Shown here: positions 1 through 57,107 of the stretch, in pieces | How the letters are laid out: the number at the start of each line of letters is the position of its first letter | Numbering within the stretch: the stretch's first letter is position 1 | Virus record (IMG/VR): IMGVR_UViG_3300017774_005323 | Coordinates: 1-57,107 of that record | Length of the DNA: 57,107 bases | Reading direction: 5' to 3' (one strand) | DNA from: a virus | Taxonomy: Duplodnaviria > Caudoviricetes | Notes under the pieces: generated by a model | The model's input: only the letters and a program-made list of their open reading frames with translations | What the model was told of the DNA's origin: nothing | Database searches by the model: none | Translations under genes and position numbers: made by a program

Positions 1-123
1 CGCGTGTAAGTACAAGCCGCGACAATCCAAAATACATAGACGGGGCCGTGCCTACGTTTTGGTTCGATGCTGATTATGGTGGATGGGTAGATCAGGATGA
101 ACCAGTACAATTTACAGATCCAC
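1..123. repeat. Terminal overlap, identical to 56985-57107 (circular assembly)
   Basis: Exact 123-bp match at both ends; an ORF reads in frame across the junction. Confidence 0.97.
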
Positions 124-2219
124 CTGTTAAGGGTGTTTTTTTAGAAGATTTGCGACCGCTCATTTCAGAAGTTGCCCTACTCAAACAGGGCTTTTGTGAG
201 ATTGGGTGGACGATTGAAGGGAATATATTTGATGCTGAATGGGTACGGCGGCGGTGGGCATATTTGCTTTCAAGGACTTTTTACAAAGCAAGCGTAGGAT
301 CATTAAAGGTCATAGGTAAGGCGGGTTTTGAACAATCCGCCTTAGGCGGTGCGGGCCTTGTGCCTATTTTCGATCAATTGATTTATGACCCATCGAATAG
401 CGCAATTTTACCAGGCGCGCCGGGCATATACGCGCCGTACATCGTTAATTCGCTGCCATACAAAGCCGAATACGAATTTTGCATTAGGGGCGAATTTGAC
501 AACACAAACGCGGTAGATGAAACCATATCGGTAGACATTTGGGAGTTCGATGGTTCAAATATCGTAACGGGTAACATTTTAGCAAAGGATCAAAACGTTA
601 GGACTTTAGCGCCGGGGCTTAGCGGATTTATTGAAATATGCACAACAGTTGTATTGAATCCGGGCCAAAGAGCCGGGGCGATCATTTCATTTATTGAAGT
701 TGGTAGCGCTATCAAACTGAAAAAGGGCTATTATTTTTCGGTTGACGTTACTCAAAAAACCCTTGTTCGTGGCGATACATTCAACATCACAAGCCTAATC
801 GACCCCGATTATACGCTTTGGCAATTGCTTTCGGGCTTTATGCGTGACATTAACGGTCGGGCGCAAACGGATTACACGAACTGCACAATCAATATTTACC
901 CGCAAAAGACGGCCAATATCTACGGCGAAAACGTGCCGGGCTTTATTTTTGATGAAAGGCAGCCCATCGACTTAACCGAAAAAACGGTACAAAAAAGCAT
1001 CCAGGTTAAGCCGATCAAAAACACGCTTACCCGTTACACGCGCTTACAATTCGCCACATCGACAGACGCATATATCGACAGCCTCGAACTTGTGGAGCCG
1101 CTTTATAGCCGCAAAATATTAAATGGTTTGGAGTTGCCCGATTCGGTAACGGAAATACAAAACCCGTTCTACGAACCAACAGCCGAAGGACAGCCCACAG
1201 CATTAAAGCAATACCAACTACTTGCAGGAACAGCGCCCAACCCTTCGCCGTACCTACCGCGTCTTTGGGACAATGTAAATGGTGAAATATCGTACAACAT
1301 CGGGCCGCGTATTTTCTACGCGTTTGGTAAGATTTTCCAGCGTCCGACCACAACAAGCCTTTATAATAGTCTATATTTTTACTTTGAAGGCACCGAAACG
1401 CGCAACCTCGGATATGCAACGCAAAAGCGAAGCATTGATATTTACCTTTCGCCGGGCGGTACGACAAAGCCAACGATAGACGGCACAATCGTATATGGGA
1501 AAGCCGAAAATGATCTATACGTTTTGTTTTACCTTGGATTAGGAATTCAAAACAAAAAGGGGTACACGGTGGATATGCTGGTTAAAATGACCCAAAGGGA
1601 CTATTCAGCATGGGACTTGCGAACGCGCTTTAAGTTCCTGCTTAATGGTTTTCCAGTGGTCGGGCTTGGAACGGCAATTAACGACTTCGCAAACGATGGA
1701 ACGTCTACGCCTTTGACATTGACAGTTGAGCCAGCCGAAACGGCATGTTGTGACGGGCCTTGTTCTTGCAGGTTTAACGAGTGCGAATATTACCAAGACT
1801 TTGGCGCTTTTGTAAGGCAAACTACCTTAGACGATATTGTAATAAGTTCTTTTAAAGTGGACGGTATAGAGCAATTGACCATTTCAATAGGCTTAGGCAT
1901 TTTAAATATTGTTTCCATCGGGGGCCGGGCTTATGTGACAAACTTGGTGGACGCGCTTAATAGCATTGGAGTAGATTACTTTTCGTTTTCCTATTCCCCA
2001 ACCGCTTACAGCCAAAAAACAGACGGGCGCTGGTTCAAAATAAAATACCCCGCTTGTCAAACATTTGAGATCATCTTAACCGATTCGGGCGGTGATATTT
2101 ACAAGTACACTGAAAGTTCGATGCTACAACAGTGGTTTGGTTCGGGCTATTCAGCATTCGGCTATAGTGGCGTTTTGTACAGTACGCCGCAAAATTGCAT
2201 TGAAACAGTAGAATACTAA
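1..2219 (+). CDS. 3' part of a ~881-aa tail tip/baseplate hub-like structural protein (starts at 56558)
   Basis: In frame with the ORF from TTG 56558; follows the tape measure and a 569-aa structural gene; Cys-rich C-terminal region. Confidence 0.65.
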   Translation, partial: RVSTSRDNPKYIDGAVPTFWFDADYGGWVDQDEPVQFTDPPVKGVFLEDLRPLISEVALLKQGFCEIGWTIEGNIFDAEWVRRRWAYLLSRTFYKASVGSLKVIGKAGFEQSALGGAGLVPIFDQLIYDPSNSAILPGAPGIYAPYIVNSLPYKAEYEFCIRGEFDNTNAVDETISVDIWEFDGSNIVTGNILAKDQNVRTLAPGLSGFIEICTTVVLNPGQRAGAIISFIEVGSAIKLKKGYYFSVDVTQKTLVRGDTFNITSLIDPDYTLWQLLSGFMRDINGRAQTDYTNCTINIYPQKTANIYGENVPGFIFDERQPIDLTEKTVQKSIQVKPIKNTLTRYTRLQFATSTDAYIDSLELVEPLYSRKILNGLELPDSVTEIQNPFYEPTAEGQPTALKQYQLLAGTAPNPSPYLPRLWDNVNGEISYNIGPRIFYAFGKIFQRPTTTSLYNSLYFYFEGTETRNLGYATQKRSIDIYLSPGGTTKPTIDGTIVYGKAENDLYVLFYLGLGIQNKKGYTVDMLVKMTQRDYSAWDLRTRFKFLLNGFPVVGLGTAINDFANDGTSTPLTLTVEPAETACCDGPCSCRFNECEYYQDFGAFVRQTTLDDIVISSFKVDGIEQLTISIGLGILNIVSIGGRAYVTNLVDALNSIGVDYFSFSYSPTAYSQKTDGRWFKIKYPACQTFEIILTDSGGDIYKYTESSMLQQWFGSGYSAFGYSGVLYSTPQNCIETVEY

Positions 2220-2228
2220 AAACGCACA

Positions 2229-2750
2229 ATGACAAACTTCGACATATTTACAAGGTTTCTTGCCTTGCACCCCAACCGCTCGGAAACATATAAGCCGACA
2301 CCCCAAAATTTGCATCGCTGGCAGTGGCATATTAGGCAGCGCGAACTTAGCCCGAAATACGCGAAGATGCACTTTGACTATACTTTGATCGAAGCAATAA
2401 GGCAGGAACGGGTGATTAAGGAGTTCAAAGACTTTCCCGTACTTTCTCAAATGTGCTACACTTACATCGCTACGATGTTTCCAGGCGAACAAGTCTATGC
2501 CTGTGGTTCACGGGTGCGCGGTGATTATAACGACGATAATAATGAAAGGGTGAACCATGCCCGTATACTTGCTGGCATGAAGCCTAACGCCGTTTCTGAT
2601 TTTGATTACTTTGTGCGCAAGGGGGCCGTACAACGCGGCATGCCACACGACAAGTTTAAATTTGATCGTATGCGGGTAAAATTACCGCTCGATGAAATGG
2701 TAAAAATTCCGATCTACCAACCAAAAATACAGCATGACATTCAACTTTGA
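2229..2750 (+). CDS. Pol-beta superfamily minimal nucleotidyltransferase-like protein
   Basis: VYACGSRVRGD...SDFDYFV matches the GS...DxD motif with an insertion. Confidence 0.65.
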   Translation: MTNFDIFTRFLALHPNRSETYKPTPQNLHRWQWHIRQRELSPKYAKMHFDYTLIEAIRQERVIKEFKDFPVLSQMCYTYIATMFPGEQVYACGSRVRGDYNDDNNERVNHARILAGMKPNAVSDFDYFVRKGAVQRGMPHDKFKFDRMRVKLPLDEMVKIPIYQPKIQHDIQL

Positions 2751-2979
2751 AAAGATCGCACCAGAATATGTGGACGTATTTTTAGAAATGGTCAAAAAAA
2801 ATCAGTGGTCGCAAATTGTGCGCTATATTGACAGCAACGGTTTATGTACTGAAAAAATAGGATGTTGCGGCGAAACAAACACGCTCAAACGTGCCATATT
2901 TCAATACTTTCCCGAAACACAAGAACATGGAAAACAATCAGCGCAAAAATCTACGACAGTGGTTACTATTGAGTATTGA
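2734..2979 (+). CDS. Hypothetical protein
   Basis: 81-aa ORF overlapping the upstream gene. Confidence 0.55.
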   Translation: MTFNFEKIAPEYVDVFLEMVKKNQWSQIVRYIDSNGLCTEKIGCCGETNTLKRAIFQYFPETQEHGKQSAQKSTTVVTIEY

Positions 2980-3163
2980 AACGCACATACAAATACACGG
3001 GCCAGGCGCTCGATCTATCTTTGTGGCGCAAGATGTGTACGATCATTTGAGAAAAAACCAGGCGCTAACCTTTGAACATGGCAAAGCCTACATTAAAGGA
3101 AATGGCAGGGTTATTGAAGTGGGTACAAATAGCAGCATTGATTTTTTAATAACTGTTATTTGA
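2927..3163 (+). CDS. Hypothetical protein
   Basis: ORF from ATG 2927 (MENNQRK), tightly packed with the next gene. Confidence 0.55.
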   Translation: MENNQRKNLRQWLLLSIETHIQIHGPGARSIFVAQDVYDHLRKNQALTFEHGKAYIKGNGRVIEVGTNSSIDFLITVI

Positions 3164-3164
3164 T

Positions 3165-3359
3165 ATGACCGACAGACAAAAAATAGCAGATTGGCTTTTT
3201 AAGGCAATGAAGCAAAATAAAAAAACCGTGAGCGATGTCACAAATATGACCGATATTTGTGACGAAAGAATAAGGGGTTATTTGATGGGCGTTGCTGATT
3301 TTGATTTAACCGAGTTAAAAAAGTTGTCGAGATGCTTGAATCAGTCATTGCCAATTTGA
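3165..3359 (+). CDS. XRE/Cro-like HTH protein
   Basis: 64 aa; AMKQNKKTVSDVTNMTDICDERIRGYLMG...LTELKKLSRCLN pattern. Confidence 0.65.
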   Translation: MTDRQKIADWLFKAMKQNKKTVSDVTNMTDICDERIRGYLMGVADFDLTELKKLSRCLNQSLPI

Positions 3360-3520
3360 AGCCTTGCAAACGAGCGCACTACTTTGTATATGCAACTTAC
3401 GAAAGCGCTTTTTATGCCACATTTGAGGCGCTTGCGCTTGATGGTACGATGTGCCAATTTTGGGATGAAGACGGCAAAGGCACGACATTCAAAATTGATC
3501 TTGCATATTCAGCAAACTAA
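3332..3520 (+). CDS. Hypothetical protein
   Basis: 62-aa ORF whose stop overlaps the next start (TAATG). Confidence 0.45.
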   Translation: MLESVIANLKPCKRAHYFVYATYESAFYATFEALALDGTMCQFWDEDGKGTTFKIDLAYSAN

Positions 3521-3807
3521 TGGACAAACAAAGATTCGAAAAAAACGCCGTTGCATTGTGTAGAAAGTTGCATATTTGCAGCGTTGAATCTTTTGCAGAT
3601 TTGCCGGAGGTGTTAAAGCGCTACTTTGAAACGCAAACTTATCTGGAAGTTACGCAATATTTGGTTTGGTGCGACAGAAACGACGGGTTGAGTTATGCGC
3701 AAGTTTCACAGCGTTACGGGTTGACACGGCGGCAAGTGATTTACACCTGTCACAAGTTCGACAAGTTAAAAAAAGTAAAGCGGGCAAGTATTGTATCGTC
3801 CGTTTAA
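3520..3807 (+). CDS. Mor/C-like transcription activator (putative late activator)
   Basis: C-terminal DGLSYAQVSQRYGLTRRQV HTH; lies directly upstream of the head operon. Confidence 0.55.
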   Translation: MDKQRFEKNAVALCRKLHICSVESFADLPEVLKRYFETQTYLEVTQYLVWCDRNDGLSYAQVSQRYGLTRRQVIYTCHKFDKLKKVKRASIVSSV

Positions 3808-3838
3808 AAAGTTGGCGTTTTTTATTGGTGAATGATAG

Positions 3839-3872
3839 AACGGCATCCGGGAAACTGGTTGTCGTTTTTTTT
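3839..3872 (+). terminator. Intrinsic terminator
   Basis: aacggcatccgg-GAAA-ctggttgtcgtt stem followed by a T run. Confidence 0.75.
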
Positions 3873-3955
3873 ATTGCGTTTTTTCTATACCAATTTTTGT
3901 AACACATATCTAACTAACTATATTAATTCATAACGAATGCCGTGACCTTTGCGGC

Positions 3956-4852
3956 ATGGAATTTAGCAACAAAAAAATAGAGCAACTTTTAACCTCGCAA
4001 CTATGGTACATAGATGAGGGATACGGCATTGCCGCTCTTAATTCCTACATACACGACATTTACCTACGCCAAAACGGATTTTCTGCAAACGAGATCGGTT
4101 TATCGGAACGTAGACACGCAAATAAAGCGCTTGTTTACAGCGCGGGCGTTCCGATCAATGATGCAAAACTGATTTACAATACTTCGCTTACCCCTGCCGG
4201 ATCAATCGCAGTTTTGAAATTATCGGGAGTTATGCGCTCCGAGGACGGTTTGAGCAGTAGCGGTATTGCATCGCTTGTTAACGATCTACGGGCTGCATAC
4301 GCAAACGAAAATATCACATCTATTATACTGGAAATCAATAGCGGCGGCGGTGAAGCAACAGCCGGGGCAATGCTTAAAAACGCTATTCAAGAACGGAACA
4401 AGCCTGTTATTTCATACGGGTGGACAGTAGCAAGCGCTGCATACATGGCAGCAGCCGCAACTGATGAAATAATCGCAGCATCCAACGATTCACAGTTTGG
4501 CAGCATTGGTGTTTTATTTTCTTTGAATAAGGGCTTTTTGGAAATGTACACTAATGAGCAGATCGACATTTACGCCGATCAATCAAGCCAAAAAAACGCC
4601 GCATTCCGGGCCGCTCAAAATGGCGACTTTTCAAAATACCAAAAACTTGCAACCGAACATGCCGCCGTTTTTCATAGCGAAGTAATGACAATGCGGACGC
4701 TCAAAGGAAACGAGGGGCGGATTAAATCGACACTTGATGGTTCCATGTTTTTCGCACAAGAAGCGAAAAGCCGGGGGCTTGTGGACAACATAGGAAACTT
4801 TAACCTTGCACTTGACCGCGCCCAAAGATGGGCAAAGAAAAAGCGCATGTAA
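3956..4852 (+). CDS. S49-family prohead protease
   Basis: ILEINSGGG, ASAAYMAAAATDEI, GSIGV and EAKSRGLVD motifs. Confidence 0.9.
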   Translation: MEFSNKKIEQLLTSQLWYIDEGYGIAALNSYIHDIYLRQNGFSANEIGLSERRHANKALVYSAGVPINDAKLIYNTSLTPAGSIAVLKLSGVMRSEDGLSSSGIASLVNDLRAAYANENITSIILEINSGGGEATAGAMLKNAIQERNKPVISYGWTVASAAYMAAAATDEIIAASNDSQFGSIGVLFSLNKGFLEMYTNEQIDIYADQSSQKNAAFRAAQNGDFSKYQKLATEHAAVFHSEVMTMRTLKGNEGRIKSTLDGSMFFAQEAKSRGLVDNIGNFNLALDRAQRWAKKKRM

Positions 4853-4864
4853 CACCAAAAAGCA

Positions 4865-5383
4865 ATGTGGAACATCGCAACATCTAAGTTTTACGCTGAT
4901 ATAATGACCAAATTAACGGCATTTTTCGGACTTGACCCCGAATCAGCAACGGAAGCCGAAATTGACCAGGCTTTGCAAAATGTAAAAAGCATTCCAGAAA
5001 TCGAAGCAGCCGCAACACTGAAAGCGCAAGCAGACAACGAAGCAAAATTTGCCGAAATTTCCGAACGCATGACAGCAATGGAGGGTTTAATCGAATCGCT
5101 CAAAGGCGAAAAAGAAGTAGCCGAACAAACAGCAATCGAATCAGCCGAAAAGGTTGCAGCACTTGAAGCAGAAAAAGAAACCAAGACAGCCGAAAATGCC
5201 GATCTGTCAAAAAAGATCGCAACGCTGGCAGGTGAAATTTCCAGTTTGAAAGCGGGCAAACCGATTGACAAAAACGAAGGCGACGGCGGCGAACAATTCC
5301 AGGGTAAAGTAACAAAAACGGGCGCTGTGGTACTTGGTGCATCTGAAATGGATGACCGCTACGGATTCAAAGCAGCGAAATAA
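4865..5383 (+). CDS. Capsid scaffolding protein (putative)
   Basis: Acidic Ala/Glu-rich coiled coil between protease and capsid genes. Confidence 0.7.
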   Translation: MWNIATSKFYADIMTKLTAFFGLDPESATEAEIDQALQNVKSIPEIEAAATLKAQADNEAKFAEISERMTAMEGLIESLKGEKEVAEQTAIESAEKVAALEAEKETKTAENADLSKKIATLAGEISSLKAGKPIDKNEGDGGEQFQGKVTKTGAVVLGASEMDDRYGFKAAK

Positions 5384-5416
5384 TAACAACAACGGGAAAC
5401 CAAAAAACTAAAACAC

Positions 5417-6697
5417 ATGCAAACATTTAACGGCTCGTTCCTTCCATCGGTTGTTGTTGGCAACGGCGGTATCGAACTTTCTGGCAGCGGCATGACGCGT
5501 ATGCTTAGCGTACCAACACGCAGCGCCTTAAACATCTTTAATAAAATTGCAATCCGGGAAACCAATTTGGCTACCGATGCTTTGGGCCTATACTCATTCT
5601 TGAAAGTAGGCACCGATAAAAAAGCGCGGGTTGCTTCAATGAAACCAGGCCAGCACCTTTTACGCGCTCGTACAAACGGGTGCGTATGGTCGCCTTCTGG
5701 CAAAATCCGTTTGAATACCGACGTATTCGATACATGCCCTGTTGAGTACATGGGCGAAGAATGCCCCGATGCTTTTTGGGGTGATTGCTTGGAGGGTATT
5801 TTCGGCACCGTGAACAACAACGATGTACGCGACTTGCAAGCGACTACCGAAACGCAAGCGTTTTTGCAATTGCTTTTGGACGCGGTTTATACCGGGCTTG
5901 GTAATTCTTTCAGTGCGTTGTACAATTTCGGTAACAGCACACTGATTACCAACTCCGACACGAATAGCCTGTGGTTGAACACTGGCACTTCGCCTGAGGA
6001 TTGGGCCAACTACAAAGCGCAACAAATGGACAGCGGTACATGTGCTGGTATCATTTCGCAATTGGATGGCCTAAAATCGCAGGGCGTTCCACAATTCGCA
6101 TTGAGCATTGCAAGCGGTGACATTTCCGCAACTGGCGATTACACTGGCGATATTCAAGACTTGATCGCACAACTTGAAAAAAACGCGAAGCCTGTTTTAA
6201 AATCAATGATTAAAAACGGCTACCGCATTGGAACACGCACGGTTCGCCCGATCTTGCTTTTGACTGAGGCGCTCTTTCGTTCTTTGGAAGATTTCTTAAT
6301 CAGCACAGGCGCAAGCGCGGGCGTTTCATGGGACTATACGCTTATGCGCGAAGACCCAAAAATGGCCCCAATGCCGGGCGTATTGAAGTACAAAGGTATG
6401 TACTGCGTTCGCTGGGATGAGGTGTCTACCTTTGATTCGATCACGGGCGTAGAATCGCACCGTGCAACAATCGTAGCGCCGGGCGGTTTCGGTATGGCTT
6501 ACGACGTAGATAGCATCCCGCTTTCACAGTTTGACGGCTTTGGCTTGGTTGTAACCCAGCAACTTGCAGCGCCTTTCTTGGGCAAAATGTACATGCACAC
6601 GACTTTCCGTTGGGGAGCGGCAATTGTAGACAGCGATTACATTGTAAGCGCATCCACAATATTGAACGCATCTACACGGGCGGTAATTAATCCATAA
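5417..6697 (+). CDS. Major capsid protein (putative)
   Basis: 426 aa; follows protease and scaffold. Confidence 0.75.
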   Translation: MQTFNGSFLPSVVVGNGGIELSGSGMTRMLSVPTRSALNIFNKIAIRETNLATDALGLYSFLKVGTDKKARVASMKPGQHLLRARTNGCVWSPSGKIRLNTDVFDTCPVEYMGEECPDAFWGDCLEGIFGTVNNNDVRDLQATTETQAFLQLLLDAVYTGLGNSFSALYNFGNSTLITNSDTNSLWLNTGTSPEDWANYKAQQMDSGTCAGIISQLDGLKSQGVPQFALSIASGDISATGDYTGDIQDLIAQLEKNAKPVLKSMIKNGYRIGTRTVRPILLLTEALFRSLEDFLISTGASAGVSWDYTLMREDPKMAPMPGVLKYKGMYCVRWDEVSTFDSITGVESHRATIVAPGGFGMAYDVDSIPLSQFDGFGLVVTQQLAAPFLGKMYMHTTFRWGAAIVDSDYIVSASTILNASTRAVINP

Positions 6698-6734
6698 TCA
6701 CAACCATATTTTTTAACTTTTAAAATCTAAAGAT

Positions 6735-7286
6735 ATGCCATGTGATGTAGTAGCGCTAAACAGCGCTGGAGCATGTACCCCTTCCGAGGGCGGTATTCAG
6801 TATTCTTACTATGTAAGTGCTGAATACATTACAGCGGTCGCAATAACGTCGGGCGTTATATCGGGCTTCACCATGTCCACAACGGGCAAATGGAAAAAGT
6901 TAGTAGCCGATGCTGACCGTACAAGTTCTTTCAACCAAACGGGCGAACGGTCAAACAACCGCTTACGGTATGTACAAGCATTGTTTTTGAAATTCGCGGG
7001 CCTTTCCAGCGTATTGAAATCAACAACTGACACGGCGGCTGCTTGTTGTCAACTTGTTTTCGTGCATGTGATGACAAACGGCGCTAGAATTGTGCAAGGA
7101 CTGGAAATTGATTCGGCAGCAACAGGTGGCTTCACTGTGAACAAACTGGAGCCAACTAAGTTAACGCCGTCGGTAATTTCCGACACAGCCGAAAACGAGG
7201 CACGGCACGAATGGAATGCAGGGGGCATAACAAAACTTCTTGCACCCTACACATCGTTAACTGATAGCGCGATCGAAGCGCTTTAA
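6735..7286 (+). CDS. Major tail tube protein (putative)
   Basis: N-terminal MPC...C...GGI pattern typical of Bacteroidota siphovirus tube proteins; 183 aa, beta-rich. Confidence 0.55.
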   Translation: MPCDVVALNSAGACTPSEGGIQYSYYVSAEYITAVAITSGVISGFTMSTTGKWKKLVADADRTSSFNQTGERSNNRLRYVQALFLKFAGLSSVLKSTTDTAAACCQLVFVHVMTNGARIVQGLEIDSAATGGFTVNKLEPTKLTPSVISDTAENEARHEWNAGGITKLLAPYTSLTDSAIEAL

Positions 7287-7296
7287 ACCCCAAACA

Positions 7297-7533
7297 ATGG
7301 CAACTTACAAGGTTAAAGAATGGGCTTTATATCGCTGGCCGCAACTGTTCACAACCGTAAATGATGTTCCGGTGACACTACACGGAAAAGATGAACAGGT
7401 GGAAATCGAAGCGGACGCAAACGGGCCAAAGCGCGTAGCAGTGAAAAAAGCCGCGACGCAAGAACAATTGAAACAACTTTTTGACGAAGGTCACCCCTTT
7501 ATTGAAAAGATCGAAACCCCTGCAAAGGGTTAA
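7297..7533 (+). CDS. Hypothetical virion-associated protein
   Basis: 78-aa ORF within the head operon. Confidence 0.6.
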   Translation: MATYKVKEWALYRWPQLFTTVNDVPVTLHGKDEQVEIEADANGPKRVAVKKAATQEQLKQLFDEGHPFIEKIETPAKG

Positions 7534-7592
7534 TAGAAGTCTTAAAAAACCGATAGTACAATTTTTTACAACCAGGTAAAGGCAATTGAACA

Positions 7593-9011
7593 GTGGCAAA
7601 TTGTTGCGATGAAACATTAACACAAGAGCAGATAGATAATGCTGCGATAAGTGGTAAAACACGCGGCGCGGTGCGTTCTGTTCAATTGCCCGAATTACCT
7701 GACCCAATCCCGAAAGAGATTGAGGATGCGGATTGGCTTAAAAAGTTCTTTGACCAATATAAATACGTTCCCTATGCTGGCACTACACGCGCAACGGGGC
7801 ATAGTTTACTGTATTGGTACATTATGCTTTCTAAGTTGTCCCCAACGCACGGCAGCGCGATTGGAAAGTTAGTAAAGTACGCATTTGGCGGCAAGGCTTA
7901 TTTTGAAAGATCAGAAGACCCCGAATACGATTTGGGTGAGGATGAAATCGAAATGACCCCAACGGAAAAGGCGAACTATTTGGCAGCGCTCAAAGAGTAT
8001 GTTTTGTTTTCGGGCGGCATTGTGAATTTCCATAAGTGGCTTGCAAAATCGCTAAAGGTAACGGGCAATGGTTGGGTTGAAATGTCCTATTCTGAAACGC
8101 TTGGTATTCAAAGGTTTTCATTGAAATACTTGAAACCTACAAGCGTAATGTACAAACTTACGCAGCCGGGCGAAATGCGCGTGGTGGGTATATCGCCGTA
8201 CTGGACAAACGAGTATTTGCAGGAAAACAAACCGCGTCACGTTCCGCTTTTCCCAAATTTTGTGAGCGATGAAATGGGCGTAAATCGCACCATTTTCCAC
8301 TTGAAAGAGGGCGAAGATGTGTGGTACGGAAAGCCTGACAGCGAAAGTGGGGACTTGTACAAATACCGAGAAGTTCAAGACGCGATTTATGTAATACGGC
8401 AAGCGGCGGGCAACTTTACAGGCCAAATGATAATCGAGGTTGAGGGCATCGAAGAATCAGACGACAACGACGCAAAAAGCCTTGGTTTTGACAGTTTTGC
8501 AGATCGGGTAGAACACCAATTTACCCAAAAAGGCAAAGACCCGCAAAGCGTACTTTTCACTTCGCGGCCAATGGGAGCAAAGGAAATGTTTATTTTCCAG
8601 GTGAAGCCAAACACAAACGAAGCGTGGTATGTGGAGATGGGCAAGTTAAGTGCTGAACACGTTTTGCGTTCGCATAAAGTAACGAAACGCTTTATGGCAT
8701 TCGACCAGGCGACAGGATTGGGCGGGCAAAACGCTTTCGTTGAAGACTACATTTTAAATGTGGAGCCTATCATTAAGGAACTTCGCTACAATGTTTTAAA
8801 CTTTACAAACGCGATCCTTACAGAAATTTGGAAGATAATCGGCAAAGAGGATTTAAACCAGTTTTCAGTTTCTTTTGAAAGTCCGGTAAAGGATATGGTT
8901 GAAATGTACACGGAAACACAAAAGAACGCACTTGAACAAAGCCGGGCCGTGTCTACAACTGGAAACGCTGGCAACGCTGCAAGCAATGACATAATCGAAA
9001 CGCAAGATTAA
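7593..9011 (+). CDS. Portal protein
   Basis: 472 aa; LSPTHGSAI, LKVTGNGWVE, IFHLKE...WYGKPD portal-like motifs. Confidence 0.8.
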   Translation: MANCCDETLTQEQIDNAAISGKTRGAVRSVQLPELPDPIPKEIEDADWLKKFFDQYKYVPYAGTTRATGHSLLYWYIMLSKLSPTHGSAIGKLVKYAFGGKAYFERSEDPEYDLGEDEIEMTPTEKANYLAALKEYVLFSGGIVNFHKWLAKSLKVTGNGWVEMSYSETLGIQRFSLKYLKPTSVMYKLTQPGEMRVVGISPYWTNEYLQENKPRHVPLFPNFVSDEMGVNRTIFHLKEGEDVWYGKPDSESGDLYKYREVQDAIYVIRQAAGNFTGQMIIEVEGIEESDDNDAKSLGFDSFADRVEHQFTQKGKDPQSVLFTSRPMGAKEMFIFQVKPNTNEAWYVEMGKLSAEHVLRSHKVTKRFMAFDQATGLGGQNAFVEDYILNVEPIIKELRYNVLNFTNAILTEIWKIIGKEDLNQFSVSFESPVKDMVEMYTETQKNALEQSRAVSTTGNAGNAASNDIIETQD

Positions 9012-9012
9012 A

Positions 9013-9675
9013 ATGGCTATTCTTTCAACAAATGACGTTATAAAATACGCTCCGGTACTTTCAAACTACCCGACAGCGAATATTTGCAATGTCATTTTGC
9101 AGATCGAAGAAGACTATATTTATACTTGTTTTGGTTCAAAGTTTTACGACTATATGGCCGCAAATTTGACGGTTATAACGAGCGTAACGGATTGGGAAAG
9201 CGGCACATCTTACGCGCTTAACGCCATTGTAGAGCGCAACGGTTGCCTATACAAGTCAACAGCGGCGGCAAATTCAAACGATCCGCTTACGGGCACAAAT
9301 TGGACGGCGGTTCAAAAATTTACCGTTGCCTGTTTGAATACGCTTTGGGATACTTATTTGTGCCAAATTTTGGCCCAAAAAACGTACTACCATTGCATTG
9401 TGTTTGACACCTGGACGGCGGGCGCAAAGGGTTTGACGGTGATTGAAGCGGACAATAATGGACAGCGAGATGCAAAGGTGAGCGAAATATCATTAATTCA
9501 GCAAAACGTTTTGCGTCAAATTGATCTTATTTCAGCAAATATGTTTCGTTGGATTCGCAAAGTAAAAGACGATGGAACATGTGTATTTGCTGACATTGAT
9601 CTTTGCGGGGTAGACTGCGAAAGTCCAAAAGTAGGCGCTCGTAGATGGGGACTAAAAAACGTAACAAAATATTGA
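9013..9675 (+). CDS. Head-tail adaptor with a CBM5/12-like insertion
   Basis: Follows portal; internal WESGTSYALNAIVERNGCLYKST...P.TGTNW segment. Confidence 0.6.
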   Translation: MAILSTNDVIKYAPVLSNYPTANICNVILQIEEDYIYTCFGSKFYDYMAANLTVITSVTDWESGTSYALNAIVERNGCLYKSTAAANSNDPLTGTNWTAVQKFTVACLNTLWDTYLCQILAQKTYYHCIVFDTWTAGAKGLTVIEADNNGQRDAKVSEISLIQQNVLRQIDLISANMFRWIRKVKDDGTCVFADIDLCGVDCESPKVGARRWGLKNVTKY

Positions 9676-9676
9676 A

Positions 9677-9982
9677 ATGACAAACGCATTCATTTTAAAA
9701 GCGCAACATTTTTTAGCCAAAAATCTACTTGTTGAATCTGAAACGACAGATCAAATAGCGAGTGAACGAATGTCTGTTTGTATGACTTGTGAGCATCGGA
9801 AAGAGCAGGAAAACAAATGTGGCGTTTGTTGGTGTTTTTTGGACTTGAAAACCAAGGCAGAAACAAATCTAAGCCCCAAAAAAGCAAGGACGGAAATAAC
9901 ACACTGTCCGCTTGGGAAATGGGGCGATCTTGAAATAGCAAACTTTTACCGCGTTTTGGACGGTAAACAACCAATTGAATAA
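9677..9982 (+). CDS. Cys-rich small protein (DUF6171-like)
   Basis: RMSVCMTC...KCGVCWCFLDLKT...HCPLGKW. Confidence 0.65.
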   Translation: MTNAFILKAQHFLAKNLLVESETTDQIASERMSVCMTCEHRKEQENKCGVCWCFLDLKTKAETNLSPKKARTEITHCPLGKWGDLEIANFYRVLDGKQPIE

Positions 9983-10000
9983 CAAATAAAACGAAAAAAC

Positions 10001-10711
10001 ATGATTCGTGAACTTTTGAACCCTACCCAAAACGCTAATAACTTAGCGAAAATAGGTAAGACGGCGAGCGGTTGTTGCCCTGGAACAGCCGAAACCGAAT
10101 GCACTTACACGGTTTTGATACCGACTGCAAACGCGGTAAACAACATTATTTTTAAAGACACTGCGGGCAACAACAAAACCGTTACTTTCAGCCCTGCCGT
10201 AACTGGACAGGCGGCCGTTGTGAAAGCAATTTCAGACGCACTGAAAGCGAATGGCTTTGATGATGATGGCGACGGCATCCCTGGCATCCAAGCGCGTACT
10301 TTGGCAGCAAACACCGAATACTCGATCAACGGCGAAGTAGTTGTAGTTTCGATGCTACACAACACATCTACGACCGTGAACGCAGGAACGGCGCGCTGTG
10401 TAAAACGTGGCCTTTGTCGCGTTGCGGTATCTACCTTCACAGGCGGAGCAAGCACAGCGTTTACCATTAACGGTATTTCTTCGCCTTTGACTTCGATTAC
10501 ACCCGGTACAACCACAGCAGCGCAAGTGTTGACAAAAATCGACACTGCTTTGACTGCGGGCCTTGGTGCGAACAAATACGGAAGCATTGGCGTAACCGAC
10601 AACACCACATCCTACGATTTGGTGTTCTACGTTCCAGTAAACACCGTACTTGTGTTAGGCGGTGTTACATTGACGCTCGACCGTTGCGGCGAAGCCTTTA
10701 CCGTTGCTTAA
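10001..10711 (+). CDS. Structural/decoration protein (putative)
   Basis: 236 aa, Thr/Ala/Val-rich beta protein followed by a hairpin. Confidence 0.6.
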   Translation: MIRELLNPTQNANNLAKIGKTASGCCPGTAETECTYTVLIPTANAVNNIIFKDTAGNNKTVTFSPAVTGQAAVVKAISDALKANGFDDDGDGIPGIQARTLAANTEYSINGEVVVVSMLHNTSTTVNAGTARCVKRGLCRVAVSTFTGGASTAFTINGISSPLTSITPGTTTAAQVLTKIDTALTAGLGANKYGSIGVTDNTTSYDLVFYVPVNTVLVLGGVTLTLDRCGEAFTVA

Positions 10712-10781
10712 TCGAAACCCTGGGAAATTCATAACAATGGCCTGTCTGTTTAACAGGCGGGCCATTTTCAAAAACAGAAAA

Positions 10782-11258
10782 ATGAAACAACTATTTTTTG
10801 CAATTTGCCTTATTCTTTTTTGCGCGAACATTTTAAACGCGCAATTGGTAACGGCGCGCCTTCCGGTATCTTACTCGAAAGTAGCACCGACACTAAAACC
10901 GATCCTTGGTACAACTTCGCACCTTTGGTACAATTCAAGCGTAAGCACGGCAAGCGCTTTGCAAGTGTATGATCGCATCGCGGGGACTTGGTATGCAGCC
11001 GCCGTAAAAAAATTGGATGCAAGCGCTACGCTCGACTTTGGTTCTGTCAACTCGAATTTAACAGCCGATTTGTTTATTCGCATTCCAGGAGTATTGGCAG
11101 GGGAAAAGGTTATTTTGGGCCTACCCTTCAACATACCAGCGGGCGCAATGTACAACGCGAAGGCAACCAATGACACAATATTCATTCGCTACCACAATGC
11201 AACAGCCGGGGCCGTTAATCCGGTTGCGGGTGTTTTTTCAGTTACCGTTTTACGATAA
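10782..11258 (+). CDS. Exported fibre-tip-like protein with Sec signal peptide
   Basis: MKQLFFAICLILFCANILNA|Q; C-terminal beta domain ATLDFGSV...AVNPVAGVFSVTV. Confidence 0.65.
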   Translation: MKQLFFAICLILFCANILNAQLVTARLPVSYSKVAPTLKPILGTTSHLWYNSSVSTASALQVYDRIAGTWYAAAVKKLDASATLDFGSVNSNLTADLFIRIPGVLAGEKVILGLPFNIPAGAMYNAKATNDTIFIRYHNATAGAVNPVAGVFSVTVLR

Positions 11259-11317
11259 TTTTAGAAAGGTAGTCGACACTAAAAATGTCGGCTACCTTTC
11301 ATTTAAAACCAAAACCC

Positions 11318-11893
11318 ATGCGACTATTTATTTTTGTATTACTTTTGTGTAACGCTTTTTCAGCACATGCCCAATTCGATACCATACCGCCAAATGTGGG
11401 CGAGGTTTGGCGCTGGAATGGCAGTATCTTTTCGGCAGACACTTTGCCGCTTAACGGCGATCTAACAGGAAACAGCGAACGCGCGAAGGTTAAGAAGTTG
11501 CAGGGTGTTGAGGTTGCTCCGGATGAACCATTAGACGGCGAAATGCTAATTTATAGCGGCACTTCCCTAAAATACGAACCTTCGCTACCAAGGGCGGCGC
11601 AATCCTACAACACTATTACGGGCGTGATCGGGCCGATTGAATTATCGAGCGCAAAAACCGATAATTTTATAAATCAAGGCAGCACACAAGCGTCTTTTAC
11701 TTTTTCGCTACCTGGCAGTGTTGCAGACGGCTTTGTATCAAGGCTTGTTTTTAACAATGCCGTCACATCCTTAACGATCAACAGTGCCGACGCATCTTCC
11801 ATTTTTGGCACCGTCCCGACTACAACGGCAGGATACGGCGTTTACACGTTTAAGTTTTACACGGGTATAGGATGGATTCGCACAAGTGAGTAA
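11318..11893 (+). CDS. Exported short fibre-like protein with Sec signal peptide
   Basis: MRLFIFVLLLCNAFSAHA|Q; LNGDLTG...AKVKKLQG...PLDGEMLIYSGT fibre motif. Confidence 0.65.
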   Translation: MRLFIFVLLLCNAFSAHAQFDTIPPNVGEVWRWNGSIFSADTLPLNGDLTGNSERAKVKKLQGVEVAPDEPLDGEMLIYSGTSLKYEPSLPRAAQSYNTITGVIGPIELSSAKTDNFINQGSTQASFTFSLPGSVADGFVSRLVFNNAVTSLTINSADASSIFGTVPTTTAGYGVYTFKFYTGIGWIRTSE

Positions 11894-11921
11894 CTAATTT
11901 TTCATCATAAAAACGCATACA

Positions 11922-12401
11922 ATGAAAAACGTCTTAATTCTTTCCTTTTTGCTTTGCTTTTTATCAGCAAGCGCACAATCCCCAAAATACAATTTTAAAG
12001 CCGCTTTTAGATCGGCTATTTTGCCTGCTTCGCTTGCTTTTGTTGGCGGTGTTGCCGGGGGTACGCGAGAAGCTACAATGTGGCGAAAAGACCGCTTTTT
12101 TGAGGTGTTTCCAAAAGCAAACCGCCAATATTGGGACAATCATTTGTCGTGGCGCAATAAATACACCCGACCTTGGTATGTTCCTGTTCAATTGACAGAC
12201 AGTTACCACATGCTTTACGCCGTCCATAACATCGGGCTTGCGGGCGCTTCGATCACAGGAACGGCGCATGTTTCTAAAAACTGGAAATCAAAACCGATAA
12301 AGCATAGGGTTTTAGACATTTTGATTCAAAGCGCTTGTGTTTCGGCTGCTTATTTTGTAGGCAGCGAGGCTACATTTGGCCTGCTTTTTAAAAGACGATA
12401 A
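11922..12401 (+). CDS. Signal-peptide membrane protein
   Basis: MKNVLILSFLLCFLSASA|Q plus hydrophobic segments. Confidence 0.65.
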   Translation: MKNVLILSFLLCFLSASAQSPKYNFKAAFRSAILPASLAFVGGVAGGTREATMWRKDRFFEVFPKANRQYWDNHLSWRNKYTRPWYVPVQLTDSYHMLYAVHNIGLAGASITGTAHVSKNWKSKPIKHRVLDILIQSACVSAAYFVGSEATFGLLFKRR

Positions 12402-12402
12402 A

Positions 12403-15045
12403 ATGAAAAAAATACTATTATTCGCGTTTTTTGCCCTGCTCGCTTCATTTACAGACGCGCAAACTTTCACTTTTGAATGTTATTGCGGCGATCTGTCCGG
12501 GGTGCGTTGTGACATTTGCACAGGACAAACACAAACCCGCTTTTTTTGCGGGCTTTTGGTGAAAAAATCGGGCACCGTTGTAAAATGGATCGACGCACCC
12601 TACCTAATCCAATGGCAGGGCAATAATGCGATTATTAAGGAGATCATACCAAACCCGGAAAGCATAACGATCAATCTTTCGGGTACTTCTTTTGCTAATT
12701 TAGCCGCTTTCAAAGCCGCTTTAGAATGCCCTTGCAACGTCCCTGGCAAACTGTTCTACATTTCGGATAGCCTACGCACGACAAAGGTAATGCGCAATGA
12801 TACGGTGACAATGGTAGGCAGGGGCGGTGCAAGTATTCTACTCGACACAACAAACCAAAAGTTTATCGTAACGGCGGCAACTGGCGCGGCGCAAGTTTTG
12901 AGCGCAACGGGGGCCGGGCCAACGCGGTACAACATCGCGCTTTCGGGCGGCGGCGGTGCGGCTGTTTTGAAAGAAGGCACAACGGGCATAGACTTGTCAC
13001 GGTCAAATGATACAATTACAATCAACAATACAGCACCCGATCAAACAGTAAGCATAACGGGCGGGGGTATTAATGTTGTAGCAGGAACCTACCCAAATTT
13101 CACAATCACAGGCACAGAGGTTGACGGCAACACGGCAAACGAGGGCGTTTTGGGCGTTGGTGCGGGCAGTGCCACATCGTCCGTTTTGCTGTCCAATACA
13201 ACAGGCGCAAGCGGGGTAACGATTAATGCGGCGGGCATAAACACAATTTCCGAAACGACAAGCGCAAACGGTGGGCAAATTACCATAACCGCTACTGAGG
13301 TGGACGGTTCAACAACAAACGAAATCCAAACAATCGCTAATACAAGCGATGCAACAAGTCACACGGCAACGCTTTCAAGTTCGGGCGGGTCTGTTAAGTT
13401 GGTCGAAGGATCAAATATAAGCCTAACAACAACGGGAACGGGTAGTGATGGCATTGTGACAATTGCGGCAACGGGCGGCGGGGTAACATCACTTAATTCG
13501 CTTACAGGCGCTTTGAGCATCTTAGGTGAGCGCGGTATAACAATTGGCGCATCTACGCCTAACATAACGGTAGGCTTGCCAACATCGACAAATACGCACA
13601 CTTTGCGGTACGACGGTACAAACTGGATTACAAACAGCCAAATCACAAACAACGGCAACGAAATAGGCATAGGCGGCGCGCCGCTTTCAGGCTTTGAGGC
13701 TTATATTAACGGCGCTACCCGAATGGACGGGGCAATGGTAAGCAGGGGCGCTGGCAACCCGGTATCAGGTATAACATCGCCACATGCAAGGCTTTGGAAC
13801 ACAACACTGTCAACAGGTGACACATGGTATTTAGCATCGCTCGACACGGGCGCGTTCCATTTGATTAGCGGTAATTTAGGCGCAAGTGTTCTAATGGCAA
13901 CAACAGCCGGGCAAGTACAAACAAATGCAGGGTTAAGGATCGGCAGCGTTTCGGGTACACCTACAAGTATAATCGGCAGAAACGCAAGCGGTGATGTTGG
14001 CGCAATTAGCATAGGTTCGGGCCTTACGCTTTCGGGCGGTTCGCTTTCGGCTGCGGCGGGTAGTTCAAATTGGACGGTTTCGGGTTCGGACATTTACAGA
14101 TTAAGCAATGTATCGGTAGGAACAACAACCGCAACGGGCGCAAAACTGCAAGTAACAGACGCAACAGATGCGGATATAATATTGGCAACAGATGGCACCC
14201 TTGTTTCGGGCGATGCGTTTTTTCGTACATCGGGAACGCTTGGAACAACAGGCGGATTTACTTATGCTTTCGATGGCAGTGTATCGGCAACGGGTAGTAA
14301 TGTCATAAGCCGCACATTCAACACATCGACTACAAACGCGGCATCAAACGCCATTAGGCAAGTGATTGTAGGCGGCGGTAGCGCGGGCGACCCAATATCG
14401 CAATACATCGTAAACGGTGCAACGACTTGGACAACAGGTATAGATAATAGTGTTTCTGGCGATCCGTTCAAATTATCAGCAAGCACTGTGCCGGGAACGT
14501 CGGACGTTATGGAGATTGCAACGGGCGGCTATTTTGGGTTTTCCACAACACCCGCAACAGATTTAACAGCGCGATGGGGGCTTGCAATTCCTTTTGGACT
14601 ACCAACGGGCGGTACTGCAAACAGGCACACATCATCTATTGCGGGCATTTGGGGGAATTCAGATTTAAACCGGATCGAAGCAAAAACGGCGGCGGGAACA
14701 ACATACAAAACACTTCTTAGTTACGCTACCCCAACAGCGACAAAACAGGCGGCGGCTGGATCAACAGGAACGGCGACACTTGCAACAAACTCAAATGATA
14801 AGGCAGGTCAGGTCACAATAGTAGTTTCTGGGACGGGCATAACATCTGGGCCGCTTGTAAATATAACCTATTCTGGTTCAATGCTTGGAACGCCGTTTGT
14901 GACATTAACCGCTCGGAATGGCCCCGCTGCCGGGCAAATGACAAACTTTTTTATCGGCAGCCAAAGCAGCACAGTTTTTTCTATTGACGCAAACACAGCG
15001 CCCGCCGCTGGAACATACATTCTGAATTATTCAGTGCAGCAATAG
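12403..15045 (+). CDS. Large fibre/adhesin-like protein (880 aa) with Sec signal peptide
   Basis: MKKILLFAFFALLASFTDA|Q; Gly/Thr/Ser-rich; TEVDG...NE repeats and GIG fibre motifs. Confidence 0.75.
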   Translation: MKKILLFAFFALLASFTDAQTFTFECYCGDLSGVRCDICTGQTQTRFFCGLLVKKSGTVVKWIDAPYLIQWQGNNAIIKEIIPNPESITINLSGTSFANLAAFKAALECPCNVPGKLFYISDSLRTTKVMRNDTVTMVGRGGASILLDTTNQKFIVTAATGAAQVLSATGAGPTRYNIALSGGGGAAVLKEGTTGIDLSRSNDTITINNTAPDQTVSITGGGINVVAGTYPNFTITGTEVDGNTANEGVLGVGAGSATSSVLLSNTTGASGVTINAAGINTISETTSANGGQITITATEVDGSTTNEIQTIANTSDATSHTATLSSSGGSVKLVEGSNISLTTTGTGSDGIVTIAATGGGVTSLNSLTGALSILGERGITIGASTPNITVGLPTSTNTHTLRYDGTNWITNSQITNNGNEIGIGGAPLSGFEAYINGATRMDGAMVSRGAGNPVSGITSPHARLWNTTLSTGDTWYLASLDTGAFHLISGNLGASVLMATTAGQVQTNAGLRIGSVSGTPTSIIGRNASGDVGAISIGSGLTLSGGSLSAAAGSSNWTVSGSDIYRLSNVSVGTTTATGAKLQVTDATDADIILATDGTLVSGDAFFRTSGTLGTTGGFTYAFDGSVSATGSNVISRTFNTSTTNAASNAIRQVIVGGGSAGDPISQYIVNGATTWTTGIDNSVSGDPFKLSASTVPGTSDVMEIATGGYFGFSTTPATDLTARWGLAIPFGLPTGGTANRHTSSIAGIWGNSDLNRIEAKTAAGTTYKTLLSYATPTATKQAAAGSTGTATLATNSNDKAGQVTIVVSGTGITSGPLVNITYSGSMLGTPFVTLTARNGPAAGQMTNFFIGSQSSTVFSIDANTAPAAGTYILNYSVQQ

Positions 15046-15114
15046 CGCAAAAACAATACTTTCTTTTTTGGGTTTTTGGCCGTAAATTTGCGCTATCCCC
15101 TGCAAAAATTAGCC

Positions 15115-15447
15115 ATGTCAGAAATCGAAAAATCAGAGCAAGAAAAGGAGTTTGACGCATGGGGACTTTCTAAAATCCTTGTGCGTAACATTGTTGTAGG
15201 GTTTATCATTTGCCTTTTATCGGCAATTGCGTACCTTTCTGCAACAATTCGCACCAAAGAGTCACTGAATAAGCAACTTCAATGCGAATTAATCATTTGC
15301 AAAGAGGATGCTACCCGGCAAGTTGAGCGCCTGAAAGATCAACAAATAAAACTGATGGAGCAAATTAGCGCCATTTACGAAAAACAAGTTGAGGTGGAGC
15401 GCAATGTGCAAGCCACTGTAAAAAAGTTGAGAAACCTGGATAAATGA
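15115..15447 (+). CDS. Holin-like or lysis membrane protein
   Basis: Single TM plus coiled coil, in the cluster before the endolysin. Confidence 0.5.
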   Translation: MSEIEKSEQEKEFDAWGLSKILVRNIVVGFIICLLSAIAYLSATIRTKESLNKQLQCELIICKEDATRQVERLKDQQIKLMEQISAIYEKQVEVERNVQATVKKLRNLDK

Positions 15448-15680
15448 AAACATTAATCGCGTTTATTATTTTTGAGGTCTTTGCATTTTTTGCGGTGATC
15501 TTTTATTTTGAAGGGCAAACACCAAAGCCAAAAGCAAGTACGGCCGATGTTGAACGCATCGAGCATGTAAACGACAGCATCGCGGTCAAACTAATAAAAG
15601 ATAGTTTGCGATTTGATAACGCTCTAAAGCAGTCAAAAGCGATGCGAAAAGAAGTTGAAACTTTAACTAAACATAAATAA
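15444..15680 (+). CDS. Membrane-anchored small protein (lysis cluster)
   Basis: N-terminal TM; ATGA overlap with the previous gene. Confidence 0.5.
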   Translation: MKTLIAFIIFEVFAFFAVIFYFEGQTPKPKASTADVERIEHVNDSIAVKLIKDSLRFDNALKQSKAMRKEVETLTKHK

Positions 15681-15684
15681 AAAA

Positions 15685-16083
15685 ATGGGAAACCAGCCAA
15701 TTTGGAAGCGTGAAAACTTCCTTTTCAATTTGATTATGCTTGTGGGCGTGGGCTTTGGCCTTTCAACCGGACTTGCAAGCGAAACCGTTGCTTACCTTTT
15801 GGGCGTTGTTGGCCTTGTGGGTAACTGGCGATTGTTTGTAAAAGATGCAAAGTTCGCGGGATTTTTAGCGATCTTGAAAAATCCGAACTTTTGGCCGTTC
15901 TTGTTGGGCTTTCTTACGTCCTTTTCTCCGGTACTTGGAAGCCTTGTCCCTTCGCTCAAAGATTTATTCGATGCGATCATTGCAAAGAACTACGGCGCAA
16001 TGCTTACGGCGGTTTTCTCGATTGGTGCAGTAATTTGGGGGATAATTCAAAACCCGCCAAAACCAGCAACGGCAAACGCATAA
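15685..16083 (+). CDS. Multi-TM holin candidate
   Basis: Three to four hydrophobic helices; adjacent to the endolysin. Confidence 0.55.
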   Translation: MGNQPIWKRENFLFNLIMLVGVGFGLSTGLASETVAYLLGVVGLVGNWRLFVKDAKFAGFLAILKNPNFWPFLLGFLTSFSPVLGSLVPSLKDLFDAIIAKNYGAMLTAVFSIGAVIWGIIQNPPKPATANA

Positions 16084-16170
16084 ATAATAAAGAGTGTTCA
16101 ATGGGATTTTTCGGGCTTGCCAAACGTGGCGAGCCTTTTTTATTTCCATTACCTTTGTAAAAACCCAAAA

Positions 16171-16620
16171 ATGAAAGTTTCAAAGAATTTTGTTATAGAG
16201 GAGTTTGTGCCACCTCAAATAATACGCCTTTACAAAGGCGATGAACGCTGCTTGTGGTTTGTTGACCCGCGCATTATTGAAGGCGGTCAATTAGTGCGCG
16301 ATATACTCGACAGCGCTATAACGATCAACAACTACCATGTAGGAGGGCCGTACAAAGAACGCGGCTTTAGACTGCCAAACACAAGAACGGGCGCGTCTTA
16401 TTCACAGCATCGTTTTGGCCGGGCGATTGATCTTTCGAGCGAAAAATATACCCCTCTTGAAATCATTGAAGCAATGCGGGCCAATTATAGCAAATTTGCA
16501 GAAATTGGAATATGCACAATTGAAAACCCTGAATTTACAAAAACCTGGGTACACATGGATTGCAGACCCGCGCTTTCGATCTACCCAAAAAACGACTTTT
16601 TTATGGTAAATCCGGTTTAA
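16171..16620 (+). CDS. Endolysin, peptidase M15 family
   Basis: SKNFVIEEF, GFR, SQHRFGRAID and WVHMD Zn-binding motifs. Confidence 0.88.
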   Translation: MKVSKNFVIEEFVPPQIIRLYKGDERCLWFVDPRIIEGGQLVRDILDSAITINNYHVGGPYKERGFRLPNTRTGASYSQHRFGRAIDLSSEKYTPLEIIEAMRANYSKFAEIGICTIENPEFTKTWVHMDCRPALSIYPKNDFFMVNPV

Positions 16621-16634
16621 TCCTTTCGTAAAAA

Positions 16635-16725
16635 TACGTTGGTCGATTAAAAGTGTGCGTTTGTCGATAAATAAGGCACGTTCGTCGATACGATGGGAAA
16701 AATTAGGATGGCGCTATTATCTTTG
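16635..16725 (+). promoter_or_regulatory. Triple-box promoter P1
   Basis: GTCGAT at 16642, 16663, 16684; TATCTTTG at 16718. Confidence 0.85.
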
Positions 16726-16761
16726 TAAGGTCAATAAGACAAAACGCAAAAAATAAATAAC

Positions 16762-16995
16762 ATGGAATTGTCATCGAACTTACAAGGAAAATCACAACAA
16801 GAAATAATTGAAGCCGCTCATAATGTAGCGTGTAATTCATTTATAAAAAATGGCAACAGGGCAGTACCCTTTACTGAAAACAATGAACTTCGCCTTTTGG
16901 TAGGCGGGCAGTATTCATCTTACGAAGAATTGTCTAAACTTATAATTACTGCATACAACCAAATGCAATGCGATTTAATACTTGCAAATATGTAG
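16762..16995 (+). CDS. Small accessory protein (P1 cassette)
   Basis: 77 aa between P1 and a terminator. Confidence 0.7.
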   Translation: MELSSNLQGKSQQEIIEAAHNVACNSFIKNGNRAVPFTENNELRLLVGGQYSSYEELSKLIITAYNQMQCDLILANM

Positions 16996-17015
16996 CAGTT
17001 TTCTAAGCCAAACAA

Positions 17016-17047
17016 AACGCCTTGCACATCGCAGGGCGTTTCTTTTT
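17016..17047 (+). terminator. Intrinsic terminator
   Basis: aaacgccttgc-acatc-gcagggcgttt plus T-rich tail. Confidence 0.75.
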
Positions 17048-17103
17048 GTGTTACATATTTGGCGGTCTGATACTTATGTGCTACATTTGTGGAAACAAAA
17101 AGC

Positions 17104-17307
17104 ATGGAAGAAAAAACAAAACGACCGCGACAAAAAGGAATCGGCAAAGGTAGGCCAACCCTTCACGGGGTTAAAATGGTCACAATGACTTTACGCATTT
17201 TGCCCGAAAACAAAGAATGGTTAACGGCGCATTTCGGGCCTAAAAATGTTTGCCGCGAAATAAACAATTTATTCACCAAACTAAGGCAAAATGAAGAAGG
17301 AATATAA
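17104..17307 (+). CDS. Ribbon-helix-helix (Arc/CopG-like) regulator
   Basis: GKGRP followed by VTMTLRILPENKEWL beta-alpha-alpha pattern. Confidence 0.55.
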   Translation: MEEKTKRPRQKGIGKGRPTLHGVKMVTMTLRILPENKEWLTAHFGPKNVCREINNLFTKLRQNEEGI

Positions 17308-17476
17308 ACCGCTCGAAAAGATCACCGTCGAACCAAAAGACAACTTTACGCACAACGGGCAAATAAAAAGCGCCCTTGTGAGAATTGCCGATCTTAAAGA
17401 ACAAATTGCAGACCTCAAAGTTGAAATAGAACTATTAAGGCAACGTTTGCGACTTTTTGAAGGGCATTTGAAATAA
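17291..17476 (+). CDS. Small coiled-coil protein
   Basis: Heptads IADLKEQIADLKVEIELL. Confidence 0.6.
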   Translation: MKKEYKPLEKITVEPKDNFTHNGQIKSALVRIADLKEQIADLKVEIELLRQRLRLFEGHLK

Positions 17477-17502
17477 ATCATTCATCACTAAATAAAAAAC
17501 GC

Positions 17503-18264
17503 ATGGAAAAGGATTTAATTCCGCAGTTAATTGGCCGCGAAGAAATTGCAACGCTCGCACGGGCCGGGGTAATTCCAGCAAACACGCCGCCTGACATTCT
17601 GAAAGTGTTTGCTATTACGGCAAACCAGCATAAACTTTCACCGTTCAAAAAAGAAATCTATCTGATACCCTACAAGGGCACTTACAGTATCATTGTAGGC
17701 ATTGACGGGATGCGGGCAAAGGCGGCACGTTCGGGCCTGGCAGCAGGGAAAGACGATGCAAAGTTTGACTTGCAAGCCGATGGAACATACCAAACGGCGG
17801 CGCAACTTGTAAACGGCAAACACTACCCAACATCTTGCACGGTTACGGTGTACAAGGTTGTTGGCGGTACACGTTGCCCGTTTACAAAAACCGTTCTTTT
17901 CCGGGAATATTGCCCCGCAAACCCGCCCGCAACAAGCAAATGGCTTACCATGCCGTTTAATATGATCGAAAAGGTTGCAGAAGCACACGCTTTGCGCATG
18001 GCTTTTGCAGATGAAGTTGCCGGGCTTAATATCGAGGAGGAGGAGTACGCTATTCAAGATTTGACAATCGAATCTGTAAAGGGAACTGAGCAGGAAGAAG
18101 CATACCTGCATGAAGACTATGTGAGCGAGATCATTGCTTGCAAAACCAAGTCCGAATTAAAGGCGCTTTACGAGCGCCAAAAACAAGGGTTTGAAAACGG
18201 TACGAAACTGGCAGCGCTTTACTACGATGCTATTGTTAAGCATGGAAAAAGCCTACCTGAATGA
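17503..18264 (+). CDS. recT: RecT/Red-beta ssDNA annealing protein
   Basis: LSPFKKEIYLIPY...VGIDGMRAKA and WLTMP..MIEKVAEAHALRMAF. Confidence 0.88.
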   Translation: MEKDLIPQLIGREEIATLARAGVIPANTPPDILKVFAITANQHKLSPFKKEIYLIPYKGTYSIIVGIDGMRAKAARSGLAAGKDDAKFDLQADGTYQTAAQLVNGKHYPTSCTVTVYKVVGGTRCPFTKTVLFREYCPANPPATSKWLTMPFNMIEKVAEAHALRMAFADEVAGLNIEEEEYAIQDLTIESVKGTEQEEAYLHEDYVSEIIACKTKSELKALYERQKQGFENGTKLAALYYDAIVKHGKSLPE

Positions 18265-19175
18265 GCGAATTTACCGATTTATTTGAAGATGGCTATGTAG
18301 AGCCTAAAGCCGATGAAAAAGCCGCGCTTATTGCGGAATTGCAAAGCGGTAACTACAAACTGTCTTTTTCGAGCCTTAGTGCCTTCGCCGTTTCGCCCGG
18401 TGCGTTTATCGCGTACAAGTTGCAGGAACAAAAAAACACGCTTGCTATGCTTTTGGGTAGCGCCGTGCATTGCCTTATTTTAGAATCTGAAAGGTATGCA
18501 GAACGCTACTTTATTGCGCCCGATGTGAACGGCGCTACAAAAGAAGGAAAAGAGGCATGGAAAAAAATCTATGCAGACTTTGTGTGTGAGCCTGAAATAG
18601 ACTTCAAAATGAAGATTGACGACATTATTAAGGCGGTCAAAGATTCTACCGGGGTGATCGTACTACCTGGGAAAGTTGACAAAGAAGCAAAGTTTCGGGC
18701 GCGTTCCGTTCTTAGAAACAGCGCTTGCCGTTACGTTTTGGACAGCATCACAGAAACCGAGGTCGCGGTAAATTGGGAATTTTGCGGTATCAATTTCCGG
18801 GGCTTCATTGACGCAAAAGGACACGACGGCAAACAGGGCATAATTTTAGACCTTAAAAATATGCCCGATGCAACGCTATACAAGGCGCAAAGCGCTATTT
18901 GGTCGCGTCGTTTGCACTGGCAAGCATTTGGATATGATAAAGCCGTTGGAGGCGGCAACGCTTGCCATATTGCAGCAGTAGACGGCAACGGCGAAACATC
19001 CGTGCATTGCTTTAGCGATAAAAACCTTTGGAGTGCTGAACGGCAACTTGCAAAGTATTGCTACGAATTTAAACGGTGCATTCTCGAAAGCATGTTTGAC
19101 CCTACAATCTGGGATGCTTCGCAGGATTTTTGGCTAAAAACAGATATGAACACGCACGGAATCAACTATTTGTAA
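18261..19175 (+). CDS. RecE/exonuclease VIII-like PD-(D/E)XK nuclease
   Basis: LSFSSL, AMLLGSAVHCLILE, RGFID, ILDLK, LHWQAFGY; coupled to recT. Confidence 0.8.
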   Translation: MSEFTDLFEDGYVEPKADEKAALIAELQSGNYKLSFSSLSAFAVSPGAFIAYKLQEQKNTLAMLLGSAVHCLILESERYAERYFIAPDVNGATKEGKEAWKKIYADFVCEPEIDFKMKIDDIIKAVKDSTGVIVLPGKVDKEAKFRARSVLRNSACRYVLDSITETEVAVNWEFCGINFRGFIDAKGHDGKQGIILDLKNMPDATLYKAQSAIWSRRLHWQAFGYDKAVGGGNACHIAAVDGNGETSVHCFSDKNLWSAERQLAKYCYEFKRCILESMFDPTIWDASQDFWLKTDMNTHGINYL

Positions 19176-19195
19176 ACAATAAAAAACGCTAAAAA

Positions 19196-19597
19196 ATGGC
19201 AGAAACATCATTCACAGTACGCGGTACGCTTGCCGTCCTATTCGACACGGAGGTAAAAAGCGATAAGTTTCAAACGCGAAACTTTGTTATTGAAACGCCG
19301 GGCGAATATCCGCAACTAATCCAATTCCAAGCCGTAAACGAGCGATGCGGCATTCTTGACAATTTCCAACAAGGGCAAGAGATCGACGTTTCCTTTGATC
19401 TTCGCGGGCGCGAATGGAACGGTAAATACATTACCAACCTTAATGCCTGGAAAATCGTAAGTGTTGCAAACCCGGTTCAACAAACCAAATTACCAGCGCC
19501 GGGCGCAACACGGGCAACGCAACCGAAACCACAACCAGCAAACGACCCGTTTCCAACCTACAAAGGCGCGGGCGGTGAAGACGATCTACCCTTCTAA
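19196..19597 (+). CDS. Single-stranded DNA-binding protein (DUF3127 type)
   Basis: FDLRGREWNGKYITNLNAWKI and acidic DDLPF tail. Confidence 0.88.
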   Translation: MAETSFTVRGTLAVLFDTEVKSDKFQTRNFVIETPGEYPQLIQFQAVNERCGILDNFQQGQEIDVSFDLRGREWNGKYITNLNAWKIVSVANPVQQTKLPAPGATRATQPKPQPANDPFPTYKGAGGEDDLPF

Positions 19598-19599
19598 TT

Positions 19600-20145
19600 A
19601 TGGATAAGATCAACGCAGTAAAGGGCATTATGGTCGAAGGGGGCAAACTAAATTCAGAGGCAAGCGCACAAATACGCGCTTGCCTTAATGAAATACCCAA
19701 CGGAACGCAGGTTATTATCGGCATCACGCCGTTCAATAGCATTGCCGGGGCGCTGGATATTGTACCGCTCGACCAACTACTGAAGGATGCAGCGCACCTG
19801 GAAAAATTAGCAAGAACAGACGTAGACCACACGCAAGTCGAAGCGGTTATGGACTTGCTTAACGAATTATCGACATGGCTACCCTATGCAGGAAAATTGC
19901 AGGGTAACGCAAAGTATTATTTGAGGGTAGCGCAATCGAACGCGCTTTCGAATTTACCAGATTGGGCGCTAAATGGCACCCCGACAGATCGCAAGCGTTG
20001 GAGCGAAACACAATGCGCCGAATATGAAGCGCTTTACGAACAATGCGAAAGGATGGTTGCAGCGATAACGCACAGGTGCGACCACTTACGCACTTTCATT
20101 TCCTACGAAAAATCTTTGGCACAATTAAACAACATTCAAAAATGA
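19600..20145 (+). CDS. Hypothetical helical protein (possible recombination mediator)
   Basis: 181 aa in the recombination operon. Confidence 0.6.
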   Translation: MDKINAVKGIMVEGGKLNSEASAQIRACLNEIPNGTQVIIGITPFNSIAGALDIVPLDQLLKDAAHLEKLARTDVDHTQVEAVMDLLNELSTWLPYAGKLQGNAKYYLRVAQSNALSNLPDWALNGTPTDRKRWSETQCAEYEALYEQCERMVAAITHRCDHLRTFISYEKSLAQLNNIQK

Positions 20146-20255
20146 CAAAAGAACAATTGAAATACAAAACCAGCGCCCAAATTATTTGCGTATGCGCTAC
20201 GCTGTTTGTGGCCCTTGTGATCGGCACGGCACTACTTGAGCATTGGCCTAAATAA
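20142..20255 (+). CDS. Small single-TM protein
   Basis: ATGA-coupled 37-aa ORF followed by a terminator (20275-20309). Confidence 0.5.
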   Translation: MTKEQLKYKTSAQIICVCATLFVALVIGTALLEHWPK

Positions 20256-20391
20256 ATAAAGTGTGCCAATTTTTAGCCCTGATATTGCAAAACAGTATCG
20301 GGGCTTTTTATTTCCTGTAACTTTGCACTATTAAGTAGTTGATAAACAATTCATTGGCATATACTTTGCACATTTAAAAACAAAAAACCGC

Positions 20392-21393
20392 ATGACGCAA
20401 GCTGATGTTGCACGGGAATATCGCAGACGTTTTCCCGAAATGCCAACACTTACCCTGGCACGGAAAATGTATGCCGAAAATCATTTGATGTTCAAAAATT
20501 TGGAGAGCGCAAGAAGTGTACTTCGAAATATCGCGGGGAAATCTGGCAAGGACTACATACCAAAAAGAAACACCGAATTCATAGAAGCAGAACCGCGACC
20601 TTACAACCCCTACAACATACCGGAATCTGATGAAACAGATTACCCGGTATTTGAAATAAAAGGCGGGCGCATTGGGCTTGTGAGTGATATACACGCACCC
20701 TTTCATTCAATAAGCGCCATAAGTGCCGCAATTGAATACTACATTAAAAACCCCATTGATACGCTCGTTATCAATGGGGATTTTTTTGATTTTTACGGCG
20801 GTTCGCGCTTTTTGAAAGACCCGCGTAAACGCAAGATGTCGGAGGAAATAGACATAGGCTGCGAACTTTTAAAAGTGTTTCAAAAGGAATTAGGCTGCAA
20901 AATAATTTTCAAATATGGAAATCACGATGAAAGATTCGAGCATTATTTGTGGCAAAAAGTGCAAGAAATACCACAACTGGCAGACATGCACGAAATCCAA
21001 AACTTAAATTTGGAGCAAGCCATAAAAACCAGGCTACCCGATTTAAATTTTGAGGTTGTCGATAAAAAGCGCTTAATTGACTTTTGCGGGCTTACTATAC
21101 TGCATGGGCATGAAATGGGTGGTTCGGTTTTTAGTCCTGTTAACATTGCACGGGGGCTTTTCTTACGAGGTGGGGAAAGTGGCGTATGCGGGCATCACCA
21201 CCAAACGAGCGAACACACACAGCCGACAAGCCGGGGCCGAATGGTTACTACATGGTCATTGGGCTGTCTTTGTGAACTTAATCCGGAATGGTTGCCAATA
21301 AACAAATGGAATCACGGTTTTGCCTATGTCGAGGGCGAAGGCAATGAATACCACATGAAAAACATGCGCATTTTAAAGGGCAAAATATTGTAA
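20392..21393 (+). CDS. Calcineurin-like metallophosphoesterase
   Basis: SDIH, NGDFFD, GNHDE, HGHE and GHHH motifs. Confidence 0.88.
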   Translation: MTQADVAREYRRRFPEMPTLTLARKMYAENHLMFKNLESARSVLRNIAGKSGKDYIPKRNTEFIEAEPRPYNPYNIPESDETDYPVFEIKGGRIGLVSDIHAPFHSISAISAAIEYYIKNPIDTLVINGDFFDFYGGSRFLKDPRKRKMSEEIDIGCELLKVFQKELGCKIIFKYGNHDERFEHYLWQKVQEIPQLADMHEIQNLNLEQAIKTRLPDLNFEVVDKKRLIDFCGLTILHGHEMGGSVFSPVNIARGLFLRGGESGVCGHHHQTSEHTQPTSRGRMVTTWSLGCLCELNPEWLPINKWNHGFAYVEGEGNEYHMKNMRILKGKIL

Positions 21394-21462
21394 GCGCTAA
21401 AGATATGGGAAATTGGTTTGGTGAATGAGTGGGCCGCTTGGATGAAAATTCGAGCGGCTTTT

Positions 21463-21553
21463 TACGTTCGTCGATGGTTTTTGTACGTTGGTCTATAAAA
21501 AGCGATGTTTGGTCGATGCGGTGGTAAAAATTAGGATGGCGATATTATCTTTG
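21463..21553 (+). promoter_or_regulatory. Triple-box promoter P2
   Basis: Boxes at 21470, 21491 (GTCTAT), 21512; TATCTTTG at 21546; preceded by a terminator at 21432-21463. Confidence 0.85.
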
Positions 21554-21585
21554 CTACATCGTTTAACAAATAAAATAACGCAACA

Positions 21586-21864
21586 ATGCAAATCACAGAA
21601 ACAACAGACGAGGTGCTTAATATTTTAGGCGTAAAATTTGAGTACCAATCAAATTATTCAGGTCACGGGGGCCGAATAATTGACCCAGGGCCATTTAAGG
21701 GATTAAATTTGCGCCCCTCTATTTGTACGCGCCCTGGATTTTGGTATGCCGATATTCCAGACGGGCAAGACAAGGAAATGGAGCAGGTTTTTTCCGGGCA
21801 TTTTTTTCGCAGAAGCGACGGCTATCCAATTATTTCGGCTGGTTTAGCGCCAAGTTTAAAATAA
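21586..21864 (+). CDS. Small accessory protein (P2 cassette)
   Basis: 92 aa between P2 and a terminator at 21879-21909. Confidence 0.7.
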   Translation: MQITETTDEVLNILGVKFEYQSNYSGHGGRIIDPGPFKGLNLRPSICTRPGFWYADIPDGQDKEMEQVFSGHFFRRSDGYPIISAGLAPSLK

Positions 21865-22006
21865 AAAAAAATTGACTTAAACGCCCTGCACAAAATGCGG
21901 GCGTTTTTTGTTAATGTCCAACCATTCCACAAAATTATGTGTTACATATTTGGTAGTTTAACACAAATGTAACACATTTGCACACACAATAAAAAACGCA
22001 AGAAAA

Positions 22007-22750
22007 ATGTCATTTACAACACAAGAAAACGCACCGGACAGCAGCCGGAAAACAATTGCTGAAAAATGCGGAAACGACGCAGCCGCAATAGAAGCCATGC
22101 GGAAACGCTGGAGCCGATATATCGGAACCGCTTTTGATCGGAACCATGTAGCGACGGACGCGGAAATGTGCCTGTTATACCCAAGCGGAAACGCACGGAC
22201 AAAAAAACCGCTAAAGGAAACCAAAGCGGAAACTTTGGACATTCCAAAAGCGGAAACAAAAGCGGACATTTTACCGGACATTAAAGCGGAAACGGACACA
22301 ACACCACAAACGGAAACAACTCAAAAAACGGAACGGACAAACGGACAAAAAGCCGTTTTGATCGCTTGTATGGCTGTCCCCGCTATTGCATCGCTACAAA
22401 ATATGTGGGCGGTTACGTCGGACATAAGCGGACACGTTTCGATGTCCGTTTTGCTCACACTTTTATTTTCCGCTTTTCCGTTTGCGCTTACTTTGGCCGG
22501 GGCAACTACGAAAGCCGGGCGCATACTTGTCGGGCTTATGATCGTATATGAAGGCTTTTGCAACTTCATACGCATATACGGCGGCTTAACGGGATTTGGA
22601 AAAGATGGCTACCCTACCCGCTTTTTGGGCATTGTTACGGAGGTGCTGAACACGGGAACATACGGCACCGCAACCGTTTTGGCAGCGATTATGGCGCTAC
22701 TTTGCGGCGCTGTTTTTTACATTTCTTACAACGAATTATTAAAAAAGTAG
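22007..22750 (+). CDS. Membrane protein with putative N-terminal DNA-binding region and repetitive linker
   Basis: Basic helical N-terminus, KAET repeats, about 4 C-terminal TM helices. Confidence 0.65.
   Translation: MSFTTQENAPDSSRKTIAEKCGNDAAAIEAMRKRWSRYIGTAFDRNHVATDAEMCLLYPSGNARTKKPLKETKAETLDIPKAETKADILPDIKAETDTTPQTETTQKTERTNGQKAVLIACMAVPAIASLQNMWAVTSDISGHVSMSVLLTLLFSAFPFALTLAGATTKAGRILVGLMIVYEGFCNFIRIYGGLTGFGKDGYPTRFLGIVTEVLNTGTYGTATVLAAIMALLCGAVFYISYNELLKK
22035..22480. repeat. CGGA(A/C)A motif array 1
   Basis: 22 CGGA copies at 22035-22432 in all three frames, then 3 inverted TCCG copies. Confidence 0.85.
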
Positions 22751-22753
22751 CAT

Positions 22754-23089
22754 ATGGCAGTCTTTGAAATTACGGTTAAATCGCGCCCTATCGAGGCGCT
22801 AAAGTCAAACCAGCAAGCGCCGGGGGTGTTTGATTGGTCCGAATCAAAGCAGATCGAACTGACCTTAACCGAAATTTCAAAGATTAAGCAAAAGCACCAG
22901 GGCTACACCCCAAACCTCACCCGTGCCGTTCGGGTAAAGCGCTTAATGTTGGAGTGTTACAGCCTAAATGACATTATAAAAATACTCAAACACAACGGGC
23001 GGGGGTACGGCGAACGTATGCTTAAAAAGGATCATGCAGCCCTGACAGAATCCAAGCCCCCTATCGGTAGGGGAGTGGCCTCAAAATAG
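22754..23089 (+). CDS. Basic hypothetical protein, possibly DNA-binding
   Basis: 111 aa; helical C-terminus RAVRVKRLML...GYGERMLKKD. Confidence 0.55.
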   Translation: MAVFEITVKSRPIEALKSNQQAPGVFDWSESKQIELTLTEISKIKQKHQGYTPNLTRAVRVKRLMLECYSLNDIIKILKHNGRGYGERMLKKDHAALTESKPPIGRGVASK

Positions 23090-23157
23090 TGCCTATACGG
23101 TGCAATTCGTTTTGCACTTTTCATAAATCATTCATTCACAATAAAATACAACGCAAC

Positions 23158-24762
23158 ATGCAAAAGACTTTTGCACCTACTTTGCCCCGCCTTCAAACCT
23201 TATTTTTGTTCGGGGTAGGGGTATGTATGCTTTTGGGATTGTCCCTAACCATAGCGGCTTACATGCTTTTGCCGATCAATCCAAATGGCGATGAATTAAT
23301 TTTAATGATCGTTTCATGGGGTAGTAGCGCCTTCATTCTTACGATGAATTTTTGCCTTTGTGGACTATTCGCCGCGTGTATTGTCGCTTCGATTATCTAC
23401 AACATGGGCAAAGGGTTAACGATTAATCACACGGTTTTGGAACTTACAAACGGCGAAAAACTGCAACAACTAAACGCCGTAACAATTAGCCCCGACCTAT
23501 TGATCGTAAACCAAACGAATACAGAAACAAAGCGCGATCTATTGGAAAGGTTTAACCAGGCAAAAGCAAACCAGGTAGACGGCGTTTGGATTGTCTGCAT
23601 TGCATACCAAGACGTTTGCGGCTTGCTCATAACTGACACGGGCGAATCATACGCCTTTGATCGTAACACACCGCCGTTCCAAGCCGATGAAACAGAAACG
23701 CCAATTGCAGCGCATGACTACAAGGGCGAAACATGGGCCGAATACCAAGCCTATTTGAACGAATTTTGTTTCCACTATAACAGATGGGCACCGCGTGAAA
23801 AACTGATTGCTCCAACCGGGAAAAGCGCGGAAAAGAAAATTAATGTCCTTTGGTCATTGTCCGTTTTGTTTGTCCTTTTCGCGTTTCCTTTGTCCGCTCA
23901 AAAGTCCGTCCGGGTTATGGAGTACTTAGGACAAACGCGCTATTTGTCCGTTCGCCCTATCGGACAAGTTAAGTTTGTTTTTGAGGACACGCCGATCAAC
24001 CGGACAGGGGACGGAACAAAGACTTATGCGGAACTTTTGAAAGGCGGCGCATACTTTAACGATGCGGACAATGCTGGACGGCTTATCGCTATTCAAGTTG
24101 TAAACGGTGGGCAAATAAAAACCGTCTACCCAGACAAAGCCGAAACGCCGCAAACGTCACAAACTTCAAAAACTTCAAAAACTTCAAAAACGGCGAGTGC
24201 AAGCGTTACACAAAGCGCACTACCAGCGCCGGGCGAATTGCAATTAGATGACAGTTTGCAAACAGCGATTGCAATTGAAGCATGGAAAGAAAAGATCGAC
24301 AAAAGCACAAAAAAGATATGGGGGCAAAGTTTGCAATGGTGGAAACTTGCTATCTATGTGTTGGGTAACTTTTTCCATGTACTTATGGGGCTTTTGGGTA
24401 TCAGTATCCTTGTCGCAAAAACAGCAACAAAAGAAAGTGTAATAAATGCGTGTGGAACAAGTATATACGGCGGCTATCTGCATAACATTGCGGCGGGTGC
24501 GATACTTTGGACATACATTTTTTCCATTTTGATTGCGATTATAATGCTGATAAATATCTATATACTTGCATTAACAGGCGACTTCGCCTCTATTGTTTCG
24601 ATTTTCATATCCTGGCAATTCGGGGGCGTTATATTATGGTTTGCTCTTATCGCAATTGTTAGAAAAATTGTAAACAAAGTTGTACCTGACCCGCAAGTTA
24701 TAAACGCGCCGCCGCATCGACCATACGCAGCGCCGAATCAGTATAAAGGCTTAAATCAATAA
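23158..24762 (+). CDS. Polytopic membrane protein (534 aa)
   Basis: Two N-terminal TMs, internal KK-hydrophobic-LSA|Q segment, about 3-4 C-terminal TMs. Confidence 0.7.
   Translation: MQKTFAPTLPRLQTLFLFGVGVCMLLGLSLTIAAYMLLPINPNGDELILMIVSWGSSAFILTMNFCLCGLFAACIVASIIYNMGKGLTINHTVLELTNGEKLQQLNAVTISPDLLIVNQTNTETKRDLLERFNQAKANQVDGVWIVCIAYQDVCGLLITDTGESYAFDRNTPPFQADETETPIAAHDYKGETWAEYQAYLNEFCFHYNRWAPREKLIAPTGKSAEKKINVLWSLSVLFVLFAFPLSAQKSVRVMEYLGQTRYLSVRPIGQVKFVFEDTPINRTGDGTKTYAELLKGGAYFNDADNAGRLIAIQVVNGGQIKTVYPDKAETPQTSQTSKTSKTSKTASASVTQSALPAPGELQLDDSLQTAIAIEAWKEKIDKSTKKIWGQSLQWWKLAIYVLGNFFHVLMGLLGISILVAKTATKESVINACGTSIYGGYLHNIAAGAILWTYIFSILIAIIMLINIYILALTGDFASIVSIFISWQFGGVILWFALIAIVRKIVNKVVPDPQVINAPPHRPYAAPNQYKGLNQ
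23828..24080. repeat. TGTCC/GGACA motif array 2
   Basis: About 8 GTCC/TTCC copies followed by about 9 GGAC/CGGAA copies; orientation flips near 23930-23960. Confidence 0.75.
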
Positions 24763-24765
24763 ACT

Positions 24766-24870
24766 ATGACTTTTTTACTTGCAATACTTTTTTACCTTTT
24801 GGGAATGTTTAACGGCGTAATATTAGGAGGTATCCTAAAGACGCTCGACATTAAAGACAAAAGGCAATAG
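24766..24870 (+). CDS. Small single-TM protein
   Basis: MTFLLAILFYLLGMFNGVILGG..., followed by a terminator at 24887-24918. Confidence 0.5.
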   Translation: MTFLLAILFYLLGMFNGVILGGILKTLDIKDKRQ

Positions 24871-24912
24871 CACACAATACACACAAAAAGCGCCCTACTC
24901 CAAGGGCGCTTT

Positions 24913-25003
24913 TCTTTTCGTCGATCATTTGCTTACGTTCGTCGATAAAAACGGTACTTTGGTCGATACGGTGTTGACAGCGCGCATTTATGTGTTATCT
25001 TTG
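24913..25003 (+). promoter_or_regulatory. Triple-box promoter P3
   Basis: GTCGAT at 24920, 24941, 24962; TATCTTTG at 24996. Confidence 0.85.
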
Positions 25004-25036
25004 TACCATCATTAACGCAAAAAAATAAAACGCACC

Positions 25037-25249
25037 ATGTCAAACGCACAAACAAATATCACATTTTTAAGCCGCATATCTTCAGCGATGAAAGCCGATG
25101 TTCTTTCCAATATCGCAAACCATTACGGCATAACAAATGAACAGGCCGAAGAAGAAGTAATAGACGGCGAAGCAGAAAACATTATGGAGTACATTACGGG
25201 GCCGCAAAGGAGCGCAATTCATTTGATTTACAAAAAAGTAATGGCATAA
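25037..25249 (+). CDS. Small accessory protein (P3 cassette)
   Basis: 70 aa; AAAACGCA leader. Confidence 0.7.
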   Translation: MSNAQTNITFLSRISSAMKADVLSNIANHYGITNEQAEEEVIDGEAENIMEYITGPQRSAIHLIYKKVMA

Positions 25250-25280
25250 GCCGATTTAATCACCACCAAAAACAACTTAT

Positions 25281-25472
25281 ATGGACTGCATTACAGTTTA
25301 TTTTCACGGCCAATCCCTGCTTTTGCAAAAAGATTATGCTGATTTGAAAGGATTGAAACAGGGTTACAAAATTAAATCAGAAAGCAAATTTTGGGAAATC
25401 CTTGGAGGTTACGCAGAACACCAAATTTCAAAACTTGAAATGCTGATTGAGGCAAAGAAAAGCGTAAACTAA
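25281..25472 (+). CDS. Small accessory protein
   Basis: 63-aa ORF with A/C-rich leader. Confidence 0.65.
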   Translation: MDCITVYFHGQSLLLQKDYADLKGLKQGYKIKSESKFWEILGGYAEHQISKLEMLIEAKKSVN

Positions 25473-25504
25473 ACCATTACCACTAAAAAAATAAAACGCA
25501 AACA

Positions 25505-25720
25505 ATGACAACCGCACAACAAATACAATTCGCTGCAAGTGTTCAAATTGGAACACAAATAGAAATGGGCAATGATTCGGTTTTAACTGTTACCGAGATA
25601 GGCAAACATTCGTTTGTTGGAACCTTAAAAGTAAAAGGCCGTCAAATTAACGATGAATGTCTTTTAACTTTTCAAACCATTTCAAATCCGCACTACAATA
25701 AGAACTTGCGCATAATATGA
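25505..25720 (+). CDS. Small beta-rich accessory protein
   Basis: 71 aa; AAAACGCA leader. Confidence 0.65.
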   Translation: MTTAQQIQFAASVQIGTQIEMGNDSVLTVTEIGKHSFVGTLKVKGRQINDECLLTFQTISNPHYNKNLRII

Positions 25721-26616
25721 GCAATCTTATTCAAACACTCCTAAGCCTGTCCGGTTGGACGGGCTTTTTTATCTGCTTTTTGCTAGTTTGGTGCATTTGG
25801 CAGTTTAACAGGCTGCTTTATTTCGCCGTGAAATGGCTTGTACGAGCATTGCGCTTCATTGCGCCCGCTATTGTGCGCCCGACCTTAACGCGCTTATTTG
25901 TGTGTGCTACGTTTGCGCTGTGCCTGTTTTTATGGCGCTTGCAAGTTTCGGACGCTTTACAGTATGTGGAGCAAATGTATATTGCGCCCGTGTACGCTAT
26001 GCCTGACACTTCAACACACGCTTTGGCATGTTTTGAAGCGAAGGCGAAAAAGCACCTGGATAGTTATGAGTTTGAAACATTCAAAAGCGAAACCGCAAGC
26101 ATCGCAGCCCAAACAGGTAGTACACCGCTTGCGTTTTACATGGTGTACCTATCTGAATGCGGCATGAATCCGTTTATTATTCGAGAAGATGGCAATGCGG
26201 CCGGGCCTATCCAATTCACGCGAACAGGTTTAGAGGGGCTAAAAATTAATGACAAACCCGCTACCCTTGACATGGTAAAAGCCATGTGTGTAAAGCGTGA
26301 CATATCGGGCTTAATGCGCCTGACACGGGAATATATGATCGACCGGGCAAAGGGCAAACCGCTTAAAAGACCGTGCGATGTATACACATGCGTTTTTGCA
26401 CCGTCTTTTGTGGGGGCTGATGAAAGCACGGTTTTGTACCAAGGCTATCAAAACCCGCAATACTACAAAAACGCTGGCTTAGACGGTTATCGAATCGTAA
26501 ACGGGCGCTACGTTCGCCTAAATGCGTATTGTGATGGAAAATTAACTATTTCCGACCTTGCAATATCGCTCGAAGCAAAAAAGGCGGCAGTGCTCCGGTC
26601 GTTTGTCGATAAATAA
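25717..26616 (+). CDS. Membrane-anchored lytic transglycosylase/lysozyme-fold protein
   Basis: Two N-terminal TMs; LSECGMNP...AAGPIQFT, DVYTCVFAP, YYKNAGLD...DGKLT. Confidence 0.7.
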   Translation: MSNLIQTLLSLSGWTGFFICFLLVWCIWQFNRLLYFAVKWLVRALRFIAPAIVRPTLTRLFVCATFALCLFLWRLQVSDALQYVEQMYIAPVYAMPDTSTHALACFEAKAKKHLDSYEFETFKSETASIAAQTGSTPLAFYMVYLSECGMNPFIIREDGNAAGPIQFTRTGLEGLKINDKPATLDMVKAMCVKRDISGLMRLTREYMIDRAKGKPLKRPCDVYTCVFAPSFVGADESTVLYQGYQNPQYYKNAGLDGYRIVNGRYVRLNAYCDGKLTISDLAISLEAKKAAVLRSFVDK

Positions 26617-26667
26617 GGCACTTTGGTCGATAATGAAAAATTACCAAAGTTTTCCGTTTTACATTTG
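26598..26667 (+). promoter_or_regulatory. Double-box promoter P4
   Basis: GTCGAT at 26605, 26626; TACATTTG at 26660. Confidence 0.8.
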
Positions 26668-26697
26668 CATATTATTTCACAACAAAATTTCATTCCA

Positions 26698-27045
26698 ATG
26701 AAAAAAGCATTTCTTTTTCTTTGCCTGTTTGCCCCGATGCTTGCCTTTTCGCAACAGGGCAAAACATACCCGGTCACTTTTGCGGAACACCAAACCGATC
26801 AAATTGACATTTTCCGTTTCAAAACGGTAAAAATTAGTTTTGTTCAAAAATCAGATTTTCAGTACGATGTGCTGTTTGATTTTTACAACGGCAAACACTA
26901 CTACGAATCCGTTAGGCGCATCCCAAACGAAAGCGATGTAATGGTTTTCACAAACAAAAATCACGGACGCTACGAGGTTGCTTGCGTTTCTGGTACTGTG
27001 GTTTATTTCCAAAACGGTTTTAAAGCCACCGTTTATGAAAACTAA
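26698..27045 (+). CDS. Small exported protein
   Basis: MKKAFLFLCLFAPMLAFS|Q signal peptide. Confidence 0.7.
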   Translation: MKKAFLFLCLFAPMLAFSQQGKTYPVTFAEHQTDQIDIFRFKTVKISFVQKSDFQYDVLFDFYNGKHYYESVRRIPNESDVMVFTNKNHGRYEVACVSGTVVYFQNGFKATVYEN

Positions 27046-27322
27046 CCCGCTTAAAATCGAAATGTACAGCGGTCACGTCGAAGTCCAAAAACAGGACGGC
27101 GAATGTATGGCCATGCTCAACTTTGGAGAATCTGGCGGCTACCCGGATAGCGAAGCAGCCCGCGATGCCGCAAAGTTTCTTATCAATGGGCCGCTTCTTT
27201 TGGAGCAACTGAAAGAAACAATCGAAGCATACGGCAAACCGGGCGGGCCTTGGAATGTTCCGAGCGAACCGGGGGAGTGGATTACAAACGCGAGAAAAAT
27301 TGTAAAAATGTTTGAGAAATAA
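27035..27322 (+). CDS. Hypothetical phage protein
   Basis: AKFLINGPLLLEQLK...ARKIV pattern common in small phage genes. Confidence 0.6.
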   Translation: MKTNPLKIEMYSGHVEVQKQDGECMAMLNFGESGGYPDSEAARDAAKFLINGPLLLEQLKETIEAYGKPGGPWNVPSEPGEWITNARKIVKMFEK

Positions 27323-27346
27323 ATCTCAATACCTTATCTTTGCAAC

Positions 27347-27533
27347 ATCCCAAAGGGGATAGCGGGATTGGAAACCCCGTTTAAAATATGCGCCCATCGG
27401 ACGGGCAACGCCTCTTACACAGGCAAAAAAAAATTAAATTGTTCATACCCTTGTGGTTTGAGCGGTAGACTATGTGTAAGATAGTCAATGTGCTTTCCAG
27501 GCCGCCGCTCAAATTTCAAGGGTTTTTTATTTT
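27347..27533 (+). ncRNA. C4/CI-like structured leader or antisense RNA
   Basis: Follows TATCTTTG at 27335; several hairpins; TGGAAA/TTTCCA and TCTTACACA/TGTGTAAGA complementary pairs; long closing stem with T tract. Confidence 0.65.
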
Positions 27534-27538
27534 CTGAT

Positions 27539-27736
27539 ATGGCAGATAAATGCGATTCATGCAAGCATAAAAAATACCACATTGGAAGTGGTCAACCAGA
27601 CGACTATTCTTGTTTTTATTGTAATAGAGAATGGTGGGTTATGCACCCGGAAGTAGACCCATCCACTGATATAAATACACATTGGGACAATTGCCCCGAT
27701 TTTGAACCACTAAACCCTGAAACGCCATGTACTTAA
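27539..27736 (+). CDS. Small Cys-rich protein
   Basis: CDSC...CFYC...NCPDF. Confidence 0.6.
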   Translation: MADKCDSCKHKKYHIGSGQPDDYSCFYCNREWWVMHPEVDPSTDINTHWDNCPDFEPLNPETPCT

Positions 27737-27885
27737 TAACACAACCCGGCACCGAGCCGTTTTTGACCAAATACTTTGACCCGGAAAACCACTGGCAAAG
27801 CGGTATGGTAGTTTTTAATATCGTCACTTGTGAATACACCACAGACGGCGTGAATTGGCAGCCTTTAAATGAAGATCAATTATGA
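27727..27885 (+). CDS. Small hypothetical protein (52 aa)
   Basis: Fills the gap between neighbours; ATGA overlap with the next gene. Confidence 0.55.
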   Translation: MYLITQPGTEPFLTKYFDPENHWQSGMVVFNIVTCEYTTDGVNWQPLNEDQL

Positions 27886-28163
27886 GCCAAAAAAGGGAGT
27901 TTACAGGGGTTTTTATACCCGCGCACATTTGGTACTCAAAAGAGTTAACGCCGGATGAAAAGTACATTTTGGTTGAAATGCTTTTGCTTAATTACACCAA
28001 TGAAGGCCCGGAATCCTTGACAAAACATCTTGCCGATGCTATGCAATGCACACAGGACAGTTTGATAGACCCGATCTTGAATTTACAAAAATTTGGCTAT
28101 ATTGTCATAGACAAAGAAAAGGGTAAAATATGGTTAACCGATCTTTTAATGTCTAAATCCTAA
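27882..28163 (+). CDS. Winged-HTH protein resembling a replication-initiator N-terminus
   Basis: REFTGVFIPAHIW.SKELTPDEKYIL...HLADAM...NLQKFGYI. Confidence 0.65.
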   Translation: MSQKREFTGVFIPAHIWYSKELTPDEKYILVEMLLLNYTNEGPESLTKHLADAMQCTQDSLIDPILNLQKFGYIVIDKEKGKIWLTDLLMSKS

Positions 28164-28168
28164 TCCAA

Positions 28169-29020
28169 ATGAGCCAACTTAAAAAATCAAGTACAAGCAT
28201 AAATGAAAACGCCCGTAAAAGCATGGGCATAACACGCGATGAATACGCGCTTTGCTCTTATGCGCTTTACCGTTGTGCAGACCCGCGTATGAAGTTGGTC
28301 GGATGGTGTACCGATACCAAAGACGATGTAGCGGATTTTGTGGGCATTACGCGCCCTGGGCTTTACAAAATGATCGCACGTTTGGAGCAAAGCGGGCTTT
28401 TGGAAACGCAAGCGGGAACGGGTTTTTTCCGGGCAACGGCGCAATTTATTGACATTCAAAATGGCACCGAAAGCAAAGAAAATGCAAAGCAAGATTGTAA
28501 ACAAAGTTTACAGCAAGAAAACGAAAGTGTAAACAAAGTTTACAGCGAGTGTAAACAAAGTTTACAAGGCAGTGTAAACAAAGTTACGGGTAATATAGAG
28601 GTACAGTTAGATATTAGTATGAATAAGGTTAATAGTGAGGCAGATTTAAAACCTTTGCCTAAAAACAAAAAAAAGGAAAATGAAAAAACAGCCGCCGCCG
28701 CCGAAATTTTGGCGCACCTCAACGAAAAAGCCGGGCGGTCGTTTGATGTAAAAAACCCGCAAACCCAAAAGTATGTCATTGCCCGACTAAATGAAGGAAT
28801 GAGCATCGAAGAAGCAAAGCGGGTAATTGATTTTAAGGTTATGAAATGGAATCCTGATGCGAACATGCGCCAATACTTGCGACCTGACACGCTCTTTAGC
28901 GGAAAATTTACGATCTATTTAGAGGAAGCAACGCCCAAAAAACCAAAACCACAACCGCAAAGCGAAGGCCAAAGCGCAACAAGCGGCGCAATTATCAAAA
29001 ACGGCATTGAATGGTTTTGA
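28169..29020 (+). CDS. Replication initiator (wHTH plus conserved phage C-terminal domain)
   Basis: VADFVGITRPGLYKMIARLE HTH; ILAHLNEKAG...YLRPDTLF; internal iterons. Confidence 0.85.
   Translation: MSQLKKSSTSINENARKSMGITRDEYALCSYALYRCADPRMKLVGWCTDTKDDVADFVGITRPGLYKMIARLEQSGLLETQAGTGFFRATAQFIDIQNGTESKENAKQDCKQSLQQENESVNKVYSECKQSLQGSVNKVTGNIEVQLDISMNKVNSEADLKPLPKNKKKENEKTAAAAEILAHLNEKAGRSFDVKNPQTQKYVIARLNEGMSIEEAKRVIDFKVMKWNPDANMRQYLRPDTLFSGKFTIYLEEATPKKPKPQPQSEGQSATSGAIIKNGIEWF
28496..28587. repeat. Replication origin iterons
   Basis: Palindromic TGTAAAC-AAA-GTTTACA at 28496, 28528, 28550 and a partial copy at 28573, followed by AT-rich DNA. Confidence 0.88.
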
Positions 29021-29021
29021 T

Positions 29022-29354
29022 ATGACAAAGCAACAAACGCACATTTTACAAAGCCGTTGGGCGCTTTTGGCACATGCTACAGTTGATTTTTCGATACCAT
29101 TAAACGGGCCGGGCGCATTTTCGGAAGATCAGATACTTGCACTTCCTTTGGTTGACCAGTATTTTTTAACCGCGTCCGAGGCAATGAGCGCAATTATACA
29201 CCCGAAAGAAAAGGCAAAATTTCGCCGTCATTTGGCGTATGCGCAATGTTTAGGGGAAATGCAGTCAACAGCGCTTTGGGAAAGAATGGCGAAGTTAGAC
29301 GCTGAATTAGATTACCACATGGGCATTCACGCCGCAAAGAAAAACGCGCAATGA
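29022..29354 (+). CDS. Hypothetical protein (possible helicase loader/adaptor)
   Basis: Between initiator and DnaB, coupled to both. Confidence 0.55.
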   Translation: MTKQQTHILQSRWALLAHATVDFSIPLNGPGAFSEDQILALPLVDQYFLTASEAMSAIIHPKEKAKFRRHLAYAQCLGEMQSTALWERMAKLDAELDYHMGIHAAKKNAQ

Positions 29355-30751
29355 GTACAATCGTTACAAACCCGACCTTTGTCGATCCGTTTTTAGATAC
29401 GGAAATATTCAAAAAGTACAAAACAGCCGAAAGCATTATCACTTGCAGGATGGTTGCCGAGCCGTACAACATGCTGACAATTGCAAAGCATTTGAAGCCG
29501 TGCATGTTTTTTGCAGATAACAAGGTAGCTTTGGCTTGCCTGGAACTATACAAACTAAACCAGTCGTACGGCGCTTTCAGTATTGCGCAAAGAGCAGGCA
29601 TGGAAAGTGAGGTTGTTATGCAAATGACAGAACGCCACAGCGAAACGGATTTGATAGAAGCGTTCGAGGTATTTAAAACGATTTGGGGGCAATATGTCGA
29701 AGTGCATAAAGTTGCGCAAAGTGTTATTAAGTGGGCAATGGAAGGCAAAACGAGCGAAGAAATAAAGATACTATCCGACAAAGTGCGCAAAGAAATGGGC
29801 GCTACAATTGCGCAGGAAGACAGCGACGGGAAAAAAGAATTTGAAGCAGCGCTTTTTGCTTCGATTGATGGCAAAGTTATCGACTACCCTGTTAAGCCGC
29901 CAATTGACACTTTACGCCACAAGTTACCGTACTTAGAGCCTGGAGAATACGCTATTGCAGCAGGTCGCACGGGCATGGGAAAATCATTTTTTGGACTAAA
30001 CTGGATTTACGAATGTTGCAAAAATAATATCCCGTCTGTGTACATAAATTTGGAAAACACCCCAAAAGACGTACAAAAGCGGTTGTGGCAAATGGAATGC
30101 GGGGTAAAGTGGAACACGGACTTTTCGAAAGCGAGTGAATCGGAAATGCAGCACTATTTAGATTCGTGGGAGCGGGTAAAGAAGTTCCCTGCAAAGTGCA
30201 TTAATCCGGGACGAAGTCTTCAATCTATCCTTAACTTTTTGCGACAAGAATACTATGAAAGGGGCATACAATTTGCAACGATTGACTACATTCAGTTAAT
30301 GCGAGAAAAGGAAATACGCGGGGGCCGGGTAGATGAAATTGCAGAAATTAGCGCTGCGGTGCGTTCGCTTTGCCTTGAACTAAACATACCGCTTTTGGCG
30401 CTTGCTCAAATAAGCCGGGCGGGCGAAGAAAGTGCCGACAAGCGGCCAAAAATGATACACTTACGCGGTTCGGGCGATTTGGAGCAGGATGCAAGTACGA
30501 TTTTCCTTTTGTACCGCCCTGGATATTACAACATCGTTTGCGATGATAGCGGTCTGCCATACCATGAAAAAGCAGCCGAAATAGAAATCGCAAAAGGTCG
30601 GAATTGCGGGCCGTTTGGCGTTCGATGCAGATTTGATGAAGTGCATGGATTTTACAGCGAAAATGATACTTTTGTGGAGCAAGAAAAAATACAATGGTCG
30701 GGGTATAGCCAAATGGAAAGGCCCGCAAACATTAAAGACATACCATTTTAA
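29351..30751 (+). CDS. dnaB: DnaB-like replicative helicase
   Basis: AGRTGMGKS, IDYIQL, LAQISR, LRGSGDLEQDA, IAKGRN. Confidence 0.95.
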   Translation: MSTIVTNPTFVDPFLDTEIFKKYKTAESIITCRMVAEPYNMLTIAKHLKPCMFFADNKVALACLELYKLNQSYGAFSIAQRAGMESEVVMQMTERHSETDLIEAFEVFKTIWGQYVEVHKVAQSVIKWAMEGKTSEEIKILSDKVRKEMGATIAQEDSDGKKEFEAALFASIDGKVIDYPVKPPIDTLRHKLPYLEPGEYAIAAGRTGMGKSFFGLNWIYECCKNNIPSVYINLENTPKDVQKRLWQMECGVKWNTDFSKASESEMQHYLDSWERVKKFPAKCINPGRSLQSILNFLRQEYYERGIQFATIDYIQLMREKEIRGGRVDEIAEISAAVRSLCLELNIPLLALAQISRAGEESADKRPKMIHLRGSGDLEQDASTIFLLYRPGYYNIVCDDSGLPYHEKAAEIEIAKGRNCGPFGVRCRFDEVHGFYSENDTFVEQEKIQWSGYSQMERPANIKDIPF

Positions 30752-30753
30752 AA

Positions 30754-30975
30754 ATGAGCAAAGCAAAAAAGCAACCCGCCAAAAAAGAACAGCCTAAAAT
30801 TTCCATCAAAGGCCCGTTTGTGCTTGCTACGTTTTTGAGGGTATGCCGGGCAATGGGAATAATGGAAAACGATGCGCTTGCGCTTTTTTCTACGCTTCAA
30901 AAGCAGGGCGAAATAATGAACGCGGGCGGGGTTGGCTTTTCGGGACAAATAAAATCATTCACATATAAACAGTAA
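30754..30975 (+). CDS. Hypothetical protein
   Basis: 73-aa ORF in operon. Confidence 0.55.
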   Translation: MSKAKKQPAKKEQPKISIKGPFVLATFLRVCRAMGIMENDALALFSTLQKQGEIMNAGGVGFSGQIKSFTYKQ

Positions 30976-30979
30976 AAAA

Positions 30980-31147
30980 ATGCAAGGTTGGGAAAAATCT
31001 AAACTGAAATTTGAAAAAGGCGAATGGCGCATTTACTCGAATTGCGGGTGCGCTTTTGTTTCACTTTTTACCGCATTGCCTAAATTAATCGACGCTTGCC
31101 AGGGAGCGCGGGAAAAGTTGGCCGAAATTGATAATAAACCATTTTAA
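30980..31147 (+). CDS. Small hypothetical protein (55 aa)
   Basis: MQGWEKSKLKFEKGEWRIYSNCGC; fills the operon gap. Confidence 0.5.
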   Translation: MQGWEKSKLKFEKGEWRIYSNCGCAFVSLFTALPKLIDACQGAREKLAEIDNKPF

Positions 31148-31163
31148 AAATTCACTATAACGA

Positions 31164-31736
31164 ATGACAAAGAACGAGAGAGCGCAGCAGATTAACAGCG
31201 GGAACGCACTGAAAGGATTTTGGAACCAGCCGATCAATTACAGCGAAAAGTTGGTTTTGGTTGTTACCGAACTATCAGAAGCGATTGACGCGCACCGCGA
31301 AGGCCGATTTGCAAACGATCAAATTACGATCAACATGCAAACGCCTGACAGCGAATTTAAGGCGCTTTACGAACGCGAAGTAAAAGGAACGGTAGATGAA
31401 GAATTGGCCGATGCCGCAATACGCCTTTTTGATTTTATGGGCCGTTTGCGTATTCCGATTTCTGAAAAGTATCTTTTGCCGAACGGTTTGGAGGTTGACC
31501 CGGACTATTTCAATTTCGCCGATTATGTGGGCGATATTATGTCCTACGTTTTGGAAGCGCGGGGTTTTAACGGCGCGGTAAACTTAGACAATGATCGCGG
31601 GGGCCGTCAATTGAACACGGCACTTGCGATGATTGAAAGTTTGTGCAAGAAAATGGATATTGATTTGTATTTTCACATTGACTTGAAAGTAAAATACAAT
31701 ACATTCCGGGAGTATTTGCACGGGAAAAAATATTGA
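31164..31736 (+). CDS. MazG-like nucleotide pyrophosphohydrolase
   Basis: LVVTELSEAIDAHR and EELADAAIRLFD. Confidence 0.8.
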   Translation: MTKNERAQQINSGNALKGFWNQPINYSEKLVLVVTELSEAIDAHREGRFANDQITINMQTPDSEFKALYEREVKGTVDEELADAAIRLFDFMGRLRIPISEKYLLPNGLEVDPDYFNFADYVGDIMSYVLEARGFNGAVNLDNDRGGRQLNTALAMIESLCKKMDIDLYFHIDLKVKYNTFREYLHGKKY

Positions 31737-31757
31737 TTCACTTTAAAAAACGCGAAA

Positions 31758-31994
31758 ATGTCAACATTAAAAAGCGAAGCCACTAAAAGCCAAAACCGCC
31801 GCATTATTGAACACCTCTTAAAGTACCGCGAAATAAACCCAAAGCAGGCGCAAACTTTGTACGGGTGTATGCGCCTTGCCGCTCGTATAAATGATCTAAG
31901 GCGCGGCGGGGTTAAAATCCTGACTGATAAAAAATCTTACAAAAACGCGGCGGGGCATAATGTTTCCTTTGCTGTTTATCGGCTCGCAATATGA
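31758..31994 (+). CDS. Winged-HTH protein
   Basis: QNRRIIEHL...YGCMRLAARINDLR.GG..I. Confidence 0.75.
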   Translation: MSTLKSEATKSQNRRIIEHLLKYREINPKQAQTLYGCMRLAARINDLRRGGVKILTDKKSYKNAAGHNVSFAVYRLAI

Positions 31995-32138
31995 GAGGAT
32001 GGAGCGAACAACACACGGCGCTAAAACTAAAGGAACTTTGCGAAAGCGCGGGTATATCGTATGCGCTTAGGATGCAACTGCAAAGCATTATTGATCGACG
32101 TTCCGAAACAGCCTTCCAAGAAGGTGTAAAACACTGCC

Positions 32139-32654
32139 ATGAGCAATACAAAGCAAAACGATGAAGGATTGGTTTTTATGGGCGTTGATCCTGCATTCCG
32201 AAAAAACGGGTTTTGGTGCGCTGTTATTCGGAGGCCCGAAAATACGGTACAATTTTTTGAGTGCAAAAACCTGGGCGTTTTTACCAAACTTGTGATCGAC
32301 ATTTTTCCGCATCATATTTTAGTGGAAAACAGCAACCTTCAAAAGTTGCAATTCAACCCAAAGGCAAGCAACAAAGAACGGCAAAACGTCGGCATGAACA
32401 TGGCTGTTTCTCAAATATCGGTCGATATTGTTACGGAAATTTTAAAGCCTGAATTGACAGTAGAAATTTCGCCCAAAAAGAAAGGCGCTAAAATTGCGGA
32501 TCTGAATTTGTTTGAAGCGTGGTTAAAAGCCAACACATTGACACCGGAAAACTACAAAGGGAATAAGACAGAACAAGACAAGCGCGACGCGGCCAAACTT
32601 GCGATTATGGCGGAACAGCAATATAAGTTGCACCAAAAAGCAAAAAAGAAATAA
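32139..32654 (+). CDS. RuvC-like resolvase/nuclease
   Basis: FMGVDP, ILVEN and DKRDA RNase H-fold acidic motifs. Confidence 0.7.
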   Translation: MSNTKQNDEGLVFMGVDPAFRKNGFWCAVIRRPENTVQFFECKNLGVFTKLVIDIFPHHILVENSNLQKLQFNPKASNKERQNVGMNMAVSQISVDIVTEILKPELTVEISPKKKGAKIADLNLFEAWLKANTLTPENYKGNKTEQDKRDAAKLAIMAEQQYKLHQKAKKK

Positions 32655-32834
32655 CTTTGTGGTATGATCTACCTATTCATCGTTTGCTTTATTTTCATTG
32701 TCATTTTGCGCGAATTTCGCCGCAAGCAATAAACAATGTTAAACATGCGTAAAGTTTTGCTAAGCAGTGGTTTTGCGCGGTTATTTCTTTACCTTTGGGG
32801 TATTCTTAAACGTTTAACAAAAAATAAAAGAACC

Positions 32835-33230
32835 ATGATTTTTAAAAAAATTGCCGCACTGATTACCAAAACCGTTGACTTTGAAAACAACGAACTGGAA
32901 ACTGCAGTAGAAACCGTTTTGAACACAGCCGGAGCCGTACAAGTTGCGTCCCTGGAAGTTGACCGCCTTGCTGCTATTGATAACACGGAGTACACAGACC
33001 AAGCCGGAGCGCTGGTTGATCTTGCCTACACATTGGGACAGGCTTTGCCTGAATTGACAGAAGACCAAGCAACTGAAGTAAAAGCGACATTGGCGCTTAT
33101 CATCAAAGCCGCTACACCGGAAGCAGAAACCGCTCTCGAAAAGTTGTTCAATGCGACCGTTGATGCGGTTGTTGCCATTCAAAAATTGAATGAGTTGGCT
33201 GATTTGGATGCCGTACCACCTGCCGAATAA
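32835..33230 (+). CDS. Acidic helical protein in its own transcription unit
   Basis: TACCTTTG at 32790; terminator at 33272-33304. Confidence 0.65.
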   Translation: MIFKKIAALITKTVDFENNELETAVETVLNTAGAVQVASLEVDRLAAIDNTEYTDQAGALVDLAYTLGQALPELTEDQATEVKATLALIIKAATPEAETALEKLFNATVDAVVAIQKLNELADLDAVPPAE

Positions 33231-33304
33231 GCGAAGGAGTAAGAATAAAAAAAGGATTGTTGGTTTTGATTAAGCGGTGCGATGTATTTCGTGCCGCTTT
33301 TTTT

Positions 33305-33353
33305 GTCGTTTGTCGATAAAAGTTTGGAATTGTTAAATTGTGTGTTACATTTG
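33305..33353 (+). promoter_or_regulatory. Single-box promoter P5
   Basis: CGTTTGTCGAT with GTCGAT at 33312; TACATTTG at 33346. Confidence 0.7.
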
Positions 33354-33388
33354 TGCATCTTATTATTCACAATTTAAAACGCAATACC

Positions 33389-33745
33389 ATGCAAAAAGAA
33401 ACACCAGACTGGGAAAATGCTCCAACGTGGGCAAAGTATTATGCGGTTGAACCGGACGGGCGATCGTTTTGGTTTGAAAACACTCCTAAACCAACATTTG
33501 ACCTTTTTGAAGACGGTTCAAACATCGAAGGATGGTTCTCAGAAATTGTTGAAAACAGGGTAGGGAGGTTTGAGCATTGCGGGTACTCCACATTTGAGGA
33601 CTGGACAAAAACGCTGCAATCCAGACAAACACAATCTGTACAACCTGCAAAGGGCATGGTCATTGGGTTAAGTATGCAGCCCGAATTTTTCAAAGTAGGC
33701 AAAGGCCGAAACATGCACACGGGTTGGCCTGATAGCAGTTTTTAA
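33389..33745 (+). CDS. Hypothetical phage protein
   Basis: PDWENAPTWAKYYAVEPDG.SFWF...DWTKTL.SR, a pattern seen in small phage proteins. Confidence 0.7.
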   Translation: MQKETPDWENAPTWAKYYAVEPDGRSFWFENTPKPTFDLFEDGSNIEGWFSEIVENRVGRFEHCGYSTFEDWTKTLQSRQTQSVQPAKGMVIGLSMQPEFFKVGKGRNMHTGWPDSSF

Positions 33746-33769
33746 CGTTCGCCTAAAAAAATCAAAAAA

Positions 33770-34018
33770 ATGGCAAGTTGTGAAAAATGCTGGTCGGATG
33801 CTTATGTTAGGAGCATAGAAAACCCAATGAAAACCCAAACAGAGCATTATCAAGACCTTTTAAAAGAAAGAATTGAATATCGTTGTACGCCCGAACAACA
33901 AGCGGGCATATCTGCCGATTTTTGCCCTAAATGCAAAAGGAATACGTTGCATCAACATACAAAACGTTGTGTTATTTGCTCATATTTCCCCTTTTTAAAA
34001 TCACATTTAGCGGTTTAG
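33770..34018 (+). CDS. Zn-binding small protein
   Basis: CEKC, CPKC, CVIC. Confidence 0.65.
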   Translation: MASCEKCWSDAYVRSIENPMKTQTEHYQDLLKERIEYRCTPEQQAGISADFCPKCKRNTLHQHTKRCVICSYFPFLKSHLAV

Positions 34019-34157
34019 TGTTTATCTGATAAAACAAGGGACAATAAACAGCAAACACTTTGCCCGTGCCACATTGGTACGGGCTTTTTTATTGCCAATA
34101 TTTTGAAAATAAACTATCTTTGTAGTGCAAAAAACCAAACTATTTGCCTGTCATTCA

Positions 34158-35420
34158 ATGGGGAAAAGACTATATTTTGTATTAATGCTTGCCTTTTTTG
34201 CTTCATGCGCAAAAGAAGATGCGACGGCACCGCAAGCGATACCAAAAATTTACAACTTTGGAAAGCGCTATGTCGAAGCCGACACGCATAGCGTTTACAG
34301 TTCAAGATTTTACGGGGTAAATACGTTTCCCTGGGTTCCCGTCCAAAAAATCAAAATGTTCCGCTCCTTTCGCGTGTACATTGCAAGCGGTTGGATATGG
34401 AGACCGGGCGGTATTTTTGTACAACCGATGTACCAAGCCGAAACACAGGAAGCAAGCGGATTAGATGTATATTTTGCCAGGTGCAAAAAAGCGGGTATAG
34501 ATGTGCTACCCTGCATTAATCAAACGCCTGAATGGTATAGGCCCGAAAATGAATGGTCAGGATCAAACAACTACCCGCCGATAAAAAAGGGACTTGATCG
34601 CGAAAACCCAACTTCGTATGCTGATTATGCCGAATTTTGGTATCAGTTTGTTTGTAGGTATGGTTCGCAAAAACATCCGGATTCCGTGTTAAGGGTTGAC
34701 ACAACGCCGCGATGGTCGGGCGATATTCCAAATGTCAAAAGATCGGGGCTTAAATTAATTTCACATATCGAGATAGGAAATGAGTTTGACAGATGGTGGG
34801 ACATTGGAACGGAGCGGTATTTAACACCCAAAGAACATGCAGCGCTCTTTTCGGCTGTTATTAAGCGGGTGCGCGAAGCAGACAAAAAAATGAAAGTTGT
34901 AATGGCTGGTTTGACGGGTTTTGATGAAAAGTACCTACTCGAATTTTTGCAGCACTTGCAAGCGCTTGGAAGCGAACTACCCGATGTTGTAAACGTTCAC
35001 CACTATTCGCACTTAGGAAATATTTACGACAAATGGCCCCCGGATTGGTATTTGTCGGGCGCGTGTATGCCAAATGAAGATAACGACTTTGCAATGATCG
35101 ACAGTATTGTATCAATTGCCCACAGTGTAAATAGTCCCGTTTGGGTAACTGAACTTGGGTGTGATTCGCGCCCGCAAAGTTGGATGCATATTGAAGGCCA
35201 AAAATATGGAATGAGCGATGAACAGGCACAAGGAATGCAAATTGTAGAAACTTACAAAGCCTACAAAAAGGCGGGCGTTTCCCGTGCTTTTATGTTTATG
35301 GCAGCCGATGAACCAGGGCAAGGACTTTGGCAATCATGCGGGGTACTGACAAGCCAAAACACGGGGTACCTGAAAAAGCAGTCTTACGAAATTGTAAGGC
35401 AGCACATCTATCCAAAGTAA
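34158..35420 (+). CDS. Lipoprotein glycoside hydrolase, clan GH-A (GH5/GH39-like)
   Basis: Lipobox FFAS|C; EIGNE acid/base, VNVHHY, VWVTELG nucleophile. Confidence 0.8.
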   Translation: MGKRLYFVLMLAFFASCAKEDATAPQAIPKIYNFGKRYVEADTHSVYSSRFYGVNTFPWVPVQKIKMFRSFRVYIASGWIWRPGGIFVQPMYQAETQEASGLDVYFARCKKAGIDVLPCINQTPEWYRPENEWSGSNNYPPIKKGLDRENPTSYADYAEFWYQFVCRYGSQKHPDSVLRVDTTPRWSGDIPNVKRSGLKLISHIEIGNEFDRWWDIGTERYLTPKEHAALFSAVIKRVREADKKMKVVMAGLTGFDEKYLLEFLQHLQALGSELPDVVNVHHYSHLGNIYDKWPPDWYLSGACMPNEDNDFAMIDSIVSIAHSVNSPVWVTELGCDSRPQSWMHIEGQKYGMSDEQAQGMQIVETYKAYKKAGVSRAFMFMAADEPGQGLWQSCGVLTSQNTGYLKKQSYEIVRQHIYPK

Positions 35421-35459
35421 AAACCAAGTAAAAACCATTTTTAAAACAAACATAAACAA

Positions 35460-37028
35460 ATGAGATTAAAACAAATTTTTGTCATTTTATTTTTGGCCGT
35501 TGCTTTTTCGAGCGATGCCCAAATTTTCAACCCGTACAAACGAGCGCTTAACCGTGCCGAAAAGGAAACGGACGATCTAAAGCAGCAATGGCCAATAGTC
35601 ATTGATCCGATTGAACGAGTGCCGCAAAATGTTTCTAACACGTTCGCCGCATCTTCGCCCGATAATTGGGGCGTTCGCTTGGTTTTGCCCGATTCGATCA
35701 AACAGCGATTACAAGCCGAATGCAAGGGCCGCGTAGTGGTTAAGGTGTACGACACAAGCGGCGGAACGGCACATGCAGCGCTGCAACAAGGACAAATGCC
35801 AGGCAGCAACTACACAGGCAGCGTAAGCCTACCCGACGCGCAGGGGCACGGTACGCATTGCGCCGGGATCATTGCAGCCGATGGGTTTGGCGTACTTGAC
35901 GCGCTAATTGATAACGGCACTATTAAATGGAAACCCGTTAAGATTTTAGGCGATAATGGTAGCGGTTCTTTTGATTGGTTCCGCAACGCGGTGAACGGCG
36001 AAACGAGCGAAGACCGGGCGTTAATTGCGCAAGGTTGGAGCATCGTTTGTAATGGTTCTTTTGGCGGTGGTACTGCCCTGTTGCCAAATGTTGAAAACGC
36101 GCTAAGGGCATCGACTGATTTAGGCGTGATCTACTTAATTGCGGCGGGCAATACGGGCGCAAATGGGGTACAATATCCGGGCAATAGTCCCTATTCAATC
36201 GCGTGTGGTTCGCTCGATGACAATTTGAAGCGTTCGACTTACAGCACAATGGGCGTAGAACTTGCAGTTACGATGCCGGGGCGCAATATCTTATCGACAT
36301 ACCTAAACGGTCAATATGCAACCTTAAGCGGCACAAGCATGGCAACGCCATTTCTAACAGCGTGTGCCGCAATTGCCAAAAGCAAGTATGGTAATTTGAT
36401 ACCGGATTACAAGGCAATGAGAAAGTACCTTTGCTTTGTTGCTACCGATTTGGAAACGCAAGGGCGCGATAATCTAACAGGATGGGGCATTGATTATGTC
36501 CGGGGTATTTTGAATACAAGCCCTACGAAAGTTCCGCCAACATTTAACGACCAGCCAGGGAACGGAAACCCGGCAGACCCAAACCCGAATCCAGTTAAGC
36601 GCGAGTATCGTACAATCGAGTACACAGTTACGGGCGATTGGTCGATCTTTTGGGGGCCGTCTGGTAGTGCGTCATTGGATGCTGCTACAATGAAAACGAC
36701 AAGCAAAAAGGCAAAGGAGGCGGCGTTAAACACCGCCAAAGTAACGTCTGTCAAATTGGAGTATTCCACAAATGACTTTGCCGAAAAATCCAGCGCGGAT
36801 ATAAATGCAAACGTGCGCACTTTTTTTGCCGGGCGTGGTTTTATCCTGCCGAACCCTTGCGATTTTGCCGACGCTGTTTATTGGGCTGCATACTTCTTAG
36901 ATATGACGTTAACTCAGGATAAAAAGCAGACCTTTAGAATTTTGAGCATTGAAGGTAATGACGGCAAAGGCAACAAGGCTGCGTTTAACGCTTCACAGAT
37001 TAAACGATGGCCCGTTGGCAGCAACTAA
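35460..37028 (+). CDS. Secreted S8 subtilisin-like protease
   Basis: Signal SSDA|Q; VYDT, GHGTHCAG, AAGN, SGTSMATP. Confidence 0.92.
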   Translation: MRLKQIFVILFLAVAFSSDAQIFNPYKRALNRAEKETDDLKQQWPIVIDPIERVPQNVSNTFAASSPDNWGVRLVLPDSIKQRLQAECKGRVVVKVYDTSGGTAHAALQQGQMPGSNYTGSVSLPDAQGHGTHCAGIIAADGFGVLDALIDNGTIKWKPVKILGDNGSGSFDWFRNAVNGETSEDRALIAQGWSIVCNGSFGGGTALLPNVENALRASTDLGVIYLIAAGNTGANGVQYPGNSPYSIACGSLDDNLKRSTYSTMGVELAVTMPGRNILSTYLNGQYATLSGTSMATPFLTACAAIAKSKYGNLIPDYKAMRKYLCFVATDLETQGRDNLTGWGIDYVRGILNTSPTKVPPTFNDQPGNGNPADPNPNPVKREYRTIEYTVTGDWSIFWGPSGSASLDAATMKTTSKKAKEAALNTAKVTSVKLEYSTNDFAEKSSADINANVRTFFAGRGFILPNPCDFADAVYWAAYFLDMTLTQDKKQTFRILSIEGNDGKGNKAAFNASQIKRWPVGSN

Positions 37029-37096
37029 GAAAAACTAAGAAAAAAATAAATGGTTTGAATAAGGCCCGTTCGCTTGTCGTTCGGGCTTTATTTTTT

Positions 37097-37186
37097 GGTT
37101 TTGGTCGATAAATGGGTTAATTTTTGAAAAGTGCGTATAAAAGCACGGTTAAAAGTTTGCGCTTTGGTATTTATGTAATACATTTG
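37097..37186 (+). promoter_or_regulatory. Degenerate box promoter P6
   Basis: TTTGGTCGAT with GTCGAT at 37104, 75 bp before TACATTTG at 37179 (distal-box position is 76). Confidence 0.55.
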
Positions 37187-37215
37187 TGCATCATTCAATC
37201 ATAAAACGCAACGCA

Positions 37216-37596
37216 ATGTACAAGCCGCACAATTTCACCGCCAAAGTATTATTTTCTTCCGAAAATCCATCTTTAAACCTATCATTCGATGTTGAATACG
37301 CTGTTGAGTGTATTATCACAATTGACACAGAAGAAGGAACGGCAGAAGGCTTTGAGATTATACGCTCAGCCGTCCAAAACGGAACCTACGATGATGGCGA
37401 AACAGTATTAATGTCTGCCTGGGCATTGATTGATCCTAAAAAAATAAGCCGCAAAACATTTTCTGCCATTAATGAGGCCGTAGTGCAAGAGTTTTTCGAT
37501 GCGCTCGAAAAAGGCGGCGGCGATGGAGAGTATCAAAGCGAAGAATTTCCGGTACTGCCAGCGATGGCAGTATCGGAGTACGCACCGATTTTTTAA
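37216..37596 (+). CDS. Acidic hypothetical protein
   Basis: 126 aa; AAAACGCA leader. Confidence 0.65.
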   Translation: MYKPHNFTAKVLFSSENPSLNLSFDVEYAVECIITIDTEEGTAEGFEIIRSAVQNGTYDDGETVLMSAWALIDPKKISRKTFSAINEAVVQEFFDALEKGGGDGEYQSEEFPVLPAMAVSEYAPIF

Positions 37597-37598
37597 AA

Positions 37599-38072
37599 AT
37601 GAAATTACCCCGTTTTGAACACCTTTACCTAATCTTTGCCCCGTATGCGATGCCATACCGGGCGAAGATTGGTATTAGCATTGCAGCGAAGCAAAGAAAA
37701 GAACAGATAAAAGCGGAACTACGTCCGATGTTTGGGAACGTGACCGTGTACGCCGTAGGATTGCCCGTATTGTACGCTTATCAGATCGAACAGCGCCTAC
37801 ACCGTTTATTTGCCCGCTTTCAGTACAACGGCATACGCCACACAAACGGCGGTAGCGAGTGGTTTTGGTCTGTCAATTGGGTTTCGTGCTTAATCCTGTC
37901 AATTGTGCAATACTTTTGGTTAAGCGAAAGGCTTTTGTTATTGCCGTTTTTTGCTTTGTTGATTCCTTTGCCGATTGACTTTTTATTATTAACTTTGCTT
38001 ATATTCGCTTTTCAGTGGTCGATCATTTTGGGCGGCTTTTATGGAGCGTTTTGGGCGTTAAATTTGTTTTGA
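37599..38072 (+). CDS. T5orf172/GIY-YIG-like domain fused to TM helices
   Basis: AKIGIS...R...IEQRLHRLF...GGSEWF then hydrophobic C-terminus. Confidence 0.65.
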   Translation: MKLPRFEHLYLIFAPYAMPYRAKIGISIAAKQRKEQIKAELRPMFGNVTVYAVGLPVLYAYQIEQRLHRLFARFQYNGIRHTNGGSEWFWSVNWVSCLILSIVQYFWLSERLLLLPFFALLIPLPIDFLLLTLLIFAFQWSIILGGFYGAFWALNLF

Positions 38073-38075
38073 AAA

Positions 38076-38714
38076 ATGGCAAAAATCCTTAAAGTATCTG
38101 ACATGCGCGAATTTGAAGCGCAATTGGCACAAGAAAAAATCACATATGGGCGCATGGTTGAATTGATCGAAGAAAAGGTTTTGCAGGGGTGTATTCCAAA
38201 GGTTGATCTTTTGGCACAACTTGATAAAATGATTGAACAGGCAAAGGAAGCGGCAATGCTATATGAAGATAAAAATATGCCGATCTCTAAGCAGTCTTCC
38301 GGGGCTATGGCAATGGCATATCACTTAGTCAAAAATTGGGTTTTAAATCATATTTTTATGGAAGATAACGAAATCCCAAAAACGCCAAACTACGCTCCAA
38401 AAGACCACATTTCCAAATCCGATCTTTTGGCGCAAATTGAAACTACCAGCCAGGCAATGAAAGAAATTGCGTATAATGAAGACCTTGAACTTAACGAAAG
38501 GCATCAGGCCTATAATAGATTCGCGGCGCTTCAATGGATGAAAGACTGGGTGCCGCATCTTGCAAATGTTGCGAATGCTGAAAACGGGAACTTAGGCCAA
38601 CACGAAAACACGCCAAACCCAATGCAAGCACGTTGCTTAAAATGCAAGCACGAATGGAAAATTGAACTACCAGCGATTTACAAAGAAACGTTTTGCCCGA
38701 ATTGCGGCGAGTAG
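38076..38714 (+). CDS. Hypothetical protein with internal repeat and Zn ribbon
   Basis: Two I.K.DLLAQ...K.WV repeats; CLKC...CPNCG. Confidence 0.6.
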   Translation: MAKILKVSDMREFEAQLAQEKITYGRMVELIEEKVLQGCIPKVDLLAQLDKMIEQAKEAAMLYEDKNMPISKQSSGAMAMAYHLVKNWVLNHIFMEDNEIPKTPNYAPKDHISKSDLLAQIETTSQAMKEIAYNEDLELNERHQAYNRFAALQWMKDWVPHLANVANAENGNLGQHENTPNPMQARCLKCKHEWKIELPAIYKETFCPNCGE

Positions 38715-38846
38715 TGAATTGCGGCGATTAAAACCAAACTTGCAAAAGCCGAAACAATGTGCTACTTTTGTGTTATGAAAATGCGAGTGTGAATTATGTA
38801 TTGCGCTTGCATTTATGTAACACACATGAACAGTGTAAAAACAGAA

Positions 38847-40151
38847 ATGGAAAACGAAATAAAAAAAGTAAGGGTTAAGGATCTGGTTTTAAACCCGATT
38901 AACCCGCGAACGATAAAAGACGAAAAGTTTAAGCAACTAAAAAAGTCTATATCAGAGTTTCCCGAAATGCTCGCAGCGCGGCCCATCGTTGTAAACAGCA
39001 AGATGGAGGTACTAGGCGGCAATATGCGCCTTCGCGCAATGCTTGACCTGGGCATTGAATACGCAAACGTTGTAGTTACCAATTTCACAGACGAGCAGCA
39101 AGCCGAATTTATTATCAAAGACAACCTTTCCTTTGGTGAGTGGGATTGGGATGCCCTGGCGAATGAATGGGACACGGAAAAGTTGCAGGATTGGGGCTTG
39201 GATATTCCATCTTATGCGCAATATGATGAAGAAGAAAAAGAGGCATCAAAAAAAGATGCTACCGACAGTTTACGAGCAAAGTTTATTGTACCTCCGTTTT
39301 CAATTCTTGATACTCGGCAGGGATATTGGCAGGATCGAAAACGAGCATGGCGTGAGATAATTGGTGATAATGGTGAAAGTCGTGAAAACAAATTGTTCAC
39401 CAGCCCGCCGACAAATCCGGTAAGCAAAAAACTACAAGAGTCCGGAGGCGTTTCACTTCTCGACCCGGTTCTATCTGAAACAATTTGTCATTGGTTTGCT
39501 GTACCAAACGGAACGGCATTTGATTGCTTCGCTGGTGATTCTGTTTTTGGATATGTAGCGGCCTATACCGGACAAAAATTTACTGGTATCGAGTTGCGTC
39601 AAGAACAAGCAGATCTAAATGCAGCCCGAGTAGCGGGGATGTCAGCGCAGTATATTTGCGATGATGGGCAAAATGTTTGTAATCATATAGAGCCGGAAAG
39701 CCAAGATTTATTTTTTAGTTGCCCGCCATATTTTGATCTTGAGGTTTACAGCGACCTTGAAAATGATGCAAGCAATCAAGGATCATATCCGGATTTTCTG
39801 CAAATATTAAAAAATGCATTTACCGGCGCGATCAAGTGCTTGAAGCCTAACAGATTTGCTGTTGTTGTTGTTGGCGACATACGGGATAAAAATGGGTTTT
39901 ACCGTTGTTTCCCCGATGATATTAAAGCCATTTTTAAGGAGCAGGGTGTTCTTTTTTACAGTGATCTTATACTCATCGAGGTTATTGGAACGGGTGCATT
40001 GCGGGCCTCTAAACAAATGGGAAATCGAAAGCCTGTAAAGTGCCACCAAAACGTATTGGTATTTTACAAAGGCGATCCAACAAAGATCAAAAGCATCTAT
40101 CCAAAAATTGAAATACCTGAAACAGATGGAAGCCAGGATGTGGAACTTTAG
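38847..40151 (+). CDS. ParB-like N-domain fused to an amino-MTase-like domain (start may be 38826)
   Basis: NPINPRTI...GGNMRLRA...IIKDN; FDCFAGDS (motif I), GIELR, SCPPY (motif IV). Confidence 0.85.
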   Translation: MENEIKKVRVKDLVLNPINPRTIKDEKFKQLKKSISEFPEMLAARPIVVNSKMEVLGGNMRLRAMLDLGIEYANVVVTNFTDEQQAEFIIKDNLSFGEWDWDALANEWDTEKLQDWGLDIPSYAQYDEEEKEASKKDATDSLRAKFIVPPFSILDTRQGYWQDRKRAWREIIGDNGESRENKLFTSPPTNPVSKKLQESGGVSLLDPVLSETICHWFAVPNGTAFDCFAGDSVFGYVAAYTGQKFTGIELRQEQADLNAARVAGMSAQYICDDGQNVCNHIEPESQDLFFSCPPYFDLEVYSDLENDASNQGSYPDFLQILKNAFTGAIKCLKPNRFAVVVVGDIRDKNGFYRCFPDDIKAIFKEQGVLFYSDLILIEVIGTGALRASKQMGNRKPVKCHQNVLVFYKGDPTKIKSIYPKIEIPETDGSQDVEL

Positions 40152-40434
40152 TGCTTGGGTGTCAATTACAGAGCCTGCGGATATTTTGGCGTATTATGAA
40201 AAAGCGCTTAATGATTCCGGATTTTGCATAGTAGGGAAGGTGGAGCATCACTTTGATCCGCAAGGGTACACGGTGTTAATATTGCTTAGCGAGAGCCATT
40301 TTGCGGCGCATACATTTCCCGAACATGGCACGACATACATTGAGTTGAGCAGTTGTGTTCCGGGGCCGTTTAATCGGTTCCTTGCAATGACAAATGCGGA
40401 AACGAAAAGATCCGAAAATATCCCGTTAAATTAG
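40126..40434 (+). CDS. speD: S-adenosylmethionine decarboxylase proenzyme
   Basis: HHFDPQGYT...LLSE|SHFAAHTFPE...SSC pyruvoyl-enzyme motif. Confidence 0.9.
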   Translation: MEARMWNFSAWVSITEPADILAYYEKALNDSGFCIVGKVEHHFDPQGYTVLILLSESHFAAHTFPEHGTTYIELSSCVPGPFNRFLAMTNAETKRSENIPLN

Positions 40435-40449
40435 AATTAATAAAGAAAT

Positions 40450-40818
40450 ATGGCACGAAAAGGAGGTACACCCGAAAATTTAAGGCCCGCGCAAAAAGGC
40501 GAGGTGCGCAATCCGAACGGCAGGCCGCGCAAGTTGCCGAACCTTGACACGCTCCTTGCTGAAATTATGGGCGAAGAAAAAGAAGGCATAAGCGCCGCCG
40601 ATGCTATCCTGCGCAAACTTCGCCAAATGGCAACACAGGGCAATTTGCGGGCTGCTGAAATACTTTTAGATCGTGCCTACGGCAAGGCAAAACAGCCGGA
40701 CGCAAAAGCCGAATCAGTAACAGTAAATATATCTAACTACACACCTCCAAAGGCATTAAGTGCCGGGGATGTAGACGATATACTGAAAATTGTAAAAATA
40801 GAGAACAAAAGTGAGTGA
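40450..40818 (+). CDS. terS: Terminase small subunit (putative)
   Basis: ENLRP.QKGEVRNPNGRP...AEILLDRAYGK; overlaps terL. Confidence 0.8.
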   Translation: MARKGGTPENLRPAQKGEVRNPNGRPRKLPNLDTLLAEIMGEEKEGISAADAILRKLRQMATQGNLRAAEILLDRAYGKAKQPDAKAESVTVNISNYTPPKALSAGDVDDILKIVKIENKSE

Positions 40819-42107
40819 GTGCAAATATTCGGTTTTTACCAGCATCGAGGGCGGCGCATTTAACGCCAGGGCAATTGGCGTATATTGGCAACATAGGCGG
40901 TTTTGTCCCTATTGTCGCCAATGACGTATTTATGCCACACTACAACAGGCCCGAAAGAATACAAATATTGTATGGTGGAAGTTCGGCAGGCAAAAGCGAC
41001 TGGAAAGCTACGGAATTACTGATTAAGGTTTTAACCGAACCGTATTGCCGCGTCCTATTTGTCCGAAAAGACCATGTTACCGTTCGGCATTCGCAGTTTC
41101 AACTGTTCAAAGATCAAATAGCGCGGTATAATCTGCAAAAGTATTTCACCGTCCTTGAAGCGCCCATGATCATACGCTGCCATAATGGTAACGTAATGCT
41201 ATCCGGGGGGCTTGACGATGTGGACAAGTTGAAGTCTATTGCAGATATTACAGATATTTGGTTAGAGGAGCCGCTTGACAAACGCGGGAGCATTACAGCC
41301 GATGACTTTTTGGAGTTGGATAGGCGCGTAAGAACGGTAAAGGCACCAAACCACATTCACTTTACCTTTAATCCCATTTCGCGGGACAGTTGGATACACG
41401 ATTACTTTTTAAAGGCAACGGATTACGACCCGTTTGTTTTGAAAACAACGTACTTAGATAATCACTTTAGCCCTGAAAGTCAGCATTTGACTTTTGAGCG
41501 CTTAAGGGTTAGGAACTATCAGCAATACTTGGTCTATGCCCTGGGCGAATGGGGAACGCTAACAGAAGGGCTTGTTTTCAAAGATTACAGCATCGTTCCA
41601 GATATGCCAGCCGATGCGCAAAAGCAGGGGTATGGCATGGACTTTGGTTTTTATCCCGATCCTACGTCGCTTGTGCATTGCGGTATTTATGAAGGAAAAT
41701 TGTATGTTGATGAGGTAATGTATGATTACAACATGACTTCGCATATAAGGGCAAAAACGATGAAAGATCGGTTAGTTTCTAAAAATTTGCGTATTATTGC
41801 GGATCGAAACCCGGAAGCGATCAAAGAAATAAGCGGCTTAGGGTTCCCAAAAATCGAAGCAGCAGACAAAGGGCCTGGGAGTATAAAGCATGGTTTGGAC
41901 TTGTTAGGAAACTACCCTATTTGCATAACAGCGCGGTCTGTGAACTTGAAAAAGGAACTTGATAACTATTCCTGGGTAATGGATAAGCGAACTGGAAAGC
42001 CAACAGGTGAACCGATAGACGAATGGAACCATGCGATTGACGCGATCCGGTATTGGGCAAGCAAACACATAACGTCACAAAAGCCGTTTAAGCGGCAAAT
42101 CAGATAA
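40815..42107 (+). CDS. terL: Terminase large subunit (PBSX/SPP1-like)
   Basis: YGGSSAGKS, IWLEE, TFNP, GMDFGF..DPT, NHAIDAIRY. Confidence 0.95.
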   Translation: MSANIRFLPASRAAHLTPGQLAYIGNIGGFVPIVANDVFMPHYNRPERIQILYGGSSAGKSDWKATELLIKVLTEPYCRVLFVRKDHVTVRHSQFQLFKDQIARYNLQKYFTVLEAPMIIRCHNGNVMLSGGLDDVDKLKSIADITDIWLEEPLDKRGSITADDFLELDRRVRTVKAPNHIHFTFNPISRDSWIHDYFLKATDYDPFVLKTTYLDNHFSPESQHLTFERLRVRNYQQYLVYALGEWGTLTEGLVFKDYSIVPDMPADAQKQGYGMDFGFYPDPTSLVHCGIYEGKLYVDEVMYDYNMTSHIRAKTMKDRLVSKNLRIIADRNPEAIKEISGLGFPKIEAADKGPGSIKHGLDLLGNYPICITARSVNLKKELDNYSWVMDKRTGKPTGEPIDEWNHAIDAIRYWASKHITSQKPFKRQIR

Positions 42108-42109
42108 AA

Positions 42110-42511
42110 ATGGACTTCAAACAATCGCTTATCAGCATCTATAATTTGATGCGCTGGAAAGAAAACAAAACCGCAAAGGAGGCGCAAATTTGCCGTGACT
42201 TTCGTGTATTTGTTACCACAAAGTTTCAGGACAACGAAACCCGCATGACGCTTAACGCCATTGATCGGGGCGATTATGATGCGGAAAAAAAAACTTTGAA
42301 CCCGACGCTAATACAATCGACAGCGCCCGACAGCCCGCAATTATCGCAACCGAACCATACGAACAGCAACAGTACACCCGCCCAAAGCGGAAATGCTGTG
42401 GAGGTTAATTTGAATGCCGATGAATTGCTACAACTGTCCGATGAATCAGCAAAAGAGGCAATTGAATTTCAAAGCGAGGTAAAAAAGCGCGGGCGCAAAC
42501 CAAAAGTTTAA
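42110..42511 (+). CDS. Hypothetical protein
   Basis: 133 aa; basic KKRGRKP tail. Confidence 0.6.
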   Translation: MDFKQSLISIYNLMRWKENKTAKEAQICRDFRVFVTTKFQDNETRMTLNAIDRGDYDAEKKTLNPTLIQSTAPDSPQLSQPNHTNSNSTPAQSGNAVEVNLNADELLQLSDESAKEAIEFQSEVKKRGRKPKV

Positions 42512-42532
42512 ATTTCATCATAAAAAACGCGT

Positions 42533-42829
42533 ATGAATTACCTAATTGATACCGCCGTACTTGTTATTGCAATATCGGCTGTTTGCTTCCTTGTGTACAT
42601 GCTGTTTTTCTTTCCTGATAAAGAGCAGTATAAACACTATGCCGATTTAGAGCAGCAAATAAAACAAGACATAGAAAAGGCCATAAGCGAATATAATCAG
42701 ATTGAAAAATCTGAAAAGATGTACGGACATTTTGCGCCATTCGCAAAGGCAATAACGCGGCATGAACTACCCCTAATCCATTCGACCGAACATAACACCA
42801 CAATCTACGCCCACAAAGCCGATGCTTAA
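42533..42829 (+). CDS. Single-TM protein
   Basis: N-terminal hydrophobic helix. Confidence 0.6.
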   Translation: MNYLIDTAVLVIAISAVCFLVYMLFFFPDKEQYKHYADLEQQIKQDIEKAISEYNQIEKSEKMYGHFAPFAKAITRHELPLIHSTEHNTTIYAHKADA

Positions 42830-43613
42830 CGCCATACTCCAAGACAAGGACGGTAAAGAGGTTCTAAGCATAGAACTACCTACCAACCCGTCCGAACTTA
42901 AACTATCCAGATATATCGACTTTCTCAAAGCACAGGAAGGCTCGGAAAACGCTGTCAAACGCGCCGTGCTGTCAATTAGCGCTATATCGGGTGTAGACTA
43001 CGGTGAAATGCTCGACGCGCAAGTAGGGGGCATTTACAGCAGCGCCACGAACTTAGACGGCACCCTTGCGCCTGTCTTTGCGCACATCTACAAAGTGATC
43101 GGCATGGTAACGCCAAAGCAGCGCACGGAAGCGGACTGCGATTTTGAATATAAGGGCGAACAATACAAAATTCCGTTTATTCAGCAAATCGCATTATCAG
43201 GCGTGGATGTTATGCCGGGGATTTCGGTAATAGAGGCAATAGAAGTTTTGGAAACGAAAAGGATCGCAGAACAATTGCAAACCGAGGACACGACAGGCAG
43301 TGTGCTATTCAGCATGTACCTACGCACAATGGCAGCAATTTGTCGAAAAGAGGGGGAAGGTTTGCCAATTGAAGAAGGCGAAAAGGAAAGGTTTTTGAGT
43401 GATCGAATGAAACACTTTTCCGACATTGATTGTCAAACGGCGCTGGATGTCGCTTTTTTTTTGAGCAGTACATTGCAGGGCTTAGGCGCAAAGGCCGATG
43501 TCTTTACTTTTTTGAGCCGCCTTTGCCTAATTCAAATCTTGGAGATGCGCGTTTGCAAGCCGAAGCGCAAGCCAAAGCAGCAAAACACAACGAAGCGGTC
43601 TTTGCCCGTGTAG
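42822..43613 (+). CDS. Tail assembly chaperone (G-like)
   Basis: LPTNPSELKLSRYIDF...ALDVAFF; T9 slippery site. Confidence 0.65.
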   Translation: MLNAILQDKDGKEVLSIELPTNPSELKLSRYIDFLKAQEGSENAVKRAVLSISAISGVDYGEMLDAQVGGIYSSATNLDGTLAPVFAHIYKVIGMVTPKQRTEADCDFEYKGEQYKIPFIQQIALSGVDVMPGISVIEAIEVLETKRIAEQLQTEDTTGSVLFSMYLRTMAAICRKEGEGLPIEEGEKERFLSDRMKHFSDIDCQTALDVAFFLSSTLQGLGAKADVFTFLSRLCLIQILEMRVCKPKRKPKQQNTTKRSLPV

Positions 43614-43747
43614 GGCATAGGGCGCTACTAACGGCACTAATGGAACATGCCTGGTTTGGTTCTACGCCGTCGCTTTATGAATGCGCTTGCCGGGCGAACT
43701 ACGAAACGGCAATTTCTTTGATGAGTGACAAGATAGCGGAACGGTAA
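43454..43747 (+). CDS. -1 frameshift extension of the tail chaperone (GT-like)
   Basis: T9 at 43454-43462; the -1 frame stays open to 43747 with no good start of its own. Confidence 0.65.
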   Translation, partial: FFFEQYIAGLRRKGRCLYFFEPPLPNSNLGDARLQAEAQAKAAKHNEAVFARVGHRALLTALMEHAWFGSTPSLYECACRANYETAISLMSDKIAER

Positions 43748-43838
43748 AACGTTTGTAGATGGAAACGTGCCGTTCGTCGGATTTTTTGGCACGTTTGTCG
43801 ATACGGTTTTAAAATTTGATACCCCGATATTATCTTTG
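43748..43838 (+). promoter_or_regulatory. Triple-box promoter P7
   Basis: Boxes at 43755 (GTAGAT), 43776 (GTCGGA), 43797; TATCTTTG at 43831. Confidence 0.82.
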
Positions 43839-43892
43839 TAACATCAAAGCAGCGAAGCAATAATGCAAGGCTGCATAAAAAACGCAAAGAAA

Positions 43893-44045
43893 ATGAGCAT
43901 CGAAACAATGAAAGCCCGCACCGAAAAAGAATTAATCAAAATGGGTATTGAAGCAAATGAGGCAAAAACCATGATTGAGAAGTTTTGGAACCAGGTCGAA
44001 TATTTGAAAACAGCAAGAGGCAAGGCGCTTTATATGATAGCATAA
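43893..44045 (+). CDS. Small accessory protein (P7 cassette, 50 aa)
   Basis: AAAACGCA leader; terminator at 44064-44097. Confidence 0.65.
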   Translation: MSIETMKARTEKELIKMGIEANEAKTMIEKFWNQVEYLKTARGKALYMIA

Positions 44046-44136
44046 AATTGGTTTTATAATCACAAAACCCCAATACTTAACTGTGTTGGGTTTTTTTGTT
44101 TTAATCTCCTTATATTTGTGTCAACTTTTGCACAGT

Positions 44137-45054
44137 ATGTCAGATTATGTTTTCAACCTTAACGACTTTTACGGGATATTGGCCGATGCGGTCAGGCATA
44201 GCCCTATTGTGCAAGATCAACCCTGCAAGCGCTTGCAAACGTGGTTAGTTGAAACGGAAGAAGGCGGGCGCTCGCTTCAAACACCCAATTTAGGCGCAAC
44301 AATTTGCGATAAGGGCAAAAACTTCTTTTGGTCGCGGCTTTGGGCGGATATGGGATACCCGAAAGATAAAATCGAGTTTGATTTCCCCGTGCTATCCTGT
44401 TTTGTGCAATCTATCCGCACAAATGAGCCTTTTGCCCGAAACAAGTGGAAAAATCTATATAACATTTCGCTGTCAGTCACAGACGCGCTAAAAAACGACT
44501 GCAAAGACTGCGATTGTTGTGCGTGTGATAAGCGAACAAAGAACGATCTGTTTTTGGACACTTCGCGCCTACTTGACCAGGTTATATTTTATTTGCAAGG
44601 CGTGAAAGTTGCTCGAATTGACGGAGGGCCCTGGGGTTTGTACCATTCGCAATATTTGGAGGCGCTTAACGATGTTGGCGGTATTACAGTTGAAACAGGC
44701 CGGGGCTTTTCTGAAATGCTCAGTGCGAATAATCAGCAACAAAACGGGATATACACAGAAGGGCTGGCGACTTCGCTTTACGGTCGGAGCATTGATTTAA
44801 TCGTACAGGAAAATGTTTGCTTTGAGGATTTAACGTTCAACTTTGAGGAGTTCCCATCCGCCGTGCAAGAAGACCCTTGCTGCCGTACACCTGTTTTGCC
44901 TGGGTTTACTTTCAAGACGTTTCTTAATTCACTTGATTCATACGCAAACGATGCCGACGCAAGGGCGGCGGGCTTAACAACGGGGCAATTTTACTGGTTT
45001 AGCCAAACGACAGACACGGGCATTTATAACACATTTAAGCGCGTTTCTCCATAA
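44137..45054 (+). CDS. Tail terminator/neck-like structural protein with C-terminal YAND..ARAAGL module
   Basis: Tail-region position; DCKDCDCCACD; C-terminal module shared with the next gene. Confidence 0.5.
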   Translation: MSDYVFNLNDFYGILADAVRHSPIVQDQPCKRLQTWLVETEEGGRSLQTPNLGATICDKGKNFFWSRLWADMGYPKDKIEFDFPVLSCFVQSIRTNEPFARNKWKNLYNISLSVTDALKNDCKDCDCCACDKRTKNDLFLDTSRLLDQVIFYLQGVKVARIDGGPWGLYHSQYLEALNDVGGITVETGRGFSEMLSANNQQQNGIYTEGLATSLYGRSIDLIVQENVCFEDLTFNFEEFPSAVQEDPCCRTPVLPGFTFKTFLNSLDSYANDADARAAGLTTGQFYWFSQTTDTGIYNTFKRVSP

Positions 45055-45266
45055 TGGCAAATGAATGTGAATTGATCTATGTTGAAGGGGCTGCATACCC
45101 GACATACTTCTTTGAAATGCTCACAGCGTATTTGTCCGGGCTTGGTAGTTATGCAAACGACACGGCAGCGCGGGCGGCGGGGCTTACAACAAACGATCAT
45201 TACTGGTTTTCAGTTGAAACAGATACGGGCATAACGGATATGTTAAAGCGCGTTTCGCCATTATAA
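45054..45266 (+). CDS. Small protein consisting mostly of the YAND..ARAAGL module
   Basis: SYANDTAARAAGLTTNDHYWFS..TDTGI...KRVSP paralogous to the upstream C-terminus. Confidence 0.7.
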   Translation: MANECELIYVEGAAYPTYFFEMLTAYLSGLGSYANDTAARAAGLTTNDHYWFSVETDTGITDMLKRVSPL

Positions 45267-45287
45267 AAATCAAAACTTCAAAAAACC

Positions 45288-48200
45288 ATGAAAAAAATAT
45301 TTGCAGCGCTTTTGCTGATTGTTTCCTTTGCCCCATTCGTTTCGGCACAAACGCCATTTACAGCGCCTTGGGGGTTCAATTATTCGGCACCAACGGGCGC
45401 ACCGTCCGCACTTGGTACGCGGGTGCGCTTTGACATTACCACAGGGCGCATATACACATGGTCACCGGACGCGCTCAACTGGCAATTGCAGGGCTACACA
45501 ATCGACCAAATATCTGGAACAAGCGCACCCGCTTACGCACCCGTTCGCGGCCAAAGTTGGTTTGCGGTGAACGGTGATACCTTGCCCCGCTTGTACCAAT
45601 ACACAGGAATAGGTACTATTTGGAAATGCCTTAATTGTTCGGACGGTAAAACCTATACGGCGGGGACTGGCATAGGCATTGCCGGGACAGTTATTAGTAA
45701 CACGGGCGATTTGAGTAATACAAACGAACTGCAAACCATTGATACCTTTTCCGTGTCCGGCTCTATTGTTTCTCTTTCGCTTTCAAATGATGCGCAACCT
45801 GCAAAAACGATCACGCTGCCAGCGAGCGGCATTACAGCCCTTACGGGTGATGTAACAGCCACAGGGCCGGGGAGCGCGGCGGCTACCATTGCAAATGGCG
45901 CGGTAAACGGTGCAAAGTTGGCTACTAATTCAGTTGACAGCACAAAGGTTATCGCTCGCAGTATTGCGGGATCGGATATTGCGCTTGCAACTATTGCCGG
46001 AGTGAACATTCAAACAAATACGATTGACAGTACACGCCTACGGCCATTATCCATTCCTAATTCAGACATCGCAAATGTGGCTCCAAACAAATTACTGCAA
46101 AGCGGGGCAAGTATGGGGCAGTTTTTGGGCTGGAATGGCAGTATTTGGGGGCCGACCGCACCTCCAAATGATTGGGCATTATTAGGCAATGCCGCAACGG
46201 CGGGCAGTTCGTTTTTGGGTACAACGAATTTAACATCGTTGCGCTTTCGGACAAATAATGTCCAGCGCCTCATTTTAGATTCTTTGGGAAATTTTGGTGT
46301 TGGAGTTAACGTACCCCTGGCAAGGATGCACGTTGCAGGCTCAGATTTATTAGGGGCAACATCGGGATTTTTAGTTAGTAATTCGGGGGGGTCTAAATTA
46401 TTTGACATACGCAATAGTGGGCTTATTAGATTTGGCAATCAGCCAAACGGCGCTGCCTTATACCCTGCGGATATGTCGACAGGCGGCGGCACCTCAAACC
46501 TTAGCGGCCTATCACTAGAATACGCGATTTCTTCTCCTTCTCCTCCAAGCGCAGCCTTCTCCTATACGGGTAATTTTACGCATACAAGTGGCGGGGCTTT
46601 TTCTGTGATCCGTAACGGTGCGGTGTTCCAGCCTAGTTCCGGGTCGGTTGCGTTTAATTACTTTGCCGTTGAAAACGGATTTATAAACCAAACGGGCGGC
46701 GCAAACGGCATAGTTCGCGGCTTTTACTTCAATCCGACTATAACGAGCGCTCCTAATTTACGCGCCATTGAGACAATAGTTGGAGATTCAAGATTTGGCA
46801 GCACATCTGGAAGTGTTGGTATTGGAGTTGCAACTGGAACGGCTTTAGCCGCTCGCCTTCAGGTAGTAGGCTCCGGCTCCACCTCCGCCACATGGACGGC
46901 GCAGTTTCATAATTCTACAGGTACGAATAATGCGCTGCGGATCAATGACGACGGCACTGTTTACATGGAAGGCCGTTTGAAATTTGGCGGGATAAATACC
47001 CAAGCATCAGTTTATGGATCTGGGACGCTAAACCAAGAAAGCTTAAACATAATAAGCGGCTTATCTCCCGGAACAGCAGGTAGCGATATTACCATGTCTA
47101 ATGGGCAAGGCGATCCGACCATAACAACCAGCACCAGAAGTATAATTAATTGCCAACGCGGGTTCGCCCCCACATCTGGAACGGGCGAATACCGGATGGT
47201 AAACATGCAGCCTGTTATTAACCAAACGGGTGGCGCTTCGGGTCCGTCCATTGGTTTTCTCGCAGCCCCCACCCTAACCAGCGCCGCAAGTTGGCGGTCA
47301 TTTGAATACCGCAATAATACCGGATGGGGTATTTATGGCGTAGGCACCGCCCCATCGCATTTTGGCGGGGATATAAGAATTGGAACCACTTCAGCATCCG
47401 CAACTAACCTGACTATGGTTCGCCCACTTACAGGAGCCACTACTGTTTTTGCATCTAATCTTATAGCTACAATACAAAGTGATGTGCTTCAAGGCATTGG
47501 CTATTCCTCTGCGATGGCTACTCAAGCCGCTACGTTTTCCACAACAATTCGGCATTTCTACGCCCAACAAAGCACGTTCGGCGCTGGGAGTACAGTAACG
47601 CAACAATCTGGTTTTTTTGCTAGCGGTTCTTTGATAGGCGCAACGGAAAACTATGGATTTCATGGCGTTATCCCATCCGGCGCAGGGCGCTGGAATTTAT
47701 TTATGAGCGGCACGGCCGACAATGCCTTGGCGGGATCAACTATAATTGGGGCGTCTACTGCACCCGCCGCTCGCCTTCACGTCCAGGGCTCCGGCTCCAC
47801 CTCCTCCACATGGACGGCGCAATTCCATAATTCGACGGGTACGAATAATGCATTGTTAATTCGTGACGATGGCGCTTTAGGTTTTGGGACTTCAACCCTA
47901 AATGATAGGTTTAATTTTAGATTTGACCAAAACGCAATAACTGTATTACGAAACACAAATACAAGTTCGGGGACGGGTGCCGCAACCGCAATTGTAACGG
48001 GTGTGGCAGGGCAAGCATTTGGCATGTTTGCTTACCCATCTACATATACGGTTAACGCAGCAAGAACAGGTCGCGGCATTTTTGATACGGATTCTGGACT
48101 TTCTAACGGAATGCTTTTTTCTACATCGGCGGGGCCGATAGAGTTTGCGCCCGGCACTAACAAGTTAATGACCCTAACAACAGCAGGAAATTTAATGGTA

Positions 48201-49043
48201 GGGTCTTCCGCATCCCCATCCGCCCGCCTCCACGTCCAAGGCGCTGGCGCAACATCCGCCACATTTACGGCGCAGTTTCATAATTCGACGGGTACGAATA
48301 ATGCGCTGGTGGTGAGGGATGATGGGCGAGTAGGTATTGGTACGTCAGCGCCAACACATCAAATAACTATGTTTAATAATGCAAATTCCTCTGCTTTTCG
48401 ACTTACTCCAAGCATGGCAAACAATGGAGGTTTTTTTATGCGGTCGGGGGCTATTTCAGACGGTGAGTTTTCGGCTGGATATGAAGTTGTTTCTGGAGCA
48501 AAAACCGCACGATCCACCGAAGGCGCGGGTATTAATTTTTATCAGGGCGGCACATACTTTATAAATCGCTCTGGACTTACCATTGACGCTACATTTACCA
48601 ATAATTACGCTGCGCTCCTTTCTAATACGGGAAATTTTGGCATCGGCACAAATATATCCCCATCCGCCCGCCTTCACGTTGTAGGCGCTGATGCAACATC
48701 CTCAAATACGGCATTATTAGTTCAAAACTCCACACCCTCTGATTTGATTACTGTCAGAAATGACGGCAAGGTATCGTATTGGGCAACGAACACCGCCACA
48801 GGCACAACCGGGGCGCAAACGATTGACCGCCCATCAGGCACGGTCAATATCGCAGCCGGGCAATCCAGTATCGTTGTGACAAATAGCCTTGTAACAACGG
48901 CAAGCCTTGTTTTCCCGGTCATTCGCACAAACGATGCAACCGCGACAATCAAAAACGTTGTTCCAGCCGCCGGATCGTTTACAATCACCTTAACAGCAGC
49001 CGCCACCGCCGAAACGTCGGTAGGCTTCTTTGTAATAAACTAA
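45288..49043 (+). CDS. Large fibre/adhesin-like protein (1251 aa) with Sec signal peptide
   Basis: MKKIFAALLLIVSFAPFVSA|Q; GN.GIG and ARLHV.G fibre repeats. Confidence 0.8.
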   Translation: MKKIFAALLLIVSFAPFVSAQTPFTAPWGFNYSAPTGAPSALGTRVRFDITTGRIYTWSPDALNWQLQGYTIDQISGTSAPAYAPVRGQSWFAVNGDTLPRLYQYTGIGTIWKCLNCSDGKTYTAGTGIGIAGTVISNTGDLSNTNELQTIDTFSVSGSIVSLSLSNDAQPAKTITLPASGITALTGDVTATGPGSAAATIANGAVNGAKLATNSVDSTKVIARSIAGSDIALATIAGVNIQTNTIDSTRLRPLSIPNSDIANVAPNKLLQSGASMGQFLGWNGSIWGPTAPPNDWALLGNAATAGSSFLGTTNLTSLRFRTNNVQRLILDSLGNFGVGVNVPLARMHVAGSDLLGATSGFLVSNSGGSKLFDIRNSGLIRFGNQPNGAALYPADMSTGGGTSNLSGLSLEYAISSPSPPSAAFSYTGNFTHTSGGAFSVIRNGAVFQPSSGSVAFNYFAVENGFINQTGGANGIVRGFYFNPTITSAPNLRAIETIVGDSRFGSTSGSVGIGVATGTALAARLQVVGSGSTSATWTAQFHNSTGTNNALRINDDGTVYMEGRLKFGGINTQASVYGSGTLNQESLNIISGLSPGTAGSDITMSNGQGDPTITTSTRSIINCQRGFAPTSGTGEYRMVNMQPVINQTGGASGPSIGFLAAPTLTSAASWRSFEYRNNTGWGIYGVGTAPSHFGGDIRIGTTSASATNLTMVRPLTGATTVFASNLIATIQSDVLQGIGYSSAMATQAATFSTTIRHFYAQQSTFGAGSTVTQQSGFFASGSLIGATENYGFHGVIPSGAGRWNLFMSGTADNALAGSTIIGASTAPAARLHVQGSGSTSSTWTAQFHNSTGTNNALLIRDDGALGFGTSTLNDRFNFRFDQNAITVLRNTNTSSGTGAATAIVTGVAGQAFGMFAYPSTYTVNAARTGRGIFDTDSGLSNGMLFSTSAGPIEFAPGTNKLMTLTTAGNLMVGSSASPSARLHVQGAGATSATFTAQFHNSTGTNNALVVRDDGRVGIGTSAPTHQITMFNNANSSAFRLTPSMANNGGFFMRSGAISDGEFSAGYEVVSGAKTARSTEGAGINFYQGGTYFINRSGLTIDATFTNNYAALLSNTGNFGIGTNISPSARLHVVGADATSSNTALLVQNSTPSDLITVRNDGKVSYWATNTATGTTGAQTIDRPSGTVNIAAGQSSIVVTNSLVTTASLVFPVIRTNDATATIKNVVPAAGSFTITLTAAATAETSVGFFVIN

Positions 49044-49054
49044 CCTTATCAAAC

Positions 49055-49678
49055 ATGAAACAAACACTAATTGCAATCCTTCTTTTCGCAGCATTCACCG
49101 CAAGCGCCCAAACCCAAACGGTCACGCTCGACACGACCTACATTGTCAATTCGGGCGGTAACTTTTTCGAGGTTTCCCGCATTGAATATTCAAACGGCGC
49201 ATACAGCGAAAAACGCGACTTTTTGGGCGATACGCTAACCATCTTCAGCCGATACGTGGCAAAAATCGAATCGGAGGCCAACGAAATCGCAGCCGCAGCT
49301 GCAACAGCATATCGAATGCGCCAAAAAACAACGGAGTGGGCCAAACTTGATACATTGACAGCCGCTCGCTTACTGCGCAGCCCGATCACGGGAATAATGG
49401 ACGTTTACGAAAAGGAATTTTTAACAGGCAACTGGCAAATTGAATTTTCGGGCACAACCACAGCCGCAACTTTCCCTCGCCTATCATCCAATAAGCGGAT
49501 ACGCTTACAAGCCAACGGAACAGCGCGAACTATGCTGCTATACGGAAAGGTTATGCGCCTTGTCAGTTACCCTTTCACGGGCCTTAACACCTTATTCCAG
49601 TTGCGCGAGGGATACTGGATCAACCTTGAATTTGGCGACAGCGCCCGCCGTGTTGTGCTTCGCCGTATAAGCAACTAA
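49055..49678 (+). CDS. Exported protein (possible fibre chaperone)
   Basis: MKQTLIAILLFAAFTASA|Q; directly follows the fibre gene. Confidence 0.65.
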   Translation: MKQTLIAILLFAAFTASAQTQTVTLDTTYIVNSGGNFFEVSRIEYSNGAYSEKRDFLGDTLTIFSRYVAKIESEANEIAAAAATAYRMRQKTTEWAKLDTLTAARLLRSPITGIMDVYEKEFLTGNWQIEFSGTTTAATFPRLSSNKRIRLQANGTARTMLLYGKVMRLVSYPFTGLNTLFQLREGYWINLEFGDSARRVVLRRISN

Positions 49679-49679
49679 G

Positions 49680-50219
49680 ATGCAAAACACAATAGCAATA
49701 TCGCTCACTAAATCGCTTAATACAATCAAAAAGCGATTACAGGATGAGTTAAAAGCACAAGGGCATGAATTGACCGGAGCGCTGTCTAATTCGATTCGTT
49801 GGGATATTGTTGTTGAGGGTGATCGCACAACCGCAACGATGTACGCTTTGGGTTATGGCATTATAATTGAAACGGGTGTAAAGCCGGGCCGAATCCCCTA
49901 TTCGGGCAACCGGGGCCGGGGCGGGAAATCGAAGTACATCGAAGGACTGATTAAGTTTTTCAAACTGAAAGGCAAGGGCGAACGCGAAGCCAAAAGCGCG
50001 GCATTTGCCACAGCGAGAAAGCAAAAGCGCGAAGGTATGCCGACGCGGGGAAGTTTTGCGCATACGCGCAATGGACGGCGGACGGGGTTTGTCACGGCGG
50101 TACTGAAAGAAAGCGTGGGCGAAATTGCAAACATGCTCGAAAAGGACTATGGAGCGCGTATTGCTTTTGAGTTGAACCAGGAGGTTAGTGTTGATTTTCT
50201 TGTTTTGAATATCGGTTAA
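49680..50219 (+). CDS. Neck/tail-completion protein (HK97 gp10-like)
   Basis: TGALSNSI, YG..IETG.KPG, AFATARKQKREG; basic. Confidence 0.7.
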   Translation: MQNTIAISLTKSLNTIKKRLQDELKAQGHELTGALSNSIRWDIVVEGDRTTATMYALGYGIIIETGVKPGRIPYSGNRGRGGKSKYIEGLIKFFKLKGKGEREAKSAAFATARKQKREGMPTRGSFAHTRNGRRTGFVTAVLKESVGEIANMLEKDYGARIAFELNQEVSVDFLVLNIG

Positions 50220-50221
50220 AT

Positions 50222-50312
50222 TCCGTTCGTCGATCAAAACACTACGTTCGTCGATGATTTATGTACGTTGGTCGATACGCGCTTTGCAGAACTGATTTGT
50301 GTGTTATCTTTG
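50222..50312 (+). promoter_or_regulatory. Triple-box promoter P8
   Basis: GTCGAT at 50229, 50250, 50271; TATCTTTG at 50305. Confidence 0.88.
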
Positions 50313-50342
50313 TACTATCAATAACGATAAAACGCAAGTACA

Positions 50343-50648
50343 ATGAAAAGCGCAATTTTTAGTTCAGCCTGGGCAATCAAACGCCAAAACCCAACAGCAA
50401 CATTTTCCTGGTGTTTGCGCAAGGCGTGGGCGGCGCACAATTTGCGCCAGCGCATGCAAAAAGGCGTGGAAAAGTTTGAGTTTATCAAAGCAGACGGCAC
50501 TGTGCGCTTTGCCATTGGAACTTTGGACGCAAATCAAATTTCATACGAGGCAAAAGGCGGACGCAAAAGCAGCGATTCGACAATCGTTTATTTTGATTTG
50601 GATGCAAACGAGTTTCGGTCTTTTCGTATTGATAGACTTTGTGCATAA
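50343..50648 (+). CDS. WYL-like SH3-barrel protein (DUF2693 type)
   Basis: FEFIKADGTVRFAIGTL...YFDLDANEFRSFRID. Confidence 0.8.
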   Translation: MKSAIFSSAWAIKRQNPTATFSWCLRKAWAAHNLRQRMQKGVEKFEFIKADGTVRFAIGTLDANQISYEAKGGRKSSDSTIVYFDLDANEFRSFRIDRLCA

Positions 50649-50671
50649 TTTCACCAACATAAAACGCAAAA

Positions 50672-50935
50672 ATGAGAATCCGGTTAATACTCAAAAATGC
50701 TTACGAATGGGAAACGTTTACGGGCATGCACACAAACCGATCAGGGGATTTTAGAGCGCACGAAAACTTTTCTATACCCGAAAGCGGTATCATTTCTTTT
50801 GAGCAATTAGAGGCAACATCGCAGGATGGGGACACAAAAGAAAGCCATTACCAATATTTTGAAAAAAGACAATACAAACTTATACTTTCATCAAAATACC
50901 CGAAAATAACATGGGCAACGTTTGAGGAGGTGTAA
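50672..50935 (+). CDS. Small accessory protein (P8 cassette)
   Basis: 87 aa; AAAACGCA leader; hairpin at 50966-50997. Confidence 0.65.
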   Translation: MRIRLILKNAYEWETFTGMHTNRSGDFRAHENFSIPESGIISFEQLEATSQDGDTKESHYQYFEKRQYKLILSSKYPKITWATFEEV

Positions 50936-51035
50936 ATAAAGATAAACTTTTCATAAGATTGCGCATAAGCCTGGACTACAATGGTAGTTCGGGCTTATCT
51001 ATTTGTAAAAATGCCGTACTTTTGCAAAAAAAACA

Positions 51036-53966
51036 ATGGCAGAAACGATACTGTTTCGGCTGGTTGCACAAGACGCAGGGGTAAACGCCGCTATTGTTTC
51101 CAACCGCGAAGAAATCAAAAAACTAAACAAGGAAATTGCAGCCGCGAAGGGGACAAACGGATATGCAGACCTTGTACGCAATTTGACGGAGGCGAAAGTA
51201 AAAGCAGCCGAACTGAAAGCCGAACAACGGGCGCTCAACCGCGAATTTCAGGCAACGCAGGTGCCAAAGGATAGTTTGGCAGGGCTTCGCTTGGAATATT
51301 CCAAACTTACAGAACAAATAACGAAACTGTCAGCAGCCGAACGCAATAGCGATTTTGGAAAGGGGCTTGTTTCGAGTGCCGCAAAGATCAAAAAAGAGAT
51401 TGATGGAATAGAGCAAAGTGTTGGCCGATTCACGGGCAACGTGGGCAACTACAAAAGCGCGTTAAGCGGCATTTTTGGACTATTCGCGGCGGCTGGTGTA
51501 AGTTTTGGCGTGGGTGAAATTATCCAGGCAACACGCGAAACTGAAAAATTATTTGCCGTACTTACAAACGCAGTCGGTAGCAAGTCAGGCGCAACGCGCA
51601 TTTTTGCCGAATTGCAGGACTTTGCAGCAACTACGCCTTTTGCGCTTAACGAGGTTGTAGGCGCTTTTACAAAGTTAGAGCAGCGCAATTTTAACCCTAA
51701 CATTGAGCAACTTAGAACGCTCGGAGATATTGCAGCCGCGTCCGGTAAATCCTTAGATCAATTTGTCGAGGCGGTTTTAGATGCTCAAACGGGCGAATTT
51801 GAGCGATTAAAGGAATTTGGTATTGTTGCCCGCAAAAATGGCGATCAATTAAGTGTTTCGTTTAAGGGGCAAAAAACCTCTATTGATAACACATCCGAAT
51901 CAATAACAGAATACTTGTTAGGTTTGGGAAAATTACCCGGCATCCAAGGCGCTACCGATGCAGTTGCAAAAACCCTCGATGGTTCACTTTCAAACCTTGC
52001 TGATAACTTTAGCCGTCTGTTTGCTACCATTGGAAGCGGCGGCGGTTTATTACAGGGGCTTGTTAATGGATTTAGCAGTATTATAGGCGCGGTTAATGAA
52101 TTTATAAGTGTTCCCCTTTCTGAAAGCCTTGCCATTGAACAAAACGAGTTCGAGTCGCTTATTGGTGTACTGAAAGATACAACGGTATCACAAGGCACGT
52201 TAAGCGCTGCGAGAAACGAACTTAATGCAAAGTACCCCGAATATATTGGGAACGTTAACCTTGAAACGGCAACACAAGCCGAATTAAACGGCATACTTGA
52301 CACGGGCAACGCCCTGTTTTTGAAACGCATCTTAATCGAAACGCAAAAGGAACAAACGATAGAATTTTCCAAGCGCGAACTTGCCTTACAAAAACAGTTA
52401 CTTGAAACCGAAAAGCAAATACAGGCAAACCGGGGCAATGCGGGCTTTGGTAGTGATATAACGGGGGGCGGTTTATCGGGTGATCGGCTGAAAATACAAA
52501 AGGATATAAACGCGCTAAGAGCGGAACGCAGGAAAGCCGAATCTGAAGCTGAAGAACTTTCGCAGCGTCTTTTTGGCGAACAGTTGGATGTCCCGACAAT
52601 TGACCTGTCAGGCGAACGTAAAAAGGCGCTCGAAGAAGAAAAAGAGCGCATCAAACAATTAGGCACGGAAACCAGCAAAAGCGGTAAAGAGCAAGCGAAC
52701 GCCTACGAATTAGTTAAAAAGCGCATTGACGAATTAAGCGAAAGTCTGCAAGTAGCCGTAACGACAAACAACCAAGGCGCAATACCGAAAATATTGGGCG
52801 ATCTTACCAAGGCGCAAATACAGTTGCAAGTCATAGACGCAACGGTTGCCCGCATTCGGTCAGGCGCTACAAATGACAATCGCAGCATTGCGCAGCGTGT
52901 ACGAAATCCCCTATCAGATACGGCACCCGCTATAGGTAGTGACATTGGCAGCGATCCGGTTGCAAATGAATTAGACCGGGCAAAGTTTGCAAATGCTGAA
53001 ATCGTAGACGACAAAGAGCGCACGAATCAGGAACTTTTGCAATTGCAAAGCGAATTAAGCGAAGGTAATTTAGCAGCGCTTAAAAAGGGATTGGATGATG
53101 AAAAGGCGGCGAAGGAACAAGCACTCGAAGAAGATCGGCAGCGCAGGCAACAGTTAACAGACCTTGCTATTGAAAGCGTCGGCAGCATTGCCGGGGCTGT
53201 TTTGCAGATCGAAAAAAACCGCATCGAAAGCCAAAAAGAAACGGCTATAACGGCACTCGATGAGGAATACCAAAAGCGATTAGATGCGGCACAAGGCAAT
53301 ACGGTTTTGCAGGAAAAAATACAAAAAGAGTTCGATGCGAAGAAACTTGCAATTGAAAAAAAGGCGGCGAAGCAAAGGCAGGATTTAGCGGTTAAAGAAG
53401 CGATTGTACAGGGCGCTTTAGCGGTTATTAAGGCGCTGGCAACAGGTAATTTTGCAACGGCAATTGCGGCGGGTGTTGCGACACTTGCACAAATTGCGAT
53501 CATCAAAAAAGAAAAGTTCGAAAGAGGTGGTTTAGTGAAGTTTGGAAAGTTTGGAGGTAAGCCGCATAGCCAGGGCGGTACAAAAGGATATTTTGAGGAT
53601 GGCACAAATGTCGAAGTAGAAAAAGATGAGGTTTTCGCAGTGGTAAACAAACGAAATGCACCCATGCTTCAAAAGTTAAGCGCGGTAAACTCATACGGCG
53701 GGCATGGTACACGTTTCTTTGAAAAGGGCGGGGCGCTTAACTTTACCCCGCAAATTGCCTTACCTCAACAAACAGCGCTTGTACAAGTTTTGCCGTCCGA
53801 GGCTACATTTAGCGATGCCCAAAGCGCACAAATTGGCGAAATTGCAGGGCGTGAAATGGCAAAAATACTTGCACCTGTTTTGCAAAATAGCGTTGCATTG
53901 GGCATAAATGACAGTAACCGCCGATTAGAGCGCGAAAATGACCTCTTAACCAATAGAACCGTTTAA
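51036..53966 (+). CDS. Tape measure protein
   Basis: 976 aa coiled coil; FTGNVGNY, FAATTPF, GEFERLKEFGI, C-terminal GG...GKPHSQGG. Confidence 0.92.
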   Translation: MAETILFRLVAQDAGVNAAIVSNREEIKKLNKEIAAAKGTNGYADLVRNLTEAKVKAAELKAEQRALNREFQATQVPKDSLAGLRLEYSKLTEQITKLSAAERNSDFGKGLVSSAAKIKKEIDGIEQSVGRFTGNVGNYKSALSGIFGLFAAAGVSFGVGEIIQATRETEKLFAVLTNAVGSKSGATRIFAELQDFAATTPFALNEVVGAFTKLEQRNFNPNIEQLRTLGDIAAASGKSLDQFVEAVLDAQTGEFERLKEFGIVARKNGDQLSVSFKGQKTSIDNTSESITEYLLGLGKLPGIQGATDAVAKTLDGSLSNLADNFSRLFATIGSGGGLLQGLVNGFSSIIGAVNEFISVPLSESLAIEQNEFESLIGVLKDTTVSQGTLSAARNELNAKYPEYIGNVNLETATQAELNGILDTGNALFLKRILIETQKEQTIEFSKRELALQKQLLETEKQIQANRGNAGFGSDITGGGLSGDRLKIQKDINALRAERRKAESEAEELSQRLFGEQLDVPTIDLSGERKKALEEEKERIKQLGTETSKSGKEQANAYELVKKRIDELSESLQVAVTTNNQGAIPKILGDLTKAQIQLQVIDATVARIRSGATNDNRSIAQRVRNPLSDTAPAIGSDIGSDPVANELDRAKFANAEIVDDKERTNQELLQLQSELSEGNLAALKKGLDDEKAAKEQALEEDRQRRQQLTDLAIESVGSIAGAVLQIEKNRIESQKETAITALDEEYQKRLDAAQGNTVLQEKIQKEFDAKKLAIEKKAAKQRQDLAVKEAIVQGALAVIKALATGNFATAIAAGVATLAQIAIIKKEKFERGGLVKFGKFGGKPHSQGGTKGYFEDGTNVEVEKDEVFAVVNKRNAPMLQKLSAVNSYGGHGTRFFEKGGALNFTPQIALPQQTALVQVLPSEATFSDAQSAQIGEIAGREMAKILAPVLQNSVALGINDSNRRLERENDLLTNRTV

Positions 53967-53968
53967 AA

Positions 53969-55678
53969 ATGGCAATTACAATAATATCCGATCCGGGCGA
54001 AAGCGTAGGATACCCATACACAGGCACAAAGCCGCTGCCAATACCAGTAAGCGATTGCCTTTCTTGGTGTTTGCAGCCCGATACAGCCGACGTAATAACC
54101 GGGGCCGGATCGAAAGCAACGGTTGTTTTCACAATCCCGGCAACCCCTACCGTACCCGCAAACGGAACGGTTTTAAAAGTGTGGGGCTATACGTTTACTG
54201 TTCAATCAGGCAGCAATTATACAAGCAATTCTTTCAAGGTAACGACCAACGGCATAGAAACAGCGGCTAACCTTAGAAACATGCTGAATAGCAATATTAA
54301 GTTTGCAAAGGCTGGCAGCGCTGTACTTGCTTTAGGTGGCACAATTACTGTCACGTTTTCATGGGACGATTGCCGCGAACAAGGCAATTTCACCGGGGCG
54401 AACATGGTATTTACTGCGATGACCTCAATGGGCGGCACGGGCGGCGCGGTGGCAACAAACGGGGCAACACCTACCTACTCAAACGGCTATCAGTTAGTTG
54501 TTAGGCTTGTGAAATGGGACAGTGCTACAAGCGCACATATACCCGTGACTGAATTTGAAGCGATCAATGTAAAGCGCGGTTGCGCAAGCGTGGAAAGCGA
54601 ATGCGTGGACTATATGGCGGCTGCAAAAAAGGTGGTGTTTACTCCTATGCCCGATTTATCCGACAGTTCCGAAATCGCGTCGACGCTTGACACGGTAACA
54701 GGCCGCTTTGCATTGCAATACGGTTGGACGTACCGCGATGAATCTTGCCAGGTGCTTTACGGCACTACCCTACAATCGGAGGATTATTTGGTTATGAATG
54801 CGGTGTTTCCAATACAGGAAACTTACAAAACGCGGCGCTTTTTTGATTCAAATTTACCGTCCTTTGTTTCTAATCCGCAATTTATGAGTAACCAGCCGTC
54901 TATTTTGCGGCTTACAGAAACTTCCTTTGCATGGCTATGGATGTACAACGGCTGGGTAAATGCGCGGCCAACGGCAACATCTTACCAACTACGCATCCGC
55001 ATTTTTAAAGTAGGCACTGCTACGCTTTTCGATACGGTTTTGGTAACATACACCCTTGCTGATTGGTGGCAATGTGTTTGCGCGAATGTTTCTGTTTCGC
55101 GTGTTGTAACGCTGTCTACCCTTATTTCGAGTGCGTCTGAAATCGACTACTACACATGCCGTATTGAAGTTATGGCAACTTCAACAGTATTAGACCAGAC
55201 GCAAGACGTGCGCTACTCAGTAGATCATTCATGCGCAAATAACGACAATGTAACCGATCTATATTTTGTCAGTCCTTACGGCGGTATATGCACAATCATT
55301 TGCGATATTGATGACAAAACAATTAACAGCGAATTTAACGAAATCGCTTTGGATGTACCTTGCACAACAGCAATAAACGAGAAAGCGAAATACCAGGGAC
55401 TTTCAGCACAAGGGTTAAGCGCTTACGAATCTTACACGCTTACGGTCGTAGACGATTACAGCGCCGAACAGGTGGAGTATTTTAAATCTGTGAAATCAGC
55501 GCCCGAACACTGGATAAAGGTGCAGGATGTCAGGCCCGAACTATCAGACATAGGATATACAGCCGTGCGCTTTTTGCCCGATGCGGACGGCATACAAATT
55601 TTCCAGCGCGGCGAAACGATTGCGCTACGATTGACAGGGCGCATTGCGCGGGACTTGCCTACACAATTGCCGAAATAA
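53969..55678 (+). CDS. Distal tail/baseplate structural protein (putative)
   Basis: 569 aa directly after the tape measure; LYFVSPYGG motif. Confidence 0.65.
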   Translation: MAITIISDPGESVGYPYTGTKPLPIPVSDCLSWCLQPDTADVITGAGSKATVVFTIPATPTVPANGTVLKVWGYTFTVQSGSNYTSNSFKVTTNGIETAANLRNMLNSNIKFAKAGSAVLALGGTITVTFSWDDCREQGNFTGANMVFTAMTSMGGTGGAVATNGATPTYSNGYQLVVRLVKWDSATSAHIPVTEFEAINVKRGCASVESECVDYMAAAKKVVFTPMPDLSDSSEIASTLDTVTGRFALQYGWTYRDESCQVLYGTTLQSEDYLVMNAVFPIQETYKTRRFFDSNLPSFVSNPQFMSNQPSILRLTETSFAWLWMYNGWVNARPTATSYQLRIRIFKVGTATLFDTVLVTYTLADWWQCVCANVSVSRVVTLSTLISSASEIDYYTCRIEVMATSTVLDQTQDVRYSVDHSCANNDNVTDLYFVSPYGGICTIICDIDDKTINSEFNEIALDVPCTTAINEKAKYQGLSAQGLSAYESYTLTVVDDYSAEQVEYFKSVKSAPEHWIKVQDVRPELSDIGYTAVRFLPDADGIQIFQRGETIALRLTGRIARDLPTQLPK

Positions 55679-55711
55679 CCTTATATTTGTCAAAACAAAA
55701 ACATCAATAAA

Positions 55712-56053
55712 ATGAAAAAACTGAATGATTTAATAGCGGTTACCCTTATTTTTTCGGGCGTTCTTATTTTGGCCTATCAGTGCCACAAAGAGGAGTGTGA
55801 AATATTTGGCGCATGGAACTACCGCACCATCGTACAAGGCGATACGACAAAATCAGTCTATTGTTTCACCAAAGATTCAATGATAATCGTTTTTCGCGGT
55901 AAAACAGCAAACGGGCGGCTATCCATTCCCATTTCAGTAACGCCAAACGAAATAAACGTTTTCGATGCAAAAGGGCAAGTTTGGCCCTACGAAAACACAT
56001 GCGATACGCTTTTGATAAACACAGGAACAGAAATCCAGGTGTTTTGGAGATAG
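55712..56053 (+). CDS. Membrane-anchored or lipoprotein lipocalin-like protein
   Basis: TATATTTG at 55682; N-terminal hydrophobic helix then C; IFGAW; terminator at 56078-56113. Confidence 0.55.
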   Translation: MKKLNDLIAVTLIFSGVLILAYQCHKEECEIFGAWNYRTIVQGDTTKSVYCFTKDSMIIVFRGKTANGRLSIPISVTPNEINVFDAKGQVWPYENTCDTLLINTGTEIQVFWR

Positions 56054-56107
56054 AGTTAGGTTTATGGGGTTAAATGGGGCTGGCATCTGCAAAGATGCTG
56101 GCTTTTT

Positions 56108-56198
56108 TATTTTGGTCGATCAAAAGCCTACGTTCGTCGATAAATAAGGCACGTTGGTCGATACGTTTTAAAAATTTGATACCCCTATACTATCTTTG
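56108..56198 (+). promoter_or_regulatory. Triple-box promoter P9
   Basis: GTCGAT at 56115, 56136, 56157; TATCTTTG at 56191. Confidence 0.88.
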
Positions 56199-56234
56199 TA
56201 AGGTCAATAAGACAAAACGCAAAAAGAAAAACGC

Positions 56235-56465
56235 ATGCAACTTAACGAAATTAAAATAGGATCAGAAGTGGTTAGATCAATTGGCGACTATGTGGTTGGC
56301 CGAATTGGGATAGTTACAGATATTAATTCTGAAAAACAGCGCGCGCAGGTAAGTTGGGCCGGTAATACTAAAACATGGGTATCCCTATCAGTAATAGAGC
56401 CAACTTCAATACCTTATGAAATAATAAGGATTCCCCGTAAACACGGAAAATATCGTAGAACGTAA
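56235..56465 (+). CDS. Small SH3/KOW-like accessory protein (P9 cassette)
   Basis: IKIGSEVV...GRIGIVTDI...AQVSW; terminator at 56485-56513. Confidence 0.65.
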   Translation: MQLNEIKIGSEVVRSIGDYVVGRIGIVTDINSEKQRAQVSWAGNTKTWVSLSVIEPTSIPYEIIRIPRKHGKYRRT

Positions 56466-56557
56466 AACAAAAAACCTTGCAACCAAGCCGCTCACATAGA
56501 GCGGCTTTTTTATTGCCATTTACCCAACTTTTTACCGTATTTTTGCAAAAAAAAGAA

Positions 56558-57107
56558 TTGACAAGGATTCAGGTTAAAGTTTCGTTTTCGGCTGCAAAAA
56601 TATTAGGGGCCGAATGGGTAACGCTCGATTTGGGCAAGGGCTTTGTGTTCCGAAAAAGCAAGGATGTCGAAGCGCTCACAAACTTGAACGAATTGAAGGT
56701 TGAGGGCATTTTGCCTTTTTCCGTGCCACAGACGCGCAAAAATAATCTTGCATTAGATGTGCTGGGTAGTCCCGTTGTACTGGACAATGCCTACGAATAT
56801 TTAGAATGCCGGGCCTACGACAATGAAAGCCAACTACAATTTGACCGGATTTACTTTCGGAGCAAAAATGAAGATTCCGGGACGTGGGATTTAGAATTTA
56901 GACGATCTTCTTTCGAGTGGGCAGATTTAGCCAAAGCGAAAAAACTAAATACAATCGACTTAGGCAACGACACCCTAAGCGCATCGCGTGTAAGTACAAG
57001 CCGCGACAATCCAAAATACATAGACGGGGCCGTGCCTACGTTTTGGTTCGATGCTGATTATGGTGGATGGGTAGATCAGGATGAACCAGTACAATTTACA
57101 GATCCAC
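56558..57107 (+). CDS. 5' part of the tail tip/hub protein (continues at 1-2219)
   Basis: Open frame from TTG 56558 (MTRIQVKVSF...) joins ORF 48-2219 in frame. Confidence 0.75.
   Translation, partial: MTRIQVKVSFSAAKILGAEWVTLDLGKGFVFRKSKDVEALTNLNELKVEGILPFSVPQTRKNNLALDVLGSPVVLDNAYEYLECRAYDNESQLQFDRIYFRSKNEDSGTWDLEFRRSSFEWADLAKAKKLNTIDLGNDTLSASRVSTSRDNPKYIDGAVPTFWFDADYGGWVDQDEPVQFTDP
56985..57107. repeat. Terminal overlap, identical to 1-123
   Basis: Exact match. Confidence 0.97.

Follow-up and report, generated by a model that had tools for sequence, protein, structure and literature searches.

The window analysed here, the whole stretch of 57,107 nucleotides, is the complete 57-kb genome of a phage of a Bacteroidota host. 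Four consecutive genes on its + strand (10782-15045) open with predicted signal peptides, in the order given by the original prediction: gpA (10782-11258, 158 aa; leader MKQLFFAICLILFCANILNA, residues 1-20, 10782-10841), gpB (11315-11893, 192 aa; leader MRLFIFVLLLCNAFSAHA, residues 1-18, 11315-11368), gpC (11922-12401, 159 aa; leader MKNVLILSFLLCFLSASA, residues 1-18, 11922-11975) and gpD (12403-15045, 880 aa; leader MKKILLFAFFALLASFTDA, 19 residues ending in FTDA, 12403-12459, with a predicted cut before Gln20). In all four, Gln stands at position +1. The start of gpD is the ATG at 12403, the mechanical ORF opening at a TTG at 12376. In-frame ATGs lie upstream of the chosen starts of gpA (at 10737) and gpB (at 11285). 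The close relatives L003, L004 and L005 start gpA at MKQLF, and L003 and L005 start gpB at MRLF, the upstream ATG being present in L004 as in the window; for both genes the leader is retained whichever start is taken.

The flanking genes on both sides bear out the placement of this cassette between the head module and the lysis genes. Upstream lie an S49 prohead protease (3956) and a putative capsid gene (5417), and genes continue from the head module up to 10711. The last of them (10001-10711, + strand) encodes a 236-aa protein without leader, which forms a conserved left border: among 26 related loci, 20 have its homologue directly 5' of the leader-bearing genes. It has four invariant cysteines (C25, C26, C34 and C133 in alignment A5), and its AF2 model (pLDDT 80.8) gives weak fold matches. 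Directly downstream on the + strand are the lysis genes, i.e. three membrane proteins (15115-15447, 15444-15680 and 15685-16083) and an M15-type endolysin without leader (16171-16620). Terminator-like + strand hairpins are present at 16113-16136 and 17015-17041, and no hairpin of comparable strength was found in the intergenic gaps between 9000 and 15045.

Leaders were called with a rule-based leader+Gln detector made for this analysis (not SignalP). It was positive for 8 of the 82 genes of the window, for none of the 115 remaining ORFs (50 aa or longer), and for 107 of 16,400 shuffled N-termini (0.65%). If the 8 positives are scattered randomly over 82 genes, four or more stand in a row in about 0.3% of trials. 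By the rules of the detector, each of the four leaders begins with basic residues, goes on with a hydrophobic core free of charges and closes with a short polar stretch. The residues before the cut are LNA (gpA), AHA (gpB), ASA (gpC) and TDA (gpD), small at -1 and small or aliphatic at -3, where the Leu of gpA is less usual. The rule that Gln at +1 is typical of Bacteroidota, which the original prediction had invoked, is indeed in print: PMC5837995 describes a Gln following the leader as a trait of this phylum's signal peptidase I substrates (the Bacteroidetes Q-rule).

The original prediction had named signal conservation in related phages as a check, and leaders are kept across homologues and loci. 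Leader and Gln are present in 10 of 12 gpA homologues, the remaining two, on short contigs, opening exactly at the mature end, and in all 11 close homologues of gpB; leader-bearing homologues of gpC occur in L003, L004 and L017. Of the 120 listed homologues of gpD, a leader is present in 99, and 95 of these show a predicted cut before Gln (X/Q). Sixteen of the 21 leaderless ones open, as would be seen with truncated gene calls, within the shaft repeats or N-domains of longer, leader-bearing relatives, and the other five, judged by eye, inside the leader or N-domain. Gln20 of gpD is invariant in 33 aligned homologues, most of them just 28-37% identical to gpD. In 20 related loci, leader and Gln were found in 54 of the 67 ORFs of the cassette (counted from the 236-aa gene to the lysis genes or the contig end), 13 lacking a leader, and in 0 of 173 + strand ORFs of the upstream virion module.

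A family-wide test without bias from the leader was possible because profile A7, built from 15 sequences of the mature gpD N-domain, excludes it. Searched against 1.84 billion proteins, A7 matched 135 cluster representatives, of which 122 have at least 15 residues ahead of the domain; 121 of these are called as leaders, 118 with X/Q, and in the four matches outside the X/Q rule leader and Gln are visible by eye. In the A7 matches the domain is never internal to a protein and always follows the leader directly. Sequence comparison thus gives strong support to the leaders as real features, conserved far beyond overall identity and followed by an invariant Gln. The original prediction would have fallen had the true starts lain downstream of the hydrophobic segments; alternative downstream starts are unconserved, in contrast to the leader, the Gln and the small residues at -1 and -3.

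gpD is Gly/Thr-rich as claimed (Thr 15.2%, Gly 13.4%, Ala 10.6%, Ser 10.3%) and can be divided into three parts behind the leader. The N-domain, named FEC domain here (12460-12777), has about 100 aa, is beta-rich and contains 7 Cys (pLDDT 74-87, AF2 monomer); its invariant residues are F24, C26, C36, C39, R46, F48, G50, I63, P66, E80 and C109. Of 38 distinct N-domains, 6 carry 4 Cys, 24 carry 6 and 8 carry 7. The fifth Cys lies at one of three places, and a second Cys always joins it in the C-terminal CxC. This gain and loss of cysteines in pairs points to disulfides formed outside the cytoplasm. The FEC domain was not detected in any of the 401 Bacteroidota genomes sampled (as positive control, the genome of the phage itself scored E 1.7e-47), was unmatched in a pattern scan of species-representative genomes, and shows strict synteny with head-module genes.

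The Gly/Thr/Ser-rich shaft (12778-14589) contains repeated units with the sequence TGTEVDGxTxNE and is modelled as short, low-confidence beta strands with pLDDT below 50 across much of residues 117-556 (AF2 monomer); this module is common to many homologues and to some cellular leader-bearing proteins. The C-terminal beta-sandwich (residues about 730-880; 14590-15045 with the stop codon) is modelled at pLDDT 91-97. It has a weak likeness to phage tailspike C-terminal domains and lectins (Z 5.6-6.5, all VIA Z scores being below 8, a value that the tool calls common), including weak matches to LKA1 gp49 (VIA Z 6.5, rmsd 2.6, 78 residues aligned) and to K64-1 S2-4 and the Pam1 tailspike (Z 6.2 each). 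Foldseek gave no PDB match to gpD at E <= 0.001 and 53 BFVD matches at this threshold, tail fibre and minor tail proteins included. No catalytic domain is recognisable in gpD; some family members, such as P0085, have a pectate-lyase-like domain (Pfam PF12708, E 1.1e-12) behind the same N-domain.

Fibre-like composition is restricted to gpD and a 1251-aa protein (G+T+S+A+N 54-56%, against 30-39% in the other large proteins). By composition, the claim that the genome has no long fibre without a signal peptide therefore stands, but a leaderless ORF of 908 codons, located after the tape measure and a 569-aa protein, has weak tail-tip leads, so the phage need not depend on exported fibres alone. 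The 1251-aa protein (..FVSA before Gln) forms with a 207-aa protein (..ASA before Gln) a second leader-bearing pair (45288-49678, + strand); in L017, relatives of both share one cassette with relatives of gpD and gpC. Residues 311-407 of the 1251-aa protein match PDB 8ojn_C (E 1.3e-5), which appears together with entries 8onb and 8onc. Its numbering and molecule name suggest that 8ojn is one of the Bdellovibrio fibre series.

Among the partners, gpA is probably a small fibre-like or adhesin-like protein, predicted to be exported; its C-terminal 80 aa share 44% identity with the C-terminal end of a 1007-aa protein from L039. The C-terminal domain of gpB also occurs alone, without leader, in P0132. 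gpC has two further moderately hydrophobic stretches besides its leader and is possibly membrane-associated; its nearest Atlas clusters are viral hypothetical proteins. A glycosyl-hydrolase-like lipoprotein and a subtilase (..SDA before Gln) are also encoded on the + strand (34158-37028).

Sorting signals were sought in the exported proteins. No type IX C-terminal sorting domain (Por_Secre_tail, CHU_C or TIGR04183 type) was detected in any of the window's nine with NCBIfam at E <= 1, nor in seven C-terminal pieces of 119 aa with Pfam at E <= 5, although the same Pfam library did detect such domains in neighbours of cellular homologues. A lipobox was found solely in the 34158-35420 protein (..FFAS before Cys); none was seen, even at lenient thresholds, in the 1251-aa protein or in gpA-gpD, which have Gln at +1 instead. 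O-glycosylation motifs show no clear enrichment: the exported proteins have 19 (13 expected) and the others 39 (32 expected).

Conventional tail fibres and tailspikes normally lack a signal peptide, and both folding and attachment take place in the cytoplasm. Those of P22 and LKA1 (tailspikes) and of T7 and T4 (fibres) resemble gpD in their modular layout, in which a conserved N-terminal part is followed by a repetitive shaft and a variable end that binds sugars (putatively so in gpD), and conventional fibres are likewise encoded late in the structural block beside the lysis genes; the likeness in fold is weak, and, unlike in these proteins, a leader is found throughout the gpD family, which sets it apart from leaderless cytoplasmic assembly. 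Closer in this respect are the Cellulophaga baltica phages phi18:3 (NC_021794; gp085-gp087) and phi46:3 (NC_021792; gp081-gp083), whose proteins of 312-785 aa carry, as here, Sec-type leaders followed by Gln and are encoded, like gpA-gpD, in one block directly 5' of the lysis genes. Their structural status is taken from GenBank notes, in records that do not mention leaders: gp085, gp086 and gp087 are annotated from MS/MS as virion structural, structural and tail protein, and gp081-gp083 as pectate lyase and tail fiber protein (both by similarity) and virion structural protein (no basis given). Co-purifying envelope material could explain such detections. These proteins have no detectable sequence similarity to gpA-gpD, and both phages are podovirus-type Pachyviridae whereas the window phage has a tape measure.

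The same layout is found in a cell. In PMC10769870, the mosaic adhesive trimer (MAT) fibres of Bdellovibrio bacteriovorus have a signal peptide, a conserved beta-rich N-domain of about 130 aa (about 100 aa in gpD), a phage-type fibre and a variable tip, which by analogy speaks for the feasibility of exported phage-type fibres. Foldseek places three structures of Bdellovibrio fibres (8ond, 8ol4 and 8onf) among the highest of its weak matches to gpD. The likeness is one of architecture, and PDB searches with gpD gave no significant match. Moreover MAT fibres, as described there, are encoded by a cell and placed on its surface, whereas gpA-gpD are phage-encoded, and part of the MAT family has an S74 chaperone-protease domain, none of which was found in gpA-gpD. 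For phages, the accessible text of PMC10367356 reports five Q-rule genes of unassigned function in Porphyromonas gingivalis prophages, with a predicted signal peptidase I cut exposing Gln; the authors see an adaptation to the host's general secretion pathway and propose that the products are possible outer-membrane modifiers. In that text the phages are temperate and the genes are described neither as fibre-like nor as a cassette, in contrast to gpA-gpD.

Leaders, their conservation and the Cys pattern make the export of gpA-gpD well supported, and the fibre-like late proteins are very probably made outside the cytoplasm. This half of the original inference is strongly supported. Of its two outcomes, docking on virions or decoration of the host, we tentatively favour docking, by analogy with the Cellulophaga phage proteins: the fibres would fold in the periplasm and attach to virions when the cell lyses. 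On this view the four genes would make up a movable cassette of late genes, and the host Sec pathway would carry its products out of the cytoplasm, signal peptidase I removing the leader ahead of Gln. In Bacteroidota, Gln exposed by this peptidase is normally cyclised to pyroglutamate. With its leader, Cys-rich N-domain, Gly/Thr shaft and lectin- or tailspike-like end, gpD would be laid out as a receptor-binding fibre; its N-domain would be oxidised in the periplasm to form two or three disulfides, and the chains may assemble as trimers. gpA and gpB would be short relatives of gpD's kind, and gpC a small hydrophobic partner. Since gpA-gpD have no detected type IX sorting domain or lipobox, they should wait in the periplasm until holin and leaderless endolysin breach the envelope and bring them together with finished particles. 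The conserved N-domain would then most likely anchor these proteins on the virion, where they would serve as accessory fibres for host recognition, docking being the most conjectural of these steps. We know of no tailed phage whose particles acquire parts outside the cytoplasm. The shaft module also counts against docking: its presence in leader-bearing proteins of one Chitinophaga genome, in a cellular setting beside type IX cargo, implies building blocks common to cell-surface proteins.

That same cellular occurrence would suit exported proteins that never join the particle and act on the envelope or surface of the infected cell, where they would block superinfection, mask or bind receptors, or make that cell adhere to its neighbours, with the N-domain gripping an envelope component. 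We consider this rather unlikely, yet it has the sole printed reading of Q-rule phage leaders, i.e. host outer membrane modification in the accessible text on Porphyromonas phages (PMC10367356), and the MAT fibres of the same layout, which sit on the surface of the producing cell. The exported subtilase and glycosyl-hydrolase-like lipoprotein also fit a programme aimed at the host envelope. Against it, gpA-gpD and the 1251-aa protein lack a type IX domain or lipobox, so that no known Bacteroidota surface route applies; the genes lie just 5' of the lysis genes, a position that suggests late expression and would leave little time for a surface function; and the N-domain, found in 0 of 401 Bacteroidota genomes and syntenic with head genes, would be odd in a binder of cell components and points to the virion rather than the cell.

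It is less probable still that the proteins are stored in the periplasm until lysis sets them free, never on particles, as soluble adhesins or as proteins that bind or cut polysaccharides. They would then condition neighbouring cells or debris, e.g. strip or mask receptors and in this way save progeny from being lost. The pectate-lyase-like domain of P0085 behind a gpD-type N-domain, the leader-bearing gp081 of phi46:3 annotated as pectate lyase, and the weak likeness of the gpD end to lectins and depolymerase C-terminal domains would agree with such a role, but gpD itself has no recognisable catalytic domain, and an N-domain that is only N-terminal and confined to phage-type contigs looks like an attachment module, needless for a free enzyme. 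Very improbable, finally, are uncleaved anchors or start-codon artefacts, with fibres assembled on particles in the cytoplasm. The calls do come from a rule-based detector, and 21 of 120 gpD and 2 of 12 gpA homologues have leaderless starts; yet the leaderless gpD homologues begin inside the shaft, N-domain or leader of longer relatives, cleavage-site residues are conserved where alternative starts are not, the Gln is a signal peptidase I substrate trait in the phylum, and the paired cysteines suit an oxidising compartment. Whether the exported fibres dock at lysis, as we favour, or act elsewhere, a Bacteroidota phage appears to equip a series of fibre-like late proteins, of the host-recognition type, with its host's own secretion signal.

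The distribution of Sec-type signal peptides (leaders) in the window was analyzed with a detector built on our own rules, not with SignalP. It requires a hydrophobic core without charged residues, a small residue at both -1 and -3, and a Gln at +1. The original prediction of four consecutive genes whose leaders end in LNA, AHA, ASA and TDA, with Gln as the next residue, holds as it was stated. These genes, all on the + strand, are gpA (10782-11258, 158 aa; LNA), gpB (11315-11893, 192 aa; AHA), gpC (11922-12401, 159 aa; ASA) and gpD (12403-15045, 880 aa; TDA). The detector was positive for 8 of the 82 genes, for 0 of the 115 other window ORFs of at least 50 aa and for 107 of 16,400 shuffled N-termini; given 8 positives in 82 genes, a run of four occurs in about 0.3% of trials. 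The description of gpD as an 880-aa fibre rich in Gly and Thr was likewise borne out (15.2% Thr, 13.4% Gly), and its seven Cys are all found within residues 1-112. Besides its leader, gpC has two more moderately hydrophobic stretches, and its closest Atlas clusters are viral hypothetical proteins. No family in Pfam, PHROGs or NCBIfam could be assigned to gpA-gpD.

Nine proteins of the window carry export signals, eight with a leader and Gln and one with a lipobox. The gpA-gpD block is one of two fibre-type clusters; the other (45288-49678, + strand) encodes a fibre-like 1251-aa protein and a 207-aa protein, both with leader and Gln. There is no detectable overall relationship between gpD and the 1251-aa protein, and the cultured-phage collection holds no relative of the 207-aa protein. 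The remaining three are a subtilase (35460-37028, + strand; leader ending SDA|Q; Peptidase_S8, E 8e-32), a glycosyl-hydrolase-like protein (34158-35420, + strand; lipobox FFAS|C; Pfam Glyco_hydro_cc, E 2.4e-6) and a 115-aa protein of the early or middle region (26698-27045; leader ending LAFS|QQ). The N-terminal 57 residues of the latter give a sub-cut-off match to the N-terminal model of PorU, the type IX sortase (E 2.3e-4, 21 bits for a cut-off of 40), which probably reflects the leader only. Enrichment of O-glycosylation motifs is unconvincing, with 19 against 13 expected in the exported proteins and 39 against 32 in the rest.

The record represents a whole virus (57,107 bases, a 123-base direct terminal repeat, estimated completeness 100), with every sizeable gene on the + strand and no tRNA gene found. 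Recognisable genes, all on this strand, include the large terminase (40815-42107), the tape measure protein (51036-53966), an S49 prohead protease (3956-4852) with first a coiled-coil protein and then a 426-aa putative capsid protein downstream of it, and an M15-type endolysin without leader (16171-16620), upstream of which lie three small membrane proteins. The first of these membrane proteins (15115-16083 for the three) has an N-terminal anchor and a tail resembling a coiled coil, and may be a spanin-like component; next to it no lipoprotein partner was detected. The phage has no near cultured relative: the closest terminase of a cultured phage is 38% identical, and neither the region 10001-16700 nor gpD has any DNA or protein match in the cultured-phage collection. 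In IMG/VR, gpD had a single, partial relative and the putative capsid protein had none. Two leaderless virion-module proteins upstream of the block possess an invariant double Cys near the N-terminus (alignments A5 and A6). In a 472-aa protein (7593-9011) these are C4 and C5; the 236-aa protein that borders the block (10001-10711) has C25 and C26, together with C34 and C133. Small leaderless proteins in the corresponding region of related phages also begin with CC-type motifs. For the fold of the 236-aa protein, the only likenesses, at Z up to 5.5, were to outer domains of phage sheath and tail-tip proteins and of flagellar proteins, too weak to name it.

The fibre-like character of gpD is supported, not proven, by composition, repeats and weak fold likenesses. 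In an AF2 model built from a 44-row alignment (mean pLDDT 63), the leader is helical, the N-terminal domain (N-domain, residues 22-110) is beta-rich (pLDDT 74-87), the Gly/Thr shaft is ill-defined and a C-terminal beta-sandwich is confident (pLDDT 91-97). At E <= 0.001, Foldseek gave no PDB match, the best weak rows being the P22 tailspike and Bdellovibrio fibres, and 53 matches to viral models, including tail fibre and minor tail proteins. A wide structural search reached Z of at most 6.6, under the tool's telling level, with residues 630-732 resembling phage baseplate or spike pieces and residues 775-880 tailspike C-termini and lectins. We also agree that, judged by composition, no long leaderless fibre is evident in the genome. 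Apart from the tape measure, the large leaderless products are a 569-aa protein and that of a 908-codon ORF, neither of which is fibre-like in composition. This ORF comes after the tape measure and 569-aa genes and spans the record ends (56477-57107 continuing into 124-2219, the 123-base terminal repeat counted once); its Atlas leads to the TipJ and Phage-tail_3 families are weak (scores 0.79-0.81). PDB sequence searches with gpD, the 908-codon ORF, the 569-aa protein and the 472-aa and 236-aa profiles gave nothing usable.

Conservation of the leaders in homologues, which had been proposed as a check, was found throughout the family. The start Met of gpA is identical in the close relatives on three related loci (L003, L004 and L005); gpB starts with MRLF in L003 and L005, and L004 carries an upstream ATG. 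Leader and Gln are kept in 10 of 12 gpA homologues and in all 11 close homologues of gpB. The C-terminal domain of gpB is found alone in a leaderless 118-aa protein, P0132 (48% identity over 94 residues, E 1e-22). For gpD, 317 homologues were found; among the 120 listed, 99 have a leader, 95 of these with Gln at +1. Sixteen of the 21 leaderless ones were checked, and all start within the shaft repeats or N-domains of longer leader-bearing relatives; the other five, inspected by eye, begin in the leader or in the N-domain. A profile built on the mature N-domain without leader (A7; 15 sequences, 103 positions) was compared with 1.84 billion cluster representatives and gave 135 matches at E <= 0.001. 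Where at least 15 residues precede the domain (122 matches), a leader was called in 121 and Gln at +1 in 118; in the remaining four, which are extended upstream or have Thr at -1, leader and Gln are recognisable by eye. The other 13 matches are truncated, either in the leader or in the domain itself. In no match is the domain internal; its start always lies at about residue 19-72. In 33 aligned gpD homologues, most of them 28-37% identical to gpD, Gln20 is invariant, as are F24, C26, C36, C39, R46, F48, G50, I63, P66, E80 and C109. Export of the fibre-type cassette is thus very probable, as firmly as sequence alone permits. One or two gpD homologues may be truly leaderless, such as P0008 (1300 aa, beginning in the shaft); that the proteins are not exported at all is highly improbable.

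The Cys of the N-domain follow a regular pattern. Of 38 distinct N-domains, four Cys were counted in 6, six in 24 and seven in 8. The four-Cys core consists of FxC, CxxC and one Cys near position 87. A fifth Cys occurs at one of three places, differing by subfamily; domains with this fifth Cys have a CxC in place of the late Cys, and those lacking it keep one late Cys only. Since Cys are gained and lost in pairs, disulfides are predicted, a single zinc site not predicting such pairing, and we infer from this pattern an oxidising compartment. The Cys evidence for the exported proteins lies in this pattern only and not in overall content, which is not raised (0.70% vs 1.65% elsewhere).

The surroundings of the block were examined in related phages, with a narrower alignment for the locus scans, the first being too diverse. 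The metagenome scan gave 26 loci, 20 of which contain a homologue of the 236-aa border protein. The head module upstream of this homologue is colinear with that of the window (33-96% identity); downstream, the cassette is variable and comprises one to eight ORFs. Its gpD-type proteins are 374-1148 aa long. Giant proteins (1564 and 1803 aa) that have a different N-domain are also found, and in L017 the cassette includes relatives of gpC as well as of the second cluster of the window. Leader and Gln are present in 54 of the 67 cassette ORFs of the 20 loci, and in the first ORF past the border gene in 18 of 20, whereas the detector called 0 of 173 + strand ORFs upstream; near-duplicate loci (L007/L008, L012/L013, L024/L025, L017/L020) mean that these counts overstate independence. 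By this partition, the cassette behaves as a unit of export between head-module and lysis genes. In the window, no strong terminator-like hairpin was found in the intergenic gaps of 9000-15045, and strong ones lie at 16113 and 17015, a weak hint of co-transcription; a sigma-70 promoter scan stayed at chance level (16 vs 13.4 expected). On L004 (12418-21991), a close relative with 87% identity in the capsid protein, the genes that come after the lysis genes are related to those at window 22007-24762, then 53969-56053, then 25717-26616. This gene order is unlike that of the window and reflects either rearrangement or mis-assembly.

As to the destination of these proteins, docking of the exported fibres on virions at lysis is a reading to which we give nearly even weight on the present analysis. 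No type IX C-terminal sorting domain was detected in any of the nine exported proteins, although the same Pfam library found such domains elsewhere, and gpA-gpD have no lipobox. Known Bacteroidota surface routes need such signals, and without them gpA-gpD should remain periplasmic until lysis. With a leaderless endolysin and holin-like proteins, lysis would then mix periplasm and cytoplasm. The composition of the large leaderless proteins and the weakness of the tail-tip leads also count for docking. The gpD N-domain, moreover, seems to be a phage-restricted attachment module: it was not found in 401 genomes drawn from across the phylum to which a Chitinophaga genome belongs (positive control E 1.7e-47), in three genomes holding the shaft module, or in a pattern scan of species-representative genomes. 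In Cellulophaga phage phi18:3, gp085, gp086 and gp087 are encoded immediately ahead of the lysis genes. Their leaders end in GYS|Q, VSA|Q and LNA|Q, and their GenBank notes give experimental MS/MS proteomics as the basis of annotation. Leaders are also found in phi46:3 on gp081 (pectate lyase) and gp082 (tail fiber protein), both annotated by similarity, and on gp083 (virion structural protein), for which the record states no basis. The leader proteins of these two phages are, however, not homologous to gpA-gpD. The proteomics is reportedly that of Holmfeldt et al. 2013.

Other observations speak against docking or favour a different fate. Eight loci from bacterial genome bins contain the shaft module, seven of them named Chitinophaga, Lewinellaceae, Draconibacterium or Bacteroidales, which belong to Bacteroidota, and so do 5 of the 401 sampled genomes, counting the central Chitinophaga genome. 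The latter encodes two shaft proteins (1130 and 1297 aa, leader and Gln) amid type IX cargo genes, which is a cellular setting; Bacteroidota cells may produce phage-fibre-like surface proteins of their own. Their neighbour in this setting (L032 1145-4687 and 5218-8610 and L035 5218-9111, the shaft proteins included) is a protein of 1180 aa that also has a leader; it contains an S74 'chaperone of endosialidase' domain (E 9e-28) and, as a weak match, a type IX sorting domain. A segment of the 1251-aa protein matches PDB 8ojn_C (E 1.3e-5), presumably a member of the Bdellovibrio fibre series. The secreted protease and glycosidase (34158-37028) suggest envelope remodelling. According to PMC10769870, the phage-type fibres of Bdellovibrio, in which a conserved beta-rich domain comes after the signal peptide, sit on the surface of Bdellovibrio itself. 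Porphyromonas prophages carry Q-rule leaders on five function-unassigned genes, for which the authors suggest modification of the host outer membrane (PMC10367356). An action of the exported proteins on the host envelope is a minority possibility, rather unlikely in our view, and their release as free proteins is more doubtful still. A literature search on signal peptides of Bacteroidota phage tail fibres found no description of leader-bearing fibres; the related literature that it returned comprises this Porphyromonas report and a signal-peptide count in two Bacteroides phages.

Textbook assembly of tailed phages is entirely cytoplasmic. Under docking, one can tentatively propose, with slightly less confidence than for docking itself, that tailed phages of Bacteroidota assemble their particles in two compartments and add fibres at lysis. 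Head and tail would be produced in the cytoplasm; the outer host-recognition fibres would pass through Sec export and receive their pyroglutamate cap, disulfides and trimerisation in the periplasm; the holin would then open the inner membrane, and the fibres would be clipped on through the phage-only N-domain, the lysis step doubling as the final assembly step. If lysis were the last step of assembly, this would explain why cassettes adjoin lysis genes.

The new elements here are the test of the leader across a family without bias, the covariation of the N-domain Cys, the partition of leaders at the cassette border, an N-domain apparently restricted to phages beside a shared shaft, and the Bdellovibrio fibre parallel. 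The N-domain offers an experimental handle, with 135 clusters, an invariant Gln, four invariant Cys and its absence from the cellular genomes searched. Expressing such fibres would need an oxidising compartment and a mature N-terminus, and the annotation of metagenomic Bacteroidota phages, where such genes are now labelled 'hypothetical', is concerned as well. A large fibre-type family that always bears the export signal of its host would mean either a periplasmic branch of virion assembly or a widespread secreted fibre-like set targeting the host envelope; either case bears on host prediction from receptor-binding proteins and on why the cassettes travel with lysis genes.

Follow-up and report, generated by a model that had tools for sequence, protein, structure and literature searches.

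Regulators of the LytTR family are described as recognising repeats of 9–11 nt with spacers of 11–13 nt (PMC4847170), or repeats of 8–13 bp about 12 bp apart (PMC4064291), and as having no consensus in common (PMC4847170). The footprinted sites of the LytTR regulator AlgR are given as CCGTTCGTC, CCGTTTGTC and CCGTTGGTC (PMC4064291, PMC4787818), and AlgR sites are often not arranged as pairs with a 12-bp spacing (PMC4064291). Host signalling is also described as reaching into phage genomes. In cyanophages the host PhoBR system controls phage genes, and Pho boxes are reported upstream of pstS and of S-PM2d genes (PMC10976474). LytTR signalling itself has been linked to phages: some, such as phiCDHM1, carry agr quorum-sensing genes but no agrA and may rely on the AgrA of the host, and there are Pseudomonas phages that encode LytTR proteins (PMC11945551).

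Here, we report 22 boxes of the type yACGTTnGTCGAT, in 21-bp phase and exclusively on the plus strand, at nine sites of a phage genome. The boxes are probably tandem sites for a LytTR activator that is supplied by a Bacteroidota host, most likely as part of a LytS-type kinase/LytTR pair, and is not encoded by the phage. To our knowledge, almost nothing has been described of how Bacteroidota phages control transcription, and LytTR regulators are numerous in Bacteroidota, yet we know of hardly any with a known DNA site. The window, by which we mean the whole stretch of DNA analysed, comes from a freshwater metagenome; it is a virus record that is complete and circularly closed, with a length of 57,107 bp and ends that overlap by 123 nt. 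More than half of its proteins are ORFans, and no cultured relatives were found: terminase matches reached at most 38% identity and the capsid protein had no match. One relative, G305, is syntenic with the window at about 72–82% nucleotide identity over the aligned stretches. A distant relative, G310, has a terminase 58% identical to that of the window, lacks the phased repeats and contains a single box, a chance-level count.

The number and arrangement of the boxes are far from random. Allowing at most one mismatch, ACGTTNGTCGAT has 18 matches, every one of them on the plus strand, with 0.59 expected and a maximum of 4 in 100 shuffles; the plus strand has 24 exact copies of GTCGAT, 19 of them within the nine sites. 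A PWM scan returned 21 boxes, all at positions listed in the preliminary description, and the 22nd (43776) carries a 1-nt insertion (CGTTCGTCGGAT) that leaves the 21-nt register unchanged. The grouping into six triplets, one doublet and two singles that had been proposed there was borne out. So were the period, exactly 21 nt in every doublet and triplet, including where a box has the 1-nt insertion, and the distance of 34 nt from the start of the proximal GTCGAT to a TAnnTTTG −7 element at eight of the nine sites (the exception is P6, with 75 nt); GTCGAT-N28-TAnnTTTG occurs eight times in the window and not once in 100 shuffles. Imperfect boxes occur at 21491 (GTCTAT) and 43755 (GTAGAT). A separate repeat search recovered the modules unprompted, as a 33-nt unit found 14 times at 21-nt spacing and a 112-nt promoter module found five times. 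We aligned 12 distinct boxed promoters, taken from the window and from related IMG/VR fragments, by their −7 elements; three high-information boxes stood at fixed positions with drifting spacers between them, and the box of 12–13 nt had the high-information core CGTTnGTCGAT. Since boxes with a 1-nt insertion keep the CGTT-to-CGTT distance at 21 nt, (C/A)CGTTnGTC is suggested as the recognised core. An additional, isolated box-like 12-mer (29375–29386) is intragenic and has no promoter. The features of the nine cassettes are collected in Table 1.

Table 1. Boxed promoters and cargo of the nine cassettes, in window coordinates; promoters and terminators are predictions.
Feature	Coordinates	Strand	Description
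P1 promoter	16635..16725	+	three phased boxes (GTCGAT 16642/16663/16684), −7 element TATCTTTG at 16718
P1 cargo	16762..17041	+	77-aa ORFan 16762-16995, terminator hairpin 17015-17041; unboxed promoter after, at 17082
P2 promoter	21431..21553	+	upstream terminator 21431-21460, three boxes (21470/21491/21512), −7 element at 21546
P2 cargo	21586..21901	+	92-aa ORFan, weaker terminator 21885-21901
P3 promoter	24886..25003	+	upstream terminator 24886-24913, three boxes (24920/24941/24962), −7 element at 24996
P3 cargo	25037..25766	+	three small ORFans (70, 63, 71 aa), terminator 25743-25766
P4 promoter	26598..27045 (P4 whole)	+	two boxes (26605/26626), −7 element TACATTTG at 26660
P4 cargo	26695-27045	+	116-aa protein, signal-peptide-like N-terminus; no clear terminator
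P5 promoter	33272..34084 (P5 whole)	+	upstream terminator 33272-33299, one box (33312), −7 element at 33346
P5 cargo	33389-33745, 33770-34018	+	first gene phrog_1972, function unknown; terminator 34062-34084
P6 promoter (weakest member)	37072..38714 (P6 whole)	+	weak terminator 37072-37086, one box (37104)
P6 −7 element	37179	+	75 nt past the single box
P6 cargo	37216-37596, 37599-38072, 38076-38714	+	second gene T5orf172 (E 3e-4)
P7 promoter	43748..44090 (P7 whole)	+	three boxes (43755, 43776 with 1-nt insertion, 43797), −7 element at 43831
P7 leader and cargo	43893-44045	+	50 aa; 5' leader with conserved hairpin; terminator 44069-44090; unboxed promoter next, at 44111
P8 promoter	50222..50998 (P8 whole)	+	three boxes (50229/50250/50271), −7 element at 50305
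P8 cargo	50343-50648, 50672-50935	+	first gene WYL_2 (PF10902, 1.8e-22; phrog_1086)
P8 end	50965-50998	+	terminator; unboxed promoter next, at 51017
P9 promoter	56076..56507 (P9 whole)	+	upstream terminator 56076-56105, three boxes (56115/56136/56157), −7 element at 56191
P9 cargo	56235-56465	+	76-aa ORFan; terminator 56485-56507; unboxed promoter next, at 56538

The boxes had been assigned to the LytTR type at the outset, and their likeness to published sites in period and repeat length speaks for that assignment, as do the core shared with AlgR and the pair conserved upstream of bacterial kinase/LytTR operons; binding by a LytTR protein is predicted from sequence comparison. As imperfect direct repeats of about 8–13 nt that keep a spacer of about 11–13 nt immediately upstream of a predicted promoter, they resemble the promoters of AgrA (P2/P3), AlgR (algD, fimU, mucR), ComE, PlnC/D and YpdB, in which imperfect direct repeats of about 9–12 nt with a period of about 21 bp likewise lie just upstream of the promoter. 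The phage core, (C/A)CGTT(C/T/G)GTC, contains the published AlgR site CCGTT(C/T/G)GTC letter for letter, variable position included. The phage differs from these systems in that triplets, not pairs, are usual, the element bearing the sites has no regulator gene, and its promoters follow the Bacteroidota pattern with TAnnTTTG.

The same box pairs are present, and conserved, beside LytTR operons of bacteria. In one Bacteroidales family (that of G091) an orthologous PF06580 (LytS-type) kinase is found in six of nine genomes; five of these six have a phased pair with conserved boxes 155–218 nt upstream on the same strand, and a LytTR-domain gene follows the kinase in all eight loci tested. In the Chitinophagaceae Polluticaenibacter yanchengensis (G709) and G715 a pair occupies the divergent region beside a kinase/LytTR operon, the regulators being 77% identical and the boxes conserved across a changed spacer. 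Marinifilum caeruleilacunae has 31 phased pairs, with triplets in the majority, against one match to the control pattern, and one of the pairs immediately precedes the gene for a 531-aa membrane protein whose C-terminal domain is of the LytTR family. These boxed operons are predicted to be autoregulated, and the gap between box and −7-like element at such sites is about 34 nt (counted by eye) versus 28 nt in the phage. The phage geometry itself, two boxes, a 28/29-nt gap and TAnnTTTG, recurs at eight Bacteroidales loci, mostly before a small RNA. The exact architecture is uncommon, having turned up in 3 of the 301 Bacteroidales genomes sampled, and across 401 sampled Bacteroidota genomes matches remained at background level, with 9 genomes matched versus 7 for the control pattern. 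Box-adjacent regulators of different orders are only about 38–41% identical, so that no single orthologue can be named. If the boxes are indeed LytTR sites, they would provide a testable DNA motif for one class of Bacteroidota LytTR proteins, with conserved putative autoregulatory sites in the two cultured species named above, and would define candidate regulons of about 31 sites in Marinifilum and of the small RNA and lipoproteins in some gut-type Bacteroidales.

A direct-repeat period of 21 bp is not unique to LytTR proteins, as half-sites of AraC/XylS regulators can also repeat every 21 bp. A host regulator of the AraC/XylS or OmpR/PhoB type might thus read the boxes, and the five box-positive gut-type genomes would agree with this, as none has a LytTR gene near its boxes (G001–G005) and one, a 2.6-Mb MAG (G001), has no LytTR match anywhere. 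Nevertheless, we regard such a reader as very improbable, given the pairs upstream of or beside LytTR operons in five plus two species and in Marinifilum and the core identical to AlgR sites; the compact box of 9–12 nt would also be unlike the bipartite AraC half-site of 15–17 nt.

Neither the phage nor its relatives nor two unrelated box-bearing phages yielded a LytTR domain, which agrees, at HMM level, with the earlier remark that no LytTR gene is visible in the phage. A six-frame search of the window with PF04397 gave no matches at E≤1, and the same profile none at E≤0.1 in G305–G309; a Bacteroidota-tailored LytTR HMM reached a best E of only 1.5 with filters off; and Pfam searches with 82 ORF queries returned no transcription-factor families other than small HTH proteins. 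These are an HTH_39 protein at 31758–31994 (6e-12) and weak matches to HTH_36 (27882–28163) and sigma70_r4/HTH_23 (3520–3807). One of them, or a protein of unrecognised fold, could read the boxes as a temporal class of middle or delayed promoters, comparable to those of T4 MotA or Mu Mor/C, the more so as most phage proteins are without a family assignment and the boxes are limited to a narrow clade of phages, from which G310 with its one box already departs. A phage-encoded reader is nonetheless unlikely in our judgement. The pairs stand in bacterial chromosomes that do not contain this phage, conserved before LytTR operons, and the unrelated box-bearing phages (G306, complete at 72 kb, and G307) and fragments (L303, L304, L306) have no protein in common with the window (tblastn E≤1e-3). 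Among the 82 ORF queries, Pfam detected no activator family of the kind that reads MotA, Mor/C or Ogr promoters. Small ORFan cassettes would also sit oddly with promoters that have to wait for a phage activator to be made. With no cognate LytTR gene found on the replicon, a host factor is inferred, and the host-supplied regulator first proposed gains support from the shared chromosomal architecture and from the lack of a protein common to the box-bearing phages. It may be something other than the response regulator first proposed: the boxed gene of Marinifilum encodes a membrane-sensor LytTR protein.

In the arrangement that we consider probable, with a host LytTR activator as the reader, each site would be a portable insulated module composed of an optional upstream terminator, one to three boxes, a −7 element, a leader, cargo and a terminator. 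The boxes would be centred about 46, 67 and 88 nt upstream of the presumed start point, followed by a sigma-A-type TAnnTTTG element and an A-rich leader, often with AAAACGCAA. LytTR monomers, set on one face of the helix at intervals of 21 bp, would bring host RNA polymerase to these promoters, most of which have no well-placed −33 TTTG. We propose that expression of the nine accessory ("moron") cassettes would in this way be confined to times of activity of the host regulator. As first suggested, the phage might thereby sense the state of its host, and the number of boxes might grade the response. Activation, as opposed to repression, is what this placement suggests. If true, the phage would offer a clear example of accessory cassettes that are, as a whole set, connected to a host two-component pathway by one insulated promoter module used repeatedly. 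Bacteroidota genetics could also adopt the module as an inducible promoter.

By analogy, the boxes may be seen as a variant of the host two-component control described for cyanophages. In both, sites for a host response regulator (predicted here) precede several phage genes and would couple them to host physiology. The families (OmpR/PhoB versus LytTR) and the host phyla differ, and the Pho boxes are described as degenerate and in some cases confirmed by EMSA, whereas those of the window are near-consensus, multiplied and set in terminator-insulated cassettes. The agr-carrying phages are reported to bring signalling genes; the window phage has DNA sites only, in number.

A host LytTR protein might also bind the boxes with a main role other than activation, either titration by a decoy that multiplies as phage DNA replicates, or repression or insulation. 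Each phage genome copy offers 22 sites, usually in triplets, versus 1–3 sites, mostly as pairs, in most box-positive bacterial genomes. We find this quite unlikely as the main function, because a pure decoy would have no need of the 34-bp register to the −7 element at eight of nine sites; the boxes would lie upstream of the −33 region, in activator positions, and a well-placed −33 TTTG is missing from most of the boxed promoters. Activation and titration might be combined. A bolder and doubtful extension of host LytTR activation is that a LytS/LytTR-type sensor of the envelope or membrane acts as the infection alarm of the phage, the box module being both switch and sponge. Membrane perturbation at DNA entry, or a stress state of the host, would activate the kinase, and the phosphorylated regulator would fire all nine cassettes, whose genes may serve anti-defence or takeover, as a conditional immediate-early programme. 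Replication would then produce thousands of box copies that sequester the regulator and shut down the regulon it controls in the host, including the small RNA in some Bacteroidales. If true, the union of switch and sponge in one DNA module would be a phage regulatory strategy not described before.

The cargo consists of one to three small genes per module, mostly ORFans. The preliminary description had given 50–130 aa and mostly unknown functions, which holds for the generally small, ORFan character of the genes and not for the upper bound, since sizes reach 212 aa and P3 and P6 have three genes apiece. A −7 promoter is predicted in all nine cassettes, and the claim that they are usually closed by a terminator is upheld by predicted terminator-like hairpins after seven of the nine (not P4 and P6); at five sites a predicted terminator also directly precedes the boxes. 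With their own terminators, the cassettes may be considered moron-like units. Morons, according to Hendrix and colleagues, are reportedly inserted units of promoter, gene and terminator that act autonomously in the genomes of lambdoid and other phages. The cassettes resemble them as small accessory genes with their own promoter and terminator, sited between conserved operons and variable among close relatives. Classical morons differ in having unrelated promoters and in being typically expressed from prophages, whereas one regulatory module is common to the nine cassettes, and Pfam found no integrase family among the 82 ORF queries.

The boxes are conserved in related phages while the cargo is exchanged. 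In G305 the P9 promoter is kept with different cargo, the second P8 gene is missing and the cassette at the P7 site is inverted. Within the window, the promoter modules are 60–80% identical over about 100–130 nt in at least five places, and this similarity, together with the inverted and swapped cassettes of G305, suggests that the modules may also be recombination substrates. That the repeats are instead replication iterons, partition or packaging sites, or sequences for cassette exchange, and not transcriptional signals, would draw on the same similarity and rearrangements and on the ParB_N-domain methylase encoded by the phage. We consider this most improbable, as the nine sites are dispersed, co-oriented with transcription and each tied to a −7 element, and the bacterial copies of the box are located in promoter regions. 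A better candidate for an origin is provided by the tandem 32-nt repeats at 28486–28549, within the Phg_2220_C replication gene.

The boxes upstream of the accessory genes are real, and the observation is striking and well delimited. At no more than one mismatch ACGTTNGTCGAT was matched 18 times in the window where 0.59 matches are expected, without exception on the + strand, and 19 of the 24 GTCGAT hexamers on this strand fall within the nine sites. A position weight matrix found 21 of the boxes where the preliminary description had placed them, and the 22nd carries a one-base insertion with the register kept. The 21-nt spacing was recovered independently by a repeat search, along with a 112-nt module in five copies. 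The fixed distance from box to -7 element was likewise confirmed, GTCGAT-N28-TAnnTTTG being present eight times in the window and absent from 100 shuffles; the outlier is P6, in which a single box lies 75 nt from the -7 element. Judged from sequence, it is very highly probable that the boxes are transcription-factor sites controlling the promoters of the nine cassettes (P1 to P9). A host LytTR regulator bound there would activate these promoters, as we infer from the position of the boxes and the frequent absence of a well-placed TTTG at -33; a decoy or repressive role appears quite improbable. That the boxes are repeats of no transcriptional function is hardly credible, and two tandem 32-nt repeats within the Phg_2220_C replication-protein gene, each with the inverted repeat TGTAAACAAAGTTTACA, are a likelier replication origin.

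At 57,107 bp the window is a complete virus record; its first 123 nt recur at its end, so that it closes into a circle, and its + strand carries all plausible genes. Its Pfam families comprise a DnaB-type helicase, a large terminase, RecT, a PDDEXK nuclease-like domain, S49/Clp and S8 peptidases, a tape measure protein, a ParB_N-domain methylase, a metallophosphatase, an AdoMet decarboxylase and a Phg_2220_C replication protein. Neither an integrase, a sigma factor nor a recognisable activator was found by Pfam in its ORFs, no tRNA genes were found, and an Rfam search returned solely a sub-threshold NsiR4 match. The S-adenosylmethionine decarboxylase gene adjoins the terminase region and is an auxiliary metabolic gene. 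Cultured phages gave no megablast match to 24 kb of the window, and by protein their terminases do not exceed 38% identity and none matches the capsid protein, so that no host can be inferred from relatives. The host phylum is nevertheless taken to be Bacteroidota, because the intergenic promoters have TAnnTTTG as their -7 element and the sequence before start codons, as far as inspected by reading, is A-rich without a GGAGG-like motif. The TAnnTTTG -7 element is typical of Bacteroidota. This promoter type is named for the phylum in PMC11697453. The only sequencing sample with the full window DNA is labelled freshwater metagenome, which may be the source, and four other sequencing runs contain small shares of it; a look-up of sequencing runs listed no RNA data set containing it.

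The reported lack of a visible phage LytTR gene was borne out by a six-frame PF04397 search of the window, which gave no match at E≤1 with controls positive; a LytTR HMM based on 24 Bacteroidota proteins and searched against 738 window reading frames, with filters switched off, reached a best E of 1.5. PF04397 was not found in G305-G309 either, including the complete 72-kb genome of the box-bearing phage G306. Box pairs or triplets also occur in the unrelated phages G306 and G307 and in the fragments L303, L304 and L306, where no protein shared with the window was found at E≤1e-3, and no common phage-encoded binder is visible among these sequences. The factor reading the boxes is likely to be encoded by the host, and binding by a phage factor of unrecognised fold is improbable. 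In G307 three boxes precede a promoter of the form TTGACT-17-TATATT and a gene whose ribosome-binding site is a Shine-Dalgarno-like AAGGA, which suggests a host outside Bacteroidota, so that the box type is apparently also used by a phage of such a host. The distant relative G310 has in common with the window solely the terminase (58%), RecT and the nuclease, and neither boxes nor 20-22-bp phased 7-mers were found in it.

The occurrence of the phased motif near bacterial lytTR genes, as host control would predict, was seen in part: it holds for a family of genomes around G091, for Polluticaenibacter yanchengensis and its relative G715, and for Marinifilum, but not for the bacterial genomes G001-G005. 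In a sample of 401 Bacteroidota genomes the phage-type pattern itself was at background. In G091 a PF06580 histidine kinase gene (7.7e-23), with a Response_reg+LytTR gene (4.5e-19) after it, has a pair 156 nt upstream. The kinase is present at E≤1e-60 in six of nine genomes of this family, with 45-58% identity and one at 41%. A phased pair with conserved boxes stands 155-218 nt upstream on the same strand in five of these six, none being found at the 41%-identical locus, and a LytTR-domain gene is downstream of the kinase at all eight loci tested. In P. yanchengensis the pair is situated in the divergent region adjoining a kinase/LytTR operon; in G715, where the orthologue is 77% identical, the boxes are kept and the spacer has changed, and seven paralogous places (41-66% identity) had no pair. 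Marinifilum caeruleilacunae (G708) harbours 31 phased pairs (15 + 16), mostly triplets, against a single control match, one site being immediately upstream of a gene whose product, a membrane protein of 531 aa, has a LytTR domain at its C-terminus; these pairs represent a large LytTR-type regulon or, alternatively, a promoter element in many copies. A rough estimate from site and gene counts, which omits Marinifilum and does not count orthologue conservation, gives about 0.13 genomes expected with a site at most 2 kb from a LytTR gene, against two observed. Other results speak against the link: no LytTR gene was found near the boxes of G001-G005, G001 had no LytTR match at all, and the 20 LytTR genes of G002-G005 had no phased boxes nearby. 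The box-adjoining regulators of different orders, too, are only about 38-41% identical.

Phylogenetic profiling of LytTR orthogroups was rejected as evidence. One orthogroup was present in all four box-positive gut-type genomes, with no protein of >45% identity in 60 random Bacteroidales, and a second in three of the four against two of the 60 at 49-50% identity; the relatedness of the four genomes is the most likely cause.

It is highly probable that the factor reading the boxes is a LytTR-domain protein, and very unlikely that another host regulator family does so. The joint reading, in which a host-encoded LytTR-domain factor would control the cassettes through the boxes, we consider moderately probable. 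This core of the preliminary description survived the tests, and box number may, as suggested there, grade the response.

The consensus of LytTR sites was reportedly defined in a paper by Nikolskaya and Galperin. LytTR sites are described, in PMC4847170, as repeats of 9-11 nt with spacers of 11-13 nt and without a common consensus, and footprints of the LytTR regulator AlgR include CCGTTCGTC, CCGTTTGTC and CCGTTGGTC (PMC4064291 and PMC4787818). The nearest precedent for the boxed cassettes is the control of cyanophage genes by host PhoBR (PMC10976474). A review (PMC11945551) notes that phages with agrBCD and without agrA may use the AgrA of the host, and that Pseudomonas phages encoding LytTR proteins exist. 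A title-level look at the literature on LytTR, Bacteroidetes phage promoters and morons turned up no paper in which phage promoters carry boxes for a host LytTR regulator. The boxed cassettes are not categorically new, since morons have been described before, as has the control of phage genes by two-component systems of the host; what is new here is the LytTR family, a triple-box module that is reusable and insulated, the setting in Bacteroidota and the bacterial autoregulatory motif, which make experiments worthwhile.

A two-box scan of 185,579 species genomes gave at least 120 loci, most of which were rejected as true sites, being coding heptad repeats or (7-bp) microsatellites. Among the matches listed, the exact phage geometry (two boxes, a 28- or 29-nt gap and TAnnTTTG) was present in eight Bacteroidales loci, and a geometry-constrained metagenome scan added eight further loci of bacterial and phage type. 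The exact pattern is rare (3 of 301 sampled Bacteroidales genomes), and three such promoters occur in one bacterial genome. With up to one mismatch allowed, 9 of 401 Bacteroidota genomes had a match; the reversed control pattern matched in 7, so this is background. A short transcript is predicted behind seven of the eight loci, and in the eighth a lipoprotein is driven directly. Six of the seven share one layout, in which a conserved single-stranded stretch precedes a hairpin and U-run; L129, the remaining one, is divergent.

These six candidate small RNAs, each in a different Bacteroidales genome, are ~65-95 nt long and consist of a conserved single-stranded GTTAATnnATtGGGAtAtAAAAG and a species-specific hairpin with U-run. 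Single folds gave the 3' hairpin in all six (z -1.4 to -5.4), and RNAalifold gave no consensus pairing for seven small-RNA sequences, since their hairpins vary in sequence and misalign. No Rfam family reached the gathering score at the bacterial small-RNA loci, a weak antisense GibS match (35.9 bits, cut-off 115) being obtained. The candidates are similar in build to the FopS sRNAs described in PMC11697453 and may be relatives of FopS/GibS. At L129, on a Bacteroides sp. MAG contig, the two-box promoter is closely upstream of a putative conjugative-transposon tra-like gene run, a label guessed from N-terminal sequence alone; a mobile element may have brought the site into this genome, which has no detectable LytTR gene.

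Strong hairpin and T-run terminators are predicted behind the cargo of P1, P2, P3, P5, P7, P8 and P9; predicted terminators also lie immediately before the boxes of P2, P3, P5, P6 (weak) and P9. In five cassettes (P1, P5, P7, P8 and P9) the terminator has an unboxed TAnnTTTG element behind it, placed so as to suit the restart of large neighbouring operons. With their own terminators and these putative restart promoters behind them, the cassettes read as self-contained units inserted between operons and so fit the definition of morons. Most of the cargo proteins are ORFans: a Pfam scan of 30 small proteins gave WYL_2 (1.8e-22) as the sole clear match, plus a weak T5orf172, and 20 cassette or HTH proteins scanned in PHROGs matched function-unknown families alone.

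The same modules are found in the IMG/VR fragments L005 (phage G305), L036, L051, L098, L241 and L242. G305 is syntenic with the window at about 72-82% nucleotide identity in aligned stretches; it retains the P8 and P9 promoters, with a different gene behind the latter and the second P8 gene missing. Where the window has P7, G305 carries a boxed cassette that runs opposite to all its other genes, which suggests that the modules move or recombine. When twelve distinct promoters were aligned on the -7 element, three boxes were sharply conserved and the spacers drifted. The recognised core looks like (C/A)CGTTnGTC, since boxes with an inserted base (CGTTCGTCgGAT, CGTTCGTCcGAT) hold 21 nt from CGTT to CGTT.

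Several minor features were also noted (Table). The leader motif AAACGCAA occurs in 22 copies in the window against 11.2 expected, ten of them 5-25 nt upstream of start codons, and may act as a signal for translation or RNA binding, the genome having no Shine-Dalgarno sequences. The unboxed promoters of large operons follow immediately on terminator hairpins, in many cases as TTTTTATT(T/G)CC and then TAnnTTTG, and may form a second recurrent junction class. The gene called ahead of the P3 terminator probably starts further downstream, because of a TAnnTTTG element inside the call. A leader hairpin in P7 is conserved in relatives despite a different downstream gene.

Table. Positions of features in the window and in related or bacterial sequences
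Feature	Sequence	Position (strand)	Remark
S-adenosylmethionine decarboxylase domain	window	40108-40434	PF02675, 3.4e-14; 108-aa ORF, assigned by size
Tandem 32-nt repeats	window	28486-28549	two copies
Unboxed TAnnTTTG	window	17082; 34115; 44111; 51017; 56538	P1; P5; P7; P8; P9
Terminator-promoter junctions	window	16113-16157; 20275-20325; 34062-34122; 44069-44118; 56485-56545	
P7 leader hairpin	window	43839-43892	GCAGC...GCTGC
P7 leader hairpin	L036	about 4840-4890	
Longest ORF call	window	25717-26616	P3 terminator 25743-25766; TAnnTTTG 25908
Leader motif, first cassette genes	window	16742; 33377; 37204; 43880; 50330; 56215	
Leader motif, other genes	window	8998; 21994; 25494; 50662	
Inverted boxed cassette	G305	15645-15802 (-)	P7-equivalent place
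Three-box promoter	G307 (L240)	15485-15700	
Candidate small RNA	L153	3532-3597 (-)	
Candidate small RNA	L169	6910-7003 (-)	
Candidate small RNA	L171	1256-1335 (+)	
Candidate small RNA	L200	1839-1905 (+)	
Candidate small RNA	L202	5021-5100 (+)	
Candidate small RNA	L207	3804-3889 (-)	
Marinifilum box loci	G708	L311, L314, L316-L329	mostly triplets, then ATCGCTTG; varied genes downstream; several at contig ends

Follow-up and report, generated by a model that had tools for sequence, protein, structure and literature searches.

Short DNA words arrayed inside a putative phage membrane-protein gene: candidate docking sites for the gene's own product

The window analyzed here, a stretch of 57,107 nucleotides (57 kb), is a complete phage genome. 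The locus under study consists of three genes, referred to below as genes 1 to 3, together with the following features.

21885 to 21910, + strand: terminator-like hairpin with a T-run (stem-loop 21885-21901), ending the upstream transcription unit
21940 to 21980, + strand: promoter-like region with the inverted repeat TGTTACA...TGTAACA and the box TGTAACACATTTG (21968-21980)
22007 to 22750, + strand: gene 1, 247 aa, with a predicted N-domain (helical, HTH-like) followed by a disordered linker and then a conserved membrane domain (FCN..RIYGGLTGFG..GYPTRFLG)
22035 to 22432, + strand: array of 22 CGGA(A/C)A words, from word counts and amino-acid-preserving controls
22037 to 22186, + strand: region encoding the N-domain, residues 11-60, with helices 17-20, 25-38 and 51-57 (AlphaFold2)
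22247 to 22333, + strand: sub-array, a degenerate tandem repeat with 12- and 18-bp periods (TRF), encoding a KAET/KADI-type linker peptide
22340 to 22741, + strand: region encoding the membrane domain, residues 112-245, from the strongest conservation, AlphaFold2 and hydropathy
22443 to 22480, - strand: inverted copies TGTCCG (22443-22448), TTTCCG (22467-22472) and TTTCCG (22475-22480)
22754 to 23089, + strand: gene 2, 111 aa, without a family, adjoining gene 1 in only part of the family
23089 to 24762, + strand: gene 3, 557 aa, or 534 aa if started at the ATG at 23158, polytopic membrane protein by hydropathy, syntenic in relatives, without a family
24886 to 24913, + strand: bidirectional terminator-like hairpin ending the three-gene operon

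The box TGTAACACATTTG may be read as a -7 element of the Bacteroidota type (TAnnTTTG), and boxes resembling it precede other gene blocks at 17049, 33341 and 37174. Pfam, PHROG and NCBIfam yielded no family for genes 1-3, the NCBIfam matches (E 0.014-0.035) falling well under the cut-offs. In the ESM Atlas, the best feature score for gene 1 was 0.84, in unnamed clusters, and gene 3 had no usable match (pLDDT of the Atlas model 0.41). Searches against 50,697 phage records, by blastn with 21500-24800 and by tblastn with the protein P0014, returned nothing. The gene 1 family has 19 members at E <= 1e-3, with the query among them, and 133 representative clusters at 50% identity, 95 of them at E <= 1e-10. 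Its members share the order of N-domain, linker and membrane domain as well as the membrane-domain motifs. The family appears to be undescribed: a limited literature search found neither the family nor a phage membrane HTH protein with sites in its own gene. A search of 401 whole genomes, from the class of the only bacterial genome holding a member, gave one clear member and two weak partial matches, so bacterial genomes contributed no additional lineages.

A first-pass annotation of this DNA had described the gene 1 product as having a helical N-terminus, a repetitive linker and about four transmembrane segments. The AlphaFold2 model of the full-length protein places a three-helix N-domain at residues 11-60 (pLDDT 85-96; 66.5 when the N-domain was modelled alone) and a disordered linker at residues 61-110. 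Residues 112-245 are modelled as four long helices and one short helix. Because the Kyte-Doolittle scan gives only two strongly hydrophobic segments, the figure of about four transmembrane segments depends on the structure model. The same annotation had proposed structure prediction of the N-domain, which produced three confidently folded helices and no significant fold match to HTH structures. Foldseek with the N-domain model returned nothing at E <= 0.001, the fold search with the full gene 1 model gave no significant match, and VIA-align scored no higher than Z 3.2; the pSK1 Par DNA-binding domain reached 2.4 and an excisionase 2.3, and all these values are at noise level. In the alignments, the N-domain carries the conserved pattern T-I-x-E-x-C/A-x-x-x-G-x-x-x-D-x-x-R-K-x-W-x-R. 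Pfam searches of 56 members gave stray matches to HTH_Tnp_1 (E 0.028), GntR (0.028) and HTH_20 (0.044), each in a single member. A profile of 51 N-domains aligned with HTH segments among PDB sequences, those of MGMT (E 0.01) and TraR (0.044), and further with PH1932 (0.2) and Lrp-type regulators (0.6), each non-significant when taken singly. By its sequence pattern the N-domain looks HTH-like, an assignment we keep provisional. As for ribbon-helix-helix features, the N-terminal beta-strand is absent from the gene 1 model, and in members of the L008 type the conserved helix begins at residue 2.

The + strand between 22035 and 22432 contains 22 copies of CGGA. CGGA occurs 178 times in the 57,107 nt of the window, a background of 3.1 per kb and about 1.25 per 400 bp; the runner-up 400-bp stretch has 6 copies, and no such cluster occurs elsewhere in the genome. 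Eighteen of the 22 have the form CGGA[AC]A, divided equally between CGGAAA and CGGACA (nine each), and the consensus around the array copies is AA(G/A)CGGA(A/C)AC. All three codon phases are used (5, 12 and 5 copies). A twenty-third CGGA lies at 22638 on the same strand. TCCG, the opposite-strand form, is absent across 22007-22440 and then occurs at 22445, 22469 and 22477, three inverted copies that close the array. The density, the use of all codon positions and the inverted TGTCCG/TTTCCG copies had all been noticed in the first pass, and all three observations were reproduced.

It had further been proposed that selection acts at the DNA level, with the prediction that the enrichment would survive codon-shuffled controls. 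The amino-acid sequence of gene 1 by itself lifts the expectation for CGGA from 1.25 to about 5. When codons were resampled by the window's own usage, the mean was 5.0 (sd 1.9) and the maximum 13 in 5000 resamples, as compared with 22 observed. Permutation of synonymous codons within gene 1 gave a mean of 8.2 and a maximum of 16, and 22 was reached in none of 5000 trials. The excess is found in two parts of the gene. The non-repetitive N-domain part (22007-22204) has 10 copies versus 2.1 expected (maximum 7, 0/5000) and the linker part 10 versus 2.6 (maximum 9, 0/5000), whereas the membrane part shows no enrichment under the same control (3 versus 1.6). Since the enrichment persists under amino-acid-preserving controls, the nucleotide sequence of gene 1 is under selection beyond that on the protein alone, as the proposal held; the array also recurs at relatives' loci, partly in the non-coding leader.

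Comparison of strains gives a view over a shorter time. The sub-array at 22247-22333 changes by whole units between contigs: 12 bp are missing at 22247, a 36-bp duplication occurs, and 37-38-nt replacements, seen in contigs from two runs, bring in extra CGGA words. Among close strains, 2 of the 13 listed substitutions in 22026-22238 strike CGGA cores, about the share expected from their length, and these 13, too few to be decisive, carry no visible signal of purifying selection on the cores; a further 44 differences lie beyond those listed.

Relatives' loci were gathered with five sub-family alignments. CGGAA arrays are present in relatives at protein identities down to about 33-39%, where they extend into the non-coding leader. 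With CGGA as the preset word, amino-acid-preserving resamples reached the observed count in 0 of 2000 for L004 (23 copies), L005 (19), L021 (11), L012 and L013 (8 each), and in 1 of 2000 for L008 (7). L008, L012, L013 and L021 each have 5 more CGGA in the 200 bp upstream, in non-coding DNA. An unbiased test of the maximal k-mer over the leader and 5' coding sequence found enrichment at 13 of 18 loci, L008 and L013 representing a single lineage among the 18. Twelve of the 18 reached <=2/1000 with 5-mers, and L003 was enriched only with 4-mers. Five of the 18 (L017, L019, L020, L028 and L029) had no significant array in this test, so the array is common but not universal.

The word itself differs between lineages. 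In place of CGGAA, the arrays consist of (G)CGAAC, CGAAA, CACGAAA or GCAAA, and in L036 of ATTCGG (8 copies in three frames). The layout of leader arrays is independent of the word: three to four direct copies are followed by an inverted copy in L008 and L021 (CGGAA), L011 (GCAAA) and L034 (CGAAA). Where leaders are very short (L036, L028 and L029), the array begins directly after the ATG, and hence its position tracks the promoter rather than the reading frame. Local concentration is also seen with other words. Of the 60 GCGAAA in the L035 record, 10 lie within 160 bp at the gene 1 homologue, 6 forward and 4 reverse, a mixed orientation that fits duplex recognition; in the 38-kb L036 record, 6 of 13 AATTCGG are at the homologue. 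The word is not simply tied to similarity of the membrane domain, because L011 and L019, 57-58% identical to the window in that domain, have other words while L021, at 45%, keeps CGGAA. Any covariation between the recognition helix and the word is hard to separate from common ancestry, and the lineages are few.

The array had been likened to a centromere serving segregation without ParA. Among the traits of a partition system, the locus has the array of short repeats beside the gene of the candidate binder (22 CGGA plus 3 inverted copies); a ParA-type NTPase, a ribbon-helix-helix binder and a replicon state requiring partition were not found. Searched in six frames with PF13614 (AAA_31), the complete genome gave 0 matches (control 14 of 14 genomes), and PHROG and Pfam scans of the window proteins showed no ParA-like protein. 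The complete genome also has no tyrosine integrase or serine recombinase. As ParA-type ATPase, integrase and recombinase are all absent, there is no sign of a state requiring partition, and the plasmid-like form of the earlier idea is not sustained. DNA transfer, the other role suggested in the first pass, gains no support in either direction; a six-frame search with PF01580 for an FtsK/SpoIIIE-type ATPase likewise gave 0 matches in the complete genome. Among the proteins run through PHROG, none was called a repressor or antirepressor; like the lack of integrase and recombinase, this is absence of evidence only.

Then, what might read the array? That it is bound by gene 1's own product is the most economical reading, and the candidate reader is the N-domain. 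We propose, with belief about evenly divided, that the CGGA(A/C)A words are docking sites in double-stranded DNA for this domain, serving both autoregulation and tethering of the genome to the membrane in cis. Gene 1 would head an operon of three genes that has a promoter and terminators of its own. The nascent, cytoplasmic N-domain would emerge first, beside the template, and bind the array in the 5' part of its own gene; the C-terminal domain would next enter the inner membrane. Many weak sites of four to six nucleotides and many membrane-fixed copies of the protein could together give a high-avidity attachment of the genome to the membrane, and the complex, lying directly downstream of the promoter, would throttle the operon. 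An array of 22 sites exceeds what an operator needs, but tethering in addition to repression is a conjecture.

The sites may instead be read as DNA by another factor, whether the 22754 protein (gene 2), another phage protein or a host regulator, with gene 1 merely hosting them; we regard this as unlikely but deserving of weight. To the eye, part of gene 2 looks HTH-like, with no family match, and the gene is syntenic in L004-L007, L011/L015, L028 and L036. In many relatives a separate palindrome, GTGAAA-N-TTTCAC, precedes the promoter box, which shows that other regulators act at the locus. However, the lineage of L008 and L013 has strong CGGAA arrays where BLAST detects no homologue of gene 2 and the downstream genes differ, which speaks against the 22754 protein, suggested in the first pass as an alternative binder. 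The array always accompanies gene 1 across differing genomic neighbourhoods, and a host factor would leave unexplained why otherwise similar phages have differing words. In a further reading, the words act in mRNA as a 5' element that, through an RNA-binding protein or a structure, controls how well the mRNA of a membrane protein, which might be toxic, is translated or how stable it is. Every one of the 22 window copies, and nearly every copy in relatives, lies on the sense strand, and the arrays start where the transcript begins. At -87.1 kcal/mol, the fold of the 376-nt 5' region is more stable than those of shuffled sequences (-70.9 +/- 4.9; z -3.28, none of 100 as stable). Given the predominance of sense-strand copies and this stable 5' mRNA fold, a role in RNA keeps a small share of our belief. 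It fits poorly with the mixed array of L035, with ATTCGG in L036, which matches CGAA-type words only on the opposite strand (a weak point given the 4-nt core), and with the inverted copy of each array, whose spacer is too short for a hairpin (e.g., CGGAAATTCCG); the sequence pattern of the encoded domain, moreover, resembles DNA-binding HTH motifs. A CsrA-type GGA sponge RNA was considered and provisionally set aside.

An array of direct repeats inside a gene typically marks a lambda-type origin or, where the gene encodes the small terminase, a pac site; the present array is unique in the genome, as would suit an origin or packaging site. Yet the initiator gene (28169-29020), adjoining a DnaB-type helicase, contains four palindromic iterons of about 20 nt (28493-28585), about 6 kb from the CGGA array, which sits in a gene unrelated to the initiator; with classical iterons in the initiator gene, the array is not the replication origin. 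The large terminase subunit, at 40815, is 18 kb from the array, and in relatives the gene 1 homologue is found in varied contexts, following endolysin or cro-like genes and away from replication and packaging genes. We therefore rejected both roles as very improbable. The array may also have no function, its enrichment arising from slippage in a low-complexity linker together with codon bias. The 12-/18-bp tandem repeat, its whole-unit changes between strains and the lift in expectation from the amino-acid sequence speak for this. Against it stand the 10 copies in three frames of the non-repetitive N-domain part, the same word enriched at 33-39% protein identity and in non-coding leaders, and different words at the same place in other lineages. 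A slippage by-product was rejected, and we give the explanation hardly any credence.

If the self-docking reading is true, the family would offer a simple mechanism, in which one protein fixes the genome to the membrane without an ATPase, through sites in its own gene. There are few models of how phage genomes are positioned in the cell, phi29 p1/p16.7 and the jumbo-phage nucleus being examples. The same 400 bp would then encode both a protein sequence and a protein-binding array, and an unannotated family of at least 133 protein clusters would gain a function. Beyond this, we consider it possible, though on balance doubtful, that the family represents a widespread undescribed class in phages. 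Its nascent protein would bind in cis to private words in its own gene and enter the inner membrane, fixing the infecting genome for early transcription or replication, or to protect it from defences in the cytoplasm; the recognition helix and the word would co-evolve to give each lineage a private anchor. The lineage-specific words provide a natural basis for a specificity swap. An array that is only an autoregulatory operator would still be instructive, with regulatory sites overprinted on coding sequence, but of ordinary interest.

The kind of arrangement proposed has known analogues, in sites within a protein's own gene and in operator or attachment arrays. ParG of plasmid TP228 is described as coating 20 degenerate boxes, each a tetramer, that adjoin its own genes; the boxes of parH/OF are clustered, coated cooperatively and serve as operator and attachment site, with function scaling with box number (PMC3130281). 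ParG is a ribbon-helix-helix protein with the ParA-type ATPase ParF as partner, and its boxes, on a plasmid, are non-coding (PMC3130281). In contrast, the gene 1 words are within coding sequence, the candidate reader is all-helical with a membrane domain, and the replicon is a phage with no ParA. SpdA2 of the Streptomyces plasmid pIJ101 resembles gene 1 in that a DNA-binding protein has its specific site, sps, inside its own coding region, and loss of sps or of SpdA2 alters segregational stability (PMC4170104). The likeness is one of description: sps is a single conserved palindrome rather than an array, the replicon is an actinomycete rolling-circle plasmid, and the passages on SpdA2 mention no membrane domain (PMC4170104). 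StbA of plasmid R388, a small protein with an N-terminal HTH, is reported to bind at its own promoter, where ten direct repeats of 9 bp form two sets, to autoregulate and to position DNA without a plasmid-encoded NTPase (bioRxiv 10.1101/2022.04.29.490116). This likeness too is by description, as StbA is soluble and its stbS repeats, on a plasmid, are non-coding with fixed 2-bp spacers. Among phages, p16.7 of phi29 is an early protein of the bacterial membrane, to which it is proposed to bring the viral DNA and where it would organize replication; it acts via terminal protein and displaced single strands, and the passages concerned describe no sequence-specific site array (PMC4974454). Its architecture differs from that of gene 1, and no homology was detected.

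ToxR and CadC combine a cytoplasmic N-terminal DNA-binding domain with a membrane anchor and recognize direct repeats at target promoters. They are cellular activators with an OmpR-type winged helix, a single transmembrane helix and a periplasmic sensor. Gene 1 shares with them the fusion of an N-terminal domain, in its case a putative DNA-binding one, to a membrane anchor, whereas their sites lie outside their own coding sequences. The lambda-type origin, with four iterons of about 20 bp inside the initiator (O) gene, is similar in that a protein has its sites within the stretch of its own gene that encodes the linker, and factor and site are therefore inherited together. Gene 1 differs in having 22 short words and a predicted membrane-bound product unrelated to initiators. 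The lambda-type arrangement is already present in the window genome at 28493-28585, where the origin role is taken, and these iterons are an independent instance, in the same genome, of sites lying within the gene concerned.

A recount on the window sequence bore out the first-pass annotation's description of the array in all parts. CGGA occurs 22 times on the + strand at 22035-22432, within gene 1 (22007-22750, +), which encodes a 247-aa membrane protein. A scan of the same interval found no TCCG, and three inverted copies lie directly 3' of the array at 22443-22480. Eighteen of the 22 copies have the form CGGA[AC]A, with a longer consensus AA(G/A)CGGA(A/C)AC, and the 22 divide among the codon phases as 5, 12 and 5. 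The window as a whole contains 178 CGGA (3.1 per kb; expected per 400 bp, about 1.25), and its second-densest 400-bp stretch has 6. A genome-wide scan for the array word found no second cluster of more than three sites in the window.

The enrichment persisted in amino-acid-preserving shuffles, the check on which the proposal of DNA-level selection had been staked. Synonymous resampling with window codon usage gave a mean of 5.0 CGGA (sd 1.9, max 13, n = 5000). When synonymous codons were permuted within the gene, the mean was 8.2 and the maximum 16, and 22 or more were reached in 0 of 5000 permutations. Selection acts on the array at the nucleotide level, as had been proposed. Roughly half of the array, at 22247-22333, doubles as a degenerate tandem repeat with periods of 12 and 18 bp that encodes KAET-like peptides. 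The array as a mere slippage product is rejected, since the non-repetitive part encoding the N-terminal domain is by itself enriched, with 10 CGGA versus 2.1 expected (max 7, 0/5000). The part encoding the membrane domain shows no enrichment in such resamples (3 versus 1.6 expected). Contigs from two other runs (X4 and X6), compared with the window over 22246-22323, differ in the array by whole repeat units: 12 bp are missing at 22247, a 36-bp duplication lies within the array, and 37-38-nt replacements at 22318-22323 bring extra CGGA words. The array thus grows and shrinks yet keeps its word; strain point substitutions were too few for testing constraint on the CGGA cores.

Gene 1 belongs to a compact unit with its own control elements:

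21885-21901, terminator-like hairpin, 5' of the promoter-like box
21968-21980, promoter-like box TGTAACACATTTG, 3' of the hairpin and 5' of gene 1
22007, 22754 and 23089 (+), three tightly packed genes forming one unit
24886-24913, bidirectional terminator-like hairpin at the end of the three-gene unit

The ORF at 22007-22750 is a real gene. A collection of 5.8 billion proteins yielded 18 relatives at 37-92% identity. When all 1.84 billion representatives were searched with HMMER, 133 clusters (50% identity) matched, 95 with E <= 1e-10. No named family in Pfam, PHROGs or NCBIfam was matched. The AlphaFold2 model (mean pLDDT 82.9) and the alignments divide the protein into three parts. The N-domain (residues 11-60, pLDDT 85-96) is small and helical, with helices modelled at 17-20, 25-38 and 51-57 and a conserved pattern T-I-x-E-x-C/A-x-x-x-G-x-x-x-D-x-x-R-K-x-W-x-R. 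The linker (61-110) is variable and disordered, and the membrane domain (112-245) is strongly conserved and carries FCN..RIYGGLTGFG and GYPTRFLG as motifs. In the protein, two segments are strongly hydrophobic and two more long helices moderately so; the charge distribution, in our own reading and not that of a topology program, fits an N-in, C-in arrangement. The N-domain looks like a putative helix-turn-helix (HTH). Pfam gave stray HTH matches, each in 1 of 56 members, and a 51-sequence N-domain profile matched HTH segments of MGMT, TraR, PH1932 and Lrp-type regulators at E 0.01-0.7. Three fold searches of the protein models returned no significant match.

Relatives of gene 1 were found at 33 loci in other records (21 + 12, two of the 12 being the same contigs as earlier loci), and the 5' region was usable at 18 of them. 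CGGA, the word chosen a priori, was enriched in L004, L005, L012, L013 and L021 (0 of 2000 amino-acid-preserving resamples each) and in L008 (1 of 2000), and was not enriched in L002, L003 and L011 by the same resampling. Whole-protein identity to the window protein is 79% for L004, 64% for L005 and 38-39% for L008, L012 and L013; in L021 the N-domain is 33% identical and the membrane domain 45%. L008, L012, L013 and L021 each have five more CGGA within 200 bp 5' of the start codon, in the non-coding leader (for example, CGGAAACGGAAACGGAAATTCCG). An unbiased test scored the most frequent 5-mer across 70 nt of leader and the 5' coding sequence, against a null with the leader shuffled and the coding sequence resampled (pass, <=2/1000). 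Twelve of the 18 loci passed; L003 passed with 4-mers only, and L017, L019, L020, L028 and L029 failed. With L008 and L013 counted as a single lineage, the top word is CGGAA in the lineages of the window, L004, L005, L008/L013, L021 and L002, (G)CGAAC in L003, CGAAA in L034 and L035, CACGAAA in L027, GCAAA in L011, and ATTCGG in L036 (8 copies, all three frames). Irrespective of the word, leader arrays share a layout in which an inverted copy comes after 3-4 direct ones (L008, L021, L011, L034). In L036, L028 and L029 the start codon lies almost directly 3' of the promoter box and the words start just after the ATG, which argues that word position tracks the promoter and not the reading frame. 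The word cluster is unique in every genome open to checking (the window, L036 and L035): at the family gene lie 6 of the 13 AATTCGG in the 38-kb L036 record and, within 160 bp, 10 of the 60 GCGAAA in the 47.8-kb L035 record (6 forward, 4 reverse). The array is a family-wide feature, though not a universal one.

The array always accompanies gene 1 despite differing gene neighbourhoods. The gene follows recombination genes in the window, lies directly 3' of an endolysin-like gene in L005, L006 and L036, and in L003 and L019 is preceded by cro-like HTH genes. Since a site and its reader usually stay together in mosaic phage genomes, the simplest reading makes the gene 1 N-domain the putative reader of the array. 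The protein of the next gene (gene 2, 22754-23089, +, 111 aa) had been offered as an alternative binder; this does not hold for L008/L013, which lack a BLAST-detectable gene 2 yet have strong CGGAA arrays. BLAST likewise found no gene 2 homologue in the contexts of L002, L019, L027, L029 and L035, and all these loci carry another conserved downstream gene set. L011 and L019 are 57-58% identical to the window in the membrane domain yet use different words, and L021, at its 45%, keeps CGGAA; judged from these comparisons, word choice does not simply track membrane-domain similarity. Recognition-helix type groups with the word (RKRW with CGGAA, RMRLA with CGAAA or GCAAA), a grouping that is suggestive only, as it comprises few lineages and is confounded by descent.

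The best reading is a putative self-docking site array of a hitherto undescribed phage membrane protein; that the array docks its own product we consider an evenly balanced proposition. Many membrane-fixed copies of the protein would occupy numerous short sites lying in the 5' part of the gene that encodes them, and binding would be mostly in cis because the N-domain would be translated first, beside its template. That genome could thereby be attached to the inner membrane with high avidity, and a roadblock just 3' of the promoter would bring autoregulation. If own-product docking holds, it is fairly probable that tethering matters and not repression alone. The words may instead act at the RNA level, where the sense-strand position of nearly all copies and the folding of the 5' 376 nt, more stable than shuffles (z -3.28), would find an explanation; against it speak the mixed orientation of the L035 array, inverted copies whose spacers are too short to form hairpins, and the presence of a DNA-binding-like domain in the encoded protein.

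The window, 57,107 bp long and bearing direct terminal repeats, represents a complete virus record, and its long ORFs are all on the + strand. Its landmarks are:

17503 (+), RecT-type annealing protein, 5' of gene 1
18261 (+), PD-(D/E)XK nuclease, 5' of gene 1
19196 (+), DUF3127 protein, 5' of gene 1
20392 (+), metallophosphoesterase, 5' of gene 1
28169-29020 (+), replication initiator (phrog_428, Pfam Phg_2220_C), 3' of gene 1
28493-28585, four iterons (A/G)TGTAAACAAAGTTTACA, about 20 nt, each an internal palindrome, spacing 22-32 bp
29351 (+), DnaB-type helicase, 3' of gene 1
38796-40151 (+), ParB-N-like domain and DNA methyltransferase fusion (phrog_498, E 4.7e-123; ParB-like PHROGs)
40815 (+), terminase large subunit, 3' of gene 1
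51036 (+), tape measure protein, 3' of gene 1

A bacterium of the Bacteroidota is the probable host, given the DUF3127 match and the Saprospiraceae label of the sole bacterial genome contig bearing a relative. The iterons, inside the initiator gene and just 5' of the DnaB-type helicase gene, are likely the replication origin, predicted from a lambda-O-like layout; iterons inside the initiator gene are the lambda-O arrangement. The CGGA array is rejected as an origin, the palindromic iterons sitting in the initiator gene instead. The iterons also illustrate, in this same genome, how sites can lie embedded in their binder's gene. The first-pass annotation had also likened the array to a centromere. 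A plasmid-type partition system is rejected, since six-frame searches of the complete genome, with positive controls matched in 10-14 of 14 genomes, found no ParA-type ATPase, tyrosine integrase, serine recombinase or FtsK-type pump; the ParB-N/methyltransferase fusion is, by context, not a partition protein.

Closest in anatomy are the parH/OF boxes of TP228, in the cited passages 20 degenerate tetramers, mostly direct, that are coated by ParG and serve as operator and centromere at once (PMC3130281). Closest in principle, with sites within the binder's own gene, are lambda-type origins and, as far as the cited passages describe it, SpdA2/sps of pIJ101 (PMC4170104). StbA is a known HTH protein that acts on direct repeats at its own promoter and gives NTPase-free positioning (bioRxiv 10.1101/2022.04.29.490116), and phi29 p16.7 is proposed to recruit phage DNA to the bacterial membrane (PMC4974454). 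The gene 1 system belongs to none of these, because tests for their defining features found no RHH fold, NTPase partner or initiator context.

In L005 and L006 the three-gene operon is flanked by the endolysin-like gene on one side and by homologues of window genes 53969 and 55712 on the other. As it occupies different places in related phages, the operon behaves like a movable cassette that brings its promoter and terminators along. Where the 111-aa protein and the 557-aa protein of the third gene (gene 3, 23089-24762, +) are lacking (L009, L013, L002, L022, L035 and others), the second downstream set comprises a 136-144-aa protein (MGALSSFLNFF..PNWNG..FEFGRTNV-type), several small membrane proteins and a small lysine-rich protein. 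On the Saprospiraceae MAG contig L022 (4725-5927) the family member is part of a 400-aa open frame whose upstream stretch by eye resembles a GIY-YIG nuclease motif; this frame may be a fusion, or reflect a missed stop or start. A second conserved element, the palindrome GTGAAA-N4-6-TTTCAC, lies just 5' of a TAnnTTTG-like promoter box in many lineages. It occurs about 20-45 nt 5' of the family-gene start codon in L003, L008, L011, L027, L029 and L030, its window counterpart is TGTTACA...TGTAACA at 21940-21976, and it is a putative operator, probably for a different regulator. Gene 3 itself contains a 9-bp tandem repeat AAACGTCAA (4.6 copies, 24152-24192), which encodes a TSK-type peptide repeat.

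Follow-up and report, generated by a model that had tools for sequence, protein, structure and literature searches.

We propose that two overlapping phage genes, encoding a ParB-N/amino-methyltransferase (MTase) fusion and a class 1b S-adenosylmethionine decarboxylase (SpeD), form a two-gene module in which SpeD would supply decarboxylated S-adenosylmethionine (dcSAM) to a retuned DNA-modifying enzyme. On the sequence comparisons presented below, we regard this reading as reasonably likely. The pair lies in a window of 57,107 nt, which corresponds to an entire IMG/VR virus record; this record is complete and carries direct terminal repeats. Among assembled sequencing runs (Logan contigs), one freshwater metagenome contains the whole window and is possibly its source, seven others contain small parts of it, and no RNA run was among those listed. 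The MTase gene (38847..40151, + strand; 434 aa, with an alternative in-frame ATG upstream at 38796) and speD (40126..40434, + strand; 102 aa, the ORF being also open from 40108) share 26 nt at 40126..40151 (+ strand), from the SpeD ATG at 40126, a start codon that lines up with those of homologues, to the MTase stop codon TAG at 40149-40151. Both the fusion and the 26-bp overlap had been described in the original prediction and are confirmed here, with Pfam ParB_N, N6_N4_Mtase and AdoMet_dc all scoring over their cut-offs. The prediction had also placed the pair upstream of terS and terL. This is correct for the large terminase subunit gene (40815..42107, + strand; Terminase_3, 4.1e-39, and Terminase_3C), while the name terS is a positional inference, the gene at 40450..40818 (+ strand) being a DUF5681 gene whose location makes it a candidate for the small terminase subunit. 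The anti-restriction role coupled to packaging that had been suggested is speculative, and placement of the MTase upstream of the terminase genes is common also to its SpeD-less relatives. Finally, the claim that the phage encodes no spermidine synthase is upheld by a profile search of the whole 57,107-nt record, in which PF01564 gave zero matches.

The SpeD product matches Pfam AdoMet_dc (PF02675) with 53.5 bits against a cut-off of 25 (52.6 bits in the whole-record search) and phrog_27309 at 7.3e-34. In the alignment to 1TLU, Glu56-Ser57 (40291-40296) is the self-processing site and Cys77 is encoded at 40354-40356 (both + strand), with E56-S57-H58, H62-T63-x-P65-E66 and C77 aligned with SESHLTIHTWPE...C of 1TLU. 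We take the Glu-Ser site to give the pyruvoyl group, and the HT(F/W)PE motif and the Cys to be presumably catalytic. The processing site, the His, Thr-x-Pro-Glu and the Cys are invariant in 62/62 non-redundant MTase-linked SpeDs. On the other hand, the protein has 102 aa compared with 130 aa for the T. maritima AdoMetDC, the family profile covers only residues 22-87 of 1TLU, and the score against the NCBIfam equivalog TIGR03330 is 44 bits, below the cut-off of 75.65; neither the MTase nor SpeD is named above cut-off by NCBIfam. By these alignments, SpeD is a diverged, C-terminally short member of the class 1b AdoMetDC family, and its earlier description as complete holds for the processing and catalytic residues but not for its length or equivalog score. 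It is 47-48.5% identical to the enzyme of Croceibacter phage P2559S, whose gene is found in the same overlapping context as here. The P2559S homologue restored spermidine in E. coli ΔspeD and is a validated AdoMetDC that acts on free SAM (PMC9992855). From this homologue, we infer that the SpeD described here would decarboxylate SAM, and not arginine or ornithine.

The MTase product starts with a ParB N-terminal domain (ParB/Srx, CTPase-fold; PF02195; residues 4-94, 38856..39128, + strand) that scores 30.8 bits vs. a cut-off of 26.3; the ParB-N/MTase fusion type has been described as phage-enriched (PMC12704722). Toward the C-terminus, residues 287-419 match Pfam N6_N4_Mtase (PF01555) with 37.8 bits (cut-off 26.7), a match that covers only profile positions 2-118 of 221, and the protein as a whole matches PHROG 498 ‘DNA methyltransferase’ at 3.9e-122. 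The AF2 model of the fusion has a mean pLDDT of 88.4. A Foldseek search of this model against the PDB returned generic class I methyltransferases only (best: Trm11 m2G10 tRNA MTase, E 1.7e-09, TM 0.33-0.43), which confirms a class I Rossmann fold for the predicted structure, Foldseek being unable to place residues against the ligand. When the MTase domain (residues 140-434) was modelled together with SpeD, the ipSAE values were 0.00 and 0.00, which are informative neither way.

Four sequence motifs were located in the MTase, all on the + strand: VPPFS (39288..39302; residues 148-152, P150 being invariant), which adds a second PP motif ahead of the catalytic core; the motif X region SLLDPV (39453..39470; residues 203-208, including Leu205); motif I FAGDSVFG (39528..39551; residues 228-235, within FDCFAGDSVFG at 225-235); and motif IV FSCPPY (39714..39731; residues 290-295, within FFSCPPY at 289-295). 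In the AF2 model, motif I lies in the loop that connects strand 223-226 to helix 233-240, and motif IV follows strand 286-291. The enzyme resembles the beta-class MTases, such as TTHA0409 (2ZIE) and M1.HpyAVI, in its PF01555 match, its class I Rossmann fold and its fusion to ParB-N, which is common in phages (PMC12704722). It differs from them in the order of its motifs: motif I precedes motif IV (X-I-II-III-IV), in place of the beta permutation (IV ... X-I), and TTHA0409 aligns to it in two swapped pieces, the motif X-I block (LSETICHWF...FDCFAGDS) and the motif IV-VI block each aligning. The motifs themselves also differ, since the canonical beta-class form has FxGxG with a small x2 and (D/N/S)PP(Y/F) (PMC7544214, PMC5173035), whereas this MTase has FAGDS, in which x2 is Asp and the third Gly is Ser, and CPPY. 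The earlier picture of an ordinary FxGxG enzyme with a single odd residue is thus replaced by that of an enzyme that is beta-class-like but circularly permuted, and whose CPPY is found in SpeD-linked and SpeD-less clades alike.

The residues that set the MTase apart co-vary with the presence of SpeD. By motif alignment, Asp231 (39537-39539, + strand) occupies x2 of motif I and Phe234 (39546-39548, + strand) occupies x2+3, positions at which SAM-type relatives have Gly/Ser/Thr and Arg/Lys/Thr, respectively. Our set of homologues comprised 110 non-redundant representatives with usable context, 64 SpeD-adjacent and 46 SpeD-less. An acidic x2 together with a non-basic x2+3 is found in 64/64 representatives with an adjacent SpeD, the aligned Asp231 being invariant in all 64; among those lacking this signature (n = 42), SpeD is found in 0/42. 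The signature occurs without SpeD in 4/68 representatives (L006/L181, L280, L202/L203 and L277), and their records, which are incomplete, show no SpeD at any other position, save for a host-type AdoMet_dc in the genome of L280. When the 46 SpeD-less representatives and 62 loci were searched with a more sensitive SpeD profile and a motif regex, no overlooked SpeD came to light.

An acidic x2 is also present without SpeD when x2+3 is Lys, namely in 8 representatives (7 non-redundant FAGDTQKG and 1 GGEATKG). The D..K forms among them indicate that Asp alone is not sufficient. Position 205, which is Leu here, is Phe in all SpeD-less G..R and D..K forms. The signature that is diagnostic in the alignments is an acidic x2, the loss of Arg/Lys at x2+3 (Phe234) and Leu205 in motif X. 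The originally suggested co-occurrence of the motif-I Asp with speD is therefore borne out by the counts above, and by separate losses as well, but the Asp is not diagnostic on its own. The D..K clade, which contains the closest SpeD-less relatives, differs from the SpeD-linked enzymes at seven positions (205, 218, 222, 233, 234, 238 and 267), which are confined to motif X, motif I and the neighbouring helix and strands; motifs IV-VIII contain no such difference. Arg261, which is Arg/Lys in 64/64 SpeD-linked representatives, Asn/Gln in the G..R forms and Val/Ile in most D..K forms, was considered as a relocated carboxylate binder and tentatively set aside: in the AF2 model it is located at the distal end of the helix that follows strand 2, and one SpeD-less enzyme (L076) keeps Arg261 despite its QK motif.

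The history of these changes was examined on a tree built without the motif-I columns, in which the SpeD clade comprises 78 tips. Within this clade SpeD was lost about 7 times, and 4/4 motif-I changes fall on loss branches: D>G in the L058/L162 clade and in L285, and VF>QK in a 6-tip clade and in L076. Loss branches make up 16.4% of the branch length, which gives P of about 7e-4 for 4/4 changes. L076 and the 6-tip D..K clade share an identical QK motif, so that the two may represent a single event spread by recombination, in which case k = 3 and P is about 0.004. The split between the G..R and D..F forms is one deep event, and most of the raw 64/0 contrast is thus phylogenetically a single observation. 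A conservative independent-pairs test for the Asp gave 3 pairs changing the same way, 0 the opposite way and 5 unchanged out of 8 (p = 0.25), and the result for the Phe was 3/0/5 of 8 pairs (p = 0.25).

The pairing of the two genes is itself conserved. A full MTase lies directly upstream of SpeD in 78/80 SpeD-centred viral loci, which rules out a chance arrangement; a partial match is found in L146 and none in L144. The two genes overlap in 33/36 homologous pairs in which the SpeD start could be placed at an ATG. In neighbour clustering, SpeD is the sole family exclusive to the SpeD-linked MTases (63/64 vs. 0/46), each of the other flanking families occurs in at most 24/64 SpeD-linked representatives, and the clustered neighbours include no third conserved partner, e.g. 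an MTA nucleosidase. The MTase-SpeD pair moves as a unit while the flanking genes vary. It is present in records whose labels span 9 phyla, in which G..R forms are likewise found. A MetK gene abuts the MTase in 3/52 scorable SpeD-linked representatives (as MetK-MTase-SpeD), in 4/6 scorable D..K representatives and in 0/28 G..R representatives. Phage AdoMetDC auxiliary genes of class 1b have been described before (PMC9992855) and belong to the same family, the validated P2559S enzyme being a member of the same subfamily. This subfamily differs from the others in that its proteins are shorter (89-112 aa in most) and in that 78-79/80 overlap or abut a ParB-MTase. The link to the MTase is never mentioned in that report (0 occurrences of ‘methyltransferase’), and our full-text literature search found no paper that connects either SpeD or dcSAM with a DNA methyltransferase or a DNA modification.

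The changed positions have well-defined roles in other enzymes. In M1.HpyAVI, a solved beta-class MTase with FMGSG-T, the carboxyl group of AdoMet is contacted by S198 (x2), T200 and H168 (PMC5173035). The x2 residue of spermidine synthase is an invariant Asp that keeps out the carboxyl of SAM and binds the amine of dcSAM (PMC1282579, PMC4356361), and a plant spermidine synthase given the substitutions D103I and V106T (x2 and x2+3) together with Q79T becomes a methyltransferase that depends on SAM (PMC3725402). Asp231 aligns as an x2 Asp of the aminopropyltransferase type (role from PMC1282579, PMC4356361). The positions that switch between dcSAM/aminopropyl and SAM/methyl in spermidine synthase vs. 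putrescine N-methyltransferase (PMC1282579, PMC3725402) are those that toggle with the presence of SpeD here, residues being assigned to the cofactor by motif alignment and literature rather than by coordinates. As aligned, the direction of the change (Arg lost, Asp gained) is opposite to that needed for excluding dcSAM. An x2 Asp without a basic partner should disfavour SAM binding, and the cofactor of the MTase is probably not SAM. The original proposal that the Asp acts as a SAM-to-dcSAM switch is supported to the extent that the Asp co-varies with SpeD and aligns with a carboxylate-contact and dcSAM-specifying position, but the Asp would be insufficient by itself. The likeness to spermidine synthase is restricted to these positions and the Rossmann fold: the MTase has no PF01564 profile match, N-terminal beta domain or gatekeeper loop, its acceptor is presumably a DNA base and not a diamine, and aminopropyl transfer by it is putative.

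In the proposed module, SpeD would process itself into a pyruvoyl enzyme and then convert SAM to dcSAM, as shown for the P2559S homologue. The MTase pocket appears altered at the methionine end, with Asp231 at x2, the ancestral Arg/Lys at x2+3 replaced by Phe234 and the motif X Phe by Leu205, such that it would bind dcSAM, which has no carboxylate and one extra net positive charge, instead of SAM. Late in infection, the MTase would then use dcSAM to modify A or C of the phage DNA at the exocyclic amino group. The transferred group could be aminopropyl (N6-aminopropyl-A or N4-aminopropyl-C, plus MTA) or methyl (m6A/m4C). The two appear about equally likely from sequence. Motif IV is identical in the SpeD-linked and SpeD-less clades, so that nothing marks a switch of the transferred group. 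A true DNA aminopropyltransferase, which would take dcSAM from SpeD, attach 3-aminopropyl to adenine N6 or cytosine N4 of the phage DNA and leave MTA as the by-product, is a tentative possibility. The natural revertants suggest that such aminopropylation would be interconvertible with plain SAM-dependent methylation via one or two pocket substitutions. The benefit, to speculate, would probably be protection from host nucleases.

The design principle of the proposed module is found in the CmoA-CmoX system of Synechococcus phage S-B43, where a Cx-SAM-dependent DNA cytosine-C5 carboxymethyltransferase is co-encoded with a SAM-modifying enzyme (PMC12783734). In that system as well, a pocket residue swap (Arg350 in CmoX) matches the altered cofactor, and ParB-domain proteins are associated. 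Gene pairing and pocket co-variation are both present in our case, with cofactor use being putative. The systems differ in that CmoX belongs to the C5 class and has a Cys nucleophile, and CmoA is a carboxylase acting on the methyl group. Here it is the amino-acid end of the cofactor that would be altered, unlike in Cx-SAM, so that the cofactor by itself does not dictate which group is transferred.

Several other explanations were weighed. SpeD might be an ordinary polyamine auxiliary gene, serving spermidine synthesis via host aminopropyltransferases, beside a ParB-MTase that is a SAM-dependent m6A/m4C enzyme; the synteny would then be inherited and the motif-I differences lineage noise. Among polyamine genes, AdoMetDC is indeed the one most often found in phages, and the P2559S enzyme can sustain spermidine synthesis in E. 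coli (PMC9992855). SpeD also occurs without any MTase in Moorella phage MTATph1 and Bacillus phage vB_BcoS-136, and L144 is the single case of a lone SpeD of the same subfamily. PF01564 is found over cut-off in 3/5 host genomes, which together with the capacity of the P2559S enzyme to feed spermidine synthesis makes a polyamine role possible, and the main motif contrast is the one deep split noted above. However, all motif-I changes within the SpeD clade coincide with SpeD loss, they affect carboxylate-contact and dcSAM-specificity positions, and the pair is kept, mostly overlapping, amid varying flanking genes. Spermidine synthase is moreover absent from the phage and from at least one host: the Spirosoma spitsbergense genome carries the module in a prophage, its only AdoMet_dc is that of the prophage, and PF01564 over cut-off was not found in it. 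Given this mixed picture, host genes do not decide the question. With an x2 Asp that, lacking a basic partner, should also disfavour SAM, we consider a purely polyamine-related role unlikely.

SpeD could alternatively serve counter-defence, draining SAM and/or accumulating dcSAM, a competitive MTase inhibitor, against host restriction or BREX-type systems, with the phage MTase still using SAM. Phage SAM lyases that disable SAM-dependent defences have been mentioned (PMC12783734). An MTase working amid high dcSAM and low SAM should, however, strengthen its recognition of the carboxylate, the reverse of the Arg loss and Asp gain seen here, and the MetK-MTase-SpeD triples would raise the SAM supply rather than drain it. 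We judge counter-defence of this kind quite improbable; if SAM were drained, use of dcSAM by the MTase would be a natural solution, which would merge this explanation with the proposed module. Still further from what we would expect is that the MTase-like enzyme moves the 3-amino-3-carboxypropyl group of SAM to DNA, where the SpeD-like pyruvoyl enzyme would decarboxylate it. Such transfer by Rossmann-fold enzymes is known for RNA, and the gene pairing would fit, but the P2559S SpeD acts on free SAM, and a pocket with an Asp and no basic residue would bind the SAM carboxylate worse, not better. This last explanation seems very remote.

If the two-gene module is correct, dcSAM would gain a second biological role, as a cofactor of DNA modification beyond polyamine synthesis, and the phage SpeD genes of this subfamily would have been mis-filed as polyamine auxiliary genes. 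It would also be the second natural case, after Cx-SAM/CmoX, of a phage SAM-tailoring enzyme coupled to a retuned MTase homologue. Two cultured phages carry the module, namely Croceibacter phage P2559S and Stutzerimonas phage ZRG1, which makes the question directly testable, and the natural revertants (D>G and VF>QK) would provide a ready map of the putative cofactor-specificity switch. Should the transferred group be aminopropyl, the product would be a previously undescribed cationic hypermodification, and dcSAM would have its first use beyond the making of polyamines. A new cationic DNA base may be the result, which would matter for restriction evasion, sequencing signals and DNA labelling.

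The module consists of two genes. The first (38847..40151, +) encodes a 434-residue MTase in which residues 4-94 form a ParB N-terminal domain and residues 287-419 match N6_N4 amino-methyltransferase, both above the Pfam cut-offs, and the protein matches PHROG 498 at 3.9e-122. Its motif I reads F228-A229-G230-D231-S232-V233-F234-G235 and its motif IV F290-S291-C292-P293-P294-Y295. The second (40126..40434, +) overlaps it by 26 nt and encodes SpeD, a 102-residue class 1b S-adenosylmethionine decarboxylase (AdoMetDC; Pfam 53.5 bits) with the Glu-Ser processing site, HTFPE and Cys; a DUF5681 gene and then terL follow on its 3′ side. The 57,107-nt sequence is a complete virus record with direct terminal repeats, and a profile search of the whole record reveals neither a spermidine synthase nor a SAM synthetase (MetK). 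This confirms in every particular the original prediction of a ParB-MTase fusion with an FAGDS motif I and an overlapping speD in a phage without spermidine synthase.

Nearly all long ORFs of the window lie on the + strand. Upstream of the module, a glycosyl-hydrolase-like protein is encoded at 34125-35420, a secreted S8 subtilase with a signal peptide at 35460-37028 and, at 37599-38072, a T5orf172-domain protein whose C-terminal half is hydrophobic. The product of 38076-38714, 212 aa long, matches no family and ends in a CxxC...CxxC zinc-ribbon-like motif. RecT and a PDDEXK (DUF3799) protein, a recombination pair, and a helicase of the DnaB type are encoded at 17503-19175 and 29351-30751.

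The AF2 model of the MTase (mean pLDDT 88.4, pTM 0.73) has a canonical class I Rossmann core, in which strand 223-226 is followed by the motif-I loop, helix 233-240 and strand 244-249 with Glu249 at its end; further on, strand 267-271 leads to Asp272/Asp273 and strand 286-291 to CPPY. A Foldseek search with this model returned generic class I MTases only, with Trm11 on top. In the PDB, only the beta-class methylase TTHA0409 (2ZIE; E 2.4e-05) is related in sequence at E < 0.001. Its alignment is split into two pieces in swapped order, with the motif IV-VI block of TTHA0409 falling on residues ~273-347 and its C-terminal motif X-I block on residues ~209-263, which makes the MTase a circular permutant of the beta class. 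A second PP motif, VPPFS (39288-39302), lies upstream of motif X and is strongly conserved, with P150 invariant in 106 sequences; together with the swapped alignment it suggests that the enzyme derives from a beta-class MTase that was duplicated or permuted.

Among cultured phages, the MTase has its closest relatives in Stutzerimonas phage ZRG1, at 49% identity, and in Croceibacter phage P2559S, at 43%, and both share the MTase-SpeD arrangement with the window. Li et al. (PMC9992855) demonstrated that the P2559S SpeD homologue, which is 47-48.5% identical to SpeD of the window, restores spermidine in E. coli ΔspeD. This establishes it as a genuine AdoMetDC, in contrast to other phage homologues, which have turned into arginine or ornithine decarboxylases. 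A methyltransferase is nowhere mentioned in their paper. In Bacillus phage vB_BcoS-136, the annotated 'speH' (L317:2668-3741) is 357 aa long and has the AdoMet_dc domain at residues 86-192 only; Pfam matches neither the ~85 residues before it nor the ~165 after it.

Loci were gathered from four scans, namely: IMG/VR with the MTase, with SpeD and with a SpeD-less relative, and one genome per prokaryote species; four phage records were added. Of 315 loci with an MTase-profile match, 48 were dropped (42 incomplete or ParB-only matches, 5 with <450 nt downstream and 1 gapped in motif I). Since many of the 267 scorable loci share contigs, they were reduced to 110 representatives at 80% identity and classified by the residues at the positions of Asp231 (x2) and Phe234 (x2+3). 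SpeD is adjacent in 63 D..F representatives and absent from 4, and is adjacent in the single D..M form; none of the 31 G..R, 7 D..K (FAGDTQKG), 3 G..F and 1 E..K representatives has it. An acidic x2 with a non-basic x2+3 is thus present in all 64 SpeD-linked representatives and in 4 without SpeD, and SpeD occurs in none of the 42 that lack this signature. The predicted co-occurrence of the motif-I Asp with an adjacent speD is borne out, but the D..K forms, which have the Asp and no SpeD, indicate that Asp alone is insufficient as a switch.

No hidden SpeD turned up in the SpeD-less loci with a regex or with a SpeD profile of higher sensitivity (E up to 1). Among the four D..F exceptions, the L280 genome has a host-type AdoMet_dc elsewhere; the records of the others, fragments of 10-65% completeness or a 1.6-Mb MAG, yielded none. 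Five more distant cultured-phage homologues (Funu2, HCTV-2, FA88, prophiT37-1 and Mae-JY30) all have Gly/Glu at x2, Arg/Lys at x2+3 and no SpeD, which identifies G..R as the ancestral state. In a Candidatus Gracilibacteria genome contig (L256), the MTase frame ends early under table 11 (profile coverage 4-163), probably owing to the lineage's alternative genetic code, and a SpeD match follows it.

A tree of the MTases built without the motif-I columns (IQ-TREE quick, LG+G4, SH-aLRT only) separates a 32-tip SpeD-less clade (31 G..R and the E..K form) from a 78-tip clade, ancestrally D..F with SpeD, with support of 100, so that a single event accounts for most of the raw contrast. The 78-tip clade contains seven SpeD losses. 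Four coincide with a motif-I change on the same branch: D>G twice (L058/L162; L285) and VF>QK, together with L205F, also twice (a 6-tip clade; L076). The other three (L006; L280; L277 with L202) do not, and no D or F change occurs on SpeD-keeping branches of this clade. As SpeD-less branches make up 16.4% of the clade length, the chance of all four changes falling there is 7e-4, or ~0.004 if the two QK events are one. The stricter independent-pairs test gives, for each residue, 3 pairs in agreement, 0 opposed and 5 without change (p=0.25), and with so few pairs cannot reach significance. The evidence for coupled evolution of motif I and SpeD is therefore good but not overwhelming. The identical FAGDTQKG with L205F stands at two separate, well-supported places in the tree (L076; the clade of L083, L195, L197, L260, L261 and L264), so that either it arose convergently or the motif X-I segment was exchanged by recombination.

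Conservation of the gene pair is also evident from the SpeD side. Among the best 80 SpeD-subfamily loci in IMG/VR, a full MTase lies directly upstream in 78, a partial match in one and none in one. The last, on a 250-kb contig, is a lone SpeD (L144:4007-4339) between a TacA-like and a CHAP-domain gene, near a thymidylate synthase, with no MTase within 4 kb. The MTase and SpeD genes overlap in 33 of the 36 pairs with a placeable start, and SpeD is the sole neighbour family exclusive to these MTases (63/64 SpeD-linked vs. 0/46 SpeD-less); the other flanking families, probably terminases and portals, vary, each occurring in at most 24/64. In one subclade, a MetK gene with all three Pfam domains (N, M and C) abuts the 5′ end of the MTase gene, as MetK-MTase-SpeD in 3 of the 52 scorable SpeD-linked representatives and as MetK-MTase in 4 of 6 scorable D..K and 0 of 28 G..R representatives. 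Thus, the neighbours of the MTase are repeatedly cofactor-supply enzymes, and MetK persists in the lineage whose SpeD was lost and whose pocket reverted. Phage or prophage MetK genes lie beside the MTase at L083:2967-3989 and in L260, L261, L264, L018, L061, L087, L239, L243, L244, L251 and L252, either with SpeD downstream or with FAGDTQKG forms without it.

In spermidine synthases, an invariant Asp midway in the motif-I glycine loop leaves no space for the SAM carboxyl, and its carboxylate is close enough to hydrogen-bond with the aminopropyl group of decarboxylated SAM (dcSAM) (PMC1282579; PMC4356361). Junker et al. converted Datura spermidine synthase into a SAM-dependent putrescine N-methyltransferase by D103I, V106T and Q79T; D103I corresponds to x2 and V106T to x2+3, the latter hydrogen-bonding the SAM carboxyl in their model (PMC3725402). 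The same two positions toggle with SpeD in the phage MTases. Their net charge is -1 in the SpeD-linked D..F form only and 0 or +1 in G..F, D..K, E..K and G..R, which fits a ligand without a carboxylate. The D..K forms, the nearest SpeD-less relatives, differ consistently from the SpeD-linked ones at seven positions only (205, 218, 222, 233, 234, 238 and 267), every one of them within or beside motif X or I; the catalytic or target-binding half contains none. At residue 261 (39627-39629), 63 of the 64 SpeD-linked representatives carry Arg and one carries Lys; G..R forms have Asn/Gln, and 6 of the 7 D..K forms have Val/Ile. This residue tracks cofactor type even though it lies far from the pocket in the AF2 model.

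Host phylum does not account for the D..F/G..R contrast, as both types occur in the same three phyla in the genome scan (D..F with SpeD vs. G..R: Bacteroidota 18 vs. 9, Bacillota 8 vs. 14, Pseudomonadota 5 vs. 3). An MTase that merely tolerates the SpeD product is argued against by the loss of Arg and gain of Asp, the wrong direction for excluding dcSAM. SpeD could instead serve polyamine synthesis. Of 5 genomes that carry the module, 3 have a PF01564 (spermidine synthase) match over the cut-off, but those of Phocaeicola coprocola and Spirosoma spitsbergense do not, and the sole AdoMet_dc match in S. spitsbergense and Anaerophaga thermohalophila is, by its coordinates, the prophage's. Depending on the host, such a role is therefore possible or unlikely.

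The proposed interpretation is supported in part. Coupling of the MTase to dcSAM passed the co-variation test, with the Asp no longer the sole switch, and the Arg>Phe change at x2+3, the natural revertants and the MetK triples lend it support that was not expected. The gene pair with its conservation, the co-variation of motif I and the AdoMetDC activity of a homologue are established; the mechanism that we infer from them would have the MTase bind dcSAM and act on DNA, and it extends to the timing and benefit of the modification. In spermidine synthase, the Asp-held amine places the aminopropyl C3 at the acceptor, and the putrescine N-methyltransferase changes rotate the cofactor until its methyl group points there (PMC3725402). 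The SpeD-linked form might, by analogy, be an aminopropyltransferase whose revertants would be methyltransferases; that dcSAM donates a methyl, motif IV being unchanged, is just as compatible. The non-subscription full texts searched contain nothing linking SpeD or dcSAM to a DNA methyltransferase or DNA modification, and a ParB-CTPase survey describes ParB-N6N4-MTase fusions as phage-enriched with no mention of a decarboxylase (PMC12704722). The closest precedent in design is CmoA/CmoX, in which a phage C5-MTase homologue uses Cx-SAM from a co-encoded enzyme and has an Arg to suit the additional carboxyl (PMC12783734). Taken together, we favour, with some reserve, a DNA-modifying module that would use dcSAM; that its MTase is a DNA aminopropyltransferase is a more doubtful proposition, which we put forward tentatively.
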